A stretch of DNA of 64,000 nt from Leucoraja ocellata (lineage: Eukaryota). The position numbers and the translations under genes were made by a program. This document shows, piece after piece, positions 1 through 64,000 of this stretch. How positions within the stretch are numbered: position 1 is the first letter of the stretch; the number at the start of each line of letters is the position of its first letter. The notes beneath the pieces are model-generated. The model saw nothing but the letters and a program-made list of their open reading frames with translations, searched no databases and was not told the DNA's origin. The DNA lies in the NCBI GenBank assembly GCA_036785375.1, contig JAWMAR010000238.1:3348001-3412000 (forward strand), read 5' to 3'.

Positions 1-110
1 GCTGAGGACTCTTCTTCAGACTGAAGGGTCTTGATCCAAAATGTCAACCATTCCTTCTATCCAGAGATGCTGCCTGTCCCGCTGAGTTACTCCAGCATTT
101 TGTGTCTATA
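1..110 (+). mobile_element. Penelope-like terminal-repeat (pLTR) fragment
   Basis: Contains ctgaagggtcttgatccaaaatgtc...gatgctgcctgtcccgctgagttactccagcattttgtgtct, the same module that follows the GIY-YIG ORF at 63250-63445. Confidence 0.7.
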
Positions 111-640
111 GAAGTTGGGGTATTATGTTACAGTCATACAAGACATTGGTGAGACTGCATTTGGAATGCTGTGTTCAGTTTTGGTCACCTTGCTAGAGGA
201 AGGATGCTGTTCAGCTGGAAAGAGTATAGAGAAGATTTACAAGGATGTTGCCTGGACTTCAGGGCCTTAACTATAGGAAGAGGATGGGCAAGTTAGGATT
301 GTATTACTTGGAGCACGTGAGGCTGAGGGGTGATCTTATAGGGCGTAGATGTCTATAATATCATGAGGGGAACGCAGAGAAACTTTCACCCAGAGTAGGA
401 GAATTAAGAACCATAGGACATAGGTCTAAGGTGAGATGGGGAAAATTTAATTGGAACCTGAAGGGCAAATTTATCACATGGTATAAGGAACAAGCTGCTA
501 GAGGAGGTACTGAAGTTGAGGCGAACAAAAGGATATGGGCCAAAGACAGGCAGGTGGGACTAGTATAGATGGGGCATCTTGGTCGGCATGGGCTAGTTGG
601 GCTGAAGGGCCTGTTTCTGTGCTGTATGACTATGACTCAG
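111..640 (+). mobile_element. CR1-type LINE 3' fragment (degenerate)
   Basis: LVRxHLExCVQFWSP-like codons (ttggtgagactgcatttggaatgctgtgttcagttttggtcacc) and a CR1 3' tail (gggctgaagggcctgtttctgtgctgtatgactatgact). Confidence 0.8.
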
Positions 641-980
641 TAACATTGTTTGCAAAATGATCTGGAGAAATAAATACCTGGTGATTTTAAGGGATTTGGA
701 TATATCATCTCTGCTGGCAGTCCTGTGTCATAGATTTGGAGCACTGCATTGGACAAAGCTTTGTCTTTCACCTATGATGCATTAGAAGTAAGGGCAGTGC
801 TGATAAAAGATGAAGATGATAAGCACATAACAGAGAATGAAGGAATGCCAGGAATACTGATTAAGTATTTTATCTTGGTATTCACATGGAGATTGAATTT
901 TGTCTTCTACCAATACAAAGATAATAGAGGATGGAACAAAAAGAATAAAATAAGTTACTCCTGCAACTGGAATATTACCA

Positions 981-1695
981 GGGGGCGCCACACTATGGCT
1001 GCCTCACCAACAGTCTGTTTTTGTCTTTTTCATTCTTTGTGTTTTCAGTTTGTTGTAAAATGTATGTTTTAGCTTATCTTTAGTTTTTGTATTTGTAGGG
1101 GCTGGTGGGGGGTGGGGGAAACTTTTTTTTAATCTCTTTCCTTGACTGAGATGCGACTTTTTCTGTGTCATATCTCCGCCTGCACTGCATTCTAACATTG
1201 TGGAGCTGGCGGCCTCTCGTTTGGGACTTCTTGAGCTCCAAAACCGCGGAGCCTGTGGACTTTCACATCTTGGAGCGGGAGATCCCTTTGCCAGAGGTCG
1301 GCCTTTAGTGTTCCAGCCTGCGGGAGCTGCGGACTTTAACATCGTGAAGCTCGCTGTCCCTGTTTAGGGACCAATTTTGGGAACTCCAAGCCGCAGGAAA
1401 TTCGACCGTCCCGATGCGGGAGGTTAGATCGTCCCGACGTGGGAGCTCAATCACCAGCTGCAGATGGTTCGACTCCCCCGACCGCGGGAGGAAAGGAGGA
1501 AAGAAGATAAGACTTTACTGCCTTCAGACACAGTGGGAATGTGGAGGAGCCACTGTGATGGATGTTTATGTCAAATTTCTATGCAGTTGTTGGTCGTTGC
1601 TTTTTTGGTATGACTGCGTGGCAAATCAAATTCCTCGTATGTTGCAAAACAGACTTGGCTAATAAATTACGATTATGATTATTATTATTATGATA
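981..1695 (+). mobile_element. GC-rich SINE-like non-autonomous retroelement, copy 1
   Basis: Shares its 5' block, gcggactttaacatc motif and core (ccttc..cacagtg..gaatg..tggatgttta) with 2661-3523 and 37936-38856. Ends in aataaa plus an (ATT)n tail. Confidence 0.7.
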
Positions 1696-2660
1696 ACTGT
1701 GCGCTGTTTCACTCTTAATATTACTCAGTTCTGTGAATGTAAATCCTTAGATTCCAGAAATCTGTGAACAAAGGAATTGTCTTGGAGAAATGGTAAGTCA
1801 CAACAATGATTGCCCTGAAAGAAAAAATTGGACATGAGCCAAAATATCATGCCAATTAATGCAACTTCTGTTGATGATAAAGTACGTGACTAAAACATTG
1901 GATGAAATTGTTCAATGTTTGAAGAAGCAGAAGCTGATCATGATCAGTCGCCAATTTTTTCCGAAAATTACCAAGAGACAACTTGCATTTGACAAAGTAA
2001 AGGAAGAAGGACTTTGTAAGAATGAGTTTGCCAAGCAGATCAAAATAATTTCAAAATGTAGGAAAGTAAAGGCGAAGAATAATTTGTGACAGCAAAACTG
2101 ATGACAAAGAGTTGTAAATTCTGTTTTTGGCTATATTTATAAAGAGATGGCTTAGACTAAAATAGTTTTGGAAGCTAAGTATTCATAGTATTTCTGGACA
2201 TATTGCCAATTACAGATGAAGGATAAAAAGCTCTGAGGTTCTGCCAGAAATGTTACATCTCTCCACCTGTTTCTGTTCCAGTAAAATGTTGCTTAAATTC
2301 TACCTGTTCTATCTACTGCCTCCTTACATGATTCAACATTAAGTTGTATTAGATATACTCTACAAAGTAATTTAGGATGCTTTTCCATGCTAAACTGCTA
2401 GGTAAATATATTATATTGTGTTATAACATCTTAAAAATATTCTACATACAGTGCAAAGCTAAATTTATTGAGATGAAAAGGAAGCCCACAGACAAACTAT
2501 AGGACGTGTCAAAACATAAAATTATAAGGTACACTCGAGACACAGTTTTATTGAAAGGAAATGGGAAGTTATAATTCAATGAGTGAGCAAAATGAATTAA
2601 AATTAAAATAAGACCTAAAAGGTATCATTTGTCAAATATAGAATTTGTGGTGTGGCCACA

Positions 2661-3523
2661 GGGGGAGATGGCAGCCCTACCGGCAGTCTGTTGTCTTTTC
2701 ATTCGTTTTGCTATTTTCTTTTTTTTAGTTTGTTCTAAGTTTGTTTTATTGTTCTTTGGTGTGTTTTATGTGGGGGGAGGGGAGTGGGGGAAACTTTTTT
2801 CATGTTCTTACCTTCCCGGAGATGTGATCAATTTTTGGATCACATTCTCCGGGTGCTGCGGCCTACAATCACTGGAGCTGGAAGCCTCCTCGGACTGTCG
2901 TGAGCCCCACCCCAGGGCGCGGATTTAACATCGGAGCGGGTCGCTTGCCTGGGATCGCTCCCACCGTGACCACCGCAGACTTTAACATCAAGGGCTCGCA
3001 GTCTCGGGTGAGGCCGAGTCGGCTCGACCACCCCGACGTGAGATACGATCGCCCGGCGTGGGGGAGCTGACATCCTCGCGATGTGGGAGTGGAGCGCCTC
3101 GACGCGGAGAGCCTGAACGCCGGCTACGGGAGTCAAGATCGTCCCGTCAACGGGTGCTCAAGGCCCACGACCGAGGAAGAGCTACAGGAAGGACTTGAAC
3201 TTTATTTTGCCTTCCACCACTGTGAGGAGTGTGTAGGAGTCACTATGGTGGATGTTTAATGTTAAAATGTGTTTTGATTGTTCCGTTTCCAAGATGGCTG
3301 CCGGAAGGGAGAGTGAACGCTGGCACGATTAGCTGCCGCTGCTCTCACTCTGAATTGGGTATTGTTGATGTCCTTACTATTTATTTTTTATTTTTTGTTG
3401 TTATATATTTTTTTGTTTTGTTTCATTCCGCTTACATGTTTTGTAATCTGCTTACTAAATTTTGTAAGGTGTCCTTGAGAGTCCTTGAAAGGCGCCCATA
3501 AGTGTAATGTATTATTATTATTA
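2661..3523 (+). mobile_element. GC-rich SINE-like non-autonomous retroelement, copy 2
   Basis: Same body as copy 1. 3' end gtaaggtgtccttgag...aaggcgccc plus (ATT)n resembles an L2-type tail. Confidence 0.7.
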
Positions 3524-3699
3524 AATATAGAGCCAATAGAACATAACACCTGTAAAGATGTAAAAATTATGAAGAAATGCTAAAATACTTGTAGATATAA
3601 AACAATACTTTATGGTAAGATAGAAAATAATTTTATATGCATTCAATGTAAAATCATGTGGAAAAAATGATGAAATTAAATTAAAAATTTGCATAGGGT

Positions 3700-4560
3700 T
3701 AAAGCATACCGGAGGTGGCTACTAAAGGCCTTATCCGAGTTTTCGGAGAATGAAAATAAATATGTATAAAAGATGCATGCGGATCATTAAATAACGAAGG
3801 TTTGTGGGACTCAATATAGAAAATACAGTGCTGATGGAAGTTGTGAGGTACTGAAGGAAGCAGAGACTCTTTCAACATCTTTGAATATGGAGGTAGTGCC
3901 AGAGGAAGAAAGGATTATCAGCTTAAAATTTGATCTCACAAAGAGATAAAAGGATAAACTGGGAGCTATAGACCAGTCAGTCCAATGTTGCTAATGATAA
4001 AGATTTCTAAAGACAATATGGAAAAAAGTTAATACTCACTTAGAAAGACAGATTAGCTGAAGGCATTCTATATCATTTTATGAAAGGCAAGTAGAAAGTT
4101 TAATAGAGTGGTTTGGGGAAATGAAGGAATATGTTGGCAAGGTTCAGTGAATATTGTGCATATTGCATTTGAAAACGTTGTTGACAAGATGCTGCTAGAA
4201 AGGTTTAATTAAATGAAAGTGAATAGCACTGGAAGGATAGGAAATTGCCTTATAGACAAGCGGCAGGTGAATGGTGCTTATTTTTGTCGATATGTAAATA
4301 ATCCTGCATTGTCTTGAGTGCACAGAGAACCAGTGAAAGGATCAGTATATTTAAAGTACAGTATATGAACATGGGAACAAAATCTGTAGGAAACAGCAAA
4401 CTGGAAACCATTGTTAATTGGGAAGCAGAAGAGTTGGGACATTGATAGTGTGAAAGACACATTGTCTTTTTTTCATGGTGAGAGAATCAAGAACTAGGTT
4501 TAAGGTGAGAGTAGTCAGATTTCATAGAGCAAAGAGATCATGATGAATTGAAATAGAGGT
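3700..4560 (+). mobile_element. Old, heavily decayed CR1-type RT fragment
   Basis: Remnants of YRPVS (tatagaccagtcagt), DFxKAFDK and WI.NWL motifs, with many stops and indels. Confidence 0.5.
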
Positions 4561-5156
4561 TGAAATGACTGAGGATGAGAAATCATTTGGTGCAGAGAAT
4601 GAAGAAAGCATTGTTGATGTTTGGGTGAAGTCATGGTGCTTGGTGGAAGTTGCACATAAACATTTTGAAAGAGATAATTTTACATGATCTCTCCTTCCAC
4701 TGCACTATTAATGGATAAGACCACTCTGATCACTTCCTGTGTCAGTCACCTTCCAATTCCACCTTCTTTGTACTAAATTCATTTTGGATAAAGCTTTCTT
4801 CCAAGTCACATGTTGGCACTATCGAATACCAGTTGATAAGGTTTAAGTCGTTTGTACATCACACTGTTTCCAATGTTATTAAATTGCTCATATCTTCACA
4901 TCCACTTTGTGGATCTTGACTCCTTTAACTCGATTGCCCTTTCTTGTAATGCTCTGTCTTCTGCTATCTGGTGTGCCCTTACCTCAATCACTATCCTGGA
5001 CGTGCATACATACATCACCATATCTCACCAGATCTGGTTAAGCCACATCAATTACTAAATCAATGGAAATATTGTAACCTTATGGTACAGAGAGGAAGTC
5101 ATTCATATCCAAATATCTGTGATTTTCCAGCTCTCCCAACGTCCGTATAAATACGT

Positions 5157-5320
5157 GTAGGAAAGAACTGCAGATGCTGGTTTACACCAAAGATAGGCAC
5201 AAAATGCTGGAGTAACTCAGAGGGTCAGGCAGCATCTCTGAAGAAAAGGGATAGGTGACATTTTGGCACAACACTCTTCTTCAGATTGAGAGTCAAGGGA
5301 GAGGGAGACTAAGGGAGTCA
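5157..5320 (-). mobile_element. Penelope-like pLTR fragment
   Basis: gtaggaaagaactgcagatgctgg...gagtaactcag...gcagcatctc...ttcttcaga module. Confidence 0.7.
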
Positions 5321-5589
5321 TGCATTGTCTTGAGAGCTTTACATTTCTTCCTGTAGTTTGGTGAGTGGCAGCCTCAATACAGCATTTTCATTGTGGCCTA
5401 AGTAGTATATTGTACAATTCCAGCTAATCTCTCTGATCTTGTATTCAATGCTTCGATTGTTCTCGACAAGTACCCTGTTTGCCTTATTTTTCACCATTAA
5501 TTTTTTTGCTATCTTTTGATCAATGAGAAAGTAGCAAAGGGAATGGCAAATATAATTTAACTCAGGCAAGTGTGAAGTGAACCATTTTT

Positions 5590-5705
5590 TGACAGGACAT
5601 ACACAGGAAGATTATGCAAACTCCACAGGGACAGCGCCTGAGGTCCAGGTTTGAAACCAGGTCTCTGGCATTGTGAAATAATGTCTCCACATGCTGCACT
5701 GCTAT
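5590..5705 (-). mobile_element. Decayed tRNA-derived SINE head (HE1/V-SINE-like)
   Basis: gcaaactccaca and ggtttgaaaccagg (B-box-like on the minus strand) are typical of elasmobranch V-SINEs. Confidence 0.5.
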
Positions 5706-6960
5706 ACAACAGAATGTGTTTGATTTCATTCCTCACTTCATCCTTCTTGAATGCCTCCTGTATCATTGTCACTGATTTACATTGACATCACTACTTTCAG
5801 TCTGTTTAGTGCTGAAAAAGTGATGGTACACATATGCATTCGTAGTTCATGGTATCTTGCTTATTGTGTGGCGAGATTTGATTCTGAAGTTTTTCATTGC
5901 ACAAATTGAGGGATTTATTATAAAACATTTCAGTAGTTTTGATAAATGTTGTAAGTATGAGATGGTATTGATGAATTTAATTTTGGGACAGATTTTTTGA
6001 GTACCTTATAGGTTGCTACCCATAAGTATTTAATTAGGAGACCTCAGTGCAAGGGAACTGTTGTAACAGCAAGCATTTAATTGAATGGTTCCAAACCTTT
6101 TTTGAGCTTAAATGTATTTAAAATCATACTGAACAATTAAAATGTAAAGCAAACTAAACTTGAGACTAATAAGAGAGATAACAGCATTTTTGCTGGTGTT
6201 TGGAGATTCAAGTTAAATACATTAAATTCTTATCCAAGCTAAATAAATTAAATTCTTAGATTCACTTTGCTTTAAAATGGATGAACAAAAGCAATTAGCA
6301 GTTGATAGGACAAATCTGAATAGAACCGTTGATACCCATTTGTTCAAAGTCATGTTATCAGAGACTGGCTTTCAGTCAGCTGCTTGTAGGATTATAGTTA
6401 CAATTTATTCTGTACTATATTTCCTAAAGATCTATGTGCATTTACAATGAAGGCTTTCCTAAAATTCTGACCCATGACATGTACTTTGAATGGCAAAAAT
6501 CGTCATAGTTTGAAAAACAGTCGTATTTGAGAATTTGACTGCTGAGTGTTGAGGAATAATAACCAAGGGGTTCCGTATGACATTTAACAAGTAGTCTACT
6601 AAAGCCATCTGAAGAAAAACAGAATAATGAGACAGACTTGGCTTAACGTTCAGTAGAAAGTCTTATTCACAGACATTCATACATCTTTGAAAATATGAAT
6701 TTAAATGTAAAAGAATGCAAACAACCTAATAAAAGCCTTTTATCAATTGTTAAGATCACTGGCATTGTTTATCCAGAACAATGACAATGACCAAGGCAAT
6801 TGCTATTCGTGTATCATACATCAACTATTAGCTATGGACTTCAAAAGTGGCAAAGAGGTGACAGAGGAACAATAATCCAAATTACATTCGGGTAGACTGT
6901 TGTAATGCAGGTAACATGTGCACATGGACTCATAGACTGCTATTTGTTGGCCTGCAGTCA

Positions 6961-8449
6961 TCTATCTAGTAAATATAATTATAAAACTCTGATCTTGTAT
7001 GTGTGCATCTGTGTGTGTCTGTTTGTGTGTAAGCACATCCTCGCCAAAAAATGACGCGGTAACGGTAACATTTTTACATATTCCGGTAGAGATTTACCTC
7101 GTGCACTCCAAAATCGCCTCATCTGAAAAATTCATGCTTTATTTCTCAAGTTATTCATCAAAATGTTTACACATCTGGTGAAACTTTGAAAATAAAACCG
7201 TCTGGCTTTGGCTGTTGACATGATGATGTCACAAAGGGTGCCTCCCTGCCTGCCCCGCTCGCTGCCCGTCCTGTTCGCTGCTTGCCCCGCTCGCTACCTG
7301 GCCACTCCCCTCCTCCTCCTCTCTCCCCCTTCTCCCCTCCTCTCCCCCCTCCTCTCTCCCCCTCTCTCCCCCTCTCTCCCCCTCCTCCTCTCTCCCCTCT
7401 CTCCCCCTCCTCTCTCCCCCCCTCCTCTCCCCCCTCCTCTCTCCCCCCTCCTCCTCTCTCCCCCTCTCTCCTCCTCTCTCCCCCTTCTCCCCTCCTCTCC
7501 CCCCTCCTCTCTCCCCCCTCTCTCCCCCTCTCTCCCCCTCCTCCTCTCTCCCCTCTCTCCCCCTCCTCCTCTCCCCCACCTCCTATCTCCCCCCTCCTTC
7601 TCTCTTCCCTCTCTCCCCCTCCTCCTCTCCCCTCCTTCTCTCCCCCCCCCTCCTCTCTCCCCCTCCCCTCTCCCCCCCTCCTCTCTCCCCCCTCCTCCTC
7701 TCTCCCCCTCTCCTCTCCCCTCCTCTCTGCCCCTTCCTCTCCCCTGTTCCTCTCTCCCCCTTCCTCTCTCCCCCTCCTTCCCCCATCCTCTCTCTCCTCC
7801 CTCTCTCTCCCCTCTCTCTCTCCCCTCTCTCTCTCCCCCCTCTCTCCCCCCCTCCCCATTCCTCTCTCCCCTCCTCTCCCCCTCTCTCTTTCCCCCTCTC
7901 TTCCCCCTCTCTCCCCACCTCTCTCCCCCCTCTCTCTCCTACTCCCTCTTTCTCCTACCCCCCTCTCTCTCCTTCCCCCCTCTCTCCCCCCTCTAACCCC
8001 CTCTCCCCTTCCCCTCTCTCTCCCACTCTCTCCCACGCTCTCCCCCTTCTCTCCCCCCCCTCTCTCCCCTCTTTCTCTCTCTCTCTTGCTCTCTCTCTCT
8101 GCCCCTCTCTCGGTGTATCTGCCCCTCTCTCTCTCTCTCTGCCCCTCTCTCTCTCTGCCCCACTCTCTCTGTCTCTGCCCCCTCTCTCTCTGTCTCTGCC
8201 CTCTCTCTCTCTACCCCCCTCCCTCTCCTTCTCTAGACGTGCCTGCGAGTTGCGGGCTATGCGTGAGCGGATAGGGTGGGGATGGGGTAAAAGGAGCGAA
8301 TGAATAATATTAATATAATATCAAGGGGGGTGGTTAGTGTGTGTATGTAGGAAGTAGTTAGTGTGTGTGTGACATCACAGTCCACCCCCCCCCCCCCCCC
8401 CCCCGCAACCGTTGAGGGGATGAGACCCAAAGGGTCCCACTTGTTCTAA
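6961..8449 (+). mobile_element. Non-autonomous Helitron
   Basis: Lies between host A(6960) and T(8450). 5' end TCTATCT..., 3' end CTAA (CTRR). GACCC-AAA-GGGTC hairpin at 8424-8436 about 10 nt before the end. No TSD. Confidence 0.75.
7305..8235 (+). repeat. ~0.9 kb C/T low-complexity polypyrimidine tract inside the Helitron
   Basis: Almost pure C/T (ctcccc, ctctct, cctcct variants). It produces the Pro/Ser/Leu and Gly/Glu/Arg pseudo-ORFs. Confidence 0.95.
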
Positions 8450-8639
8450 TCCTTGCATAAGTCTGTCATTATTTGTGACCACAACAGTATAAGGATAGTG
8501 AAAAGTGCTTGCGTCATATTGAGAAGAAATTTATATATTAGCAACAACCATTTTAGCAGGTAGAGGACGAATTGTACAAGAATTCCGTATGAGCCATGCC
8601 AAATCAGATATGGAAATTTTATCCAATTTTGCTTTTTCG

Positions 8640-8845
8640 CTCTGCCACAGAAGGCAGTTGAGGCCAATTCACTGGATGTTTTCAAGAGAGAGTTAGATTT
8701 AGCTCTTAGAGCTAAGGGAATCAAGGGATATGGGGGAAAAGCAGGAACGGGGTACTGATTCTAGATGATCAGCCATGATCATTAACTGGCTCGAAGGGTT
8801 GAATGGCCTACTCCTTCCTGTACCTATTTTCTATGTTTCTATGTT
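8640..8845 (+). mobile_element. CR1-type LINE 3' end
   Basis: ctctgccacagaaggcagttgaggcc...gatgatcagccatgatc...(ttctatgt)n tail. Confidence 0.85.
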
Positions 8846-9181
8846 TTATGTCTGTGGGACTATTATTTGTTGCGTGGATATCTGTATAAATCTGAAGGAT
8901 ATACTGTTTCATTTATAAAATACAAACTGCATTAGTAGTACTTCATTTAAACAATGAGCAGCAATGAGACAGGGACATTGTAATCAAGCCATTTAAAATC
9001 TGTTGCTCACTGCATTAATGCAAATTGTGCTGCCAACTGCACAAGGAAGCACTGTACTGAATACATCACAATGTGATTTAACTTTTGCCAATGATTATCT
9101 GAGAATGTACTGTTTCAAATTAATTTTAACTGTTTGCCTCATAACTGGCAAGAACATATATTTTTTAATTTTATATTTCAG

Positions 9182-10142
9182 GTCTGACACCACCAACCAC
9201 TCCTCCACATAAAGCTAACCAGGATAATCCGTTTAAGGCTGCAGTCAAACACAGGTCATCTTGCGGTTCTTCAGTACGCAGTCCACCTCCAAAGAAATTG
9301 CGGTTAAGTGTTTCTGCCTCAAGCTCTCAACGAAGCAGTCCCATAAAGATAGGCACTGAACAAACTGAACTCTATGCCCAACTCAGTAAGAATTCAGATT
9401 TACCCAGTGCATTTAGCATTACCCAAAGTGAAGAGAGGAAGATGAAACGGACAAATACAAGACTCTTTGGTGATCATGACTACTGTCAATTCATGAATGC
9501 AAAGGCAGAGTCATTAACTACCATGACGTTCTACAAAGCAAGGGAACCCAAAGACATTAAACTCCAGGATTTGTCTTCCAGAGTGGCCTCGCCCAGAGAC
9601 CGTAAAATAAATGTACTTCCTGTTAAAGAAGATCCAATATGTAAGAAGGAAAGCCAGCAACTGGAAGCACAGCCCAGCAATTATTCTGGTCCCAGATTAC
9701 AATTGAAAGACCAAGAAATCAGGGCAGAGCTAAACAAGCACTTTGGTCATCCATGTCAAGCCTTCTTTGATGAAATGGAAGATGAGGCAAGTCCTCAGAG
9801 GGAAAAAGACTTTTGCCATGGATATTACTCAAAACTGCCAACTTTTCTCAGTGCAGGGATGTCGCTGGACGGTGTGTTTGATGAGAGTGATGATGAGACT
9901 GAAAAGTTCCTCTATCCATGGGACGGAACACCTGATGGGTTATTATTAGAAAGATCTTGTTCTCGTTCTCTGTCCAGCTCTCCATGCAGCGATTCCATCT
10001 ACTCACCAAAGACTTATGCACCTTCTCAAAGAATAGTCAGGGCAAGATCGAGATCTAGTTCCTATCCTAGACGTAGACATTATTCTCGCTCCCCATATTA
10101 TCATTCCAGATCAAGATCTCCTTACAATAGATCCTCATCTAG
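9182..10142 (+). CDS. PPARGC1A: PGC-1alpha coding exon (equivalent to human exon 8)
   Basis: Acceptor tttcag|GT at 9180-9182. Translation GLTPPTTPPHKANQDNPFKA...LFGDHDYCQ...DQEIRAELNKHFGHP...RSRSPYNRSSS matches PGC-1alpha motifs. Donor AG|gtatgt at 10142/10143, phase 2. Confidence 0.96.
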
Positions 10143-11384
10143 GTATGTATACAATTTTCTAACTCATTCAGGTGGATGGGATATGCAATATTGCTCTTTT
10201 ATATCATATTGTGCAGGGATGCAAATGGATAGCCTATTTTCCTGCTCAAAATGATTGGCTGATGCAGCTACTGATAGCGACTCATTGTCTCCATCTCAGC
10301 TTCGAGTTCTGATAGGAGTGGTAGAACCCAGTCCTGTCCATACTATCGATTTCATATCAGGAGTGATAATGGCACCCTATAAATCTGCTCTGAACGTGGG
10401 AGGAATCTAGCAAGAAAATACTTTTCAGCATTCCGTATTTACTGCAAGCTAAATTGAAGCCTTTTATGTTCAATAATTTTTTGTTCCCTTTTTGAATTAT
10501 ATACATTAACAACCCATGCATTAGTTTGTTGTACATTTTAAAGTTAAAAAAAAAGAAAATAATAATTTTAGATTCAATGATTCATAAATCTACTGCACCT
10601 GCTTTAATTTAGGATCAATGTTATTAAAGCTCTATTAACATTGCTATGAATTATTCACCTGAGCTCAAGATCTGTTCTTGGAATTCAAAAATGATTAAGA
10701 AAGAGCCTCACTTATGCCATCAGAGAGGTCACTTCCTTTGTTGAGAAGGTTACATTTATATACAAGATCATTAAGATATTGTGGACTGTGCATCACGGTC
10801 GAGTAACAAATATTGTAGCAAATCAATACATACCAATTTAGCAGAGGCAGCTGCCTTGCTTGTGATATAAGCACAGTATTCCTTTACCCATTATCACAGG
10901 AAAGCAGAAATAGTATTAGATCAAGAAGGTTCACTGCACAAGCAATATCGTCTGTGGCTGTCATTGTCACAAATGATTTTTTTTGCAATAACATGAGCTT
11001 GATATATCAGCATTATATATCGAAATGACTGAGAAGATACTTAAGATAGTTTACACTATGTTTAAGGATAATTGAAGAAACAAGACATTATACTTAGTTC
11101 AATTATTTGCAATAAAGATATCTTACTGATTAACAAAAACATAGATTGTGTACTAATGTACATTACATAAAATAAAGTGTGACCATTAATATGTGGCTGT
11201 ATACCCAAGCTACTTGGAAAACAAAATTCTGTCTTAAGTCTGGAGACATAATATAAATTTAAGATATTTGTGTTGACGGTTGCAGTGGGTAATTGACAAT
11301 GTCATATCAGCATACCATTCACACACTATAAAACTGCTAATCCCATATATTGACAAAAGCTGGACTCAGCAGGAGATTTGAAAG

Positions 11385-11409
<25 letters not shown>
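11385..11409. repeat. (GA)n microsatellite
   Basis: Directly visible gagagaga run. Confidence 0.9.
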
Positions 11410-11415
<6 letters not shown>

Positions 11416-12487
11416 GGAGAAGGGAAAGAAATAATGATGAAAGGGCATTGAGTGCATGTCATTTGGTACTGGGAAACTTTATGAAAAGCTTGTGCAGGGC
11501 TACAGTTAAATTAATGACCTCTACTGGAAAACAGATTTTATTCATTTATACAAGAACCTGACTTTGCAATTAGAATGCTTGATTCCGAGGCAGGATATGA
11601 ATTGCTTTTTTTTCTGTTGCATTTAAATGAGACATTTTTCCTATTGATTTTATGATTACCTGTTTTACTTGTCCTTGGTTAGCAATGAATAGTAATCCAC
11701 AAGCAACATATGGAGATTTCAAAATATGATTTTTATTTTTTTCCTCTTGTTTTCTTCTTTCCTCTCCCAAAGATGTTGATTCCTTGTTGGTCAAGGATCC
11801 GGGGGCACTGCTTGCCCTCTATTATCATGCCCCACGCATTCATCATACGTGACCATAGCCAGTGAATGGCAGCAGGTTTTTGCATCATGAATGGCAACAC
11901 AGCTTAAGCCAAATCTTTGCATAGATTGCCAAGCTGTACTTCAACCAGAGGCCACCGGATAGTAATCAGGTGGGAATCCTGATCCATTTTCTCTTTATTA
12001 ACTCAGGGTAACTCTCATCCCACTGCTGAGACCTGCTATCTCAATGCAGACCAAGAAATCAGCTTAACCCCTCCTGGTTAACCATCACCCGGTTGACTTT
12101 CTAGAATACCATCTAAGGAACTGAGCCATTGGGAGAATTATTTTATAATTTATGTACAATTTCGTCATGTAATTTAAAAAACTATTTTCCCTTTTTCTCA
12201 TGTGTCCTTCTACCAGGTCACAACGTTCAATAATCTGGAGGTCATCTTCCTCACATGCTTTTGGTAATAAAGTGTACAAAATATTTTGAGCTTCTGGTGT
12301 GGAATTATCTAGCCTCTGTCCAGCTCCTTCCCTGAAGGTCTGGCTGTGCATGTGAAGAATAAATCCGTGGCCTACTTTTAGTGATTTAATAAATGCTGAA
12401 ATGATACCCATTCTCTTACCTAAGGAAGATGAACTATTGGTTTTTATTTTTTTTTAATTGTATATTTATGTTCATTTTGCTTTATAG

Positions 12488-12604
12488 ATCACACCACTGC
12501 TATGATTCAGGGCGCAGTAGGGTACAACACAGGTCTCGTGGAAGCCCTTGCTCATACTCAAGGTCACGCTCCAGGTCTCCCTTCAGTCGTTATAGTAGAC
12601 CCAG
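12488..12604 (+). CDS. PPARGC1A: PGC-1alpha coding exon (exon 9 equivalent, RS domain)
   Basis: Acceptor tttatag|A, donor CCCAG|gtgagg. Reads (R)SHHCYDSGRSRVQHRSRGSPCSYSRSRSRSPFSRYSRP(R); phase 2 to phase 2. Absent from the ORF track. Confidence 0.93.
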
Positions 12605-13397
12605 GTGAGGGATTACAATAGTGTAGAAACGCTTTACATCATCTATTAAAGCGGAAAGATTTTAACTTCAGGTGGCTTGTTACCAGCTTAAAGTTTTATT
12701 TTTGAAAGGTTTGTTGTGAAGTCGAAATTCGTTCAGGTGCACCAAAATTTCCTAACTTGCTTGTTTTAAATGGATTCCTTACCCAAGTTGAAACTTGGTC
12801 CTCTTTGTTCAGCAGCGTCTGGGGCAAGGTTGGGTGTAGTTCTAAGGGGAAATTTGCTGGAAATGGCAATGATTATTTGTGTTTAATGACTGAGAAGAAC
12901 AGCAGCCAATAGTGCATATTCATTCTCCATCCTTTTCCCCATTTATTTACCGTAGTCTAATGCCTTCTCGAGTATTTGATGCCATTATGCTTCTGCCTTC
13001 CTGTTTGTGTCGAGTTCTCTTTGTGGGCACCTAGTTTCCCTATTGTATACTATTAGGTCTACTTCAAGATTTTGATCTCCTATATCTCAACTTTCTTTTA
13101 AAATGTAACAGTCTCCCAAGCAACAAACATATTGCGCCAGTAAATACATCATCGTCACTCTCCCTTGAGGTGTGAATGCAGTCTAATTCCCAGTGAAAAT
13201 AACAGAAGGTTTCAAAAAGAATAGGGACCAGGATAGCCTTCACTCATTTTCCTCTCAATGTTTGTGCAGGAGATAGTAGTTCTATTTTAGTGATCAGTGT
13301 CCTTGATAAACACAAAAACTAAACACAAAGCAAAGTAAGTATTGGTTTGCCTGCTGATGTTATGTAACATAATTTTGTACAAGTTCTCAACAGGTTT

Positions 13398-13738
13398 TTA
13401 TTATTATTTTTTTTTATTTTATTAATCAAAAAATGTATTCAATTATTAAAAATTAATATTTACACTACAATAAAACAAGCCAGAACCCACCACCATAATA
13501 CAATGCAAACATGTATCCATAATAAACTACTATAGAACTATGTTACAATCCTTATTGAGGATACATTCAACACCCTGCGGAGCCCAGCGGTCCCGGAACT
13601 CCCTCAGGGTGCCCGTAGACAGGGCGTATTCCCTTTCTAACCCCACCCGGGCATGGAAGTAACCCCGGAAAAGGGGCAGGCAGCTGGCCCGGGTAGAGCC
13701 CTCCACCGCCTGGCGCCGTGACTCGTGGACGGCCAGCA
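13398..13738 (-). mobile_element. 5'-truncated L1/Tx1-clade LINE 3' end with 13-bp TSD
   Basis: TSD TCTCAACAGGTTT at 13385-13397 and 13739-13751. A-rich tail on the minus strand. ORF end ...RVGLEREYALSTGTLREFRDRWAPQG resembles Tx1-type ORF2 C-termini. Confidence 0.8.
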
Positions 13739-13779
13739 TCTCAACAGGTTTAGTAGGCTAGGAGTGCAGGCAACTCAGC

Positions 13780-14115
13780 GTTGTTTAAAATCACGAGGGG
13801 AATAGATAGAGTGAATGAACAGAGTTTGTTACTCAGGGTAATGGAATCGAGAAATAGAGGGCATGGATTTAAGGTGAGGGGGAAAAGAGTTAATTGAAAC
13901 CCGAGGGGCAGGCTTTTCACATAGCTGTATAAAGAACAAGCTGCCAGAGGAAGTAGTTGAGGCAAGTACAAAAAACAACATTTAAGGGACATTTGGACAG
14001 GTACATGGATAGATATGTTTTCAGAGGGACATGGGCCAAATCCAGGCCAATGGGACTAGTTTGTTTGGCATGCACAGGTTCGGCCGAAGAGTCGTACATG
14101 CTGTATCACTCTACA
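13780..14115 (+). mobile_element. CR1-type LINE 3' fragment
   Basis: gctgccagaggaagtagttgaggc...ttggacaggtacatggatag, the same subfamily tail as 360-640. Confidence 0.75.
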
Positions 14116-14703
14116 ACGATAATAAAACTGCTGCTGTGGAAGTTGGTAATAGGTTTCTGTTCGTTCGGAACCTTAACAAATTATGAGAAGGTGCTGTGAA
14201 GATTAATTTAACTGCTTCTTGCAAGTTGTTTCCTGTTCAGTATTACTGACCTACTTCTAGAGTGTTTGATCAATACTGTAAATTTCAGAGTGACAATATG
14301 ATTACATGTGCTTTGTTGCAATGGGAAAATCACAATTTTAGTGCACTGCATGTAAAGCAAGGATAGAAGACGCTAAGCCAACTCCAGACATTTAATTTAC
14401 AATAGCAATGTGTTTGGCAAGTGCAGGAGTGCTGCAACATAACGGCGTATTTTGCAATTGGTGCCCAAAGGATGGTGCCTAGACCTTGACCTAGAAGAAA
14501 GCTTCCCACAAAGATTTAGCAGATTCTCCTTTTCCAGTGCGATTTGTACAGGGACTTGCTGTGTTCAGCTCCAGCACGGTTCTCAAGCAGCCTGAGCAGT
14601 CAATAAGATTCAAAAGTCCCTTTATAGACCAGGCCAGAAAATAAAAAGCAGACAATGACTAACTAATACGTATTTTTCCAGAAAATAGAGAAACAACTGA
14701 AAT

Positions 14704-15090
14704 GTAGGCACAAGGGAACTGCAGATATTGATTTACAAAAAAAATAATATGAAGTGTTGGAGTAACTCAGCAGGTCAAGCAGCATCTCTGGAGAACATAC
14801 ATAGGCAACATTTCGGGTTGGGACCCGTCTTCAGACTGATTGCAAAGGCCAGAGATGAAAAGATAAGAAGTGTGAGACAAGGATAGAAGTACGATAGAAG
14901 AGGTGGCAAAACAGTTGCCTAGTCTGCACTTCAATCACTGATGTAAAGGAGGCCACATGAGGTGCACCAAATGGATTAGATTGGAAGGATTCATTAACCA
15001 TGTTCCTTTCACACAACTCTTTATGTCTAAATAGAAAGAGCAGGTTAAAATGGTCTGTCCCTCTGTCAATCAGTGGATGGGGAAACCCGA
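14704..15090 (-). mobile_element. Penelope-like fragment (pLTR plus decayed ORF remnant)
   Basis: pLTR module with minus-strand CTGAAGACGGGTCCCAACCCGAAATGTT core at about 14807-14834. Confidence 0.6.
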
Positions 15091-16459
15091 GTACCAAAGA
15101 GATGTGACTGCTTAGTTGTTAACTACACTCAAAATTCATGTTGATAGACTTTTGGACATAAGATTTTTGGATAGATTCGGCAAGTTTAGTTGAGGTGGAA
15201 GACCAACCATGAAATTGTTGAATGGTGATGTATCCTCTTTAACTTTGGAAGAAACCTTGTTGTGCAAGGTCTAAAATTAAAGAGTGATAGAAGCCCTGAG
15301 GAAGTTCAACCTACTTTATGTATCCAGATTCAAATCTTACTATATGGGGAATATGTTTATGAGGCCTATTCTGGCTCCTGAGTGCAACCCCATCCTGGAG
15401 ACCAATGGACCAGATATATTCACTTAAATTTCTTAATGGTCCCCTTCCAATGAGTATGTTTTCTGTGCACTAGGTCCCATCCAATTTTGAGGGATAGGAT
15501 CAGATTTGTGGTGATAGTTACAAATCTTCCTGCAATGGGAAGTAGTGAGGCATTTCAGAAAATTGGCCTGAAGATTGTCATAACTTCAAACACAGGGCTC
15601 CACTTTCAATGTCTTCACTAAGTACTTTTGACAGAAGCACTTATGCTTATGCCATCTTGTTAGATCAAATAATTTGGAACTTGCATCTCTGAGCCATGCA
15701 TATCACGACAAGCAGGAGCCACATGGTCGGGTGGGGGTGGATAGGAGGAGCGATGTGAGAGTTCAGGGTAAGGGCATAGCTTGGATATCGAATCTTACTG
15801 ATAGAAGACATAACAGGTCTCATTAACACACTTCACCATGCAATAAGCACATGGCTGAATCTGGATACTAAAAGCAAGTTGTTGATAACATGTTTCAGTA
15901 TTAACTTCCTTATACAAGGGACTGGAAGATGCTTTAATTGTCCCCCAGGAGAGTGTTAGCCTTCCCCTCTCCACTGGATAGAGGTTTGGCTGCATGGTTT
16001 CTGGTGCATGAGGAGACAGGTCTTCACAACGCTCAAAGTTGTATTGCTACTCACACCAAATAAAGTCCCCTTGAACTACCACCATAATTCCTGATGATGC
16101 TCATGGAGATTGGCATGGGATGCCAGAACTTCAAAGAAAGCTCCATTTCAAAAGTTGTTAAGTATTTTAATGTTACTCTGAAGGTTTGCAACCAGGAACC
16201 TTATTGTACTTCTTCTGTTCTTCTATTCTAATCATGCATTAACTGTGGCAGCAATCCTGTTTTAACTGCTGATATTTTAGCGAAACCTTGTGGAAGTTTA
16301 ACCTGCTAATAGTGCCCAGATCCAGTTTCATATCATACATAGTTACCAGAGTTTCACTAGAAACTGTCAAACAGAACCTGTTTTTATTTGAAAATATCAC
16401 ATGCACAAATTTGACTGTTAAATTGTTTTATTTCCTTGCAACACAATACATTACTTTAG

Positions 16460-16580
16460 ATATGACAGCTATGAGGAATATGAAAATGAGAGGCTGAAGA
16501 GGGAGGAATATCGAAAGGACTATGAGAAACGTGAATTTGAAAGAGCAAAACAAAGGGAACGTCAAAGGCAAAAGGCAATT
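16460..16580 (+). CDS. PPARGC1A: PGC-1alpha coding exon (exon 10 equivalent)
   Basis: ctttag|A...GCAATT|gtaagt. Encodes YDSYEEYENERLKREEYRKDYEKREFERAKQRERQRQKAI. Confidence 0.96.
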
Positions 16581-16668
16581 GTAAGTATTATTGTGGCTCT
16601 CTTTTATTTCATTTAGATTTAGCAGCATGATGCTCTGGTTTACAAAAATGTTCTTAAAATCTCCCCAG

Positions 16669-16790
16669 GAGGAACGCCGTGTTATTTATGTGGGAAAAGT
16701 CAGGGGTGACATAACACGCACGGAACTTAAAAGACGTTTTGAAGTTTTTGGTGAAATCGAAGAATGCACTGTACATTTGCGTGAAGATGG
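16669..16790 (+). CDS. PPARGC1A: PGC-1alpha coding exon (exon 11 equivalent, RRM N-half)
   Basis: ccccag|GAG...GATGG|gtaaga, after an 88-nt intron. Encodes EERRVIYVGKVRGDITRTELKRRFEVFGEIEECTVHLRED(G). Confidence 0.96.
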
Positions 16791-17786
16791 GTAAGATTAC
16801 CAACAGTTACATTTCTCATGATAAACGTGCTCCTGAAAAATTCAAATCCGTTTTTTTTTAATTAATGGAGCTGATAGAGAACTTTAATAATAACTGAATG
16901 GGCATGTAAGAGTTCTTATAATTTTGAAATATGTGTTGATATTTTGAATTTATATTTTCTTGGAGATTATCTGGTCATCTTTGTGGCTTGATTTCCATCA
17001 CACTGACATCAAACAGACCTCCTGATACAAGTCACAGAATTTGTTGATTCAATTCAACTCATTGCAAAAAGATATTGTTGTGGTGTGGATGAAGGATGGC
17101 TATGGCCCAAGCTGTCTTTTTGCAGAAAAATATTCCTGCTGCTACAGCCAACACCAACATAGCATTAGCTATAGTCTTGATATTTTACCATATAGAGTGT
17201 GTAGAGTATATTTCTAATCTAGAGAAACAATTGAGATCTTAAGATCTGGCTTTGTACTTTGACACGGTGATGCATTGTCAACCGACAGGCAGATTGGGCA
17301 TCATGCAGCACTGCCCCTTTCAAATTTACAAGGTTTAAAGAGGCATGGCCAACTATTGTGCATTATTGCCAAAAATACCATAAATTGAAACTAATATCTA
17401 CAGATAATAAAATCTTGTTTTTTATTGTCTATTTCAAAAAAGGACAAATACGTCTCTTTGTGTGCTCCCTCAACCAATGACCAAACAGATTTTCAGTACT
17501 GTTTGTGGTATTTTTTTAAATCTGAAGAAGTTTACATATTTATTTAAATATACATCAAATTGACAATGCATTTCGTTGTCTCTGTACTGTACACTGACAA
17601 TGACAATTAAATTGAATCTGAATCTTTGCGTGCAAATTATTTTTATATCTTTCTACATTGATGCAATGTTTTGTTTTTATTGGTTAACAAATGGAAGGTA
17701 CCAAATTATATTCTGCAATTAATTCATAATGTGCACAATTGGCTACAATGAGTGACATCCGTTCATTGTGTTCTCATTTTTTCCAG

Positions 17787-17938
17787 TGACAACTATGGTT
17801 TCATCACATATCGTTACACTTGTGATGCCTTTGCTGCCCTCGAGAATGGACACACTTTGCGAAGGTCTCATGAGCCACCATTTGAATTGTGCTTTGGTGG
17901 TCGTAGACAGTTTTACAAGTCAAACTATGCAGATCTAG
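17787..17938 (+). CDS. PPARGC1A: PGC-1alpha coding exon (exon 12 equivalent, RRM C-half)
   Basis: ttccag|T...CTAG|gtaagg. Encodes DNYGFITYRYTCDAFAALENGHTLRRSHEPPFELCFGGRRQFYKSNYADL; ends in phase 1. Confidence 0.96.
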
Positions 17939-18599
17939 GTAAGGTTGGTATGTAACATAATAGCTTTACTTTCTCATTGACAGTATGGATATTTGAATTT
18001 TGATGGTTTTTAATTATTATTTTCAAAAACTTTGAAGTATTTAATCATGAATTCAGACTCTGCCTCTCTTATCATAATCTTACACGTGACTTTCAAAATA
18101 GAAAATCATACAGAGTCAGTAGAGATTTGTGTAATACGGCATTCTGGGCAAAACTAACCCATATTTATTCTTGAAGTACCATGTGAATTTAACAGTAATG
18201 TTACTTGCTAACTTCACCTAGGAGGCAAGATTTAGAAAATACACGTTATTTTATGTACTGTACCTTATGTACTGTAAGAGCTGTAGGAAAATTAATTATT
18301 TTTTGTTATTGATGAAAGACATGACGGCCCAGGAATAAAAAGAGGACTCTAGCTAATGTGAAAACTTATGACTAATTAAGGGTATTCAAAGAGAAATTGA
18401 ATTCCTAAAAGTATTGCACAACGTATGAACGGTCTTTTGTCAAAGAAATGAGGAAAAGTATAAAAAGCTGAGAATAACTTACATCAGTATCAGGCAAATA
18501 GATAATTGTCCCATTGATCACAATAGAATCAGAGAATAGACGGAAGCTTATTTCATTTTTTGAGGGTTTGTTAGGCTGGGTTATAATTTGGAAGATGGC

Positions 18600-21470
18600 T
18601 AATAGACAATAGACAATAGGTGCAGGAGTAGGCCATTTGGCCCTTTGAGCCAGCACCACCATTCAAAGTGATCATGGCTTATCATCCCCAATCAATACCC
18701 CGTTCCTGCCTTCTCCCCATATCCCCTGACCCTGCTATCTTTAAGAGCCCTATCTAGCTCTCTCTTGAAAGCATCCAGAGAACCTGCCTCCACCGCCCTC
18801 TGAGGCAGAGAATTCCACAGACTCACCACTCTCTTTGAGAAAAAGTGTTTCCTCGTCTCCGTTCTAAATGGCTTACTCCTTATTCTTAAACTGTGGCCCC
18901 TGGTTCTGGACTCCCCCAACATCGGGAACATGTTTCCTGCCTCTAGCATGTCCAAGCCCTTAACAATCTTATATGTTTCAATGAGATCCGCCATCCCGGG
19001 AATTAACCTTGTAAACCTACGCTGCAATCCCTCAATAGCAAGAATGTCCTTCCTCAAATGAGGGGACCAAAACTGCACACAATATTCCAGGTGTGGTCTC
19101 ACTAGGGCTCTGTACAACTGCAGAAGGACCTCTTTACTACTATATTTGATTCCTCTTGTTATAAAGGCCACCATGCCATTCGGTTTCTTCACTGCCTGCT
19201 GTACCTGCATGCTTACTTTCATAGATTGATGTACAAGGACCACCAGATTCCGTTGTACTTCCCTTTTTCCCAACTTGATGCCATTTAGACAGTAATCTGC
19301 CTTCCTGTTTTTGCTACCAAAGTGGATAGCCTCACATTTATCTGCATTAAACTTCATCTGCCATGCATCTGCCCACTCCCCCAACCTGTCCAAGTCACCT
19401 GCATTCTCATAGCATCCTCCTCACAGTTCACACTGCCACCCTGCTTTGTGTCATCTGCAAATTTGCTAATGTTACTTTGAATCCCTTCATCCAAATCATT
19501 GATGTATATTGGAAATAGCTGCGGTCCCAGCACCGAGCCTTGCGGTACCCCACTAGACACTGCCTGCCATTCTGAAAGGGACCCGTTAATCACAACTCTT
19601 TGTTTCCTGTCTGTCAACCACTTCTCTATCCATGTCAGCACTCTACCCCTGATACCATGTGCCCTAACTATGCCCACTAATCTCCTATGTGGGACCTTAT
19701 CAAATGCTTTCTGAAAGTCCAGCTACACTACATCAACTGGCTCTCCCTTGTCCATTTTCCTAGTTACATCCTCAAAAAATTCCAGAAGATTAGTCAAGCA
19801 TGGTTGACCCCTTCGTAAATTCATGCTGACTCAGACCGATCCTGTTACTGCTATCCAAATGTGCGGCTATCTCATCTTTTATAATTGACTCCAGCATCTT
19901 CCCCACCACCGATGTTAGGCTAACTGGTCTATACTTCCCCGTTTTCTCTCTCCCACCTTTCTTAAAAAGTGGGATAACATTAGCTACCCTCCAATCCACA
20001 GGAACTGATCCTGAGTCTATAGAACATTGGAAAATTATCACCAATGCATCCACAATTTCTAGAGCCACTTCCTTAAGTACCCTGGGAACCAGACCATCAG
20101 GCCCTGGGGATTTAACAGCCTTCAGTCCCATCAGTCTATCCAACACCATTTCCTGCCTAATGTGGATTTCCTTCAGTTCCTCTGTCACCCCAGATCCTCT
20201 GGCCACTTATATATCAGGAAGATTGTTTGTGTCCTCCTCAGTGAAGACAGATCCAAAGTACCTGTTCAACTCATCTGCCATTTCCTTGTTCCCCATAATA
20301 AATTCACCTTTTTCAGTCTTCAAGTGTCCAACTTTGGTCTTAACTAATTTTTTCCTCTGCACATTCCTAAACTTTTACTATCTGCTTTATATTTGTGGCT
20401 AGCTTCCTTCATACCTCATCTTTTCTCCCCGTATTGTCTTTTTGGTTATCTTCTGTTGTTTTTTAAACATTACCCAATCCTCTTGCTTCCCGCTCATCTT
20501 TGCTACGTTGTACTTCTTCGCTTTAATTTTTATACTGTCCCTGACGTCCCTTGTCAGCCATGGTCGTCCCTTTCTCCCTTTGGAATCTTTCTTCCTCCTA
20601 GGAATGAACTGATCCTGCACCTGTATTATTCCTAGAAATACCTGCCTTTTTTGTTCCACTGTCATCCCTGCTAGTGTATCTTTCCAATCAACCTTGGCCA
20701 GCTCCTCCCTCATGGCCCCATAGTTCCCTTTATTCAACTGCAACACTGACACCTCCGATCTACTCTTCTCCCTCTCCAATTGTAGATTAAACCTGACCAT
20801 GTTATGGTCACTGCCTCCTAATGGCTCATTAACCTTGAAGTCCTTTATCAAATCTGGTTCATTACATAACACTAAATCCAGAATTGCCTTCTCCCTGGTA
20901 GGCTCCAATACAAGCTGTTCAAATAATCCATCATGAAGGCACTCTACAAAGTCCCTTTCTTGGGGTTCAGTACCAACCTGATTTTCCCTGCAGTCTACCT
21001 GCATGTTGAAATCTCCCATAACAACCACAGCATTACTTTTGCTACATGCCAATTTTAACTCCTGATTCAACTTGCGCCCTTTGTCCAGGCTACTGTTTGG
21101 GGGCCCATAGATTAGTCCCATTAGGGTCTTTTTACCCTTACAATTGCTTAGTTCTATCCATACTGACACCACATCTCCTGTTTCAATATCACCCCTTGCA
21201 AGGGACTGAATTTCATTCCTCACCAACAGAGCAACCCCACCCCCTCTGCCCACCTGTCTGTCTTTTCGATAAGAGGTATACCCTTGAATATTCAGTTCCC
21301 AGTCCTGGCCCTCTTGCAGCCATGTCTCAGTAATCCCCACAACATCATACTTGCCAGTTTCTAACTGAGCTTCAAGCTCGTCCACTTTATTCCTTATACT
21401 TCACGCATTCATATACAGCACTTTGACCTGCTTATTCACTTCCCCCCTCGCAATTGGTCCTGACCTTACT
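18600..21470 (-). mobile_element. CR1-type LINE, near-complete ORF2 (APE endonuclease + RT), frameshifted
   Basis: ORF 20399-21385 has GITETW, GDFN and SDHN endonuclease motifs. ORFs 19790-20206 (KSPGPDG, YRPVSLTS), 19354-19677 (GVPQGSVLGP, KFADDT) and 18692-19393 (LVRPHLEYCVQFWSP). (ATTGTCT)n tail at about 18600. Confidence 0.95.
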
Positions 21471-23019
21471 CTGTTGTCCATTCTCCATTCTCTGTCGTCA
21501 ATTCTCTAATAAATGCATTAGACTGGGACTAAAATTTACATTCTTGGCTCCGTAATCCTAACACAAGAATTCAGCAGAGGGACAAGAATCTATGCAATGT
21601 GTTGGATATGCAGGATCGCAACCTGAATGGAAACAGGAAGCACAGAATCACCAAAATAGCCTTGAATCTACTCAGTGATCTGTTGATAACAAACCTTAAT
21701 GCACAGTCTATCCCATGATGTCAGAGGAGGTGAGCCTGCTTTCAATCCCAGCTTGCTTCTCCGTGTACTTTGGTACACATGACAATAATATACCTTGTGC
21801 ACTAGGCTAAATAGCATGAGGTACATGTTCTGTATTCTGGCCTGTAAATCACAGAGTAAGATGTGAAGTTGTAAAGTACAGAAATATTCTTTAATTGGTC
21901 TGATGTGGCAACGTCACAACCTAAAGGATGCACAGCTATTTGGTGTTTCATTGCTCATTTTTACATTACTGGATATTTTCCCATTAATTCAGATCAAATA
22001 TGTAAGTTTGAAAATATTGTAGACATTGACATAGACAAAAATAAGATATATAGACATTGTGACATGGTAAAACCATTTTAAACAAATTTTTAAATTCAAT
22101 GAATGTAACTCAAAATGCCTCTTGCATAGTTCCAGATGTGGACTTTTGTTCAGATTTCATTCCCACAAATGATAAAGAATCTTGAGGCTCTATTGAAATT
22201 TTAGAGCTCAGTTATAGCTAGGTTCCGTGGTTTAGAGTTATTTAATTTGGTGAATTGCAGGATTGGAAATAATATTGCTTATTTTTAAACAATGAAGCTG
22301 AACATTGTTGGTCAGCTTGGAGGTCGTGGCTTTATAATCCGCACCTAATGTGTCAAGTTAGACACTGAATAATTAACCTCTGAAATGATATGCTGAATCG
22401 GGCAGAGAAGTTGGAAAATCAAATTTATTAAAAAAAGGTTCCTTGAGAGTTGAGGATATTCCCACTTAAAGGGGATCACTTTTTAATCAACTGTGACAGT
22501 GATGAGTCATGGAAAAAATGGTCCTCTGCGGCAATCAGTGAGAGCTTTAGTGAGCGAAACATGAATTTTCAAGACCACTTAAATAGAATGTTTTTTTTTC
22601 TCTCTTTTATGCAAGAGAGAGAACTCAGTTAGTGGGTAAAAGTTGTGCAAGAGCAAAGCATCGACTGGATATGACAGATTTGATCATTTTAATCAAAGTT
22701 TGGGTAGAGGATGGGAATAAGGGGATGTGTTGAGAAAGGATTATAAAGAACATTAATGGTGGAATGGGTTTACCATGTGAGTCATCTTGGGTAGATGGGT
22801 TGACGTGGCCTCCTAGTATTCTTGCATGAAAAATATGAAATACCAACTTCCTTTTCGTACAGTTTTATATTTAAATAGTATTGTAAAATCATTTTACAGT
22901 ATCCATGTCATGCATGATGAAATTATGATCAGCTGCTTTGCGCTTGTATAAAGCAGATCACATATTCTCAGTTACCTGATACCTGATCTGGATGTTTGGG
23001 CAGTGGGCAGGTGCTATAG

Positions 23020-23425
23020 ACCTGCACGGGAAGGTAGACGCTCCCGCCCCCACGAGTCTCGGGCAGATGGGGCTCGTCAGCCTGGGAAGGCAGTCCATCT
23101 AGGAGAGAGAAAACTCTGATTTAAAACCTCCACTGCGTTGTGGCCATATCCAGTCATGGAAAAGGCTCCAGGAGTAAACCTCAAGAAAATCCGGAGTCGG
23201 AGGCCCTAAGGCAGTTTGTCGTTGTCTACAACCTTGCTCTCGCAGCTCCTGCGACGGCGCTGGTGCCAAACTGTAATGACCCTGCTGTTCCTATGGATCG
23301 ATCAGCGACATGGAGAGGGGGGGACGTGCTGCATGGGCAACAGCCCGTCCTCCATTTGACATCGCCCAGGCTTGCATCCGACCATTATGCACCATCCATG
23401 GTCAGTCATGACCGAGAGGGGCCTA
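23020..23425 (+). mobile_element. Structured GC-rich SINE-like element resembling an RTE-clade 5' UTR
   Basis: Sharp GC-rich island. ggcagtccatctaggagagagaaaactctgatttaaaacc recalls RTE 5' UTRs (from memory). Hairpins agatgg...ccatct and agag-agaaaa-ctct. Confidence 0.45.
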
Positions 23426-23779
23426 CTAAGATATGGATGTGAAATTACTTTGTAAAATAATTAATCATCTAGGCCACAAATATCAAATAGATGTTTTCCT
23501 TATTAACTAACATATTAGTCCTACACAAGTTGTATGCAATATGCAAAATCACATAGGGCAGCAGTAAGTCTGGTATGTGTCCCGTTTTGGCTTGGTAGCA
23601 TAATTTACGGCATGTCAATGCTTAGTTTGAATAAAGTTTGGAAAATTCTTAAATAAAATAAACTAGAACTTCTTTGGTGAAGTCAGAGTAAGTAAAAATG
23701 CTCCTTCTGAGTTCACCAAAAAGTTGACTCATTGGCAGCTAACTACCCTACTTCTTGCTACAGTGGGATAGCTTTATTA

Positions 23780-24800
23780 GTTCATGTGATTGGAGCAGAA
23801 TTAGACCATTCGGCCCATCAAGTCTACTCCGCCATTCAATCATGGCTGATCTATCTCTTCCTCCCAACCCCATTCTCCTGCCTTCTCCCCATAACCTCCG
23901 ACACCCGTACTAATCGAGAATCTATCTACCTCTGCCTTAAATGTATCCACTGACTTTGCCTACAAAGCCTCTGTGGCAGAATTCCACAGATTCACCACCC
24001 TCCAAAGAAATTCCTCCTCATCTCCTTCCTAAAAGACATCCTTTAATGCTGAAGCTATGACCTCTAGTCCTAGACTCTCTCACCAGTGGAAACATCCTCT
24101 CCACATCCACTCTATTCAAGCCTTTCACTGTTCTGTATGTTTCAATGAGGTCCCCCCTCATTCTTCTAAACTCCAATGAGTACAGGTCCAGTGCCGCCAA
24201 ACGCTTATCATATGTTAACCTACTCATTCCTGGGATCATTCTTGTAAACCTCCTCTTGACTCTCCCCAGAGCCAGCACGTCCTTCCTCAGATATGGTGCC
24301 CAAAATGGTTCACAATATTCCAAATGCGGCCTGACCAGTGCCTTTTAGAGCCTCAACATTACATCGCTGTTTTTGTATAAGCCCTCTCGAAATAAATGAC
24401 AACATTGCGTTTGCTTTAATTACTACCGATTTGAGTTGCAGGTTGACTTTTTGGGAATCCTGCACCAGCATTCCCAAGTCCCTTTGCACCTCCAATTTCT
24501 GGATTCTCTCCCCATAATCTACGCCTTTAGTCCTACTACCAAAATGCATGACTCCACACTTTGCTACACTATATTCGATCAGCCACTTCTCTGCCCACTC
24601 TCCCAACCTATCCAAATCCTTCTGCAGTGTCCCTGTTTTCTCTACACTACCTGCCCCTCCATCTATTTTTGTATCATCCGCAAATCTGGCCACAAAGCTT
24701 TCAATCCCTTCATCCAAATCATTAATATGCAACATGAAGAGAAGCAGTCCCAGCACCGAGCCCCGAGGAACTTCGCTAGTCACTGGCAGCCTACCAGTGA
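23780..24800 (-). mobile_element. 5'-truncated CR1-type LINE
   Basis: ORFs 24310-24810 (VPRGSVLG, RFADDTK) and 24018-24323 (EYC..FWAPYLRKD) plus a CR1 3' UTR. Confidence 0.92.
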
Positions 24801-25407
24801 CTAGCTTCATCTCCCAGAGCCATCTTATCAGTTTGGTACTTTCATTTCACTGATGGTATTTGAATGATAACTGAATGTATGTGGATTCATCGGGACAAAT
24901 ATTCTCGGAATGGTTACTCCACTGAATCCTCCCATTCTTAATGGTAGTTCATTATTATAAAATTATCTGCAATCTGGTTTCCTAATGTCGGTACATAACG
25001 GATGGAATTTTGTGTTTGTGATGATGTCAAACCATCAAACCTGTCAACCTTTCTGTTGATTATGTTGTGAAACGCACAGGATATTTACAAGTGTGTGCCT
25101 GGGTGGTTAAATGTTGAAATCCAGGATTTGCTCTAGCTAATACCCTTTTCCTCTTTATAAGTAATTGCAGCTGGAAAACTCTTTGAAGTAAATAAATTGA
25201 CAGTAATGTCATATTTCATGTTCTATTCCTTGAGAAACCTTGAGAAAGTTGAACACTGTTCGATCATCTGTACTTGTGTTTTAATTTTCCGCATGGCACA
25301 ATTTTTACTGCGTATCATTCTTGCCCTGAAAATAAAGTTTTATGTTCAGAGTTTATTTGCCTTGGAGTAATTAACTCGAAATGCTATCATTCTACTAAAA
25401 TAGTTAG

Positions 25408-25742
25408 TTAGGAAAGAACTGCAGATGCTGGTTTAAATCGAAGCTAGACACAAAATGCTGGAGTAACTCCACGGGACGGGCAGCATATTTGGAGACAAAG
25501 AATGGATGACGTTTCGGGTCGAGATCATTCTTCAACTGATCAGTCTGAAGAAGGGTCTCGACCCGAAATGTCACTCATTCCTTCTCTCAAGAGATGCTGC
25601 CTGTCCCGTTGAGTTACTCCAGCATTTTGTGTCTACCTTCGATTTACCTGAACAGTCTGCAGAAGGGTCGCGACCCAAAACGTCATTCATTCTTTCTCTC
25701 CAGTGATGCGGCTTGTCCCACTGAATCATTCCAGCATTTTAC
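25408..25742. mobile_element. Penelope-derived palindromic pLTR pair plus a third tandem copy
   Basis: About 25430-25535 is the reverse complement of 25541-25646, centred on ctgatcag. A third direct copy starts near 25653. Confidence 0.8.
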
Positions 25743-26904
25743 TCTTCTTACTAAAATAGGCAGATTTCCTTCGAAATTTCCAAATTAGACTTCAGCACGG
25801 TCATTATTATCATGTAAATATTCCAATTTTTAGTTTATTTTCCTTAAAATGTTATTTCTCCTATTGTAAGGTTTCTTCATTGCAATGGACTGATCAGCAC
25901 ATAATGCTGATGCCTCAATTAATTAATTCCAGAGAGGGGAATTCCGCACTCCATAGATCACTACATCTTTTTGGCAGCTTTGTTTGAGGTCAGTGGTGAG
26001 CATCATCACCTCGTTTCTCACTACAGAATACAGGCTAATAAAGTATATTACAGAAACTCCTTTGAATAATTAAATTTATGTTTGCATATTTGGCATTAAA
26101 AAATTGATGAAGTTGGACTTAGTTGCTGCACACGAAACAGCTTCCAGCAGCATAAAGAGAACGTTAGAAGCAAAGCAGTAAATTCTACCTGGCAAGTTTA
26201 CGATGGCAAGATAATGAAATAAACAGGTGCACTGAATTTTAGGAATAACAATAAATGTTGTCAGGCTATTATTAAAAACTTATTTAAAACCCATCTCCTT
26301 TTCATTCACCTTCTTTTTCCTCTTGTTTTAAAACAGTCCTAAATCCGTAAATGCAGTACAAGATTAGTTTAATTCATGAATTAGATTGAATTACAATTCC
26401 AGCACTTAATTCAGGATACTTATTTTAATGCTGTGCGCAAACACACCAAAGAGCACATCATTTAAAGAAGTGCAATATCTGTTTAAGTATTTCCTCGATG
26501 GTTGAAAGCATAAGAAAGGAAACCTGTTTTCTTGCTTGCAAACAGAACTGTGGAATATGTTTCTAGAATTGATGACCTGAATTTTGGAGAAAGTGGCCAA
26601 CTAAGGTGAGGGTGAAATGATGCTAATTTTAGTCCACTGACCAACAGAAGAATGACCAATGGTGATGGCATGATCTGTTCCAGGAGATCAGGATTATCTA
26701 AGATGAAATCAGTGCAATCAGAGTGTCATAGATGTCGGTGGAAATCACAAGTGCAGAAGTGATAGTTAACTCTTGCATTAACCGCACTTTTGTCTCAACA
26801 ATACGTCATAGAAGCATGCAGCATGGAAACAGGCAACTGCCAACTCATCCTTTCCGACCAAGGTGCCCCATCTAAGCTAGACCCATTTAGAATATAGTCG
26901 TAGC

Positions 26905-27265
26905 ATATCTTTATTGTCATTTTCCTTACTCACATACCCAGAGGAAACAAAAAAATGTTGCTCAACCAGAGTCCATTCAGTGTGCAGTAAAAAATAAATT
27001 GAAATCAAAATACATATATCATGAACAAATTAAACACTCTACTCTCTACTAAACATCAACAGGCGTTCCGATCGGCAGCGGCACGACAGTGGCTCTGCTG
27101 CAGTGTGGCCAGGTTGGTGATAGGTGCGCGATACTTTGGCAGGGGGCAAAGTTCGTTTATCAGTCCTATAGCCTGCAGAAAGAAGCTGAGGAGCATCCTG
27201 CTGGTTTTGCAGCTAATGCTCCTGTACCTCTTCCCAGATGGCAGGATGGAGAATATGTGATGCGA
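26905..27265 (-). mobile_element. Rex1/Babar-type LINE 3' end
   Basis: Minus strand encodes LPSGKRYRSISCKTSRMLLSFFLQAIGLINE-like C-terminus, followed by a gacaataaa tail. Confidence 0.7.
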
Positions 27266-27354
27266 TGGGAGACAATATATCTCATTGTCGGAAAGTTTTG
27301 CATAAATACTTCATGGTCCGTATTGTAAATGCTTCCCTCAAAGAAGCAATTAGG

Positions 27355-27960
27355 CAAGAAAATGACAGATGCAAGGTCATTTTCTAAATAGTGAGAGAAT
27401 TAAATATGTTGGTGCATAGACGGGCCTGGATGCCCTTGTACACAAACCACTGAAAGTTAATATGCAGGATTATCAAGCAATCAGAAGGCAAATTGTACCT
27501 TTGCATTGATTGTAAGAGGATTAGTGTACAAGATTAGAGTCGTCATGAGACCATATCTGTGATATTGTTGATAGATTTGGTTTCCCTATCTATGAAAGGA
27601 TATATGTTGTATGGAGATTATGCAGTGTAGGTTCAGGTACTTGATTCGTGTCATGAAAAGTCTTGTTACTTTAGCAGAGATTAAGCAAACCTGATCCATC
27701 TTCTCTTGAGATTAAAAGAAAAGAAGCAATCTTATTGAGGCATACAATATTTTTATGGTACTTAACCAATAAGATGCAGAGCTGATGTTTCTCCTGGCCA
27801 GATGTCCGGAGCCACGAGTTAACATCCCAAAATAAGGAGTCAGCCATTCAATACAGAGATAAGATTAAATATCTTCACTCACAAGTTAGTGATTCTTTAT
27901 TCTCTGATTAATAAGGCAATGGAAGATCAGCCACTGAATACGTTCATGGCATAGACTGAT
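27355..27960 (+). mobile_element. Old decayed CR1 3' fragment
   Basis: Degenerate QAIRKANC..., RPYL.YC..IW and IFTHKLV remnants collinear with the CR1 ORF2 end. Confidence 0.55.
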
Positions 27961-29291
27961 TCTAAAGTTGAGTCAATTGTATAATTGTTATTTGCACCCA
28001 CAACAGAACAAGAAATCTCTACTTGCAGCAGCTTAGAAGGTTCATAAATGCAATAAACACAGATATCGCAGATATGGTCTCATGAAGGCTCTAATCTTGT
28101 GCATTACTTCTCTTACAATCAATGCAAAGGTACACATTATAATAAATGAATAATTAATACTAGTGGAAAAAATGAAGTCTTAAATGCAACCAAAGACATT
28201 GCATAAATGTTGAGGTTAGTATTGTGTTGTGTTTAAGAGTCTGATGGCTGTTGAACTGGCTACAGTGCCTGGAGGGCATTACATAACTTCTGCTGCCTCA
28301 AATGCAAGAAGAAATGCAGATATTAAGAGAATCAAGGGAGATGGTGTGATAAAGATATGCCAGGATCGTATTGAAAGGCTGAGGCAGCAGATGGAGCTGA
28401 ATGGTCCACTCCTGTGTCGATTCCTAATGTATGTTCTCATTGATGGCTCCATTCACAACAATTTAAAAAACGGTAAAGAGTTCTGCACTACCTTTGACAG
28501 GAAAAATTAAAGAGGATTTTATTAAATATTTAAAATACAGGATATAAATATAAGAGGTGACCTCCATTACTTTAGAAGTTCCAAGTTTTATTTATATCAG
28601 ATATTTCTGCAATGCTAATTAAATGAATATTAAGCACTGGGAGCAACATTTAGTCTTTTATTTCAAATGGAATTCCCCCTGTTCAATGGACTTAACAAAA
28701 AAGTACTTTTCCATTAATAGCATAAAATTGCTAAATAGGCTATAGTTAAAAAGAGAAATAAACTTCACTAACTTCACTTTAATTAGCTGATAGCTGTATT
28801 AAAGCAAAAATTGTGATGCATCTCATACTGAGTTTGAAAGACAGACTAATAGCTAGATTGATTGAAAAAAAGAAATTAACTGTAATGGAACGTCAACTCC
28901 ATAGGATGTTTTCAACCAGTTTATTTTAGGAAACACTTTTTAACACATTAACTAAGAAATGCCTGAAGATGATTTCCATTAGTTTATTGTGAATAGCATT
29001 AAACAAATACAGCAAGAAACCTTCTGGTCAATATTTCTAGTACATATTTGTCCTTGGCATACCTAACATTGTTAACAAGTTAAAACTTTCCCTGTACTTG
29101 TGCCAATGAACTAAAAACTGAAGCTGAAGTGCTGCACTTCTTGCTTATCCTTAATTGACATTAAAAAGATGGTGTTAAACCATCTTTTTGAACTACTGCA
29201 ATATGTGTGGTCTTCATAATAGCATTTTCATGCAACAGTTGGGCTTGCCAGTGATTTTAAAAGCCAGATAAGAGTCTGGACTTGCATAAAA

Positions 29292-30802
29292 AGTCAAGCC
29301 AAGTCAAGTCAAGAGAGTTTATTGTCATGTGTCCCAGATAGGACAATGAAATTCTTGCATTGCTGCAGCACAACAGAATATAGTACGCATAATACAGAAC
29401 AGTTCAGTGTGCCTATATAGCATAGACCATATATATACACATAAATGACAGATAAAGTGCAATAGGCTGTTGTAGTTCAGAGTTTGTTTGATGGCGAGTT
29501 TAATAGCTTGATGGCTGTGGGGAAGAAGCTGTTCATGAACCTGGATGTACCAGATTTCAGGCTCCTGTACCTTCTACCTGATAGCAGTGGAGAGATGAGT
29601 GTGTGGCCAGGATGGTGTGGGTACTTGATGATGCTGGCAGCCGTTTTGAGACAGCGACTGCGATAGATCCCTTCGATGGTGGAGGTCAGAGCCGATGATG
29701 GAGAGGATGACACAGTGGTCACAACGTTCTGCATTCTTTTCCGCTCCTGGACGCTCAAGCTGCCGAACCAAGCCACGATGCAACCTGTCAGTATGCTCTC
29801 TACTGTTCACCTATAGAAGTTTGAGAGAGTCCTCTTTGACATACCGACTCTCCGTAGTCTTCTCAGGAAGTAGAGGCGCAGATGTGCTTTCTTTATAATT
29901 GCATCAGTGTGCTGGGACCAGGAAATGTCTTCGGAAATATGCACGCCCAGGAATTTTAAGTTCTTAACCCTTTCCACCATTGTCCCGTTGATATATATGG
30001 GATTGTGGGTCCCTATCCTACTCTTTCCAGTCCACAATCAGTTCCTTGGTTTTGCTGGTGTTGAGAGCCAGGTTATTATGCTGGCACCATTTGGCCAATC
30101 GGTCGATCTCACTTCTATACTCGTCACCATCAGTGATTCGCCCCACAACTTTGGTGTCGTCGGCGAACTTGATGATGGAGTTCACACTATATATAGAAAC
30201 TCTTATAGACACTCTTATAGACACTCTTATAGAAACTTACAAAATTCTTAAGGGGTTGGACAGGCTAGATGCAGGAAGATTGTTCCCGATGTTGGGGAAG
30301 TCCAGAACAAGGGGTCACAGTTTAAGGATAAGGGGGAAATCTTTTAGGACCGAGATGAGAAAAACATTTTTCACACAGAGAGTGGCGAATGTGTGGAATT
30401 CTCTGCCACAGAAGGTAGTTGAGGCCAGTTCATTGGCTATATTTAAGAGGGAGTTAGATGTGGCCCTTGTGGCTAAAGGGATCAGGGGGTATGGAGAGAT
30501 GGCAGGTACAGGATACTGAGTTGGATGATCAGCCATGATCATATTGAATGGCGGTGCAGGCTCGAAGGGCCGAATGGCCTACTCCAGCACCTATTTTCTA
30601 TGTTTCTATGTTTTTATATCCGGCTACAGAGTCATGAGTATAGAGTGAGTACAGCAGGGGGCTGAGCACGCAGCCTTGAGGTGCTCTGGTGCTGATTGTT
30701 ATCGAGGATGACACATTTCCACCAATACGGACAGACTGCAGTCTGTGGATGAGGAAGTCAAGGATCCAATTGCAGAGGGATGCGCAGAGACCCAGATGTG
30801 AG
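29292..30802 (-). mobile_element. Rex1/Babar-type LINE (RT C-half), interrupted by a CR1
   Basis: [19 protein letters not shown]-like segment at about 30630-30690, IIKFADDTKVVGRI, LALNTSKTKELIVD, KFLGVHISED, LYFLRRLRR and SGRRYRSL motifs. (GACTT)n tail at about 29292-29312. Confidence 0.88.
30192..30612 (+). mobile_element. Young 5'-truncated CR1 inserted antisense into Rex1
   Basis: LIETYKILKGLDRLDAGRLFPMLG...GYGEMAGTGY*, (ttctatgt)n tail, and tatat on both flanks. Confidence 0.9.
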
Positions 30803-31834
30803 AGCCAACTAAAGTAAAGAGAGCAGATTTCCTTTCCTAAACAAAATATTAGGGAACCAGATGGGTTGTTTTAATAATAATAATTCATTATTATTCAATG
30901 TCATTATTTCACGAATACCATTTTTATTCCAGATTTACTTATTTAGTTAATTGAAATACAATTCGTCAGCTGACCATGTGGAATTTGAACTCCTATCTCC
31001 AGATTTTTAATCTAGGTTGGTAGGTTACTGTTTCAAGAACTACCTTGCCAAAACTGGAGTATCAATATTGGTGGCATGGTGGTGAACATATTGAAAAATG
31101 GAAAATGTGTGATTGAATATAATGGAAGCTTTTTTGAGCTGGTGCAAGAATAGAAATAATTATGAAGGACGGGTTAGGGAGAAGAAGTTGCATGTGTACA
31201 GATCTTTGCAGCTGATGGGATAGATCAACAAAGCAGTAAATTAAATATACAATCTTATGAAGGATATACAGTTATGAAGGATTTGAGAAGAAAACTAAAT
31301 GTGTTTTCAGGGGAGTGGCTTTACAGTTATGTGGTTACACTGAATAAATTAGGGTTAGTCCCACACAGATGGGAAACTAAGAGGAGATTTGATTGAATAC
31401 GGTAAGATTTAGAATAAGTAGGAAAAAGTTGATCTGGGAATTGTAGTTCGTATGAAAGTCTTAGTCAACAAATAGTGAACAGGCAATCCATGTCAGCAAA
31501 TTCAGGAGGTGAGTTGGTAAGTAATTTCTGTGTGTGCATGATGTGCAAGGCAAGTGTGCATAAGCAGCTCCGTTCCCAGTTTCATGGAGATATCATGGAG
31601 ATATGCACATTAACTGCACATAATTTCAGACATTGTACACAAAGCACAAACTTGGGCATGAGAAAGACATAAAGCAGTGGTTCTGAAATGGAACTACTGT
31701 TGGAAGTAATGGATGTCTTGAGAATAAAAGCATGGAAGTGGAGCAGGAACCCTGTTTCTCTGAGGCTTGGTTGTGTATCATGGATGAATACCTAAGGAAA
31801 AAAAACTGGATGGGTCAAGTGCTCTCGCAAATAA

Positions 31835-32100
31835 GTTATAAAGTCATAGAACCATACAACATTTCAACATGCCTTTCGGCTCAACTTGCCCATGCAATCA
31901 AGATGACGTCTACACTACTCCCATCTTTGGTCCATATCCCTCTTTCCTATCCATGTACCTGTCCAAATGCCTTTTAAATGTTGTTATAGTACAAGATTCA
32001 ACTATTTCCTCCGGCAGCTCATTCCATATACCCACCACCATCTGTGTGAAAAAATTGCACATCCTGTTAAATCTTTCCTTTCTCAGCTTAAACCTACATC
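31835..32100 (-). mobile_element. CR1-type 3' fragment
   Basis: ctatccatgtacctgtccaaatg...ctccggcagctc, the reverse complement of the 13780 subfamily tail. Confidence 0.7.
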
Positions 32101-32869
32101 CAATTTCAAAATTTTAAAGGATCTGGTCCATTGAAAGACTAGAAAGGAATCAAGTCATTGTCTTCATTAGAAGACCACAAAAACTAAGAAGGAAATATTA
32201 TTCCCTTTATGGAGTCCTAGAGCAGTTCTGTTTCCTATTGTTAGACTTTGCTTTCTGGTGGAGGTTCAAGGAGTGTCCTCCTTGGTTATTCTCACTTAAG
32301 GGCTGCTGCAGTGATGATATTGCAGACTGAATGACGCCAGGCACATATGTGCTGTGCGTGCAGCAAAGTGACAAATGAGTTTACACATTAATCCACAGAA
32401 CAACAATTTTTTTAGAGGATGAAAAGTCATTGACTAGAGTGCAGAGACTGAGGTGATTATCAAAATCAAGGGGGGTCATGAGCAAGACATATTTTACTCA
32501 GTGTACAACTTTGATTTGGAACTTCCATTTGGCAGGAAATTGGAAACATTTTCAATACTAGATTTGAAAGGAATTCGGTAAAATCTTGAAAGAGAAAAAA
32601 TTGCAGGTCTATGAGAAAGTAACTTAGGAGCCAGAAAGGCTGTAATGTTCTTTAATGGAACCAGCACAGACTTGAAGCCCTGGGTAGCCTCATTCTGTGC
32701 CTAGTGATTCTCTGAATATGAGTTTATTGTAAAATGAAAGAAGATAACAATTGAAATTAACATCTTCTTGAAGAGGCTGAAATATCCCAGAGATTATCTA
32801 ATAAATATGAATGGAGGCACATTCACTGAAATCAAAGGTATGTAAATCTGATTATTTCATTAGGTTATA

Positions 32870-33113
32870 CCATTCAATATGATCATGGCTGATCATCCAA
32901 CTCAGTATCCTGTACCTGCCTTCTCTCCATACCCCCTGATCCCTTTAGCCACAAGGGCCACAACTAACTCCCTCTTAAATATAGCCAATGAACTGGCCTC
33001 AACTACCTTCTGTGGCAGAGAATTCCAGAGATTCACCACTCTCTGTGTGAAAAATGTTTTTCTCATCTCGGTCCTAAAAGATTTCCCCCTTATCCTTAAA
33101 CTGTGACCCCTTG
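32870..33113 (-). mobile_element. CR1-type 3' fragment
   Basis: Near-identical reverse complement of 30310-30550. Confidence 0.88.
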
Positions 33114-35379
33114 TCTCTATAAATAAAATTGCATATATAGAATGTGCACATATGTAGAATCGATAAATGATATAGTAATAAGCTATATATTACTAGGATT
33201 GCAAAGTAGACAGAGAAGATCAAGGGCAGCATTTCTTTCAATTGTATTCATACACAGAAAAACTAATGGATGTATTGGACCTGATTGGACTAATGGTCAG
33301 CTGACTATTACATAGACACCAGCCAGATAAGCTGCAATGATCCGACCTCCCCCCACACTGCCGTCTCACCACTAAGTCCAGAGTTATCCTGTAAAGTGCC
33401 AAGTGAGGGATTGATACATTTTACATTTTGTATCTGGCTCTTTCAGCTTTAAGCCAACTATAGTTGGCACGTCTAGCTCAGCCCTACTTAAATGTGGCTG
33501 GCAATCTTTGTTTAAAACGATAAGGGTAATGTTTTATGACTCTTATAACAGTCCCTGAGCTCGTGCCAACCCCACGTGCAATCGACCAGAGAGCACTGTC
33601 AACATTCCCCATTTTACGCTGCTTAACTCACTCTTGGCAGCAAGAACCCTGCCAGGATTCCACTGTGTCTGACCTTCAATCAATACAACTGGATGAGTTC
33701 TTGATTCACACAATAAGTGAGGAGGGAGTGGGGGGGGGGGGGGGTGGAAGTATCCCACTATTGCAAAGGTCTGCCTAAAGACAGACGATCTGGACCAATA
33801 ATTGAGTTGATAATTTGCTATGTTGTTCAGTCAATTGTAAATTTAAACTGTATTTTATACTTAACTGGTTATTATTCATTAATTAATATTCTGTACTCCA
33901 TATTTGGTGAGACTGAGTTCTTGACCTAGTTGTTTCAGACCCGTCTACCTCTGGTACCTAATACAATGATCATGAATCCAGTATTTAAGTCCAATTTAAT
34001 TTGAAGGCATGGATGAAAGTCAAACCAGAGGGTTGGAAGCTGGCAGTTTATCGGAAAAATCAACCTGAAATAACTACAATCTAAACAGCCCCAGGGAACA
34101 TGTCAACTCTCTATGCAGTTGGCCACGTGTGTTGTCGTCTGGGAGAGGATGTCCATGTGAAATGAGTCTCCAGTGCTGCTTAAAAAGAGTGGTGGTAATG
34201 ACCTTGAAGGCTGCATGAGCAAGTTAGAATGTGCAGCAAAAGCAGTTTGTCCAGTTTTCTGTCCCATGTAAAGTCACCCTCAATTTCAGCAGAGGTAGTA
34301 AAGGAGCAAATCCAAAGCACACAAATAGATGAACAATTAATTTAAACAGTCACTGAACACAGGACTCCACCGCAAGCAATCGACCGTGGAACATCAACAG
34401 CATGTCCAACTTTACATTGCATGGCTTGCTCGTGGCTGCAGGAATCCTGCCAGCATACCACCACGGCTTACGTGACCTTCAATCCAGGCATTCAAATTGT
34501 TGATTAAAATGGCATGGAATAGGAGGGGTATTTAGGAGGGGAGCTCTGTCTCCAGTTGGACAATCCCATGGTCGACTTTGCCAATGCTTTCTTGTTGTCT
34601 ATAAATGTCAAATTGAATATTTAATTTGGCTTAAATTCACACTCACTGTAGAAAAGTTACTCCAGCATTTTTTGTCTACCTTCAATCTAATCCAGCATCT
34701 GCAGTTCTTTCCTACATATCCCCTGTTAATTTTCCAGCTGGCTGATTCTTCATGGCATGCACTTTATCTAATCTCCCCAAGTACTATTAGCCCTGGTCAG
34801 GATCAAAAGCCCTGTGAAATCAGCTTCCCTTGCATAAATGGATGACTGCTCCATCCTCATCACCTCACCCCACACCAGCATCCTCCAATAAAAGTAACAC
34901 ATCAGTCATGTCATGTTCAAGATCTGTGATTTAACTCTTTCCTAATAGCAACCAATACGTAACAAGAGTAAAATATGTATTATTTTCTTCAATCATTGGT
35001 AATTCAAAAATGTGTTTGACTGTTATTTCTCTTACACTAGTGTTTTGCACTTCACTGTGAAAAATGTCCCAAAACAAATCAATAGATGTTATCCAGCTCA
35101 GGAAGGGCCCACTGGCAGTTCAGTGGAGCAGTTGTATGCTGCTACCTTATCCACCTTTAGATCAATGCATGGGCTTCTGCATCAGCATTGCAGATGAAGG
35201 TTGCCCAGAGCATCATTGATCTGAGTCAGGGTCCATAGGCTTTTCTGTGGTGAATGTCTTTGGCTCAAATTAAATATTCAATATATCACCCTTGATCTTT
35301 AGGATTATAGGTTATCATGAGTATTGTGCCAATTCATTCCATTTTATTTGCTCCCAAAACTATTAATGGGACTTGCAAT

Positions 35380-36020
35380 CAGGAAGACAAAAATTATGAT
35401 GTCTTAATTGCAAAAGGGTTCGACAACAAGTGTAGCAATATTGTGCTCCAATTATTTAGAGCTCCAAAGATACTGCATCTAGAATATTATGCACCAGGAC
35501 AGTCTCCCTATCTCAGAAAGGGTACATATGCAAAAGGAGAAGTGCAGCAAATATTCACCATTCTTCGGATGGGAAGATAGACACTAAGTGCTGGAATAAC
35601 TCAGCGAGTCAGGCAGCATCTCTGGAGAGAAGTATCTTGGGATGGGAAGTTTGTCATCTGAGGAGGAATTTGAGCAGGATAAGCCTTTATTCTCAAGGTT
35701 AGAATGAAGGACAATCACATTGAATCATACAAAATCTCAAGGGGCTAAGCTGCAGAGGTGATAATTCCCCTGCGTGGGATTTCCAGAACCAGTGGTCAAC
35801 AAATAAATTAAGAAGCTGATCATTCTTCACCAGACAGCTGAAGAGACTCAGTTGCTGAGTATATTCAACACGGAGTTCAATACATTTTTAATTTAAGAAA
35901 TTAGGGGAATGGAGAGATATATAATTAGTTCTGGAAAGTAGCCTCGAGGTAATAGATCAGCCAGATCTTATTAAATGGCAGAGTCTATGTGAAGGACTGA
36001 ATATCTACTTCTGCTTTTAT
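35380..36020 (+). mobile_element. Old decayed CR1 3' fragment with a short pLTR-derived insert (about 35577-35632)
   Basis: LIAKGF..VLQLFRA..LHLEYY..SPYLRK remnants. tcttcggatgggaag / tcttgggatgggaag direct repeat flanks the insert. Confidence 0.55.
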
Positions 36021-36046
36021 TTCTTTAGCTGTTGTAATGGTTTACC

Positions 36047-36246
36047 NNNNNNNNNNNNNNNNNNNNNNNNNNNNNNNNNNNNNNNNNNNNNNNNNNNNNN
36101 NNNNNNNNNNNNNNNNNNNNNNNNNNNNNNNNNNNNNNNNNNNNNNNNNNNNNNNNNNNNNNNNNNNNNNNNNNNNNNNNNNNNNNNNNNNNNNNNNNNN
36201 NNNNNNNNNNNNNNNNNNNNNNNNNNNNNNNNNNNNNNNNNNNNNN
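36047..36246. other. Assembly gap (200 N)
   Basis: Run of N. The round length suggests an unsized scaffold join. Confidence 0.99.
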
Positions 36247-37399
36247 ATTCTTCAATTTAAAGGCTTTGGCAGTTGGAGGCATCTTGAATGCAAACATTGG
36301 AACTTTAAAATGAAATGTCTAGAAACCTGTTTTTGTTTTGGTGTTACAAAACCCTAAATCGATTTTACCCAGAGTAGATTGAATTTGAAAATATTTGGGG
36401 TAAAAACACAAATTGACAAAATTGGACGAATTCATGCCACAGTTCAATTTCAGTTTGGTTTATTGTCACGCGTACCGAGGTACAGTGAAATGCTTTTGCT
36501 GCATGCTAACCAGTCAGCAGAAAGGCAATACATGGTTACAAACGAGCTATACACAGTGTACAGATACATGATAAGGGAATATATATAACAGTGGCAGACA
36601 CACTACAAGGATCTCAATTTCCAGGCACTGCAAGCTTAGTCCATTACCGACATGCATGAGAGCATAAATGACTGTCATGGAACAGGCGCAAAAGAAGTAG
36701 ACATGCTCCTGATTTACTTGTGATTCGAAGAGACACTCTGTTAACACCACGGCAGCTTCAGAACAGACTGCAGAGTCCTCAAATATTAACCAAGTACAGG
36801 AGAGTGTACTAAAACTAGCTGGGAGTGCACTTAGCTGCTACTCTTGCAAAAAGTTACTCTTTCAATAGGTGATAACAATGGTCGGACATGTGCTGCAGAA
36901 AGGACAGAGAGTTTCAGGACCATGTGATATGAGGAAAATGATGATGTCTATCTGCAAATAACTTATTCCCAGAGAGTCTTCAATGCACCACTTTGTACCT
37001 GGATTTCTTGGATGAACATAATCTTTGTCAATGGTATCTCGCACTATGTCCAACAGATTGCTCTAGGCAGCTGTGCATCTTTATTGTAAAGGAAGTTACA
37101 CAAAGATGTCATCATGGAGGAATTTCTTTTTTTAATTTTAAGGCAGAGAAAGTTCCCCTTCGCTCAGATATTATGAATATATACCAGCCCTACTGCTATA
37201 GGCAGCGTTAAAAAATCCATAACATTAGCGGAATCTCTCCATTACTAGAAAGGTGAAAGTAATCATGAGAAAAATCATCTGATGCTGAATGCTGGGTTTC
37301 CTGGCAGTTCCCATGCTTCTTTATCTTGAGGCAGTGCTCTTGGCCAGGCGTTACTCGCAGAGAACACTGCCCTTTGAGATGGATCCTGGGCTACTAGGA

Positions 37400-37930
37400 T
37401 TAGGTTCCTTTCCATGACATCACACCAGTCAGCATGTCTCCAATGACTCTATAGATGCACCACAGAAAGGATTCACCTTGGTATGGCCCCTGCTCTGTCC
37501 CAGATCACAAGATCAGACAGTTGTGAACCTGGCCATCGCACAATCTGGACTCTTCCCGCATTGACTCTGTCTACACTTCATGCTGCCTTGAGAAAGTAGA
37601 CAGCATAATCATGGACCAATCACACCCTCATCATCATTGTTTCTCCCCTCTGCTGTCAAACAGTAGATACAAAAACCTGAAAGAGTGCACGACAATATTC
37701 AAGAACAGCTTCTTTCCTGCAATCAGACTCTGGCGCAGTCTACTCATGTGCTGAGGATGAATTCCCGATTTCACAATCTACCTCGTTGTGGCCCTTGCAA
37801 TTTTTTTTAAATCTGCACTTTCTCTGTAGCTGTAACACAACATTATGTTTCTTTGTTCTTGCACTACCTTGATGTACTTATGTACTGTGTGATTTGCCTT
37901 GAGAGCACATAAAACAAAGTTTATCAGTAT
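37400..37930 (+). mobile_element. Decayed Rex1/Babar 3' fragment
   Basis: YRCTTE..., HPHHH.FSPLLSNSRYKNLK...FKNSFFPA remnants. Confidence 0.65.
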
Positions 37931-37935
37931 ATATT

Positions 37936-38856
37936 AATAATAATAATAATAATAATATAATAATAAGTTTATTTATATAGCACATTTATAGTCAATTTTC
38001 ATTGACCCCAAAGTGCTTTACATAATTTAAAAATCAGTTCCATACAAAGCATAAAGATGGGTTAACAAAATAATAAAATGCATAAACAGGACATAACATG
38101 TAACATAAACATCCACCACAGCATTCATCACTGTGGTGGAAGGCACAAAAATTTTTGTCCGTCCTCCTCCATTCCCCCCCCCCCCCCCCCCCCCCCCGCC
38201 GTGGACAAGACCAGAGTCCAGAGTCCAGTCCAGGATCGGTCTTTCCTCACCGGAGACCGCGGCTTCAAGATTGTGTAGGCCGCAGGCCGGCGGTTGAGAT
38301 TTAAAGTCCCCGCCGCAGCCAGAAGCACCGTAGACTGCAGGGCCGGCGGTCGAAGCTCCTCTCCAGGGGTGATGGTAAATCCATGCCGGGCCCGCGTAGA
38401 AGTTATCCGCGGGCCGGCAATGGCGGCTTCTTCTTCCCCGGGTCCCTCACGAGGGATCCCGGGCTGTAGACGCCGCAGCAGCTGGAGCTCTGCAGACCGC
38501 GGCTTCAGGCTGCGACTTCAGGCTGCCGGCTGCCCCGGGCCAGTGAAACGGAGCACTCCCCTCCGGCGAGCCCCAGCGAGGGCTCACCCGCTCCACGCCG
38601 AGTCTACGCTGCGCCTGCCGCTGAAGCCCTGGGCACGTCTCCGGGAAAGACCTCGCCGATCCCTTGATGGTAGGCCACGGATATATCTCCATGGAGGAGG
38701 CGACCGAAGCGGTTTCCCCCTTACACCACCCACACCACCCCCCACACAAAACACAAAAACCCCATTAAATACACACTTTAAAACATACTAAAAATAAAAA
38801 ATAAAATTGAAAGGCTGACGCGCTGCTGCCATGGCTGCCGCCAGAACAGCCCCCCT
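37936..38856 (-). mobile_element. GC/CpG-rich SINE-like non-autonomous retroelement, copy 3
   Basis: Minus strand has the core gccttccaccacagtgatgaatgctgtggtggatgtttatg, a gcggggactttaaatc motif, an L2-like tail (gtaagcactttgg...gtgctatataaataaa) and (ATT)n. Confidence 0.7.
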
Positions 38857-38900
38857 TCAACCAATTGGTACAGGTGACGATAATAAGTCAATGAGCCACT

Positions 38901-39290
38901 GTGTAGGAAAGAACTGCAGATGTTGGTTTAAATCGAAGGTAGACACAAAATGCTGGAGTAACTCAGTGGGACGGGCAGCAACTCTGTAGAGAAGGAATGG
39001 GTGACGTTTCGGGTCGAGACCCTTCTTCAGCCTGATGTCAGGGGAGTGGGCGGGACAGAGATAGAATGTAGTCGGAGACGTTAAGACTGGTGGGAGAACT
39101 GGGAAGGGAGAGGGGATAGAGAGAGAGAGGGAAAGCAATGGCTATTTGAAGTTAGAGAAGTCAATGTTCACACCACTGGGGTGTAGGCTACCCAAGCGAA
39201 ATATGAGGTGCTGTTCCTCCAATTTGCGCTGGGCCTCACTCTGACAATGGAGGAGACCCAGGTCAGAAAGGTCAGATTGGAAATGGGAAA
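38901..39290 (-). mobile_element. Penelope-like element 3' fragment (GIY-YIG C-terminus + pLTR)
   Basis: Minus strand encodes LEEQHLIFRLGSLHP..NIDFSNFK, as in ORF 63445-63768. Intact core CTGAAGAAGGGTCTCGACCCGAAACGTC at 39003-39030. Confidence 0.85.
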
Positions 39291-39594
39291 CACACCATTT
39301 CTGATTTAATTCTTAGTATCACACACCATTTCCGATATTATTACTTCCGTCTCTCTGCCCTCTAAAGCTCCAACCTTATCGTTCCCCAGCCCTGCACGGC
39401 TCGACTTTATCTTCTGCCCAAAATCCACCAACAGAACTGTCCTGGCAGATCCATTGTTTCTGCTTGTTCATGTCCTACCGAATTAATTTCCACGTACCTC
39501 AACTCCATCCTATCCCACCTGGTCCAATCCCTCCCTACCTATGTCCAAGACACCTCACACACTCTTCGTCTCTTCAATTACTTTTGTTTTCCAG

Positions 39595-39809
39595 GCACTG
39601 AAATTTATAGCAAGCTGGTGCAGGGATTTTACAGTGCCATTTTCAATGCTCCACAACTTTGCAAACAAAAGCAGCAGTCTGTGCTTGAGGAAGAGCAAGT
39701 CGAAGACTTGAAGGCCAAGGGCCTTGAAACAAATGTTGAAGATCAATGGGAGGCAGCGGCAATGAAGGCTGCTGGGACTGTTCATGCCATAAATGATTTT
39801 CTGATTTAA
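39595..39809 (+). CDS. Candidate alternative terminal exon of PPARGC1A (unverified)
   Basis: Long pyrimidine tract ending cttttgttttccag|GC. Read in phase 1 after exon 12 it gives G-TEIYSKLVQGFYSAIFNAPQLCKQKQQSVLEEEQVEDLKAKGLETNVEDQWEAAAMKAAGTVHAINDFLI*. AATAAA at 40080-40085. Confidence 0.25.
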
Positions 39810-40743
39810 TTACTTACATAATTTGCCTCAACATCTCTATAATTCTTGATGAATAGCTATTTGTTTGAAGCACACTGATCTCTGTGGAAAATGCAGCTTT
39901 CTCCGAGGATCTCAATGCTGCAAGTGTAAATAGTGGTTGAGAACTTGTACACATTGGACTGCTGTTTAGCATTGATGGTGGATATTTATTATCATAGGCA
40001 ATGGAGTTGAGGCTAATGCACATCACAATATATTGATCGAATTAACATGCAATAAGTAGGGAGATTAATGTTTCAGGAAAATAAAGTTTGCATTCATTCA
40101 GCAAAGAAAAAAATCATCATTAAATGTATTTGACATTATTGAACCAAGTGACATCTTGTAAACACATGAAGCCTGAGTGATAGAGGTGCCATGTTTCACA
40201 ACAACAGGATATCGGCATTGTGGTGTCACCCTGCCCTGCTTAAGCAATTGCTTCTGATTAATACTTGGAATCTCAAGAGTTAAGAGTGTTTTCACATGCA
40301 AAATGAAAGCTTCAATGAGAATGGGCAACTTTAGAGCAGATGTTTCATCTCACAATGTGATCTTGCTCATTTTCTTCAGTCTTTTTTAAGAGTTCCCCCT
40401 AAAGAGGTTGTCACGATAAATATATTGAAGGACAAACCAAGATGGGAAAAGTAATCTGGACGTAGGAAACACTTTAGCTTTGGAGGTCTGACTGGGACTT
40501 GTCTCAGCAACCCAGGCCCAACAGCACTCAGTGATATGTGTTGAGCAGGGCCTATTTGGCTTTGAAAATAATTATATCTTGGGGCTTTGCATGGACTGAG
40601 CTGGGCTAACATTTTATAAATGAAAGCACTAAAGCTCAACACGTTATAAATAAGAGCATGTGTGAACTCACTTCTCTTCTACCAGAGCAGAAACTTGTTC
40701 CACATCACACTACTCTTCACCTTGCTGCAGCAGTGTAATGCAC

Positions 40744-40751
40744 TGACGTCA
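40744..40751. promoter_or_regulatory. Full palindromic CRE (TGACGTCA) in non-repetitive sequence
   Basis: Exact octamer is visible; function untested. Confidence 0.25.
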
Positions 40752-41040
40752 AGAGGAGTGAAGCCAGCGGGTCTCTGGTCTGCAGGTTGAAATGAAAAAA
40801 GCATAGTGCTATGCCCTCAGATGGTCGCATTGTTGTCAAAGCAGTCCATTGGTAAGCAGGTTCAAGACCTCACAAGACCAACTGTTCACATCCTGCCATG
40901 GCTATTCATCTGATGCTCTCATCAACACCCCACAGCTTACCATCCTGGACCACTCCATCAAACTGGGCTGAGTGGCCCAGTGCTGTGTGTCTGGGCTGGG
41001 AGAAAATCTTGCATGGCAACAGTTAGGTTGGGTCGAGTTA

Positions 41041-41471
41041 AGGGGCTGTCCTACCGCGGAGACCTAATTGGCGAGTTTAGGAGAGTTTGAAAAAATGTCA
41101 TGTTGAAGACCTCCTTCGACCATGTTGAAGACTATCTACGTCTACCTTCGACTACCTTCAATTACCTTTGACTACCCTTGATTACCTATGAATAACATGC
41201 TGACCTACCACGACCTACTTCAACTAAACCTACGAATAAAAAATATACAGATTTTTTTCATGGCGACCTGTTTTTACTCGGGGGCATTTTTCAGCATGTT
41301 GAAAAATATGCCGCGACCTAGCTGAGGCCTCGAGTACGCGGGAGCTACTCTCGAGCATGAAGGAGCGTTACAAAGACCTCCTAGGTCCTCGTGTCGACCA
41401 TGCTGTGAGTATGAGTCGAGGGCAAACTCTTCTAAATTCGTCAATTAGGTTGCCGCAGTGGGACAGCTTCT
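41041..41471. mobile_element. PIF/Harbinger-type MITE
   Basis: About 40-bp imperfect TIRs (AGGGGCTGTCCTACCGCGGAGACCTAATTGGCGAGTTTAG / CTAAATTCGTCAATTAGGTTGCCGCAGTGGGACAGCTTCT) flanked by TTA at 41038-41040 and 41472-41474. Non-coding interior. Confidence 0.85.
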
Positions 41472-43904
41472 TTAGGTGGGAAAAACAATTGTTAGACATC
41501 ATGTTTGGGTTGGGTGTTAATGCTATACCCATTGCAGATCTTTAGGTCATACTCATCGATTGCTAAAAAACGCGGCAGCTGAGGCATCAGTCTAAATTAT
41601 TTAACAATCATATTCTGTGCTGCAATGAGGCAATCATTTTTATTTGAAAAGTATCTCATACTTTCAAGCAGGAATAAAGATTTTCTTTGAACATGTTGAC
41701 ATGAGATGTACGACATTAGCAACCTTCCTAGGTGAGTCATCACAGGTTACATAGCAATGCCACTAGCTGACACAACAGTATGAGTTATGTTTGTAAAATG
41801 AAGCATGTTATGTGCCCTAAATGAGAATGTATTTGAAATGCATCCAAGTCTTGAAAATTGTTTGCAACTAAACAAAATCAAATGACATATAAATGGAAAA
41901 TTATGTCAATTGTCTACCAAGTTATCTTCTGACCACTGAGCAGCTGGGTTTCAATGATCAACTATTGCATCATTGTACGCCCAGCCACCTGATCTCTGAG
42001 CCTGCAGACTGGCTACTGAACCTTTTGTCTCTTTGCTTTAATGCCTGCACAGAAACATTGGAGTCTTGCAGACACTAGTAACTCACGTGGCCACCAAAGT
42101 GGATCGAGGAGCTTGGAGTAAATACCTCATTTAGGGTGAACACCACCCAGATGTGCGACTAACCAGGTTTCAGCATCAGAAGAATCTTGAAACTTTCTTT
42201 TTTAATCTTCTAAGGAGCTGCTTTATTAACACGCTGTCCACAATAAAGTTATTTTTAATGTTTATATATCCTGGAAAAGAGAGAAACTTCAGCAGTATTT
42301 GGGCTAACTTCAGACGGCTAATTCTGGCCAAATGAACGGGCAGTCTAGGATAGTAAGCTGTGAAGTACTGTTAAGGGAGGCACTTGAACAACCATGGTGG
42401 GAGGTGAACTGTTGGTCTTGTGAGGTCTTGAACCTGATCAATTAACTGGGTAGAGAATAATGCAACAATCAGTGGGCATCCACACCACACCACCATTGTT
42501 TCAACCTACAGAAATGAGGTTGAGCAAGCTACCAGATTCTGAATCACAGGTGTCTGTGCAATGCTGTCTTCACTCCTCCACTCCTCTTGATGTTGGTCCA
42601 TTAGCTATTGCAGCAGGACTCCGCTCATGGTGAAGAGCAGTGTGATGGGGGGGGGGGGAGGGGGAGAGGGAGAAAGGTTGGAGTGCATTTACGAATGCCA
42701 TATCCCTGATTGAGTGGGAGAGATGAGCACATTTTAACTTCATTGGCACGCTATACACGGTGACATTTTGCATGCTTTGTGTATGGTATGCAAAACAAAG
42801 AATTTCACTTTGACATGTCACATGCGATAATAAAGTATCGTACATTCATTCAGTTATCACTCACATGTGGCCACTCTCCCCTCATGCAGCAGAGCAATCT
42901 GCTGAAGTGCAGCATCTCTCTGTGGAGGACAGTTCGATGATGATGGTAACAGCCCTTAGCTCCTGTACAACAGTGAACTACTCACTGGTTGCATCTCTAT
43001 TGAGAGTTGAATGTGATCATGAATGGCATCCAGCTATTCAATGTGGACAGCAATCTGCTCATGAGTTTCTTCTTTCTGCTCAATGGGTTTGTCAGGTTGC
43101 CTGATAGTGGTAAATCATTGTTTCTAATGAGCTTTGGGTTGCTCATCTGTAGCATAGACCTCTGGAAGGTTCAGGGTTAAAATACATAGAAATGCAATGA
43201 CATTGCGAGACCTCTGTCTCACTTCTGTCTAGTGGCTGTTGCTTGAACCGTTAGTCAGTATGTGATGGGGTTATAACCTTGCAAAGATTTTTTGAGACAC
43301 TTTCAAGTGAGCTCCTCCATTAGATTCCTTTTGCATAATTCCAGACAAAAACCCACTAGTTCCTGGATTACTACTGTGCATCTATCGTATGAGTGTATTT
43401 CTCTTGACAGCAGTCCCTGAGATAGTTCTGTGGGGCTCCAGGTGCAATGACTCAGTGCGATTGTCATCACGTTCCTCCTCTCTCCAGATTGTGCATACAC
43501 TTCGGCTGTCAGCTGCAGTGCCTCGTGTTCCTCCACCCCTGGGACCTGATGCTGTGCTGAGGAAAAAAAGAGGAGGGCCTCTCTCATCCCCTGCAAACAC
43601 AAAGCAGAAGAGAGTTTTACATGAAATTTACACCCAAAACATACTAAACATGATAAAGGTGGATACATATTGAAGAAGTGGGCATAGTAATCACAGTGAA
43701 ACATTGTTAATGAGCTTGCAGGCAGAAGTTGTACAGGATCTGCAAGAAAGCTTGATTCAGCCTTTGTGGATTTCTGTCCATGAGTGGGGGAACAATTGTC
43801 TCTAGCCTGTGACATGTTTCTCTTAAGTACCCTCTCACATTCAGGTGACCTTCCCAGGCCCCTACGAAGCTTTTCAAAAAGGGGGTTGGCATGACAGGAT
43901 TACA

Positions 43905-44345
43905 AGAAACTTAATGTGAAATAACGTGCGCGCAGCGCACATCACGAGCGCGAAGCGTGAAGTCCCTCGATGCTGGTGTCCAGGGCCCGCTTAAGGGCCC
44001 TGGGAGCTCAGGGGTTTTAGATGCTCTCTGATCCATTCTGAGCCTTGTTTTGGAGCATTTTTGCACCAAATCTATGACCAATATTCAGAAATTAACAGGA
44101 ATCTGAGAGGTCGCTTATTCACACAAAGGGTGCTGGGTGTATGTAACGAGCTGCCAGAGGAGGTAGTTAAGTCTGGGACTATCCTAATGTTTAAGAGACA
44201 TTTGGACACGTACTTGGATAGGACAGATTTAGATCGATATGGGCCAAACGCGTGTGAGTGGGACTAGTTTAGATGGGACTTGTTGGTCGATGTGGGCAAG
44301 TTGGGCTGAAGGGCCCGTTTCCACTCTGCATCATTCTATGACTAA
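43905..44345 (+). mobile_element. Chimeric repeat: CpG-rich hairpin module fused to a CR1 3' tail
   Basis: Hairpins at 43926-43940 and 43980-44003, then a CR1 tail from about 44095 (aacaggaatctgagagg...ctatgact). Confidence 0.6.
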
Positions 44346-44496
44346 AAAGTGAAGAAGAAAAATGCATGTAGATAAGTAGAGCAGATTTGAAAGAGGAGTG
44401 AAATGTAAAGGCAGAGAGAGGTTTATGGTTGGAAAGGAACATAGGAAAGGAGGGGGGAGAGTGGGCTTGGGCAGATGGGTGAAGGGAAAATAGTCA

Positions 44497-44713
44497 CAAA
44501 GTGCTGGAGTAACTCAGTGGGTCAGGCAGCATCTGCGGAGAATATGAATAAGCGACGTTTCACAGAGTGCTGGAGTAACTCAGCGAGTCAGGCAGCATCT
44601 GTGGAGAACATGGATAGGTGACATATCACAGAGTGCTGGAATAACTCAGTGGGTCAGGCAGCATCTCTGGAGAAAAGGTATAGATTATAGTTCGGGTCAA
44701 GACCGTTCTTCAG
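44497..44713 (-). repeat. Three tandem ~66-bp copies of a pLTR sub-module
   Basis: (c)acagagtgctggagtaactcag..gtcaggcagcatct..ggaga repeated three times, ending in the gacc.ttcttcag core. Confidence 0.8.
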
Positions 44714-44899
44714 TAATATCCATGATGTGCCACGCATAGACATTCCTGAATGTTACCCAAACCATCGTGAGCTACTTTGTTACAGTGCTTGCCCTCTCCT
44801 AAAATGTCTCTGCTGCCTTGGGTGATGCAGGACAGGATACGAGCTTTGGGACATGGTGTGAAGCTGTTGCTGTCTGTCCAAGCCTGGTAAAAACCTGGA

Positions 44900-46115
44900 T
44901 GGAGTGGATTTGGAGAGGATGTTTCCACTAGTGGGAGAGTCTAGGACCAGTGGCCACAGCCTCAGAATTAAAAGACATTCCTTTAGGAAGGAGATGAGCA
45001 GGAATTTCTTAAGTCAGAGGGTGGTGAACAGTGGAATTCATTGCCACAGACAGCTGTGGAGGTCAGGTCAATGGACATTTTTCAGGAGGAGATTGATAGA
45101 TTCTTGATTGATACGGGTGTCAGAGGTAATGGGGAGAAGCCAGGAGAATGGGTTTGAGAGGGAAAGATAGAGTCATAGAGTGATACAGTATGGAAACATG
45201 CCCTTCGGCCCAGCATGTCCCATCTGCACTAGTCCCACCTGCCCACGTTTGATCCATATCCCTCCGAACCTGTCCTACCCATGTACCTGTCTAACTGTTT
45301 CTTAAATGTTGTGATAGTCCCTGCCTTAACTACCTCCTCTGACAGCTTGTTCCATATACCTACCACCCTTTGTATGAAACACATACCCCACAGATTCCTA
45401 TTAAATCTTTTGCCCTTCACCTTAAACTTATGTCCTCTGCTCCTCGATTCACTTACTCTGGGCAAAAGACTCAACCATATCTATTCAAATCATGATTTTA
45501 TACACCTCTATTAGACCATCCCTCATCGTCCTGTGCTTCATGAAATCCCAGCCTACTCAACCTCTCCCTATAGCTCTGGCCCTCTAGTCCTGGCAACATC
45601 CTCATAAATCTTCACCTTTCCAGTTTGATGACATCTTTCCTATAACATGGTGCCCAGAACAGAATACAATGCTCTGAATGCGGCCTCACCAACTTCTTAT
45701 GCAACTGCAACATGACCTCCCAACTTCTGTACTCAGCCTGACCCGCTGAGTTACTCCAGCACTCTGTGAAATGTCACAGACCAGGGCAAGATTAGCAAGT
45801 TTGCTGATGATACAGAAGTGAGTGGTTTTGCAGATAGTGAAGATGGCTGTGAAAGATTGCAGCAGGATCTGGATCAATTAGCCAGGTGGGCAGACAATGG
45901 TTGATGGTTGCATGGTTCCTTGAAGGTCGTGTCACAGGTATATCAGGTGGTCAAAAAGTATTTTGGCACTTTGGCCCTCATCAGTCAGAGTATTGAGTAT
46001 AGAAGTTGGGAAGTCATGCTGCAGTTGTATAAGACGTTGGTGAGACCACATTTAGAATATTGTGTTCAGTTCTGGGCACCATGTTATAGGAAAGATGTCA
46101 AACTGAAAAGAGTAC
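44900..46115. mobile_element. Cluster of CR1 fragments (+ 44900-45170, - 45170-45730, + 45780-46115)
   Basis: ORFs MDLERMFPLVGESRTSGHSL, GRWD-type tail, SKFADDT and LVRPHLEYCVQFWAP. Confidence 0.85.
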
Positions 46116-46150
46116 AGAGATCCCCATCCTGGATCAGTCCAATCAGGGTT

Positions 46151-46368
46151 TAAGAGGGAACTGCAGATGCTGGAGAATCGAAGGTTACACAAAAAAGCTG
46201 GAGAAACTCAGCGGGTGCAGCAGCATCTATGGAGCGAAGGAAATAGGCAACGTTTCGGGCAGAAACCCTTCTTCTGAAGAAGGGTTTCGGCCCGAAACGT
46301 TGCCTATTTCCTTCGCTCCATAGATGCTGCTGCACCCGCTGAGTTTCTCCAGCTTTTTTGTGTAACCT
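46151..46368. mobile_element. Palindromic Penelope-derived mini-element with 17-bp TSD, inserted in a Rex1 fragment
   Basis: Near-perfect inverted arms centred near 46275. TSD TCAGTCCAATCAGGGTT at 46134-46150 and 46369-46385. Flanks encode Rex1-like NDCTSTDTTVKLLKFADDTTLIGLIQDGD on the minus strand. Confidence 0.88.
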
Positions 46369-47304
46369 TCAGTCCAATCAGGGTTGTGTCATCCGCAAAC
46401 TTGAGAAGCTTGACAGTGGTGTCTGTGGAGGTGCAGTCATTGCGTGTGAAGTGGTGATCGGAGTGGGGTGGGTGTAGAAGGGCCCAGTCTTTGCAGACTG
46501 AGGTCAGGCTGTGAGTGGGTGTGAAGTGTTTGTTGGGGTGGGAAAGTGGGTCTTTTCATACTGGAGTCTTGCCTTAAGTAGGTGTGAAGTGGTGAATGGG
46601 AAGGAGAGGGTGCAGGGGTCTGGCTGTGTTTGTTGGGGAGGGGGTACCAGGGTTACGTTTCTAATTTTCAAGCCTGCAGTAAAACTCATTCAGGTAGATC
46701 ATCAGCTGATGATTGTCCATGGAGCGGGGGGCTTTCTTCTTATAGCTGGTGATTTCTTGCAAGCCCTTTCAAACTGAAGAAAAGTCATTAGCTGAGAACT
46801 TACTCCTCAATTTCTCAGAGTACCTTTCCTTGGCAGCTCTGATTCCTCTTCTCAGCTCTTTATCGATTAGGCTATCTTTTAACTGTTTAACGCTTAGGCT
46901 ATCGGCTTGACGCATATTTGCCCCCAACACCCCTCCCCCCCCACTGATCTCAAAATTGAAATGTTACATCTGTATATAATGATCCCATTAAAATGTGTAT
47001 TTATGTCACTAACTATGGAATTCATATTTTTCAGTATTGTTATCAAGGAAAAGAAAGCAGTTCCAATTGTTTGATATTATTTGATATTGTTTAATATTAT
47101 TCATATGTAGGAAAAAATATAATAGCTCTAAAACCTACCTTAATTTTGCAGTCTCACTCAAGATAATCCCCCTTTCCCTCTCCCCTCCCCCATCTCTCTC
47201 TCCTCTCCCTTCCCCTCTCTCTCTCCCCCTCTCACTTTCCCCCTGCCCCCTCTCACATACCCCCCTCTTCCTTGCGGGGAGGGGGGGGTCGAAGATGAAG
47301 GTTG

Positions 47305-47970
47305 TGGGGGCCCAGCGGGCGGGGGGCATGATGGTGGCATGGGCCCAGTGGGTGTCATTGGGGGTGGTGTGGGCACAGCGGGGGTGGGGTGTGCCCAGCG
47401 GGGGTCAGCGAGGGTGGCGTGGACCCAACGGAGGTGGCGTGGGCCCAGTGGGGGTGGCGTAGACCCAGCAGGGGTCAGCGGGGGTGTCGTGGGCCCAGTG
47501 GGGGTGGCGTGGACCCAGCGGGGGTGGCGTGGGCCCAGCGGGGGTGGCGTGGGCCCAGTGGGGGTCAGCGAGGGTGGCATGGACCCAGCGAGGGTCAGCA
47601 AAGGTGGCGTGGGCCCAGCAGGGGTGGCGTGGGCCCAGCGGGGGTGGTGTGTGCCCAGCAGGGGTCAGCGAGGTTGGCGTGGACCCAGCGGGGGTGGTGT
47701 GGGCCCAGCAGGGGTTAGCGAGGTTGCCGTGGACCCAGCAGGGGTCAGCGGGTGTGGCGTGGGTCCAGCGGGGGTGGCATGCGCCCAGCGGGGGTGGCGT
47801 GGGCCCAGCGGGGGTGCAATCGCCCAGCGGGGGTGGCGTGCGCCCAGCGGGGGTGGCGTGGGCATAGCGGGGATGGTGTGAGCCCAGCGGGGGTGGCGTG
47901 GGCCCAGCGGGGGTGGCATGAGCCCAGTGTAGGTCGCGTGGGCCCAGCTGGGGGTCAGCGGGGGTGGTGT
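47305..47970. repeat. GC-rich minisatellite (20-bp GGGCCCAGCGGGGGTGGCGT with 10-bp GGGGTCAGCG sub-units)
   Basis: Directly visible degenerate tandem array with strong G skew on the + strand. Confidence 0.92.
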
Positions 47971-48189
47971 GGGGGGAAGATGGCTGTGGCCCTGGCGGTG
48001 GAGGGAGGCGAGGGGAGTTGGCTCCACCACAGCGGCATCTGGTGTTGGGGTTACAGCCGTTGGGTTCAGATTCAGCCACTCCTTCCCGGGGACGGAAGAA
48101 CAGAGAACTGGCCAAAGTGGAAACGTTGATTTTTTTTCCGATTTTTTTTTGGTGACTTTTTCTTAGGAGGAAAAAAAGGGGTGTGTGGT

Positions 48190-48650
48190 CGCTTTCCCCT
48201 TCCTCATGCCTTCCTCATTCTATCTCTGACACCTCTCTCCCCTCTCTCAATCTCTTTGTCTCCATCACGGGGGGGGGGCGCAGATTATCAACCGACATCT
48301 ACTACAAACCCACTGACTCCCACAGCTACTTTACTACACTTCCTCCCACCGCAGCCCTTGAGGAAGAACATTCTTGCTATTGAGGGAGTGCAGCGTAGGT
48401 TTACAAGGTTAATTCCCGGGATAGCGGGTCTGTCATATGCTGAGAGAATGAAGCAGCTGGGCTTATACACTCTGGAGTTTAGAAGGATGAGAGGTTATCT
48501 TCTGAAGAAGGTTATCAGTCTGAAGAAGGGTTTAGGCCCGAAACGTTACCTATTTCCTTCGCTCCATAGATGCTGCTGCACCTGCTGAGTTTCTCCAGCA
48601 TTTTTGTGTACCTTCGATTTTCCAGCATCTGCAGTTCCTTCTTGAACACT
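48190..48650 (+). mobile_element. Chimera: Penelope RT fragment + CR1 fragment + Penelope pLTR
   Basis: LSTDIYYKPTDSHSY (PLE RT C-terminal motif) at about 48285-48330; LRKNILAIEGVQRRFTRLIPG (CR1) at about 48358-48500; pLTR with hammerhead-like core at 48520-48547. Confidence 0.8.
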
Positions 48651-48679
48651 ATCCCTTTCTCCCTGTTTCTCTGTCTCCA

Positions 48680-49100
48680 CCACACAGTTGCCAGGATGAA
48701 TCTTTCCACCACAGGGCATTCTTCAGTAAATGTGGATTCCCCCTGCTGTTGTGGATGGAGCCCTGCATGTTTCTTGGTGCTCTTGATACACGGGCTCAAG
48801 GCCCACAAAGCCACCCTGAATGCACCGTCTCCAGTTGAATGTTCATAGACTAGAGGTTTGCAGACTCAGTGAGGTGCTGGAATTTTTCAAGGAGATTTTG
48901 AACACATTCTTGAATCTTTTCCACTTCTATTCTAACCACTGACAGAGGTTAAAATAGAGTGTCTGGTTCGGGAGTTTGGCATCAGGCATCTGAGCAACCT
49001 GGCTGCCCAATGCAGCTGCCTAGGTGTAACTGGAGCCCCGATGTTGAGAATGTTGGCCTCGAAGAGGATACTGGTACTGGTTTGCTTATCCATGCAGTGA
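48680..49100 (-). mobile_element. Decayed RTE-clade (BovB-like) LINE 3' fragment
   Basis: Minus-strand DKQTSTSILFEANILNI...QLHWAA... resembles the RTE motif W.D..TN..VL..A...SI....QLRWAGHV.RM. Confidence 0.6.
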
Positions 49101-49757
49101 CTATTTTCACTGTTTTCCACTCAGCAGCCATTCCACTCCATTCCCATTATGGAACTTGGGTATTCCTGGGGAATTGCAGTCTTTACCTCTGCTGCTTAAC
49201 TAAATGAGTCGGAAAACTCTGACATGGATGTTGGGCATCCATGTGTGTGTGGAACTTCCAGACATACATCAGATCAACAGTTGAACAAATAAATTCGATT
49301 TTTGATCCACATGGAGTTCTGTCTTATTCAATACCCAACCAGAAATTCACGTGCAGTCCAGTGAAGAAGCAGTCTGACAAATGTGGTGGCTTTTATCATT
49401 CAGTTAGATTTGGAGGAATCTGTTCTTGTTTGGAGTCTACTTGCATGGGAATGGCAAAATCCAGCTGTTCCCTTCCAGTAATGGCCACAGGCAACAACAT
49501 TCAGACAGCTAATGGAGGAGGTTTCAGCTTGTCCAGTGCCGGTTGATAATTGAATGGCTTAACATAAACCATTCTAGTCTTATTTTAAAGTATTGTTTCA
49601 GGAGGAAAAAGGAATGCTTTCTATTTTGTATCTGCATTGTCACTCTTGTGGGAGCTTCCAGGTCTGAATAGCACAGGAAAATGCCTCCTCTCCTCTGCTC
49701 CTGTCTATGAATAGGAACTCTCCACTTCCAACATGACTGTTTTAATTTCTCTTGCTA

Positions 49758-50335
49758 TCATAGAAACATAGAAAATAGGTGCAGGAGTAGGCCATTCGGC
49801 CCTTCGAGCCTGCACAGCCATTCAATGCGATCATGGCTGATCATCCCCAATCAGTACCCAGTTCCTGCCTTTTCCCCATATCCCCTATCTTTAAGTCCTA
49901 TCCAGCACTCTCTTGAAAGCATCCAGAGAACCTGCCTCCATCGCCCTCTGAGGCAGGGAATTCCACACTCACAACTGTGAGAAAAAGTGTTTCCTCGTCT
50001 CCGTTCTAAATGGCCTACCCCTTATTCTTAAACTGTGGCCCCTGGTTCTGGACTCCCCCAACATCGGGAACATGTTTCCTGCCTCCAGCGTGTCCAAACC
50101 CTTAACAATCTTACATGTTTAAATAAGATAACCTCTCATCCTTCTAAACTCCAGAGTGTACAAGCCCAGCTGCTTCATTCTCTCAGCATATGACAGTCCC
50201 GCCATCCCGGGAATTAACCTTGTAAACCTACGCGGCACTCCCTCAATAGCAAGAATGTCCTTCCTCAAATTAGGGGACCAAAACTGCACACAATACTCAA
50301 GGTGTGATCTCGCAAGGGCCCTGTACAACTGCAGT
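49758..50335 (-). mobile_element. 5'-truncated CR1-type LINE
   Basis: ORF 50119-50328 (HLEYCVQFWSPNLRKDILAIEG) and a (catagaaa)n tail. Confidence 0.9.
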
Positions 50336-50473
50336 TTAATATTGGCTTTTATAATAACATCATAAGCTAGATAACCAAGAATGGTTTTGGCTTCTCATTT
50401 GGGGGCTATATTTGAATATCCTGGCCACAGAATGGGGCCCTGAACGGCATGGTGGTGCAGCGGTAGAGTTGCT

Positions 50474-50654
50474 NNNNNNNNNNNNNNNNNNNNNNNNNNN
50501 NNNNNNNNNNNNNNNNNNNNNNNNNNNNNNNNNNNNNNNNNNNNNNNNNNNNNNNNNNNNNNNNNNNNNNNNNNNNNNNNNNNNNNNNNNNNNNNNNNNN
50601 NNNNNNNNNNNNNNNNNNNNNNNNNNNNNNNNNNNNNNNNNNNNNNNNNNNNNN
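50474..50654. other. Assembly gap (~181 N)
   Basis: Run of N inside the SINE. Confidence 0.99.
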
Positions 50655-50715
50655 CGTCACACAGTCCAAAAACATACAGTTTTGTAGGTTAATTGGGTTT
50701 GGTAAAAATTGTAAA

Positions 50716-52112
50716 CATAGAAACATAGAAATTAGGTGCAGGAGTAGGCCATTCGGCCCTTCGAGCCATTCAATATGATCATGGCTGATCATCCAACTCA
50801 GTATCCCGTACCTGCCTTCTCTCCATTCCCCCTGATCCCCTTAGCCACAAGGGCCACATCTAACTCCCTCTTAAATATAGCCAATGAACTGGACTCAACT
50901 ACCCTCTGTGGCAGAGAGTTCCAGAGATTCACCACTCTCTGCGTGAAAAATGTTCTTCTCATCTCGGTTTTAAAGGATTTCCCCTTATCCTTAAGCTGTG
51001 ACCCCTTGTCCTGGACTTACCTAACATCGGGAACAATCTTCCTGCATCTAGCCTGTCCAACCCCTTAAGAATTTTGTAAGTTTCTATAAGATCCCCTCTC
51101 AATCTTCTAAATTCTAGAGAGTATAAACCAAGTCTATCCAGTCTTTCCTCATAAGACAGTCCTGACATCCCAGGAATCAGTCTGGTGAACCATCTCTGCA
51201 CTCCCTCTATGGCAATAATGTCCTTCCTCAGATTTGGAGACCAAAACTGTACGCAATACTCCAGGTGTGGTCTCACCAAGACCCTGTACAACTGCAGTAG
51301 AAACATAGAAATTAGGTGCAGGAGTAGGCCATTCGGCCCTTCGAGCCATTCAATATGATCATGGCTGATCATCCAACTCAGTATCCCGTACCTGCCTTCT
51401 CTCCATTCCCCCTGATCCCCTTAGCCACAAGGGCCACATCTAACTCCCTCTTAAATATAGCCAATGAACTGGACTCAACTACCCTCTGTGGCAGAGAGTT
51501 CCAGAGATTCACCACTCTCTGCGTGAAAAATGTTCTTCTCATCTCGGTTTTAAAGGATTTCCCCTTATCCTTAAGCTGTGACCCCTTGTCCTGGACTTCC
51601 CTAACATCGGGAACAATCTTCCTGCATCTAGCCTGTCCAACCCCTTAAGAATTTTGTAAGTTTCTATAAGATCCCCTCTCAATCTTCTAAATTCTAGAGA
51701 GTATAAACCAAGTCTATCCAGTCTTTCCTCATAAGACAGTCCTGACATCCCAGGAATCAGTCTGGTGAACCATCTCTGCACTCCCTCTATGGCAATAATG
51801 TCCTTCCTCAGATTTGGAGACCAAAACTGTACGCAATACTCCAGGTGTGGTCTCACCAAGACCCTGTACAACTGCAGTAGAACCTCCCTGCTCCTATACT
51901 CAAATCCTTTTGCAATGAAAGCTAACATACCATTCGCTTTCTTTACTGCCTGCTGCACCTGCATGCCTACCTTCAATGACTGGTGTACCATGACACCCAG
52001 GTCTCGCTGCATCTCCCCCTTTCCCAATCGGCCACCATTTAGATAATAGTCTGCTTTCCCGTTTTTGCCACCAAAATGGATAACCTCACATTTATCCACA
52101 TTATACTGCATC
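50716..52112 (-). mobile_element. Young CR1-type LINE with tandemly duplicated 580-bp 3' end
   Basis: ORF 51539-52210 carries the CR1 ORF2 C-terminus. About 50719-51298 is repeated at 51299-51878. Confidence 0.92.
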
Positions 52113-53239
52113 TTGCACCTGCAAATTGGCCGTAGTGTGTAGGATAGTGTTAGTGTACGGGGATCGCTGGTTGACACAGACTCGGTGGGCCGAAGGGCCT
52201 GTTTGCACATTTTATCTCTAAACTAAATTAAAGTAAACTATACCAAAATGCTATTATTTAAACCACTGAATCACTCAAGCTCCTACACCTCATGTTATAC
52301 TTCAAATCTTCCATAAAATTCATGTTTGACATTCAGGTTTACGGATCCCCATGACACTGTGTTATTTTTTTATTTCTTCTGAATTCCCTTTCGACACACA
52401 ACCATCAATTATTAATCATCATGCTCCCTATCGAAGCTGATGTGTGGCCATTCCCTCAATTTCACTTGCAATATTTCACAATCAATATTTCTTTATTTGT
52501 ATTATACCACGTAGTCATCTGCGTCTTATCAGATATCACCTTGGTGCAGTAACCTAAATCTTCATGTTTTTATTTTATAATTCACATTGATGGAATAAAG
52601 AATTCAGTCTACTTTTCGCATTGGAATAATGGCCATCACAGTTGAACGCTGATTGATCTACTTTTGCTTTATTTGCATAACTATTCAGCGACATGAACAC
52701 AGATGGTGGCAGATTGCCTACAGCATCTATAAGAGTATCATTAAAATGTGCTTTTGCAATAAAATCGGGAAACAAGTTCTAGATACATTTCTGCATCTAT
52801 CAAGCCTTGTGCATGATTCTGCATTGATGAGGTAAATCGACTCTAGTTCCCTTAAAATGATTTACGTTGTTTTTTTAATGTCACTTTTCCCCTTCCGAGT
52901 TCCTTTTATAGTACATTTCATTGATACAGAATTTGAGCCAAGGAAAAAACAACACTATTTCAGCTGCAGCACGGAGATAAATCCATTTACAGAAACAAAT
53001 TATTGCAGCACCAAAACTAACACTTACATTCTGTGTACATGTGATGAAGAAATGATGATAATCGAGAAAAAAAGATGCACATGAACGTATGCAGGGATCA
53101 CCCATCATCTAAAGATCATATGAAATATTTGAGTCCATCATACAAAACGGCAAATAAATGAAACCAATTCCTCAAGAGAAATTGAGAAAGAAGATTGGTG
53201 AATTTTGTATAATTGACGAAAAATCAAATTATGATACGT

Positions 53240-53415
53240 TAGACACAAAATACTGTAGTAGCTCAGCGGAATAGGCAGCATCTCTGGGGAGAAGGAATGG
53301 TGATGTTTTGGGCTGAGACCCTTCTTCAGACTGAGAGTCAGGGGAGAGAGAGACATATAGATATGGAAGGGTAAGGTGTGAAAATGAGAGATCAAAGTGG
53401 AGGTGGATCAAGGAA
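53240..53415 (-). mobile_element. Penelope-like pLTR fragment
   Basis: agacacaaaatactg...gcagcatctc...gagacccttcttcagactga. Confidence 0.75.
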
Positions 53416-53730
53416 ATATTTTGTTAAAAAATTATATGTTTTGGAAGACCATGGTTCAATATCTTCTTATTTTATGTTGCTATAATGTCATTAAAGTATG
53501 GCTTGTGGCAGAGCCTTAAGACCTCATAATTTTTGGGATCAAGTCTGATTCCAGATAGTCATTATAAAGTTCCAGGCTGACAATTCTGCCACATAAAGAG
53601 AAGTTTGCATTTAGAGCATAGTAAGATCCTTTTGAGCAGATGCTAAGCAGCTCACTTGGCACCTGTAGGTGGATGTCTGTGCTTCCATGACAATATCTTG
53701 AAGCTGAGCTTGGAGTTATCCGTTTTGGTA

Positions 53731-56700
53731 ATTTTTTTTTTAATCAAAATCTTTTTAATTTAGTTTTCAGGACATAACAAAGTGCAAAGTTGTCTATTTG
53801 TTACAGTGTACGAAAAGAATAAATAAAAAACAACTTATGCTAACATATAACAAGACAACAACAATAAAAGATAAATGAGATACCAAAAATAACCCCTCCC
53901 CAGTCACTGCCAGTGAGCATATGCAAATATCAGCCTGTCACAACAATAATCCACGATAAATGAATGGGTAGACTGTTAAGCTGTTAAACTGTGCTTGATG
54001 ATCAAGCATTTATAAAGTCTGGAATGCATTTAAAAAAGGTCCCCACGCTTTCTGAAACCTTCCATTTGAATGTTGAAGTGAGTACCTGATTTTCTCGAGC
54101 TTTAGGCAGGATATAATATCTGTCAGCCATTGAGTATGAGTGGGCGGGGTAGGTTCCGTCCACCTGAGCAGGATTGTTCACCGAGCAGAAGAGAAGCAAA
54201 TGATATAGTGCGGCGTTTATCTACAGTTAATCTAACCTCCTCACCAGTGACCCCAAAAAGAGCGATTATGAAAGACCTCTAGCCAGAACTTGTTAAGGCT
54301 GGGGCATGACCAATACATATGGATAAGAGAGGCTTCAGAAATGTTACATTTAACACAGAATGGACTAACCTCAGGGTAAAAAGTAGATAATTTGGCTTTT
54401 GAGATATGAGCCCTATGTACCACTTTGAATTGAATCAGACAGTGACAAGGAGTGGCATAGAGAGGTGGAATTAACCAGTTTAAGAATGGCACTCCATGTA
54501 TCTTCCGAGAGAGAGGAGCCCAAGTCTTCCTCCCATGCTGCGTTGCGCTTGTCCATGAGGGCGCGCCTTAGATCCAACACCCTGCCATGTAAAGCTGAGA
54601 CAAGTCTGCTCTGAGATGGGTTTAAAGAAAGAACTGTATCAACAAAGGTTGTGTCTGTTGGTATAAAAGAGCTGGGCAGTTTATAGAACACATAATGTCT
54701 TGTTTGCAGGTATCGGAAAAAATCTGACTTTGGAAGATTGAATTTGTTGCTTAATTGTTCAAATGATGCTACAGTGTTACCCATAAGCAGGTCCTTGAAG
54801 CGCACAATACCCTTCCTAAGCCATTCTTTAAAGCCAGGGTCCTGAGTTGATGGTTTAAAAAGGTGGTTTGATGCAATAGGGCTCAGTAAAGAAAAGTTAT
54901 GCAACCCAAAACATTTCCTGAATTGAACCCATATCCTCAAAGAGTGTTTAACCACTGGATTTTTTTACAGATTTAATTGAGGGGAGTGGAAGTGTGGAAC
55001 CAAGTAGTGCAGGTATGGACATATTATCACCTGTGTGTAATTCCATGGCTACCCAGTCAGGGCAATCGGGCTGGCTGTGAAAGAAAGACCAAAATACAAG
55101 GCAGCGCGGGTTAGCAGCCCAATAATAAAAGCGAAAATTTGGGAGAGCCAGGCCACCGGCAGCCTTGGTTTTTTGAAGGTGGGTCTTATTAAGACGAGGT
55201 CGCTTAGTTCTCCATATATAGGAGGAAATAACTGAGTCAAGATGGTCAAAAAAGGACCTGGGGATAAAAACCGGTAAAGTCTGAAAAAGGTACAAAAATT
55301 GTCATTTTGATTGAATTTATCCGGCCGACAAGTGACATTGACAAGGGTGACCACTGTGTTAGCGTCTGTTTGATCTGGTTTAACAGAATGATTAAAATTC
55401 TCTTTGAAAAGATCCTTGTATTTCCTCGTAACTGAAATGCCCAAATATGAGAGCTTGTTTTTTTTTCAATTTTGAATGGCGTTGGTAAGATCCGAGGGTT
55501 GTACTTCATAGTTAATGGGAAACAATTAGCTTTTTCCAAGATTTATCTTATAACCTGAAAATTGACCAAAATTATTGAGCAGTGACATTGCAGAATGCAG
55601 AGAGGTGCCTGGGTTTGAGACAAAAAGCAAAAGGTCGTCAGCATATAGTGAGACCTTATGTTGTGTACTGCCCCTCCAAATACCAGCTATGTCCTCACAG
55701 CTGCGAAAGGCCATGGCAAGTGGTTTGATGGCCAAGTCAAAAAGCATGGGGCTCAGAGGACACCCCTGGCGGGTTCCATGATGCAAGTCAAACGGCTTGG
55801 ACAACGGGAATTAGTCCGAACTGAGGCTGTGGGATGAGAGTACAGTAACCTGATCCATGAAACAAAGTTTGTTCCAAAACCAAATTTGTCCAGAACAGCC
55901 CATAGATAGACCCACTCAACGCGATTGAATGCTTTTTCTGCATCAATAGATACGACACACTCAGGGACATCCTCAGAAGCAGAGTAGACAATGTCTAATA
56001 ATCGACGTATGTTAAAGAAGGAATATCTGCTCTTAATAAAGCCGGTTTGTTTCTCAGATATAACAGTAGGGAGGGCATTCTCTAGTCTACATGCTAGAAC
56101 CTTAGATAAAATCCATGTTTAGAAGGGAGACGGCCTACTATCATTCCAAAAATTACAATTAAAATTTAAATTGAAAAACAACCAATATTTTAAATATCTT
56201 CAGATTTGCGATTTCATGAAAAAATATATACAAGGATATCAAAAAAGTAACTCCTGACATTGGAAGAACAAAATGAATATTGAAGCTGACACAAAAATTA
56301 ATATCATATTTATATAATAGTATTCTACATATAGACCTACCATCGACAGAGGTACTTAAAGAAGTGGGAACGGGAACTAATGATAAAAATTACGAAGGTT
56401 AAATGGGAAAAATACTTGATATATATATATTCACAAATGTTCAATTAATGCAAGACATAATCTAATACAATTTAAAATTGTACATAGATTATATTATTCA
56501 AAAACAAGATTGAACAAATTTTATCCAAATATATCCGCCACTTGTGATAAATGTCTAGCCCAAAAGGCAACTATAACACACTCCTTAGTTTCCTGCATAA
56601 AACTTTATAGATTTTGGAATTATATTTTTGAAATATTTACAAAATTATTCAAGACAAGAATGGAACCTAATACTGAAATTATTATATTTGGCGTAATGGA

Positions 56701-57990
56701 AGATGGGAATAAATTGAACACATCTCAAAATCTATTCCTTAACTATGGTTTAATAATAGCAAAAAAATTAATACTTAAATTTTGGAAGGGTACATCAATA
56801 CCAACGCTTAAAATGTGGATTGCAAGTATGTTGGACACCGCTCATCTTGAGGAAATGCGATTCCTCCTAATGGATAAATCAGACCAATTCATAACGAGTT
56901 GGTCTCCATTCGTCGTTTTTTTGGAATCATATGGTGCAACACAATTGTAAAAAATAACTGTTTCAGGACTGGACGAGGGTTGGTCAAGATTATAAATAAT
57001 GATCTCCTTTTCTTTTTTATTTTATTTTCTTTTCTCTATTTTCTCTCTCAACTTTCTTCATTTACTCGTTTTCTTTCTTCACACACTATATATTTCAAAT
57101 CTTTCTATCCTTTACTATCTAACTTCTTTTTCTTATTCTAATCTTTTTTCAATGTAACAAAAAAAAAAAAGAAGTTGTACATAAAATGTATTATGAAAAT
57201 ATATATTAGGCACTTTGGTGCCATATGACTGTACTTACTTCTAATAAAATTTAAAAAAATTTAAAAAAAGAAGGTCTGTAGGAGGCGCATTCAGTTGGAT
57301 CTTTCCCTTTTTTGGCGATAAGAGTAATACAGACTTCGGCAAAAGATGGAGGAAGAGAACCTTGTCTGTAGGATTCAGATAGAACGGAACACAACTGTGG
57401 GGAAAGGAGTAGAGAGAACTTAAAAAAAAACTCTGCCAGGAAGCCGTCAGGGCCCGGACATTTGCCTGATTGCATTGAGGAAATGGCTGAAGCTATTTCT
57501 GCCTGTGATATAGGTTCATCCAATCTTTCCCTAAAATTTAATGAGAGTTTGGGATTATTTAGACTGCTCAGGAAGTCATGCATTACCTTATGATCCGGTT
57601 GAGATTCTGAAGTATAAAGCTGGGAATAAAGGTCTCTGAAAGCGTCATTAATTTGCAAGTGATCCGAAGTGGACTGGCCATTAGGCATGCGGATTTTAGA
57701 AATATTCTCTCGCTTTAGCACCTTTAAGTTGATTTGCAAGTAATTTGTCTGTTTTATCTCCATATGTATAAAACATGGCTTTATTTTTTTTAAGTATGTG
57801 TTCAATTGAGTGAGTAGTGAGTAGGTCAAATTCGGTTTTGTGTTCCAATCGTCTTTTATAAAGAGTTGGATTTTGAGTTTGCGCTTATTGCTTGTCAATT
57901 TCTCCAATTTGATGAGCAAGATCTAAACGCTCTTTATTGGATTTCCGCTTCATTTGAGCAGTGTAAGATATGATCTTCCCCCTAAGGTAA
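53731..57990 (-). mobile_element. L1-clade LINE (5'-truncated ORF2, frameshifted), split by a nested L1
   Basis: SMQSGKCPGPDGF and ECASYRP (57251-57919); GTRQGCPLSP and SLYADDLLLF (55526-55804); GGLALPNF.FYYWAA; Cys-rich C..C....HMYWSCP. Poly-T (minus-strand tail) at about 53731. Confidence 0.92.
56131..57270 (+). mobile_element. AT-rich L1-clade LINE 3' portion inserted antisense in the host L1
   Basis: IQFKIVHRLY, CDKC...HSLVSC..L..FW and WSPF C-terminus (ORF 56510-56950). T-rich 3' UTR, AATAAA and A-rich tail at about 57243-57269. Confidence 0.88.
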
Positions 57991-58199
57991 ATTTTTATTA
58001 CTCAATCCACATAAAACATTAAAAAAAAACGTAAACATTACAATTTTGTTATTTTGGGGAGCTTGCTGTGTTCACATTGAGTGCTGCTTTTCATATTTTT
58101 CAAAGGTGACTGCACTTAAAAAAGTATTATATTGGCTGGAAAGCACTTTGAGATGTCATAACAGGATGAATTACCATATACAGATACATGCCTTTGTAT

Positions 58200-59105
58200 C
58201 TTAGGAAGGAAATACATAGACAACATTTTGGGTTATGACTCTTCTTCAGACTGCTGGACGAGAGAAGAAAGTTGATAAAAAGTTGATAGAAAGAGGTGAG
58301 AGGAAGGGATAAGGCAAAAGCTAGCTAGTGATAGGTGAATCCGTGGGGAGAGGTTTAATTCACCTTCCCAGTCCCAAACGGACCTGTGTTGTCCTCTGCC
58401 TCCTCCACTGCCAGAGTGAGGCCATGTGCAGTCTGGATAAACAAGGCCTCATATTCTGTATAGGTGGCCTACAAACCAATGGCATGAACATTGAATTCTC
58501 TTATTCCAAACACCCCCCTCCTTCTTGGAATAGGAATAGGAATACTTTATTGTCACATGTGACTAGGCACAGAGAGTATTTGCTTGCATACACAATGTAT
58601 AGAAATAGCAGCCACTTACGGCGCTGGCAAAGTTACAAAGCATGCCGGCTCTCGCGTTTGTCCCCACCCCCCCCCCCCCCCACCGCCACAGCAGTTCCCC
58701 TACACCGGGTCCCCATTGTCCTTTGTCCCCCCCCTCCCCCCCCCCCCCCCCCCACCGCCACAGCAGTTCCCCTACACCGGGTCCCCATTGTCCTTTTTCC
58801 CCTCCCTCCCCCCCCCCCCCCCCCACCGCCACAGCAGTTCCCCTACACCGGGTCCCCATTGTCCTTTGTCCCCCCCCCCCCCACCACCACAGCAGTTCCC
58901 CTACACCGGGTACCCATTGTCCTTTGTCCCCCCCCATTGCCCATTGTTCATCCCCTCTCCCCTCACGGTGCCCCCCCTCCCCTCACATCTTTCCATGTAC
59001 CTAGTTCTCCTCCCCACCCTGCCCCCATCTGACCTTATTTTCCACTCCTTCCTGCATTTCTCCAGCATTTTGTTTGTTGCTCAAGATTCCACCAGCTCTG
59101 TCTTT
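58200..59105 (+). mobile_element. Decayed Penelope-like fragment (inverted 5' pLTR, GIY-YIG tail) with nested insert
   Basis: LIFCIGGLQTNGMNIEFS resembles the PLE C-terminus. Inverted core at about 58220-58252; pLTR end at about 59055-59105. Confidence 0.6.
58665..58940. repeat. Minisatellite: 4 copies of CACCGCCACAGCAGTTCCCCTACACCGGGTCCCCATTGTCCTTTGT separated by poly-C
   Basis: Directly visible. It lies inside a minus-strand element with a gacaataaa/(TATTCC)n tail at about 58527-58565. Confidence 0.9.
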
Positions 59106-60779
59106 GTCGTTTTGTTTTCCATTCACGGAGCTTGAAAAGTATGACATCTATCATTTCAAATGAAAGTTCTCATTTTATGTCAACAGCTGCTGGTATTTTT
59201 AAATTGCAGTGCATTTTCCACTCTTCTCCCATGAGTTCACAGGTAAGATTTTAGTTACATTTTCACTGGAGCATGACCCATCTTGTGATAAGTCTCAGAT
59301 GTGTTCGTTTACATTATTACTGACAATGAGCTTTTCTGATTATACTCCACAGACTAATTGTTCTTGTATTACAAATGAACATTTTGTAAATTCAGATCCG
59401 AAACAATGCTCACATTGCTTGTGATTCTGCTGCTGATGATTTTGGGGTGAATAAATAGATTGTTAACACTAATCACATCAAAGGAGCAATTCCGAACACT
59501 TTAATAACATCCTTGCTCAATCAGCAACACACATGCCTCTGACTCGGAAAAAACCCCAGCTCTTAGTGTTATTGTAATCTCCAGCACATAACTGAGGCTG
59601 ATACTGCAGGGCTGAGCAAGTATCACATTTGCCAACATGTTAATTGAATGTTCTATTTATTTGAGTGCATGGGAGGATGTAAGATGTCCCATGATATTAT
59701 TTGGAAACAAGAAGTTCCAAACTAACGACCCACCCTCAATCAACACGATCAAAAAGAGAATCTTTCCCCACATTTCAATTGTGTGACCTAGCTTGCAGAA
59801 ATTTTTTGACTTACATTTGTCTACCAAAATGAAAGTGACTATAATTTAAGAGTAATTTGTAGTTTGTGTCATGAACTGACATGCTGCCACATGACATCAC
59901 AGTGGAGAAAGGATTCAAAGATTGCTGGTCGGTGCGGACTCAGTGGGCTGGAGTGCCAGTTTCCATGCTGTACCTCTAAACTAAACTAAGATGCCAGCAA
60001 ATAAGGTGAGTTCCCTGCTAACCCTTATCTCAGCATGTGCAGTCTGATGTTTTAATGCTAAAACTCACGGGTGAATTTTAATAGTTGAGACCCAAACAAA
60101 GACCAACCCTCTTCTGATGCTGATGATTGAGCTGTTAATTTTTTTGGGGGTTGAGCCTTGTTGTCTTCAAGCCAACCAACTGCAAACACTTTGGCCAGCG
60201 ACATCAATCAATTTATGTCATGTTCGCACTGAGCTGATGACTGGAGCAAATTGTGTTTAATTCCCCAAGGGAAATTTTAAACGGCAGGATTTGACTCTGG
60301 GATTCGATTGTGGAAAGATCCTCACGTAGAATATTATTTGACAAATACACAGCACTACAAAGGCTCTGCTACCCTCTTGAATACAAATTACTTCCCTTTC
60401 ATTAACATGCATATGGTTTGTCATCAAAAGTGCACTTCAGGCAAGTCTGTGGACACTTTTCCAAAAGTTCAATAATGCTATCATGTTGCACCAAACCTCC
60501 ACCCTCCTGACCATTGACCCTGCACTGCAAAGAAGAAGGTTGCCCGGATACCAAAGACTATATTTGGTTCATGACTCCTCCTGCTATTTCATGTTTGATG
60601 AGCAAAATGTATTGCCACTTTATTCTTGGTAGAATCTGAAAGTTAATTGAATGAACAATTCTCTGCCTAGGTTCAGATTTAGGTTTACTATCGTCATGTG
60701 CACCAAGGTAAAGTGAAACGCTTTGTTTTGCATGCTATTCAAATAGATCAGATGTACTATATATAAGAACAATCCAGTT

Positions 60780-60980
60780 AGCTAGCTCTCCTTAGATCCC
60801 ATGTGATCTAACCTCCCCGAGCAGCCTGCCATGAGGAACCTTGTCAAATGCCTTGCTGAAATCCATAAATACAACATCAACAGCTCTGCCCTCTTCAACC
60901 TTTTTTGTCACATCTTGAAAAACTCAATCAGATATGATCTCCTATGTACAAAACCATGCTGACTATCCCTAATGAACCAT
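60780..60980 (-). mobile_element. Decayed CR1 RT fragment
   Basis: DSQHGFVHRRSYLIEFF and DVVFMDFSKAFDKVPHGRL on the minus strand. Confidence 0.75.
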
Positions 60981-63251
60981 GCCCATCTATATGCATGTAC
61001 AACTGCAGCAAAGAATGTGCAGCATGTGCAGCAAAGAGTTAGGAGATACAAGGAATGCATTTCATTGGGAATCATACAGATCCCCTTTTGGAGCTTGATC
61101 CTGAGTGTAAATCGCTCTAATGCTGTTTCACATTGGAGTTTGGCTGATATGGGCATTGGCAATAACACAAAATCAGGTTTCAGCCGCAACAGATTTAAGT
61201 ACAAACTAGTTTATTGGGAATGGAACCACAAATTAATAGGTGACCATCACTTTGATGAGGAAAATGATACTGGAGTGTTAAAGAGTTGTGTGGAAGCAGG
61301 AGACCAGCAGGTTTAGTCCACAGCTAGAGGTCTTTGACAGCAGCTCATTCAACATTACCTCTGGTGAGCAATCCTTGATCTTGTATACTTGTCACATGTC
61401 AGGCAGTGTAAACAGCTATTATACTCTGCACACTCTCATTTCAACAAGGTTCATAATATTGCTCTCTTAAATAAATAGCAACAATTTGTTAGTCCAGGTA
61501 TTAACCCATAATACCTCTCTTATCCGGTCTTTTAAGTTGTTGTTCCCGCTAGATGCCTCCTGATGGCCTCAGCTTGTGCAATGCAAGGAGACTGCAGTTC
61601 AGATGGGGAAGTGGTTTCAGTAGAGGCAAGATAAGACAACCAATGGGCTGTAATGATGAAGCCAGAAAGAGCCCCTCTGGCCCTCCTGCATCCTCATTAT
61701 AAAAAATGAAAAAACAGTCTCCAGGAGTCCATAATCCATCACTGATTAGTTGTTTGGCCTTACTATATTTTGGACCATGAACAGGATTTGAATCACTGAT
61801 TACCACAATCACAATACTTTGGGAGTGAGGTAGATGGAAATGTCAAACAATGAGCAACTCATCTGAAAATGGAATGGATTCCCTCAATGTAAAGTTTACA
61901 CCTAAAACACAAGCATCAAAGTGATCAATTCCTTTCCTTTTATACAGGATGATACTGATGGACACATCCACCTTGGCTGAGAGAGCATTTGGCATTAGTG
62001 AACCACAACCAATTGCTAAATGCTATTAAGTTTATGTTTCAAAATCCAGGCCAGTTTAGCCAGGGACCTTCATGGTTTGAGTTTACAGTAATTCGTCTTC
62101 TGTTTCATGAATAAGATTTAGAAAAAGAGAAAGCTCACTATTTATTATTTTGTTTATTGACAAATGTAGAGAATATATATTATACTGTGTACACCTCTAT
62201 TTTATAAAATTTGCTTTTTATTGGTTCAAATCCAATGCCACAATTTGAGAGATAACTTTACGAGTTTGCTGTCTGCACATGGAGAGGAAAATTCTCCTGA
62301 CAGCACGTAAAACATCCAAATATCCAGTCCAAGACTCACTGTGTTTATTCCCTGGTAATATAATATTTCTGGGAATTGGTCAGAAAAACACAAACACAAG
62401 ATCAAAGGGCATGTAAGTTCAGTTTGGATATACAGCTGTTGGTGCTGAACCAAAGGGACCATCCACTGTTAAGACAAAAAATACTGCAGGAAGTATTTAA
62501 ATAAACATTAGAAAGTATAAAAGTACACCTTTTTTGTGAACTAAATATATGTTTTCACTTCTTCTGTCTTAACCATAATGTAAAAAGTTAGGCTAATGAG
62601 AAAACAAGAAGTAGTGGAAATATCTTGTATGTATTTGGCTGTACCTATAGAAACTGCTGGATAGGACTGTTCTGGATGATCATAATGGGCTTCATCTTTG
62701 CTTTAATAAAAAGGGTAGATGAATTCAGCAAAAATTTGAAATCAATCAGATTTTCAAAATTCTCCTGGTAATTAGATTATATGGGAATGAAAACAACATT
62801 TGCACAGAATGGATTAAACAAAGGGGATATAATAAACACAAAGACATTTTGCATTCTGATGATTTTTAAAATTTTATAAACCTCACTTAGGCAAACTACA
62901 TGTTTCTGTCAACAAAATGATGTTCAAGCAGGGGGAAGCTAAGCAATAAATTACCACTATGATGTGCACTGGCATGACCAAATGAAAATAAAAGATGCTG
63001 GTGGCTGCAAATTCCAAAAGCAAACAATGCATTTAAGGTGTTATTATCTGTAGACGTAGCAAAAATGCCTGAATCAAAGGAACTCCTTTTGATGTTGTAA
63101 GGCAAGAAAGTCACCTTGCCGGTTTGAATTGTGGAACTCACATGAAGTGCTTATGCCTAAACGCAAATAAGTTAATGTTTTTACTATCCATGTCTGGAAT
63201 GCAGTTCTGGGATGCTGGTGTTTTACACAAAACAGCACCGTGTGAAATGTT

Positions 63252-64000
63252 TAAGAAGGAACTGCAGATGCTGGAAAATGCTGAAGAAACTCAGCGGTTG
63301 AGGCAGCATCTATGGAGCGAAGGAAATAGGCAACGTTTCGGGTCGTAGCCATTCTTCAGACTGATATGAGGGTGGGGGGTGAGAAGAAAGGAAGAGGTGG
63401 AGCCAGAGGGCTGAAGGAGAGCTGAGAAGGGGAGAAAGTAGGGACTACCTGAAATTAGAGAAGTCAATGTTCATACCGCTGGGGTGCAAACTGCCCAAGC
63501 GAAATATGAGGTGCTGCTCCTCCAATTTATGGTGGTCCTCACTCTGGCCATGGAGGAGGCCCAGGACAGAAAGGTCGGATTCGGAATGGGAGGGGGAGTT
63601 GAAGTGCTGAGCCACCGGGAGATCAGGTTGGTTATTGCGAACCGAGCGGAGGTGTTCGGCGAAGCGATCGCCAAGCCTACGCTTGGTCTCACCGATGTAG
63701 AGCAGCTGACATCTAGAGGGTGGATGCAATAAATGAGTTTGGAGGAGTTGCAGGTGAATCTCTGCCACACCTAGAACGACTGCTTGGGTCCTTGAATGGA
63801 GTCAAGGGGGAGGTGAAGCGACAAGTGTAGCATTTCCTGCGGTTGCAAGGGAAAGTGCCCGGAGAGGGGGTGGTACAGGTGGGAAGGGACGAATTGACCA
63901 GGGAGTTACGGAGGGAGTGATCTCTGTGGAAAGCAGGCAGGGGAGGAGATGGGAAGATGTGGCAAGTGGTGGGATCACGTTGGAGGTGGCGAAAATGTCG
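63252..64000 (-). mobile_element. Penelope-like element: GIY-YIG endonuclease C-terminus + pLTR (continues beyond window)
   Basis: IYCI...LLYIGETKRRLGDRFAEHLRSV...PVAQHFNSPSH...LEEQHLIFRLGSLHPSGMNIDFS with a frameshift. Hammerhead-like core about 90 nt after the stop (63332-63359). Confidence 0.9.

Follow-up and report, generated by a model that had tools for sequence, protein, structure and literature searches.

Dispersed minimal hammerhead motifs in Leucoraja ocellata as probable run-off stubs of a Penelope-like element

Introduction

The closest described counterparts of the motifs analysed here are the minimal hammerhead ribozymes (min-HHR) of metazoan Penelope-like elements (PLEs). As far as the available text of PMC4209133 describes them, these share with our motifs a CUGANGA + GAAA core, an additional nucleotide separating positions 9 and 10.1, a G10.1-C11.1 pair, a palindromic 15.2-16.2, the absence of loop III and a location in the pLTR, as well as numerous scattered single copies associated with truncated PLEs, and neighbours on the opposite strand. 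Helix II has 4 bp here versus 6-8 in the examples given there, and helix I has 2 bp versus 4-5 in S. mansoni and 2 in D. virilis. Our motifs also differ in forming one low-diversity family without covariation, and in number: an extrapolated ~0.9 million core-spanning copies here versus 4,000-9,000 descriptor matches in coelacanth and Xenopus, which were counted differently. As a ribozyme the present case is ordinary, since earlier publications already describe this type of motif with its extra A, its scattered single copies and its inverted layout; its value lies in scale and sharpness.

Endonuclease-bearing (EN+) PLEs of the Neptune and Nematis types, as portrayed in the accessible parts of bioRxiv 10.1101/2021.04.23.441226 and PMC3846280, have a single ORF with reverse transcriptase (RT) and C-terminal GIY-YIG, a CX2-5CxxC linker, CCHH, partial tandems, target duplications, inverted 5'-truncated copies, a 30-40-nt tail at one end and an initiator-like pLTR word, all of which recur here. 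In contrast to them, the present element has a long 1,221-aa ORF with a Pro-rich stretch before the RT, and most of its insertions are only 100-140 nt long (stubs), reaching from the ribozyme edge to two 3' ends.

The Poseidon-clade element PAc of Anolis, without the zinc linker, is described in the portion of PMC11167929 available to us. There, cutting and extension involve both strands, the tail is set by two internal sites of RT initiation, the substrate is uncleaved RNA, and the ribozyme requires the protein. PAc and the present family have in common two internal RT starts (putative in the latter) that lie downstream of the hammerhead by about 110 nt or more, and neither shows RNA ends at the cut site. 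The ORF starts inside the hammerhead in PAc and about 165 nt after C3 here, so that our stubs are non-coding. Non-LTR retrozymes (bioRxiv 10.64898/2026.07.22.740005, in part) are likewise short, non-coding and PLE-derived, with a type I hammerhead and dispersed monomers; they are described as tandem units that each carry a complete ribozyme, whereas the stubs here are solitary or head to head and have no lineage of their own.

Results

Hammerhead motifs in the window

The window is the whole 64-kb stretch of DNA that was analysed. A sequence-only reading had listed 14 hammerhead motifs in it, and all 14 are genuine: 13 were recovered in place by a mismatch search, and the fourteenth (C3 at 21, three core bases gone) was recovered by blastn and nhmmer. 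A structural descriptor gave five matches in the window against one in 20 shuffles combined. The genome-wide descriptor search proposed in that reading was run on a sample, giving 41 matches in 579,600 bases and none in each of five shuffles. No nhmmer match was obtained on reversed sequence, no hammerhead family was detected in the window by an Rfam scan at E up to 10, and none of the 46 descriptor matches belonged to another hammerhead family. The Rfam scan returned only hairpin-driven microRNA matches, on the palindrome at 46.2 kb.

The proposed match to minimal type I hammerhead anatomy is borne out, the core base being the majority base at every column. The extra A noted after the core is real and is a published min-HHR trait (PMC4209133, available text): across 224 copies the unpaired A between 9 and 10.1 stands at 0.96, G10.1 at 0.91 and the CpG-eroded C11.1 at 0.78. 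The earlier caution about activity and the call of a weak stem I were well placed; helix I is predicted to have only 2 bp. All 11 core bases are kept in 6/13 ungapped window copies, and core, 4-bp stem II and ACGT are all complete in three of the 13 (39030, 46274 and 48520). The copy at 39003-39030, which had been called intact, does have an intact core, but it forms no stem I pair. Its placement, and that of the 63332 copy, on the coding strand after a GIY-YIG ORF was confirmed, about 90-115 nt past the stop. At 58222, the GIY-YIG remnant lies on the strand opposite to the motif. Pfam detected no domain in the short nuclease remnants of the window. The features are listed in Table 1.

Table 1 PLE-derived features of the window and the state of their hammerhead cores.
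Feature	Position	Strand	Details
Head-to-head junction	1..109	+	+ stub, decayed (C3 at 21, three core bases missing), fused at TCAG-A-CTGA with a tailed inverted arm that has an internal deletion and extends beyond the window to the left
Stub with tail	5155..5290	-	Core 5284-5257, G12>A, stem II decayed
Stub	14715..14840	-	Core 14834-14807, core bases kept, ACGT broken
Tailed arm of head-to-head pair	25409..25535	-	Core 25535-25508, C3>T
Untailed arm of the same pair	25539..25646	+	Core 25545-25572, bases kept, ACGT broken
Tandem second stub	25652..25746	+	Core 25657-25684, A6>C and G12>A
Core-less 3' fragment with tail	34655..34716	+	
Core-less 3' fragment	35574..35632	-	
5'-truncated PLE copy	38903..39288	-	GIY-YIG C-terminus 39288-39148, 3' UTR rich in pyrimidines, core 39030-39003 intact with GTC and without a stem I pair, part of 5' UTR, tail
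Inverted RT fragment of the same PLE	39366..39641	+	67% identical to aa 686-779 of the intact ORF
Stub	44487..44714	-	Core 44713-44686, A15.1>C; then two core-less tandem partial copies
Core-less 3' fragment	45734..45774	+	
Young head-to-head insertion	46134..46385	both arms	17-nt target site duplication 46134-46150 / 46369-46385; - arm (46277-46145) with tail and core change U4>A; + arm (46273-46368) without tail, its core intact with GTT, sharing 99% identity with the intact unit
Stub with tail	48514..48650	+	Intact core 48520-48547 with GTT; stem I of 2 bp
Copy with about 60 nt of 3' UTR	53237..53390	-	Core 53329-53302, G12>A
Decayed stub	58198..58515	-	Core 58249-58222, G12>A; GIY-YIG C-terminal remnant 58365-58515 (+)
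3' part of PLE copy	63234..64000	-	Copy of 1.2 kb, 5'-truncated, frameshifted, whose start lies outside the window by about 480 nt; remnant of GIY-YIG at 63801-63445; core 63359-63332, bases kept, stem II 2/4 pairs; tail

An intact source element

The Penelope origin assigned to the repeats is upheld by an intact tandem source unit in the same genome, in which the motif flanks an RT/GIY-YIG ORF. This unit of 3,946 nt consists of the hammerhead, a 165-nt 5' UTR, an intact 1,221-aa ORF and a 3' UTR of about 115 nt, and the tandem units differ at 1/3,946 bases. We obtained 150 scored matches to it, many in 1,233-codon frames and with a tandem period of 3,946; copies are mostly >99% alike. In tandem and partial-tandem copies the hammerhead lies on both sides of the ORF, which is the pLTR location. 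Partial tandems, inverted 5'-truncated copies and a one-sided tail are all present in the source family, whose two 3' ends lie about 38 nt apart.

Within the ORF, Pfam matched RVT_1 (E 1.6e-06) and GIY-YIG (E 0.013), both below curated cut-offs. The translation shows DKG and YIDD motifs, with the Pro-rich stretch preceding the RT, C-x4-C-x2-C upstream of the nuclease, and a CxxC that lies between LIY and YIG and is followed downstream by two His. These motifs, from which alone the clade was assigned, suggest an endonuclease-bearing PLE of Neptune/Nematis type.

Ends and arrangement of copies

End statistics were drawn from the 234 of 472 matches that passed a filter, with positions counted from C3. 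At the 5' side, 82/234 ends fall at -5..+4, compared with 0.24 per nt at -100..-11. This pile-up is broad (10 nt) and is possibly inflated by 3' UTR types absent from the 35-copy panel. A small second 5' peak lies at +40..+45. We rejected a pile-up of retrocopy ends at the cleavage site, as only seven 5' ends lie at +27..+29 against 1.52 per nt locally. Unrelated flank, rather than a mirror arm, adjoins 67/163 edge copies, and in these 67 the match fades over T-1 (0.75), G-2 (0.61), A-3 (0.49) and C-4 (0.34). The 3' ends concentrate at +84..+96 (120/234) and +125..+131 (52/234), giving two fixed ends (about +90 and +128) that are common to stubs and full copies.

Head-to-head arrangement accounts for 154/472 matches, or 77 pairs against 5.8 expected. 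The tail is on one arm only in 38/56 pairs, and a target duplication of at least 8 nt was found in 34/56 versus 8/56 in the control. Palindrome junctions differ between copies. Among young stubs, identity with the intact unit is 96-100%, and the copies decay neutrally.

Origin of the stubs

Taken together, the motifs are the minimal hammerhead in the pseudo-LTR (pLTR) of an endonuclease-bearing PLE, and the dispersed 100-140-nt copies are stubs of this element, likely left by run-off cDNA synthesis on uncleaved RNA. That many stubs begin exactly at the front edge of the motif is probably due to run-off of the copying at the 5' end of the element's RNA. The RT would start inside the 5' UTR and run off the 5' end of the uncleaved transcript. 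Transcription is expected to begin at the initiator-like TCAGTCT, with its A 3 nt before C3, a start that would in addition account for the shortness (2 bp) of stem I. The two 3' ends would correspond to two RT start sites, and the palindrome arms to two cDNAs primed from both sides of one cut and joined by microhomology; head-to-head junctions have been explained otherwise, by self-priming on antisense RNA (PMC3846280, in the text available). Long copies would need a read-through tandem or circular RNA. The ribozyme is predicted to work only in the source element, and weakly, either as a dimer via ACGU or aided by protein, while the stubs would carry it as a passenger.

In four RNA runs there was no place near the motif where many molecules begin or end. 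These runs, from fragmented oligo-dT or single-cell libraries and possibly from another species, could hardly show a start. Most of what they contain is genomic copies, transcribed passively from either strand, and they thus speak neither for nor against cleavage. A sigma-70 promoter scan found nothing, the model being unsuited to eukaryotic sequence.

We tentatively extend this account to a fuller one, in which the stubs, roughly one million by extrapolation, may be a fossil read-out of the PLE cycle. Strong-stop-like cDNA would run from two RT starts to a capped 5' end 3 nt before the core, and a dimeric protein would insert it singly or, from two ends, head to head; the start would limit stem I to 2 bp, and a young lineage would be expanding with its ribozyme weakened still more. 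If this is true, the intact, nearly invariant Neptune-type element would make PLE integration and the role of the hammerhead directly testable. The in vivo statistics (3' ends at fixed positions, 5' ends piled up at the edge of the ribozyme but not at the cut site) agree with the one study of a PLE in vitro, and with the young intact element a second model for biochemistry becomes available, from another clade.

Is the motif still a ribozyme?

It is possible, though doubtful, that the motif is a hammerhead here by descent only and is now kept as a promoter or protein-binding sequence. This idea concerns activity alone and is compatible with the run-off account of the stubs. The young lineage fits it, with a 2-bp stem I, a zero-length loop III, the triplet GUU and predicted misfolding (stem II probability 0.05). 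Helix III is ACGT with loop length 0 in the source unit and in 46/46 descriptor matches, the ACGU duplex is predicted to be worth only -1.7 kcal/mol, and none of the predicted folds was better than shuffles. Stem II likewise shows no covariation above shuffles. It had been read as varying while keeping pairing, but GGGT/ACCC versus GGGT/GCCC is a one-sided change, and in 25 copies 89.5% of helix cells are paired with one-sided changes only. The covariation test recommended in the sequence-only reading found one pair with a two-sided change, and 408/500 shuffles scored as high; these 25 copies give it little power, as they form a single family at 84% identity. In addition, hammerhead mutants of the Anolis element leave in vitro insertion unaffected (PMC11167929, available portion), and 8/9 Xenopus retrozyme dimers failed to cleave.

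Against loss of the ribozyme, the common lineage differences all lie at tolerant places of the motif (loop II, the closing pair U-A to U-G, H17 C/U, and stem I U-A to U-G), and none lies on the 10 non-CpG core bases. A core conserved no better than the rest of the repeat had been named as part of the refuting condition. Within copies this is what is seen (0.93 versus 0.92), as is expected of dead copies, but between source lineages the core is weakly better kept: a second allele at ≥10% occurs in 0/10 core versus 19/54 downstream columns (p 0.026). Across the hammerhead, 19 copies linked to an ORF have an identity of 0.84, as against 0.62 for the adjoining 3' UTR. Conservation of the downstream 5' UTR is almost as high (0.79), and may thus in part reflect constraint on a promoter or on RT binding. 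Core, stem II and ACGT are intact in 40/224 sampled copies and broken in 184/224, and core CpGs decay at a neutral-like rate.

Other explanations of the stubs

Stubs could also be a self-amplifying non-autonomous family, SINE-like or retrozyme-like, with an internal promoter and copied in trans by PLE protein. Their ends are sharp and shared, and they outnumber ORF-linked copies about tenfold, a GIY-YIG end lying upstream in only 25/291 core-bearing matches (979 kb). Non-autonomous PLE derivatives are known in vertebrates (bioRxiv 10.64898/2026.07.22.740005, in part), and D. virilis Penelope has an internal promoter (PMC2377424, in part). We nevertheless regard this origin as unlikely, and the amplified ribozyme-bearing family that had been proposed for this genome is not supported. 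Short copies show no clustering or lineage of their own: the nearest neighbour of a short copy is short at 0.693, versus 0.719 shuffled (p 0.64), in a comparison with copies running into the 3' UTR whose 76 columns of decayed copies give modest power. The near-identity of young stubs to the source unit, the variable palindrome junctions and the predominance of broken cores also argue against it. Tandem arrays with an intact core per unit were absent among the 23 same-strand neighbour pairs listed. With regard to retrozymes, tandems in the window have broken or absent cores, and short copies are unclustered in the <0.03% of the genome sampled.

A further unlikely variant keeps the same origin but attributes the 5' pile-up to RT stalling or template switching, at the ribozyme fold or at the TCAG-T-CTGA palindrome, on read-through RNA. 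Stalling or microhomology at this palindrome would produce an identical pile-up. The joints of several pairs do fall precisely on TCAG(A/T)CTGA or on further short palindromes and microhomologies, and the second peak at +40..+45 fits a GAAG/CTTC microhomology. However, the edge copies that adjoin unrelated flank have no mirror arm, the predicted folds are weak, and an RT moving 3' to 5' would reach the fold first near +30, where there is no peak.

A splice acceptor (pyrimidine tract + CAG before the core) that completes stem I, as in D. virilis, found no support: the ORF end lies at least 87 nt from the core in all 25 ORF-linked matches (a weak point, as PLEs may retain introns), no GT..AG joint occurs among the 15/174 and 15/39 joints listed, and by inspection joining donor-like words at the stop codon would leave stem I no longer.

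Abundance across the genome

One core per 3.7 kb was found in 98 sampled 10-kb stretches (979 kb, <0.03% of the 3.4-Gb genome), and about one family fragment every 2 kb. The estimate of roughly one copy per 5 kb in the window was right as a density, but this is the genome-wide norm and the window is not special. Extrapolated from the 98 stretches, the genome would hold about 0.9 million core-spanning copies, and about 150,000 or more intact cores (40/224 of these) would be scattered genome-wide. Many of the intact cores are surely intronic, and host RNA could be touched if any cleaved in trans. Across these 979 kb, ORF coverage declines steadily, starting with 22 at the C-terminus and reaching 0 before aa 500.

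Hammerhead-like motifs and their abundance

Fourteen hammerhead-like motifs had been listed in the window by a sequence-only reading. Thirteen lie where stated, as a mismatch search showed; blastn and nhmmer recovered the fourteenth, at 21, which lacks three core bases. Each motif heads a common body of ~90 nt, extended in some copies by an extra 38 nt. With positions counted from C3 = 0, cleavage is predicted between +27 and +28. Among the 13 ungapped window copies, six keep all 11 core bases and three keep stem II and ACGT as well. A sequence-independent structural descriptor (core, stem II of at least 3 bp, GAAA, paired 15.2/16.2, UH) matched five times in the window and once in 20 pooled shuffles; in 579,600 sampled bases it matched 41 times, with none in each of five shuffles. 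No Rfam model detected the motif in a scan of the window. The traits listed for minimal hammerheads of Penelope-like elements (PLEs) in the available text of PMC4209133 include an extra nucleotide, G10.1-C11.1 and a palindromic 15.2-16.2, all common to the motif here; for D. virilis that text describes a helix I of 2 bp. The minimal hammerhead anatomy and weak stem I read earlier are supported, and the extra A, which had been a reason to doubt activity, is a published trait.

Abundance was assessed with a profile built from the window copies in 98 stretches of 10 kb (979,000 nt), taken at round-number positions on the larger contigs. It gave 472 matches (1 per 2.07 kb); the core is spanned by 264 of them, one every 3.7 kb. 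Genome-wide this extrapolates to 1.7 million fragments, 0.9 million of them with a core. The window (18 matches and 14 cores per 64 kb) is typical of this sample; the density of about one copy per 5 kb noted earlier is the genome-wide norm. A literature search with thin coverage of subscription papers, repeat databases and supplements found no paper devoted to this PLE family; PLE-derived ribozyme repeats have already been reported in one chondrichthyan (bioRxiv 10.64898/2026.07.22.740005, available in part).

Source element and origin of the short copies

A search with a peptide from the reverse transcriptase (RT) region gave 150 scored matches among 15,439 candidates, many in open frames of 1,233 codons (up to 1,269 in some copies) and some recurring with a 3,946-nt period. 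Fetched units are ordered as hammerhead, ~165 nt of 5' UTR, ATG, a 1,221-aa ORF, ~115 nt of pyrimidine-rich 3' UTR and the next hammerhead. Adjacent tandem units show one difference per 3,946 bases, and the best matches at 18 distinct fetched places are 98–100% identical, suggesting that the source lineage is young and probably still active. Pfam hits to RVT_1 (E 1.6e-06) and GIY-YIG (E 0.013) were both under the cut-off. The translated ORF carries DKG, a C-x4-C-x2-C linker and CCHH, motifs that, on the criteria given in the available text of Craig et al. (bioRxiv 10.1101/2021.04.23.441226), mark a putative Neptune- or Nematis-type element. Owing to a Pro/Ala-rich stretch, the ORF far exceeds in length the 840-aa ORFs of rotifer PLEs in PMC3846280 (available in part).

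ORF coverage in the sample is 22 at the C-terminus and declines to zero before aa 500 is reached, which is the usual 5' truncation, and the nuclease end lies at most 500 nt upstream in only 25 of 291 core-reaching matches. In core-bearing copies with that nuclease end upstream (ORF-linked copies), the stop-to-hammerhead 3' UTR measures about 87 to 230 nt; across their lineages the 3' UTRs are strongly divergent, and the motif and 5' UTR are alike.

The repeats had been read as an amplified non-autonomous family of Penelope origin. The origin holds, but a separate family finds no support. In a set of 216 copies, of which 156 are short and 60 include 3' UTR, short copies do not cluster: the nearest neighbour is short in 0.693 of cases versus 0.719 with shuffled labels (p 0.64; modest power). 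The distance to the nearest long copy is 0.111 and to the nearest size-matched short copy 0.112. Young stubs, insertion copies of 100–140 nt beginning near the motif, are 96–100% identical to the intact unit. Stubs therefore appear to have been produced repeatedly by the masters that also gave rise to long copies.

Ends of copies

Ends were mapped for 234 of the 472 matches, those whose alignment with a 35-member panel of natural copies reached no less than 88% over at least 45 nt; the remaining 238 were left out. Two peaks are seen among the 3' ends, one of 120 copies at +84..+96 and one of 52 at +125..+131, and young full-length copies share both positions with stubs. The segment between these peaks is the PLE tail; in the Anolis element it is flanked by two internal RT start sites (PMC11167929, available in part).

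At the 5' side, 82 of the 234 ends fall at -5..+4; the density is 0.24 per nt upstream (-100..-11) and 1.52 per nt downstream (+15..+39). No 5'-end peak was found at the cut site (7 at +27..+29 versus 4.6 expected locally). Of 163 edge-reaching matches in the first 58 stretches, 67 enter unrelated flank, 46 mirror arms, 44 3' UTR and 6 tandem units; in the 67, the match fades outward (T-1 0.75, G-2 0.61, A-3 0.49, C-4 0.34). TCAGTCT at the motif edge fits the initiator consensus YYANWYY, with its A at -3. Initiator-like words in the pseudo-LTR (pLTR) and an internal promoter are described for other PLEs in the available parts of PMC3846280 and PMC2377424. No report of a 5'-end pile-up at a PLE hammerhead was found, with the same thin coverage of subscription papers and supplements.

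RNA reads show loose ends before -6, -5, -3 and -2, plus a depth step at the same place, which mark the boundary of the genomic copy. Near the motif they reveal no site where molecules start or stop, and these libraries (fragmented oligo-dT, single-cell, possibly other species) could hardly reveal one. The core GAAGG (+5..+9) can pair with a downstream CCTTC (+35..+40) in both main lineages; this pairing, which may form an inhibitory hairpin, coincides with a small 5'-end peak at +40.

Head-to-head pairs and a proposed model of insertion

Head-to-head pairs number 77 and comprise 154 of the 472 matches, against 5.8 under random placement (maximum 13, 200 trials). Among 56 pairs with two long arms, the tail is on one arm in 38, on both in 2 and on neither in 16. 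A flank word of at least 8 nt is common to both sides in 34/56 (control, 8/56), and the window pair at 46.2 kb has a 17-nt duplication. Long PLE copies show the same inverted arrangement, a layout already published for PLEs (Craig et al.; PMC3846280). Self-priming on antisense RNA is proposed for the junctions in the available text of PMC3846280. In that of PMC11167929 both DNA strands are cut and extended, which suggests two-ended priming, the explanation we prefer for the pairs.

Element anatomy, ends, pairs and decay are direct observations, around which a model can be outlined. RNA would start ~3 nt upstream of the core, from a promoter within the pLTR, and cDNA would be primed by the PLE protein at about +90 or +128, from a single side of the DNA cut or from both. 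On uncleaved RNA, cDNA would reach the 5' end after 100–140 nt; longer copies would be templated by tandem read-through transcripts or by circular RNA. The ribozyme, if acting at all, is predicted to work between two pLTR copies within one long transcript.

Decay and constraint

Copies decay neutrally once inserted. CpG loss is alike at C11.1-G12 (0.19/0.21), 15.2/16.2 (0.21/0.25), loop II (0.16/0.20) and downstream (0.17/0.18), and 40 of 224 sampled copies retain an intact motif. Within copies the core (0.93) is conserved no better than monomorphic downstream columns (0.92), as expected of dead copies. Between source lineages, a second allele of at least 10% occurs in 0/10 non-CpG core columns versus 19/54 downstream (p 0.026), and identity across 19 ORF-linked copies is 0.84 for the motif, 0.79 downstream and 0.62 for the 3' UTR; these comparisons weakly suggest constraint on the core. 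Common motif variants are of tolerated types (loop II, two U-A to U-G changes, C to U at H17).

Stem II had been said to vary while keeping its pairing; 25 aligned copies (24 of 26 ORF-linked copies, two with deletions being excluded, and the intact unit) showed no covariation, with 408/500 shuffles as high, though a single family at 84% identity gives such a test little power. None of seven folds tested was better than shuffles. The young lineage has a GUU triplet, and its stem II is predicted to form with a probability of 0.05, compared with 0.96 for the window copy at 39030. Missing covariation, these folds and the young lineage's GUU and low predicted stem II probability count against ribozyme function. 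In the available text of PMC11167929, the Anolis PLE ribozyme requires protein for cleavage and is dispensable for insertion in vitro.

Neighbourhood

A stretch at ~16.5 kb resembles the acidic/basic exon of PPARGC1A. Given the PPARGC1A-like exon frames, some stubs probably lie within or close to introns of this gene. The window spans G000:C238:3348001-3412000. A second contig of the same genome matches it at 99–100% at both places tested and probably represents either a duplicate of the region or a haplotype that was retained.

Features of the window and related loci
Feature	Position	Remark
Exon-like frames, PPARGC1A-like gene	window 9169-10254 (+); about 16470-16550 (+)	one atlas lead, high score
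LINE-type retrotransposon fragments	window 18692-21400, 24018-24846, 29992-33121, 49759-52222, 54241-57922	endonuclease and RT matches
Tandem duplication, 580 nt	window 50718-51877	among LINE-type fragments
Low-complexity CT-rich tract	window 7290-8210	
GC-rich minisatellite	window 47301-47990	10/20-nt period
57-72-nt repeat	window 58660-58970	
Probable haplotype or duplicate	G000:C37:11105077-11128160	second contig
Intact PLE ORF	L131:1587-5252 (fetched locus)	Pro/Ala-rich stretch of ~350 aa ahead of RT
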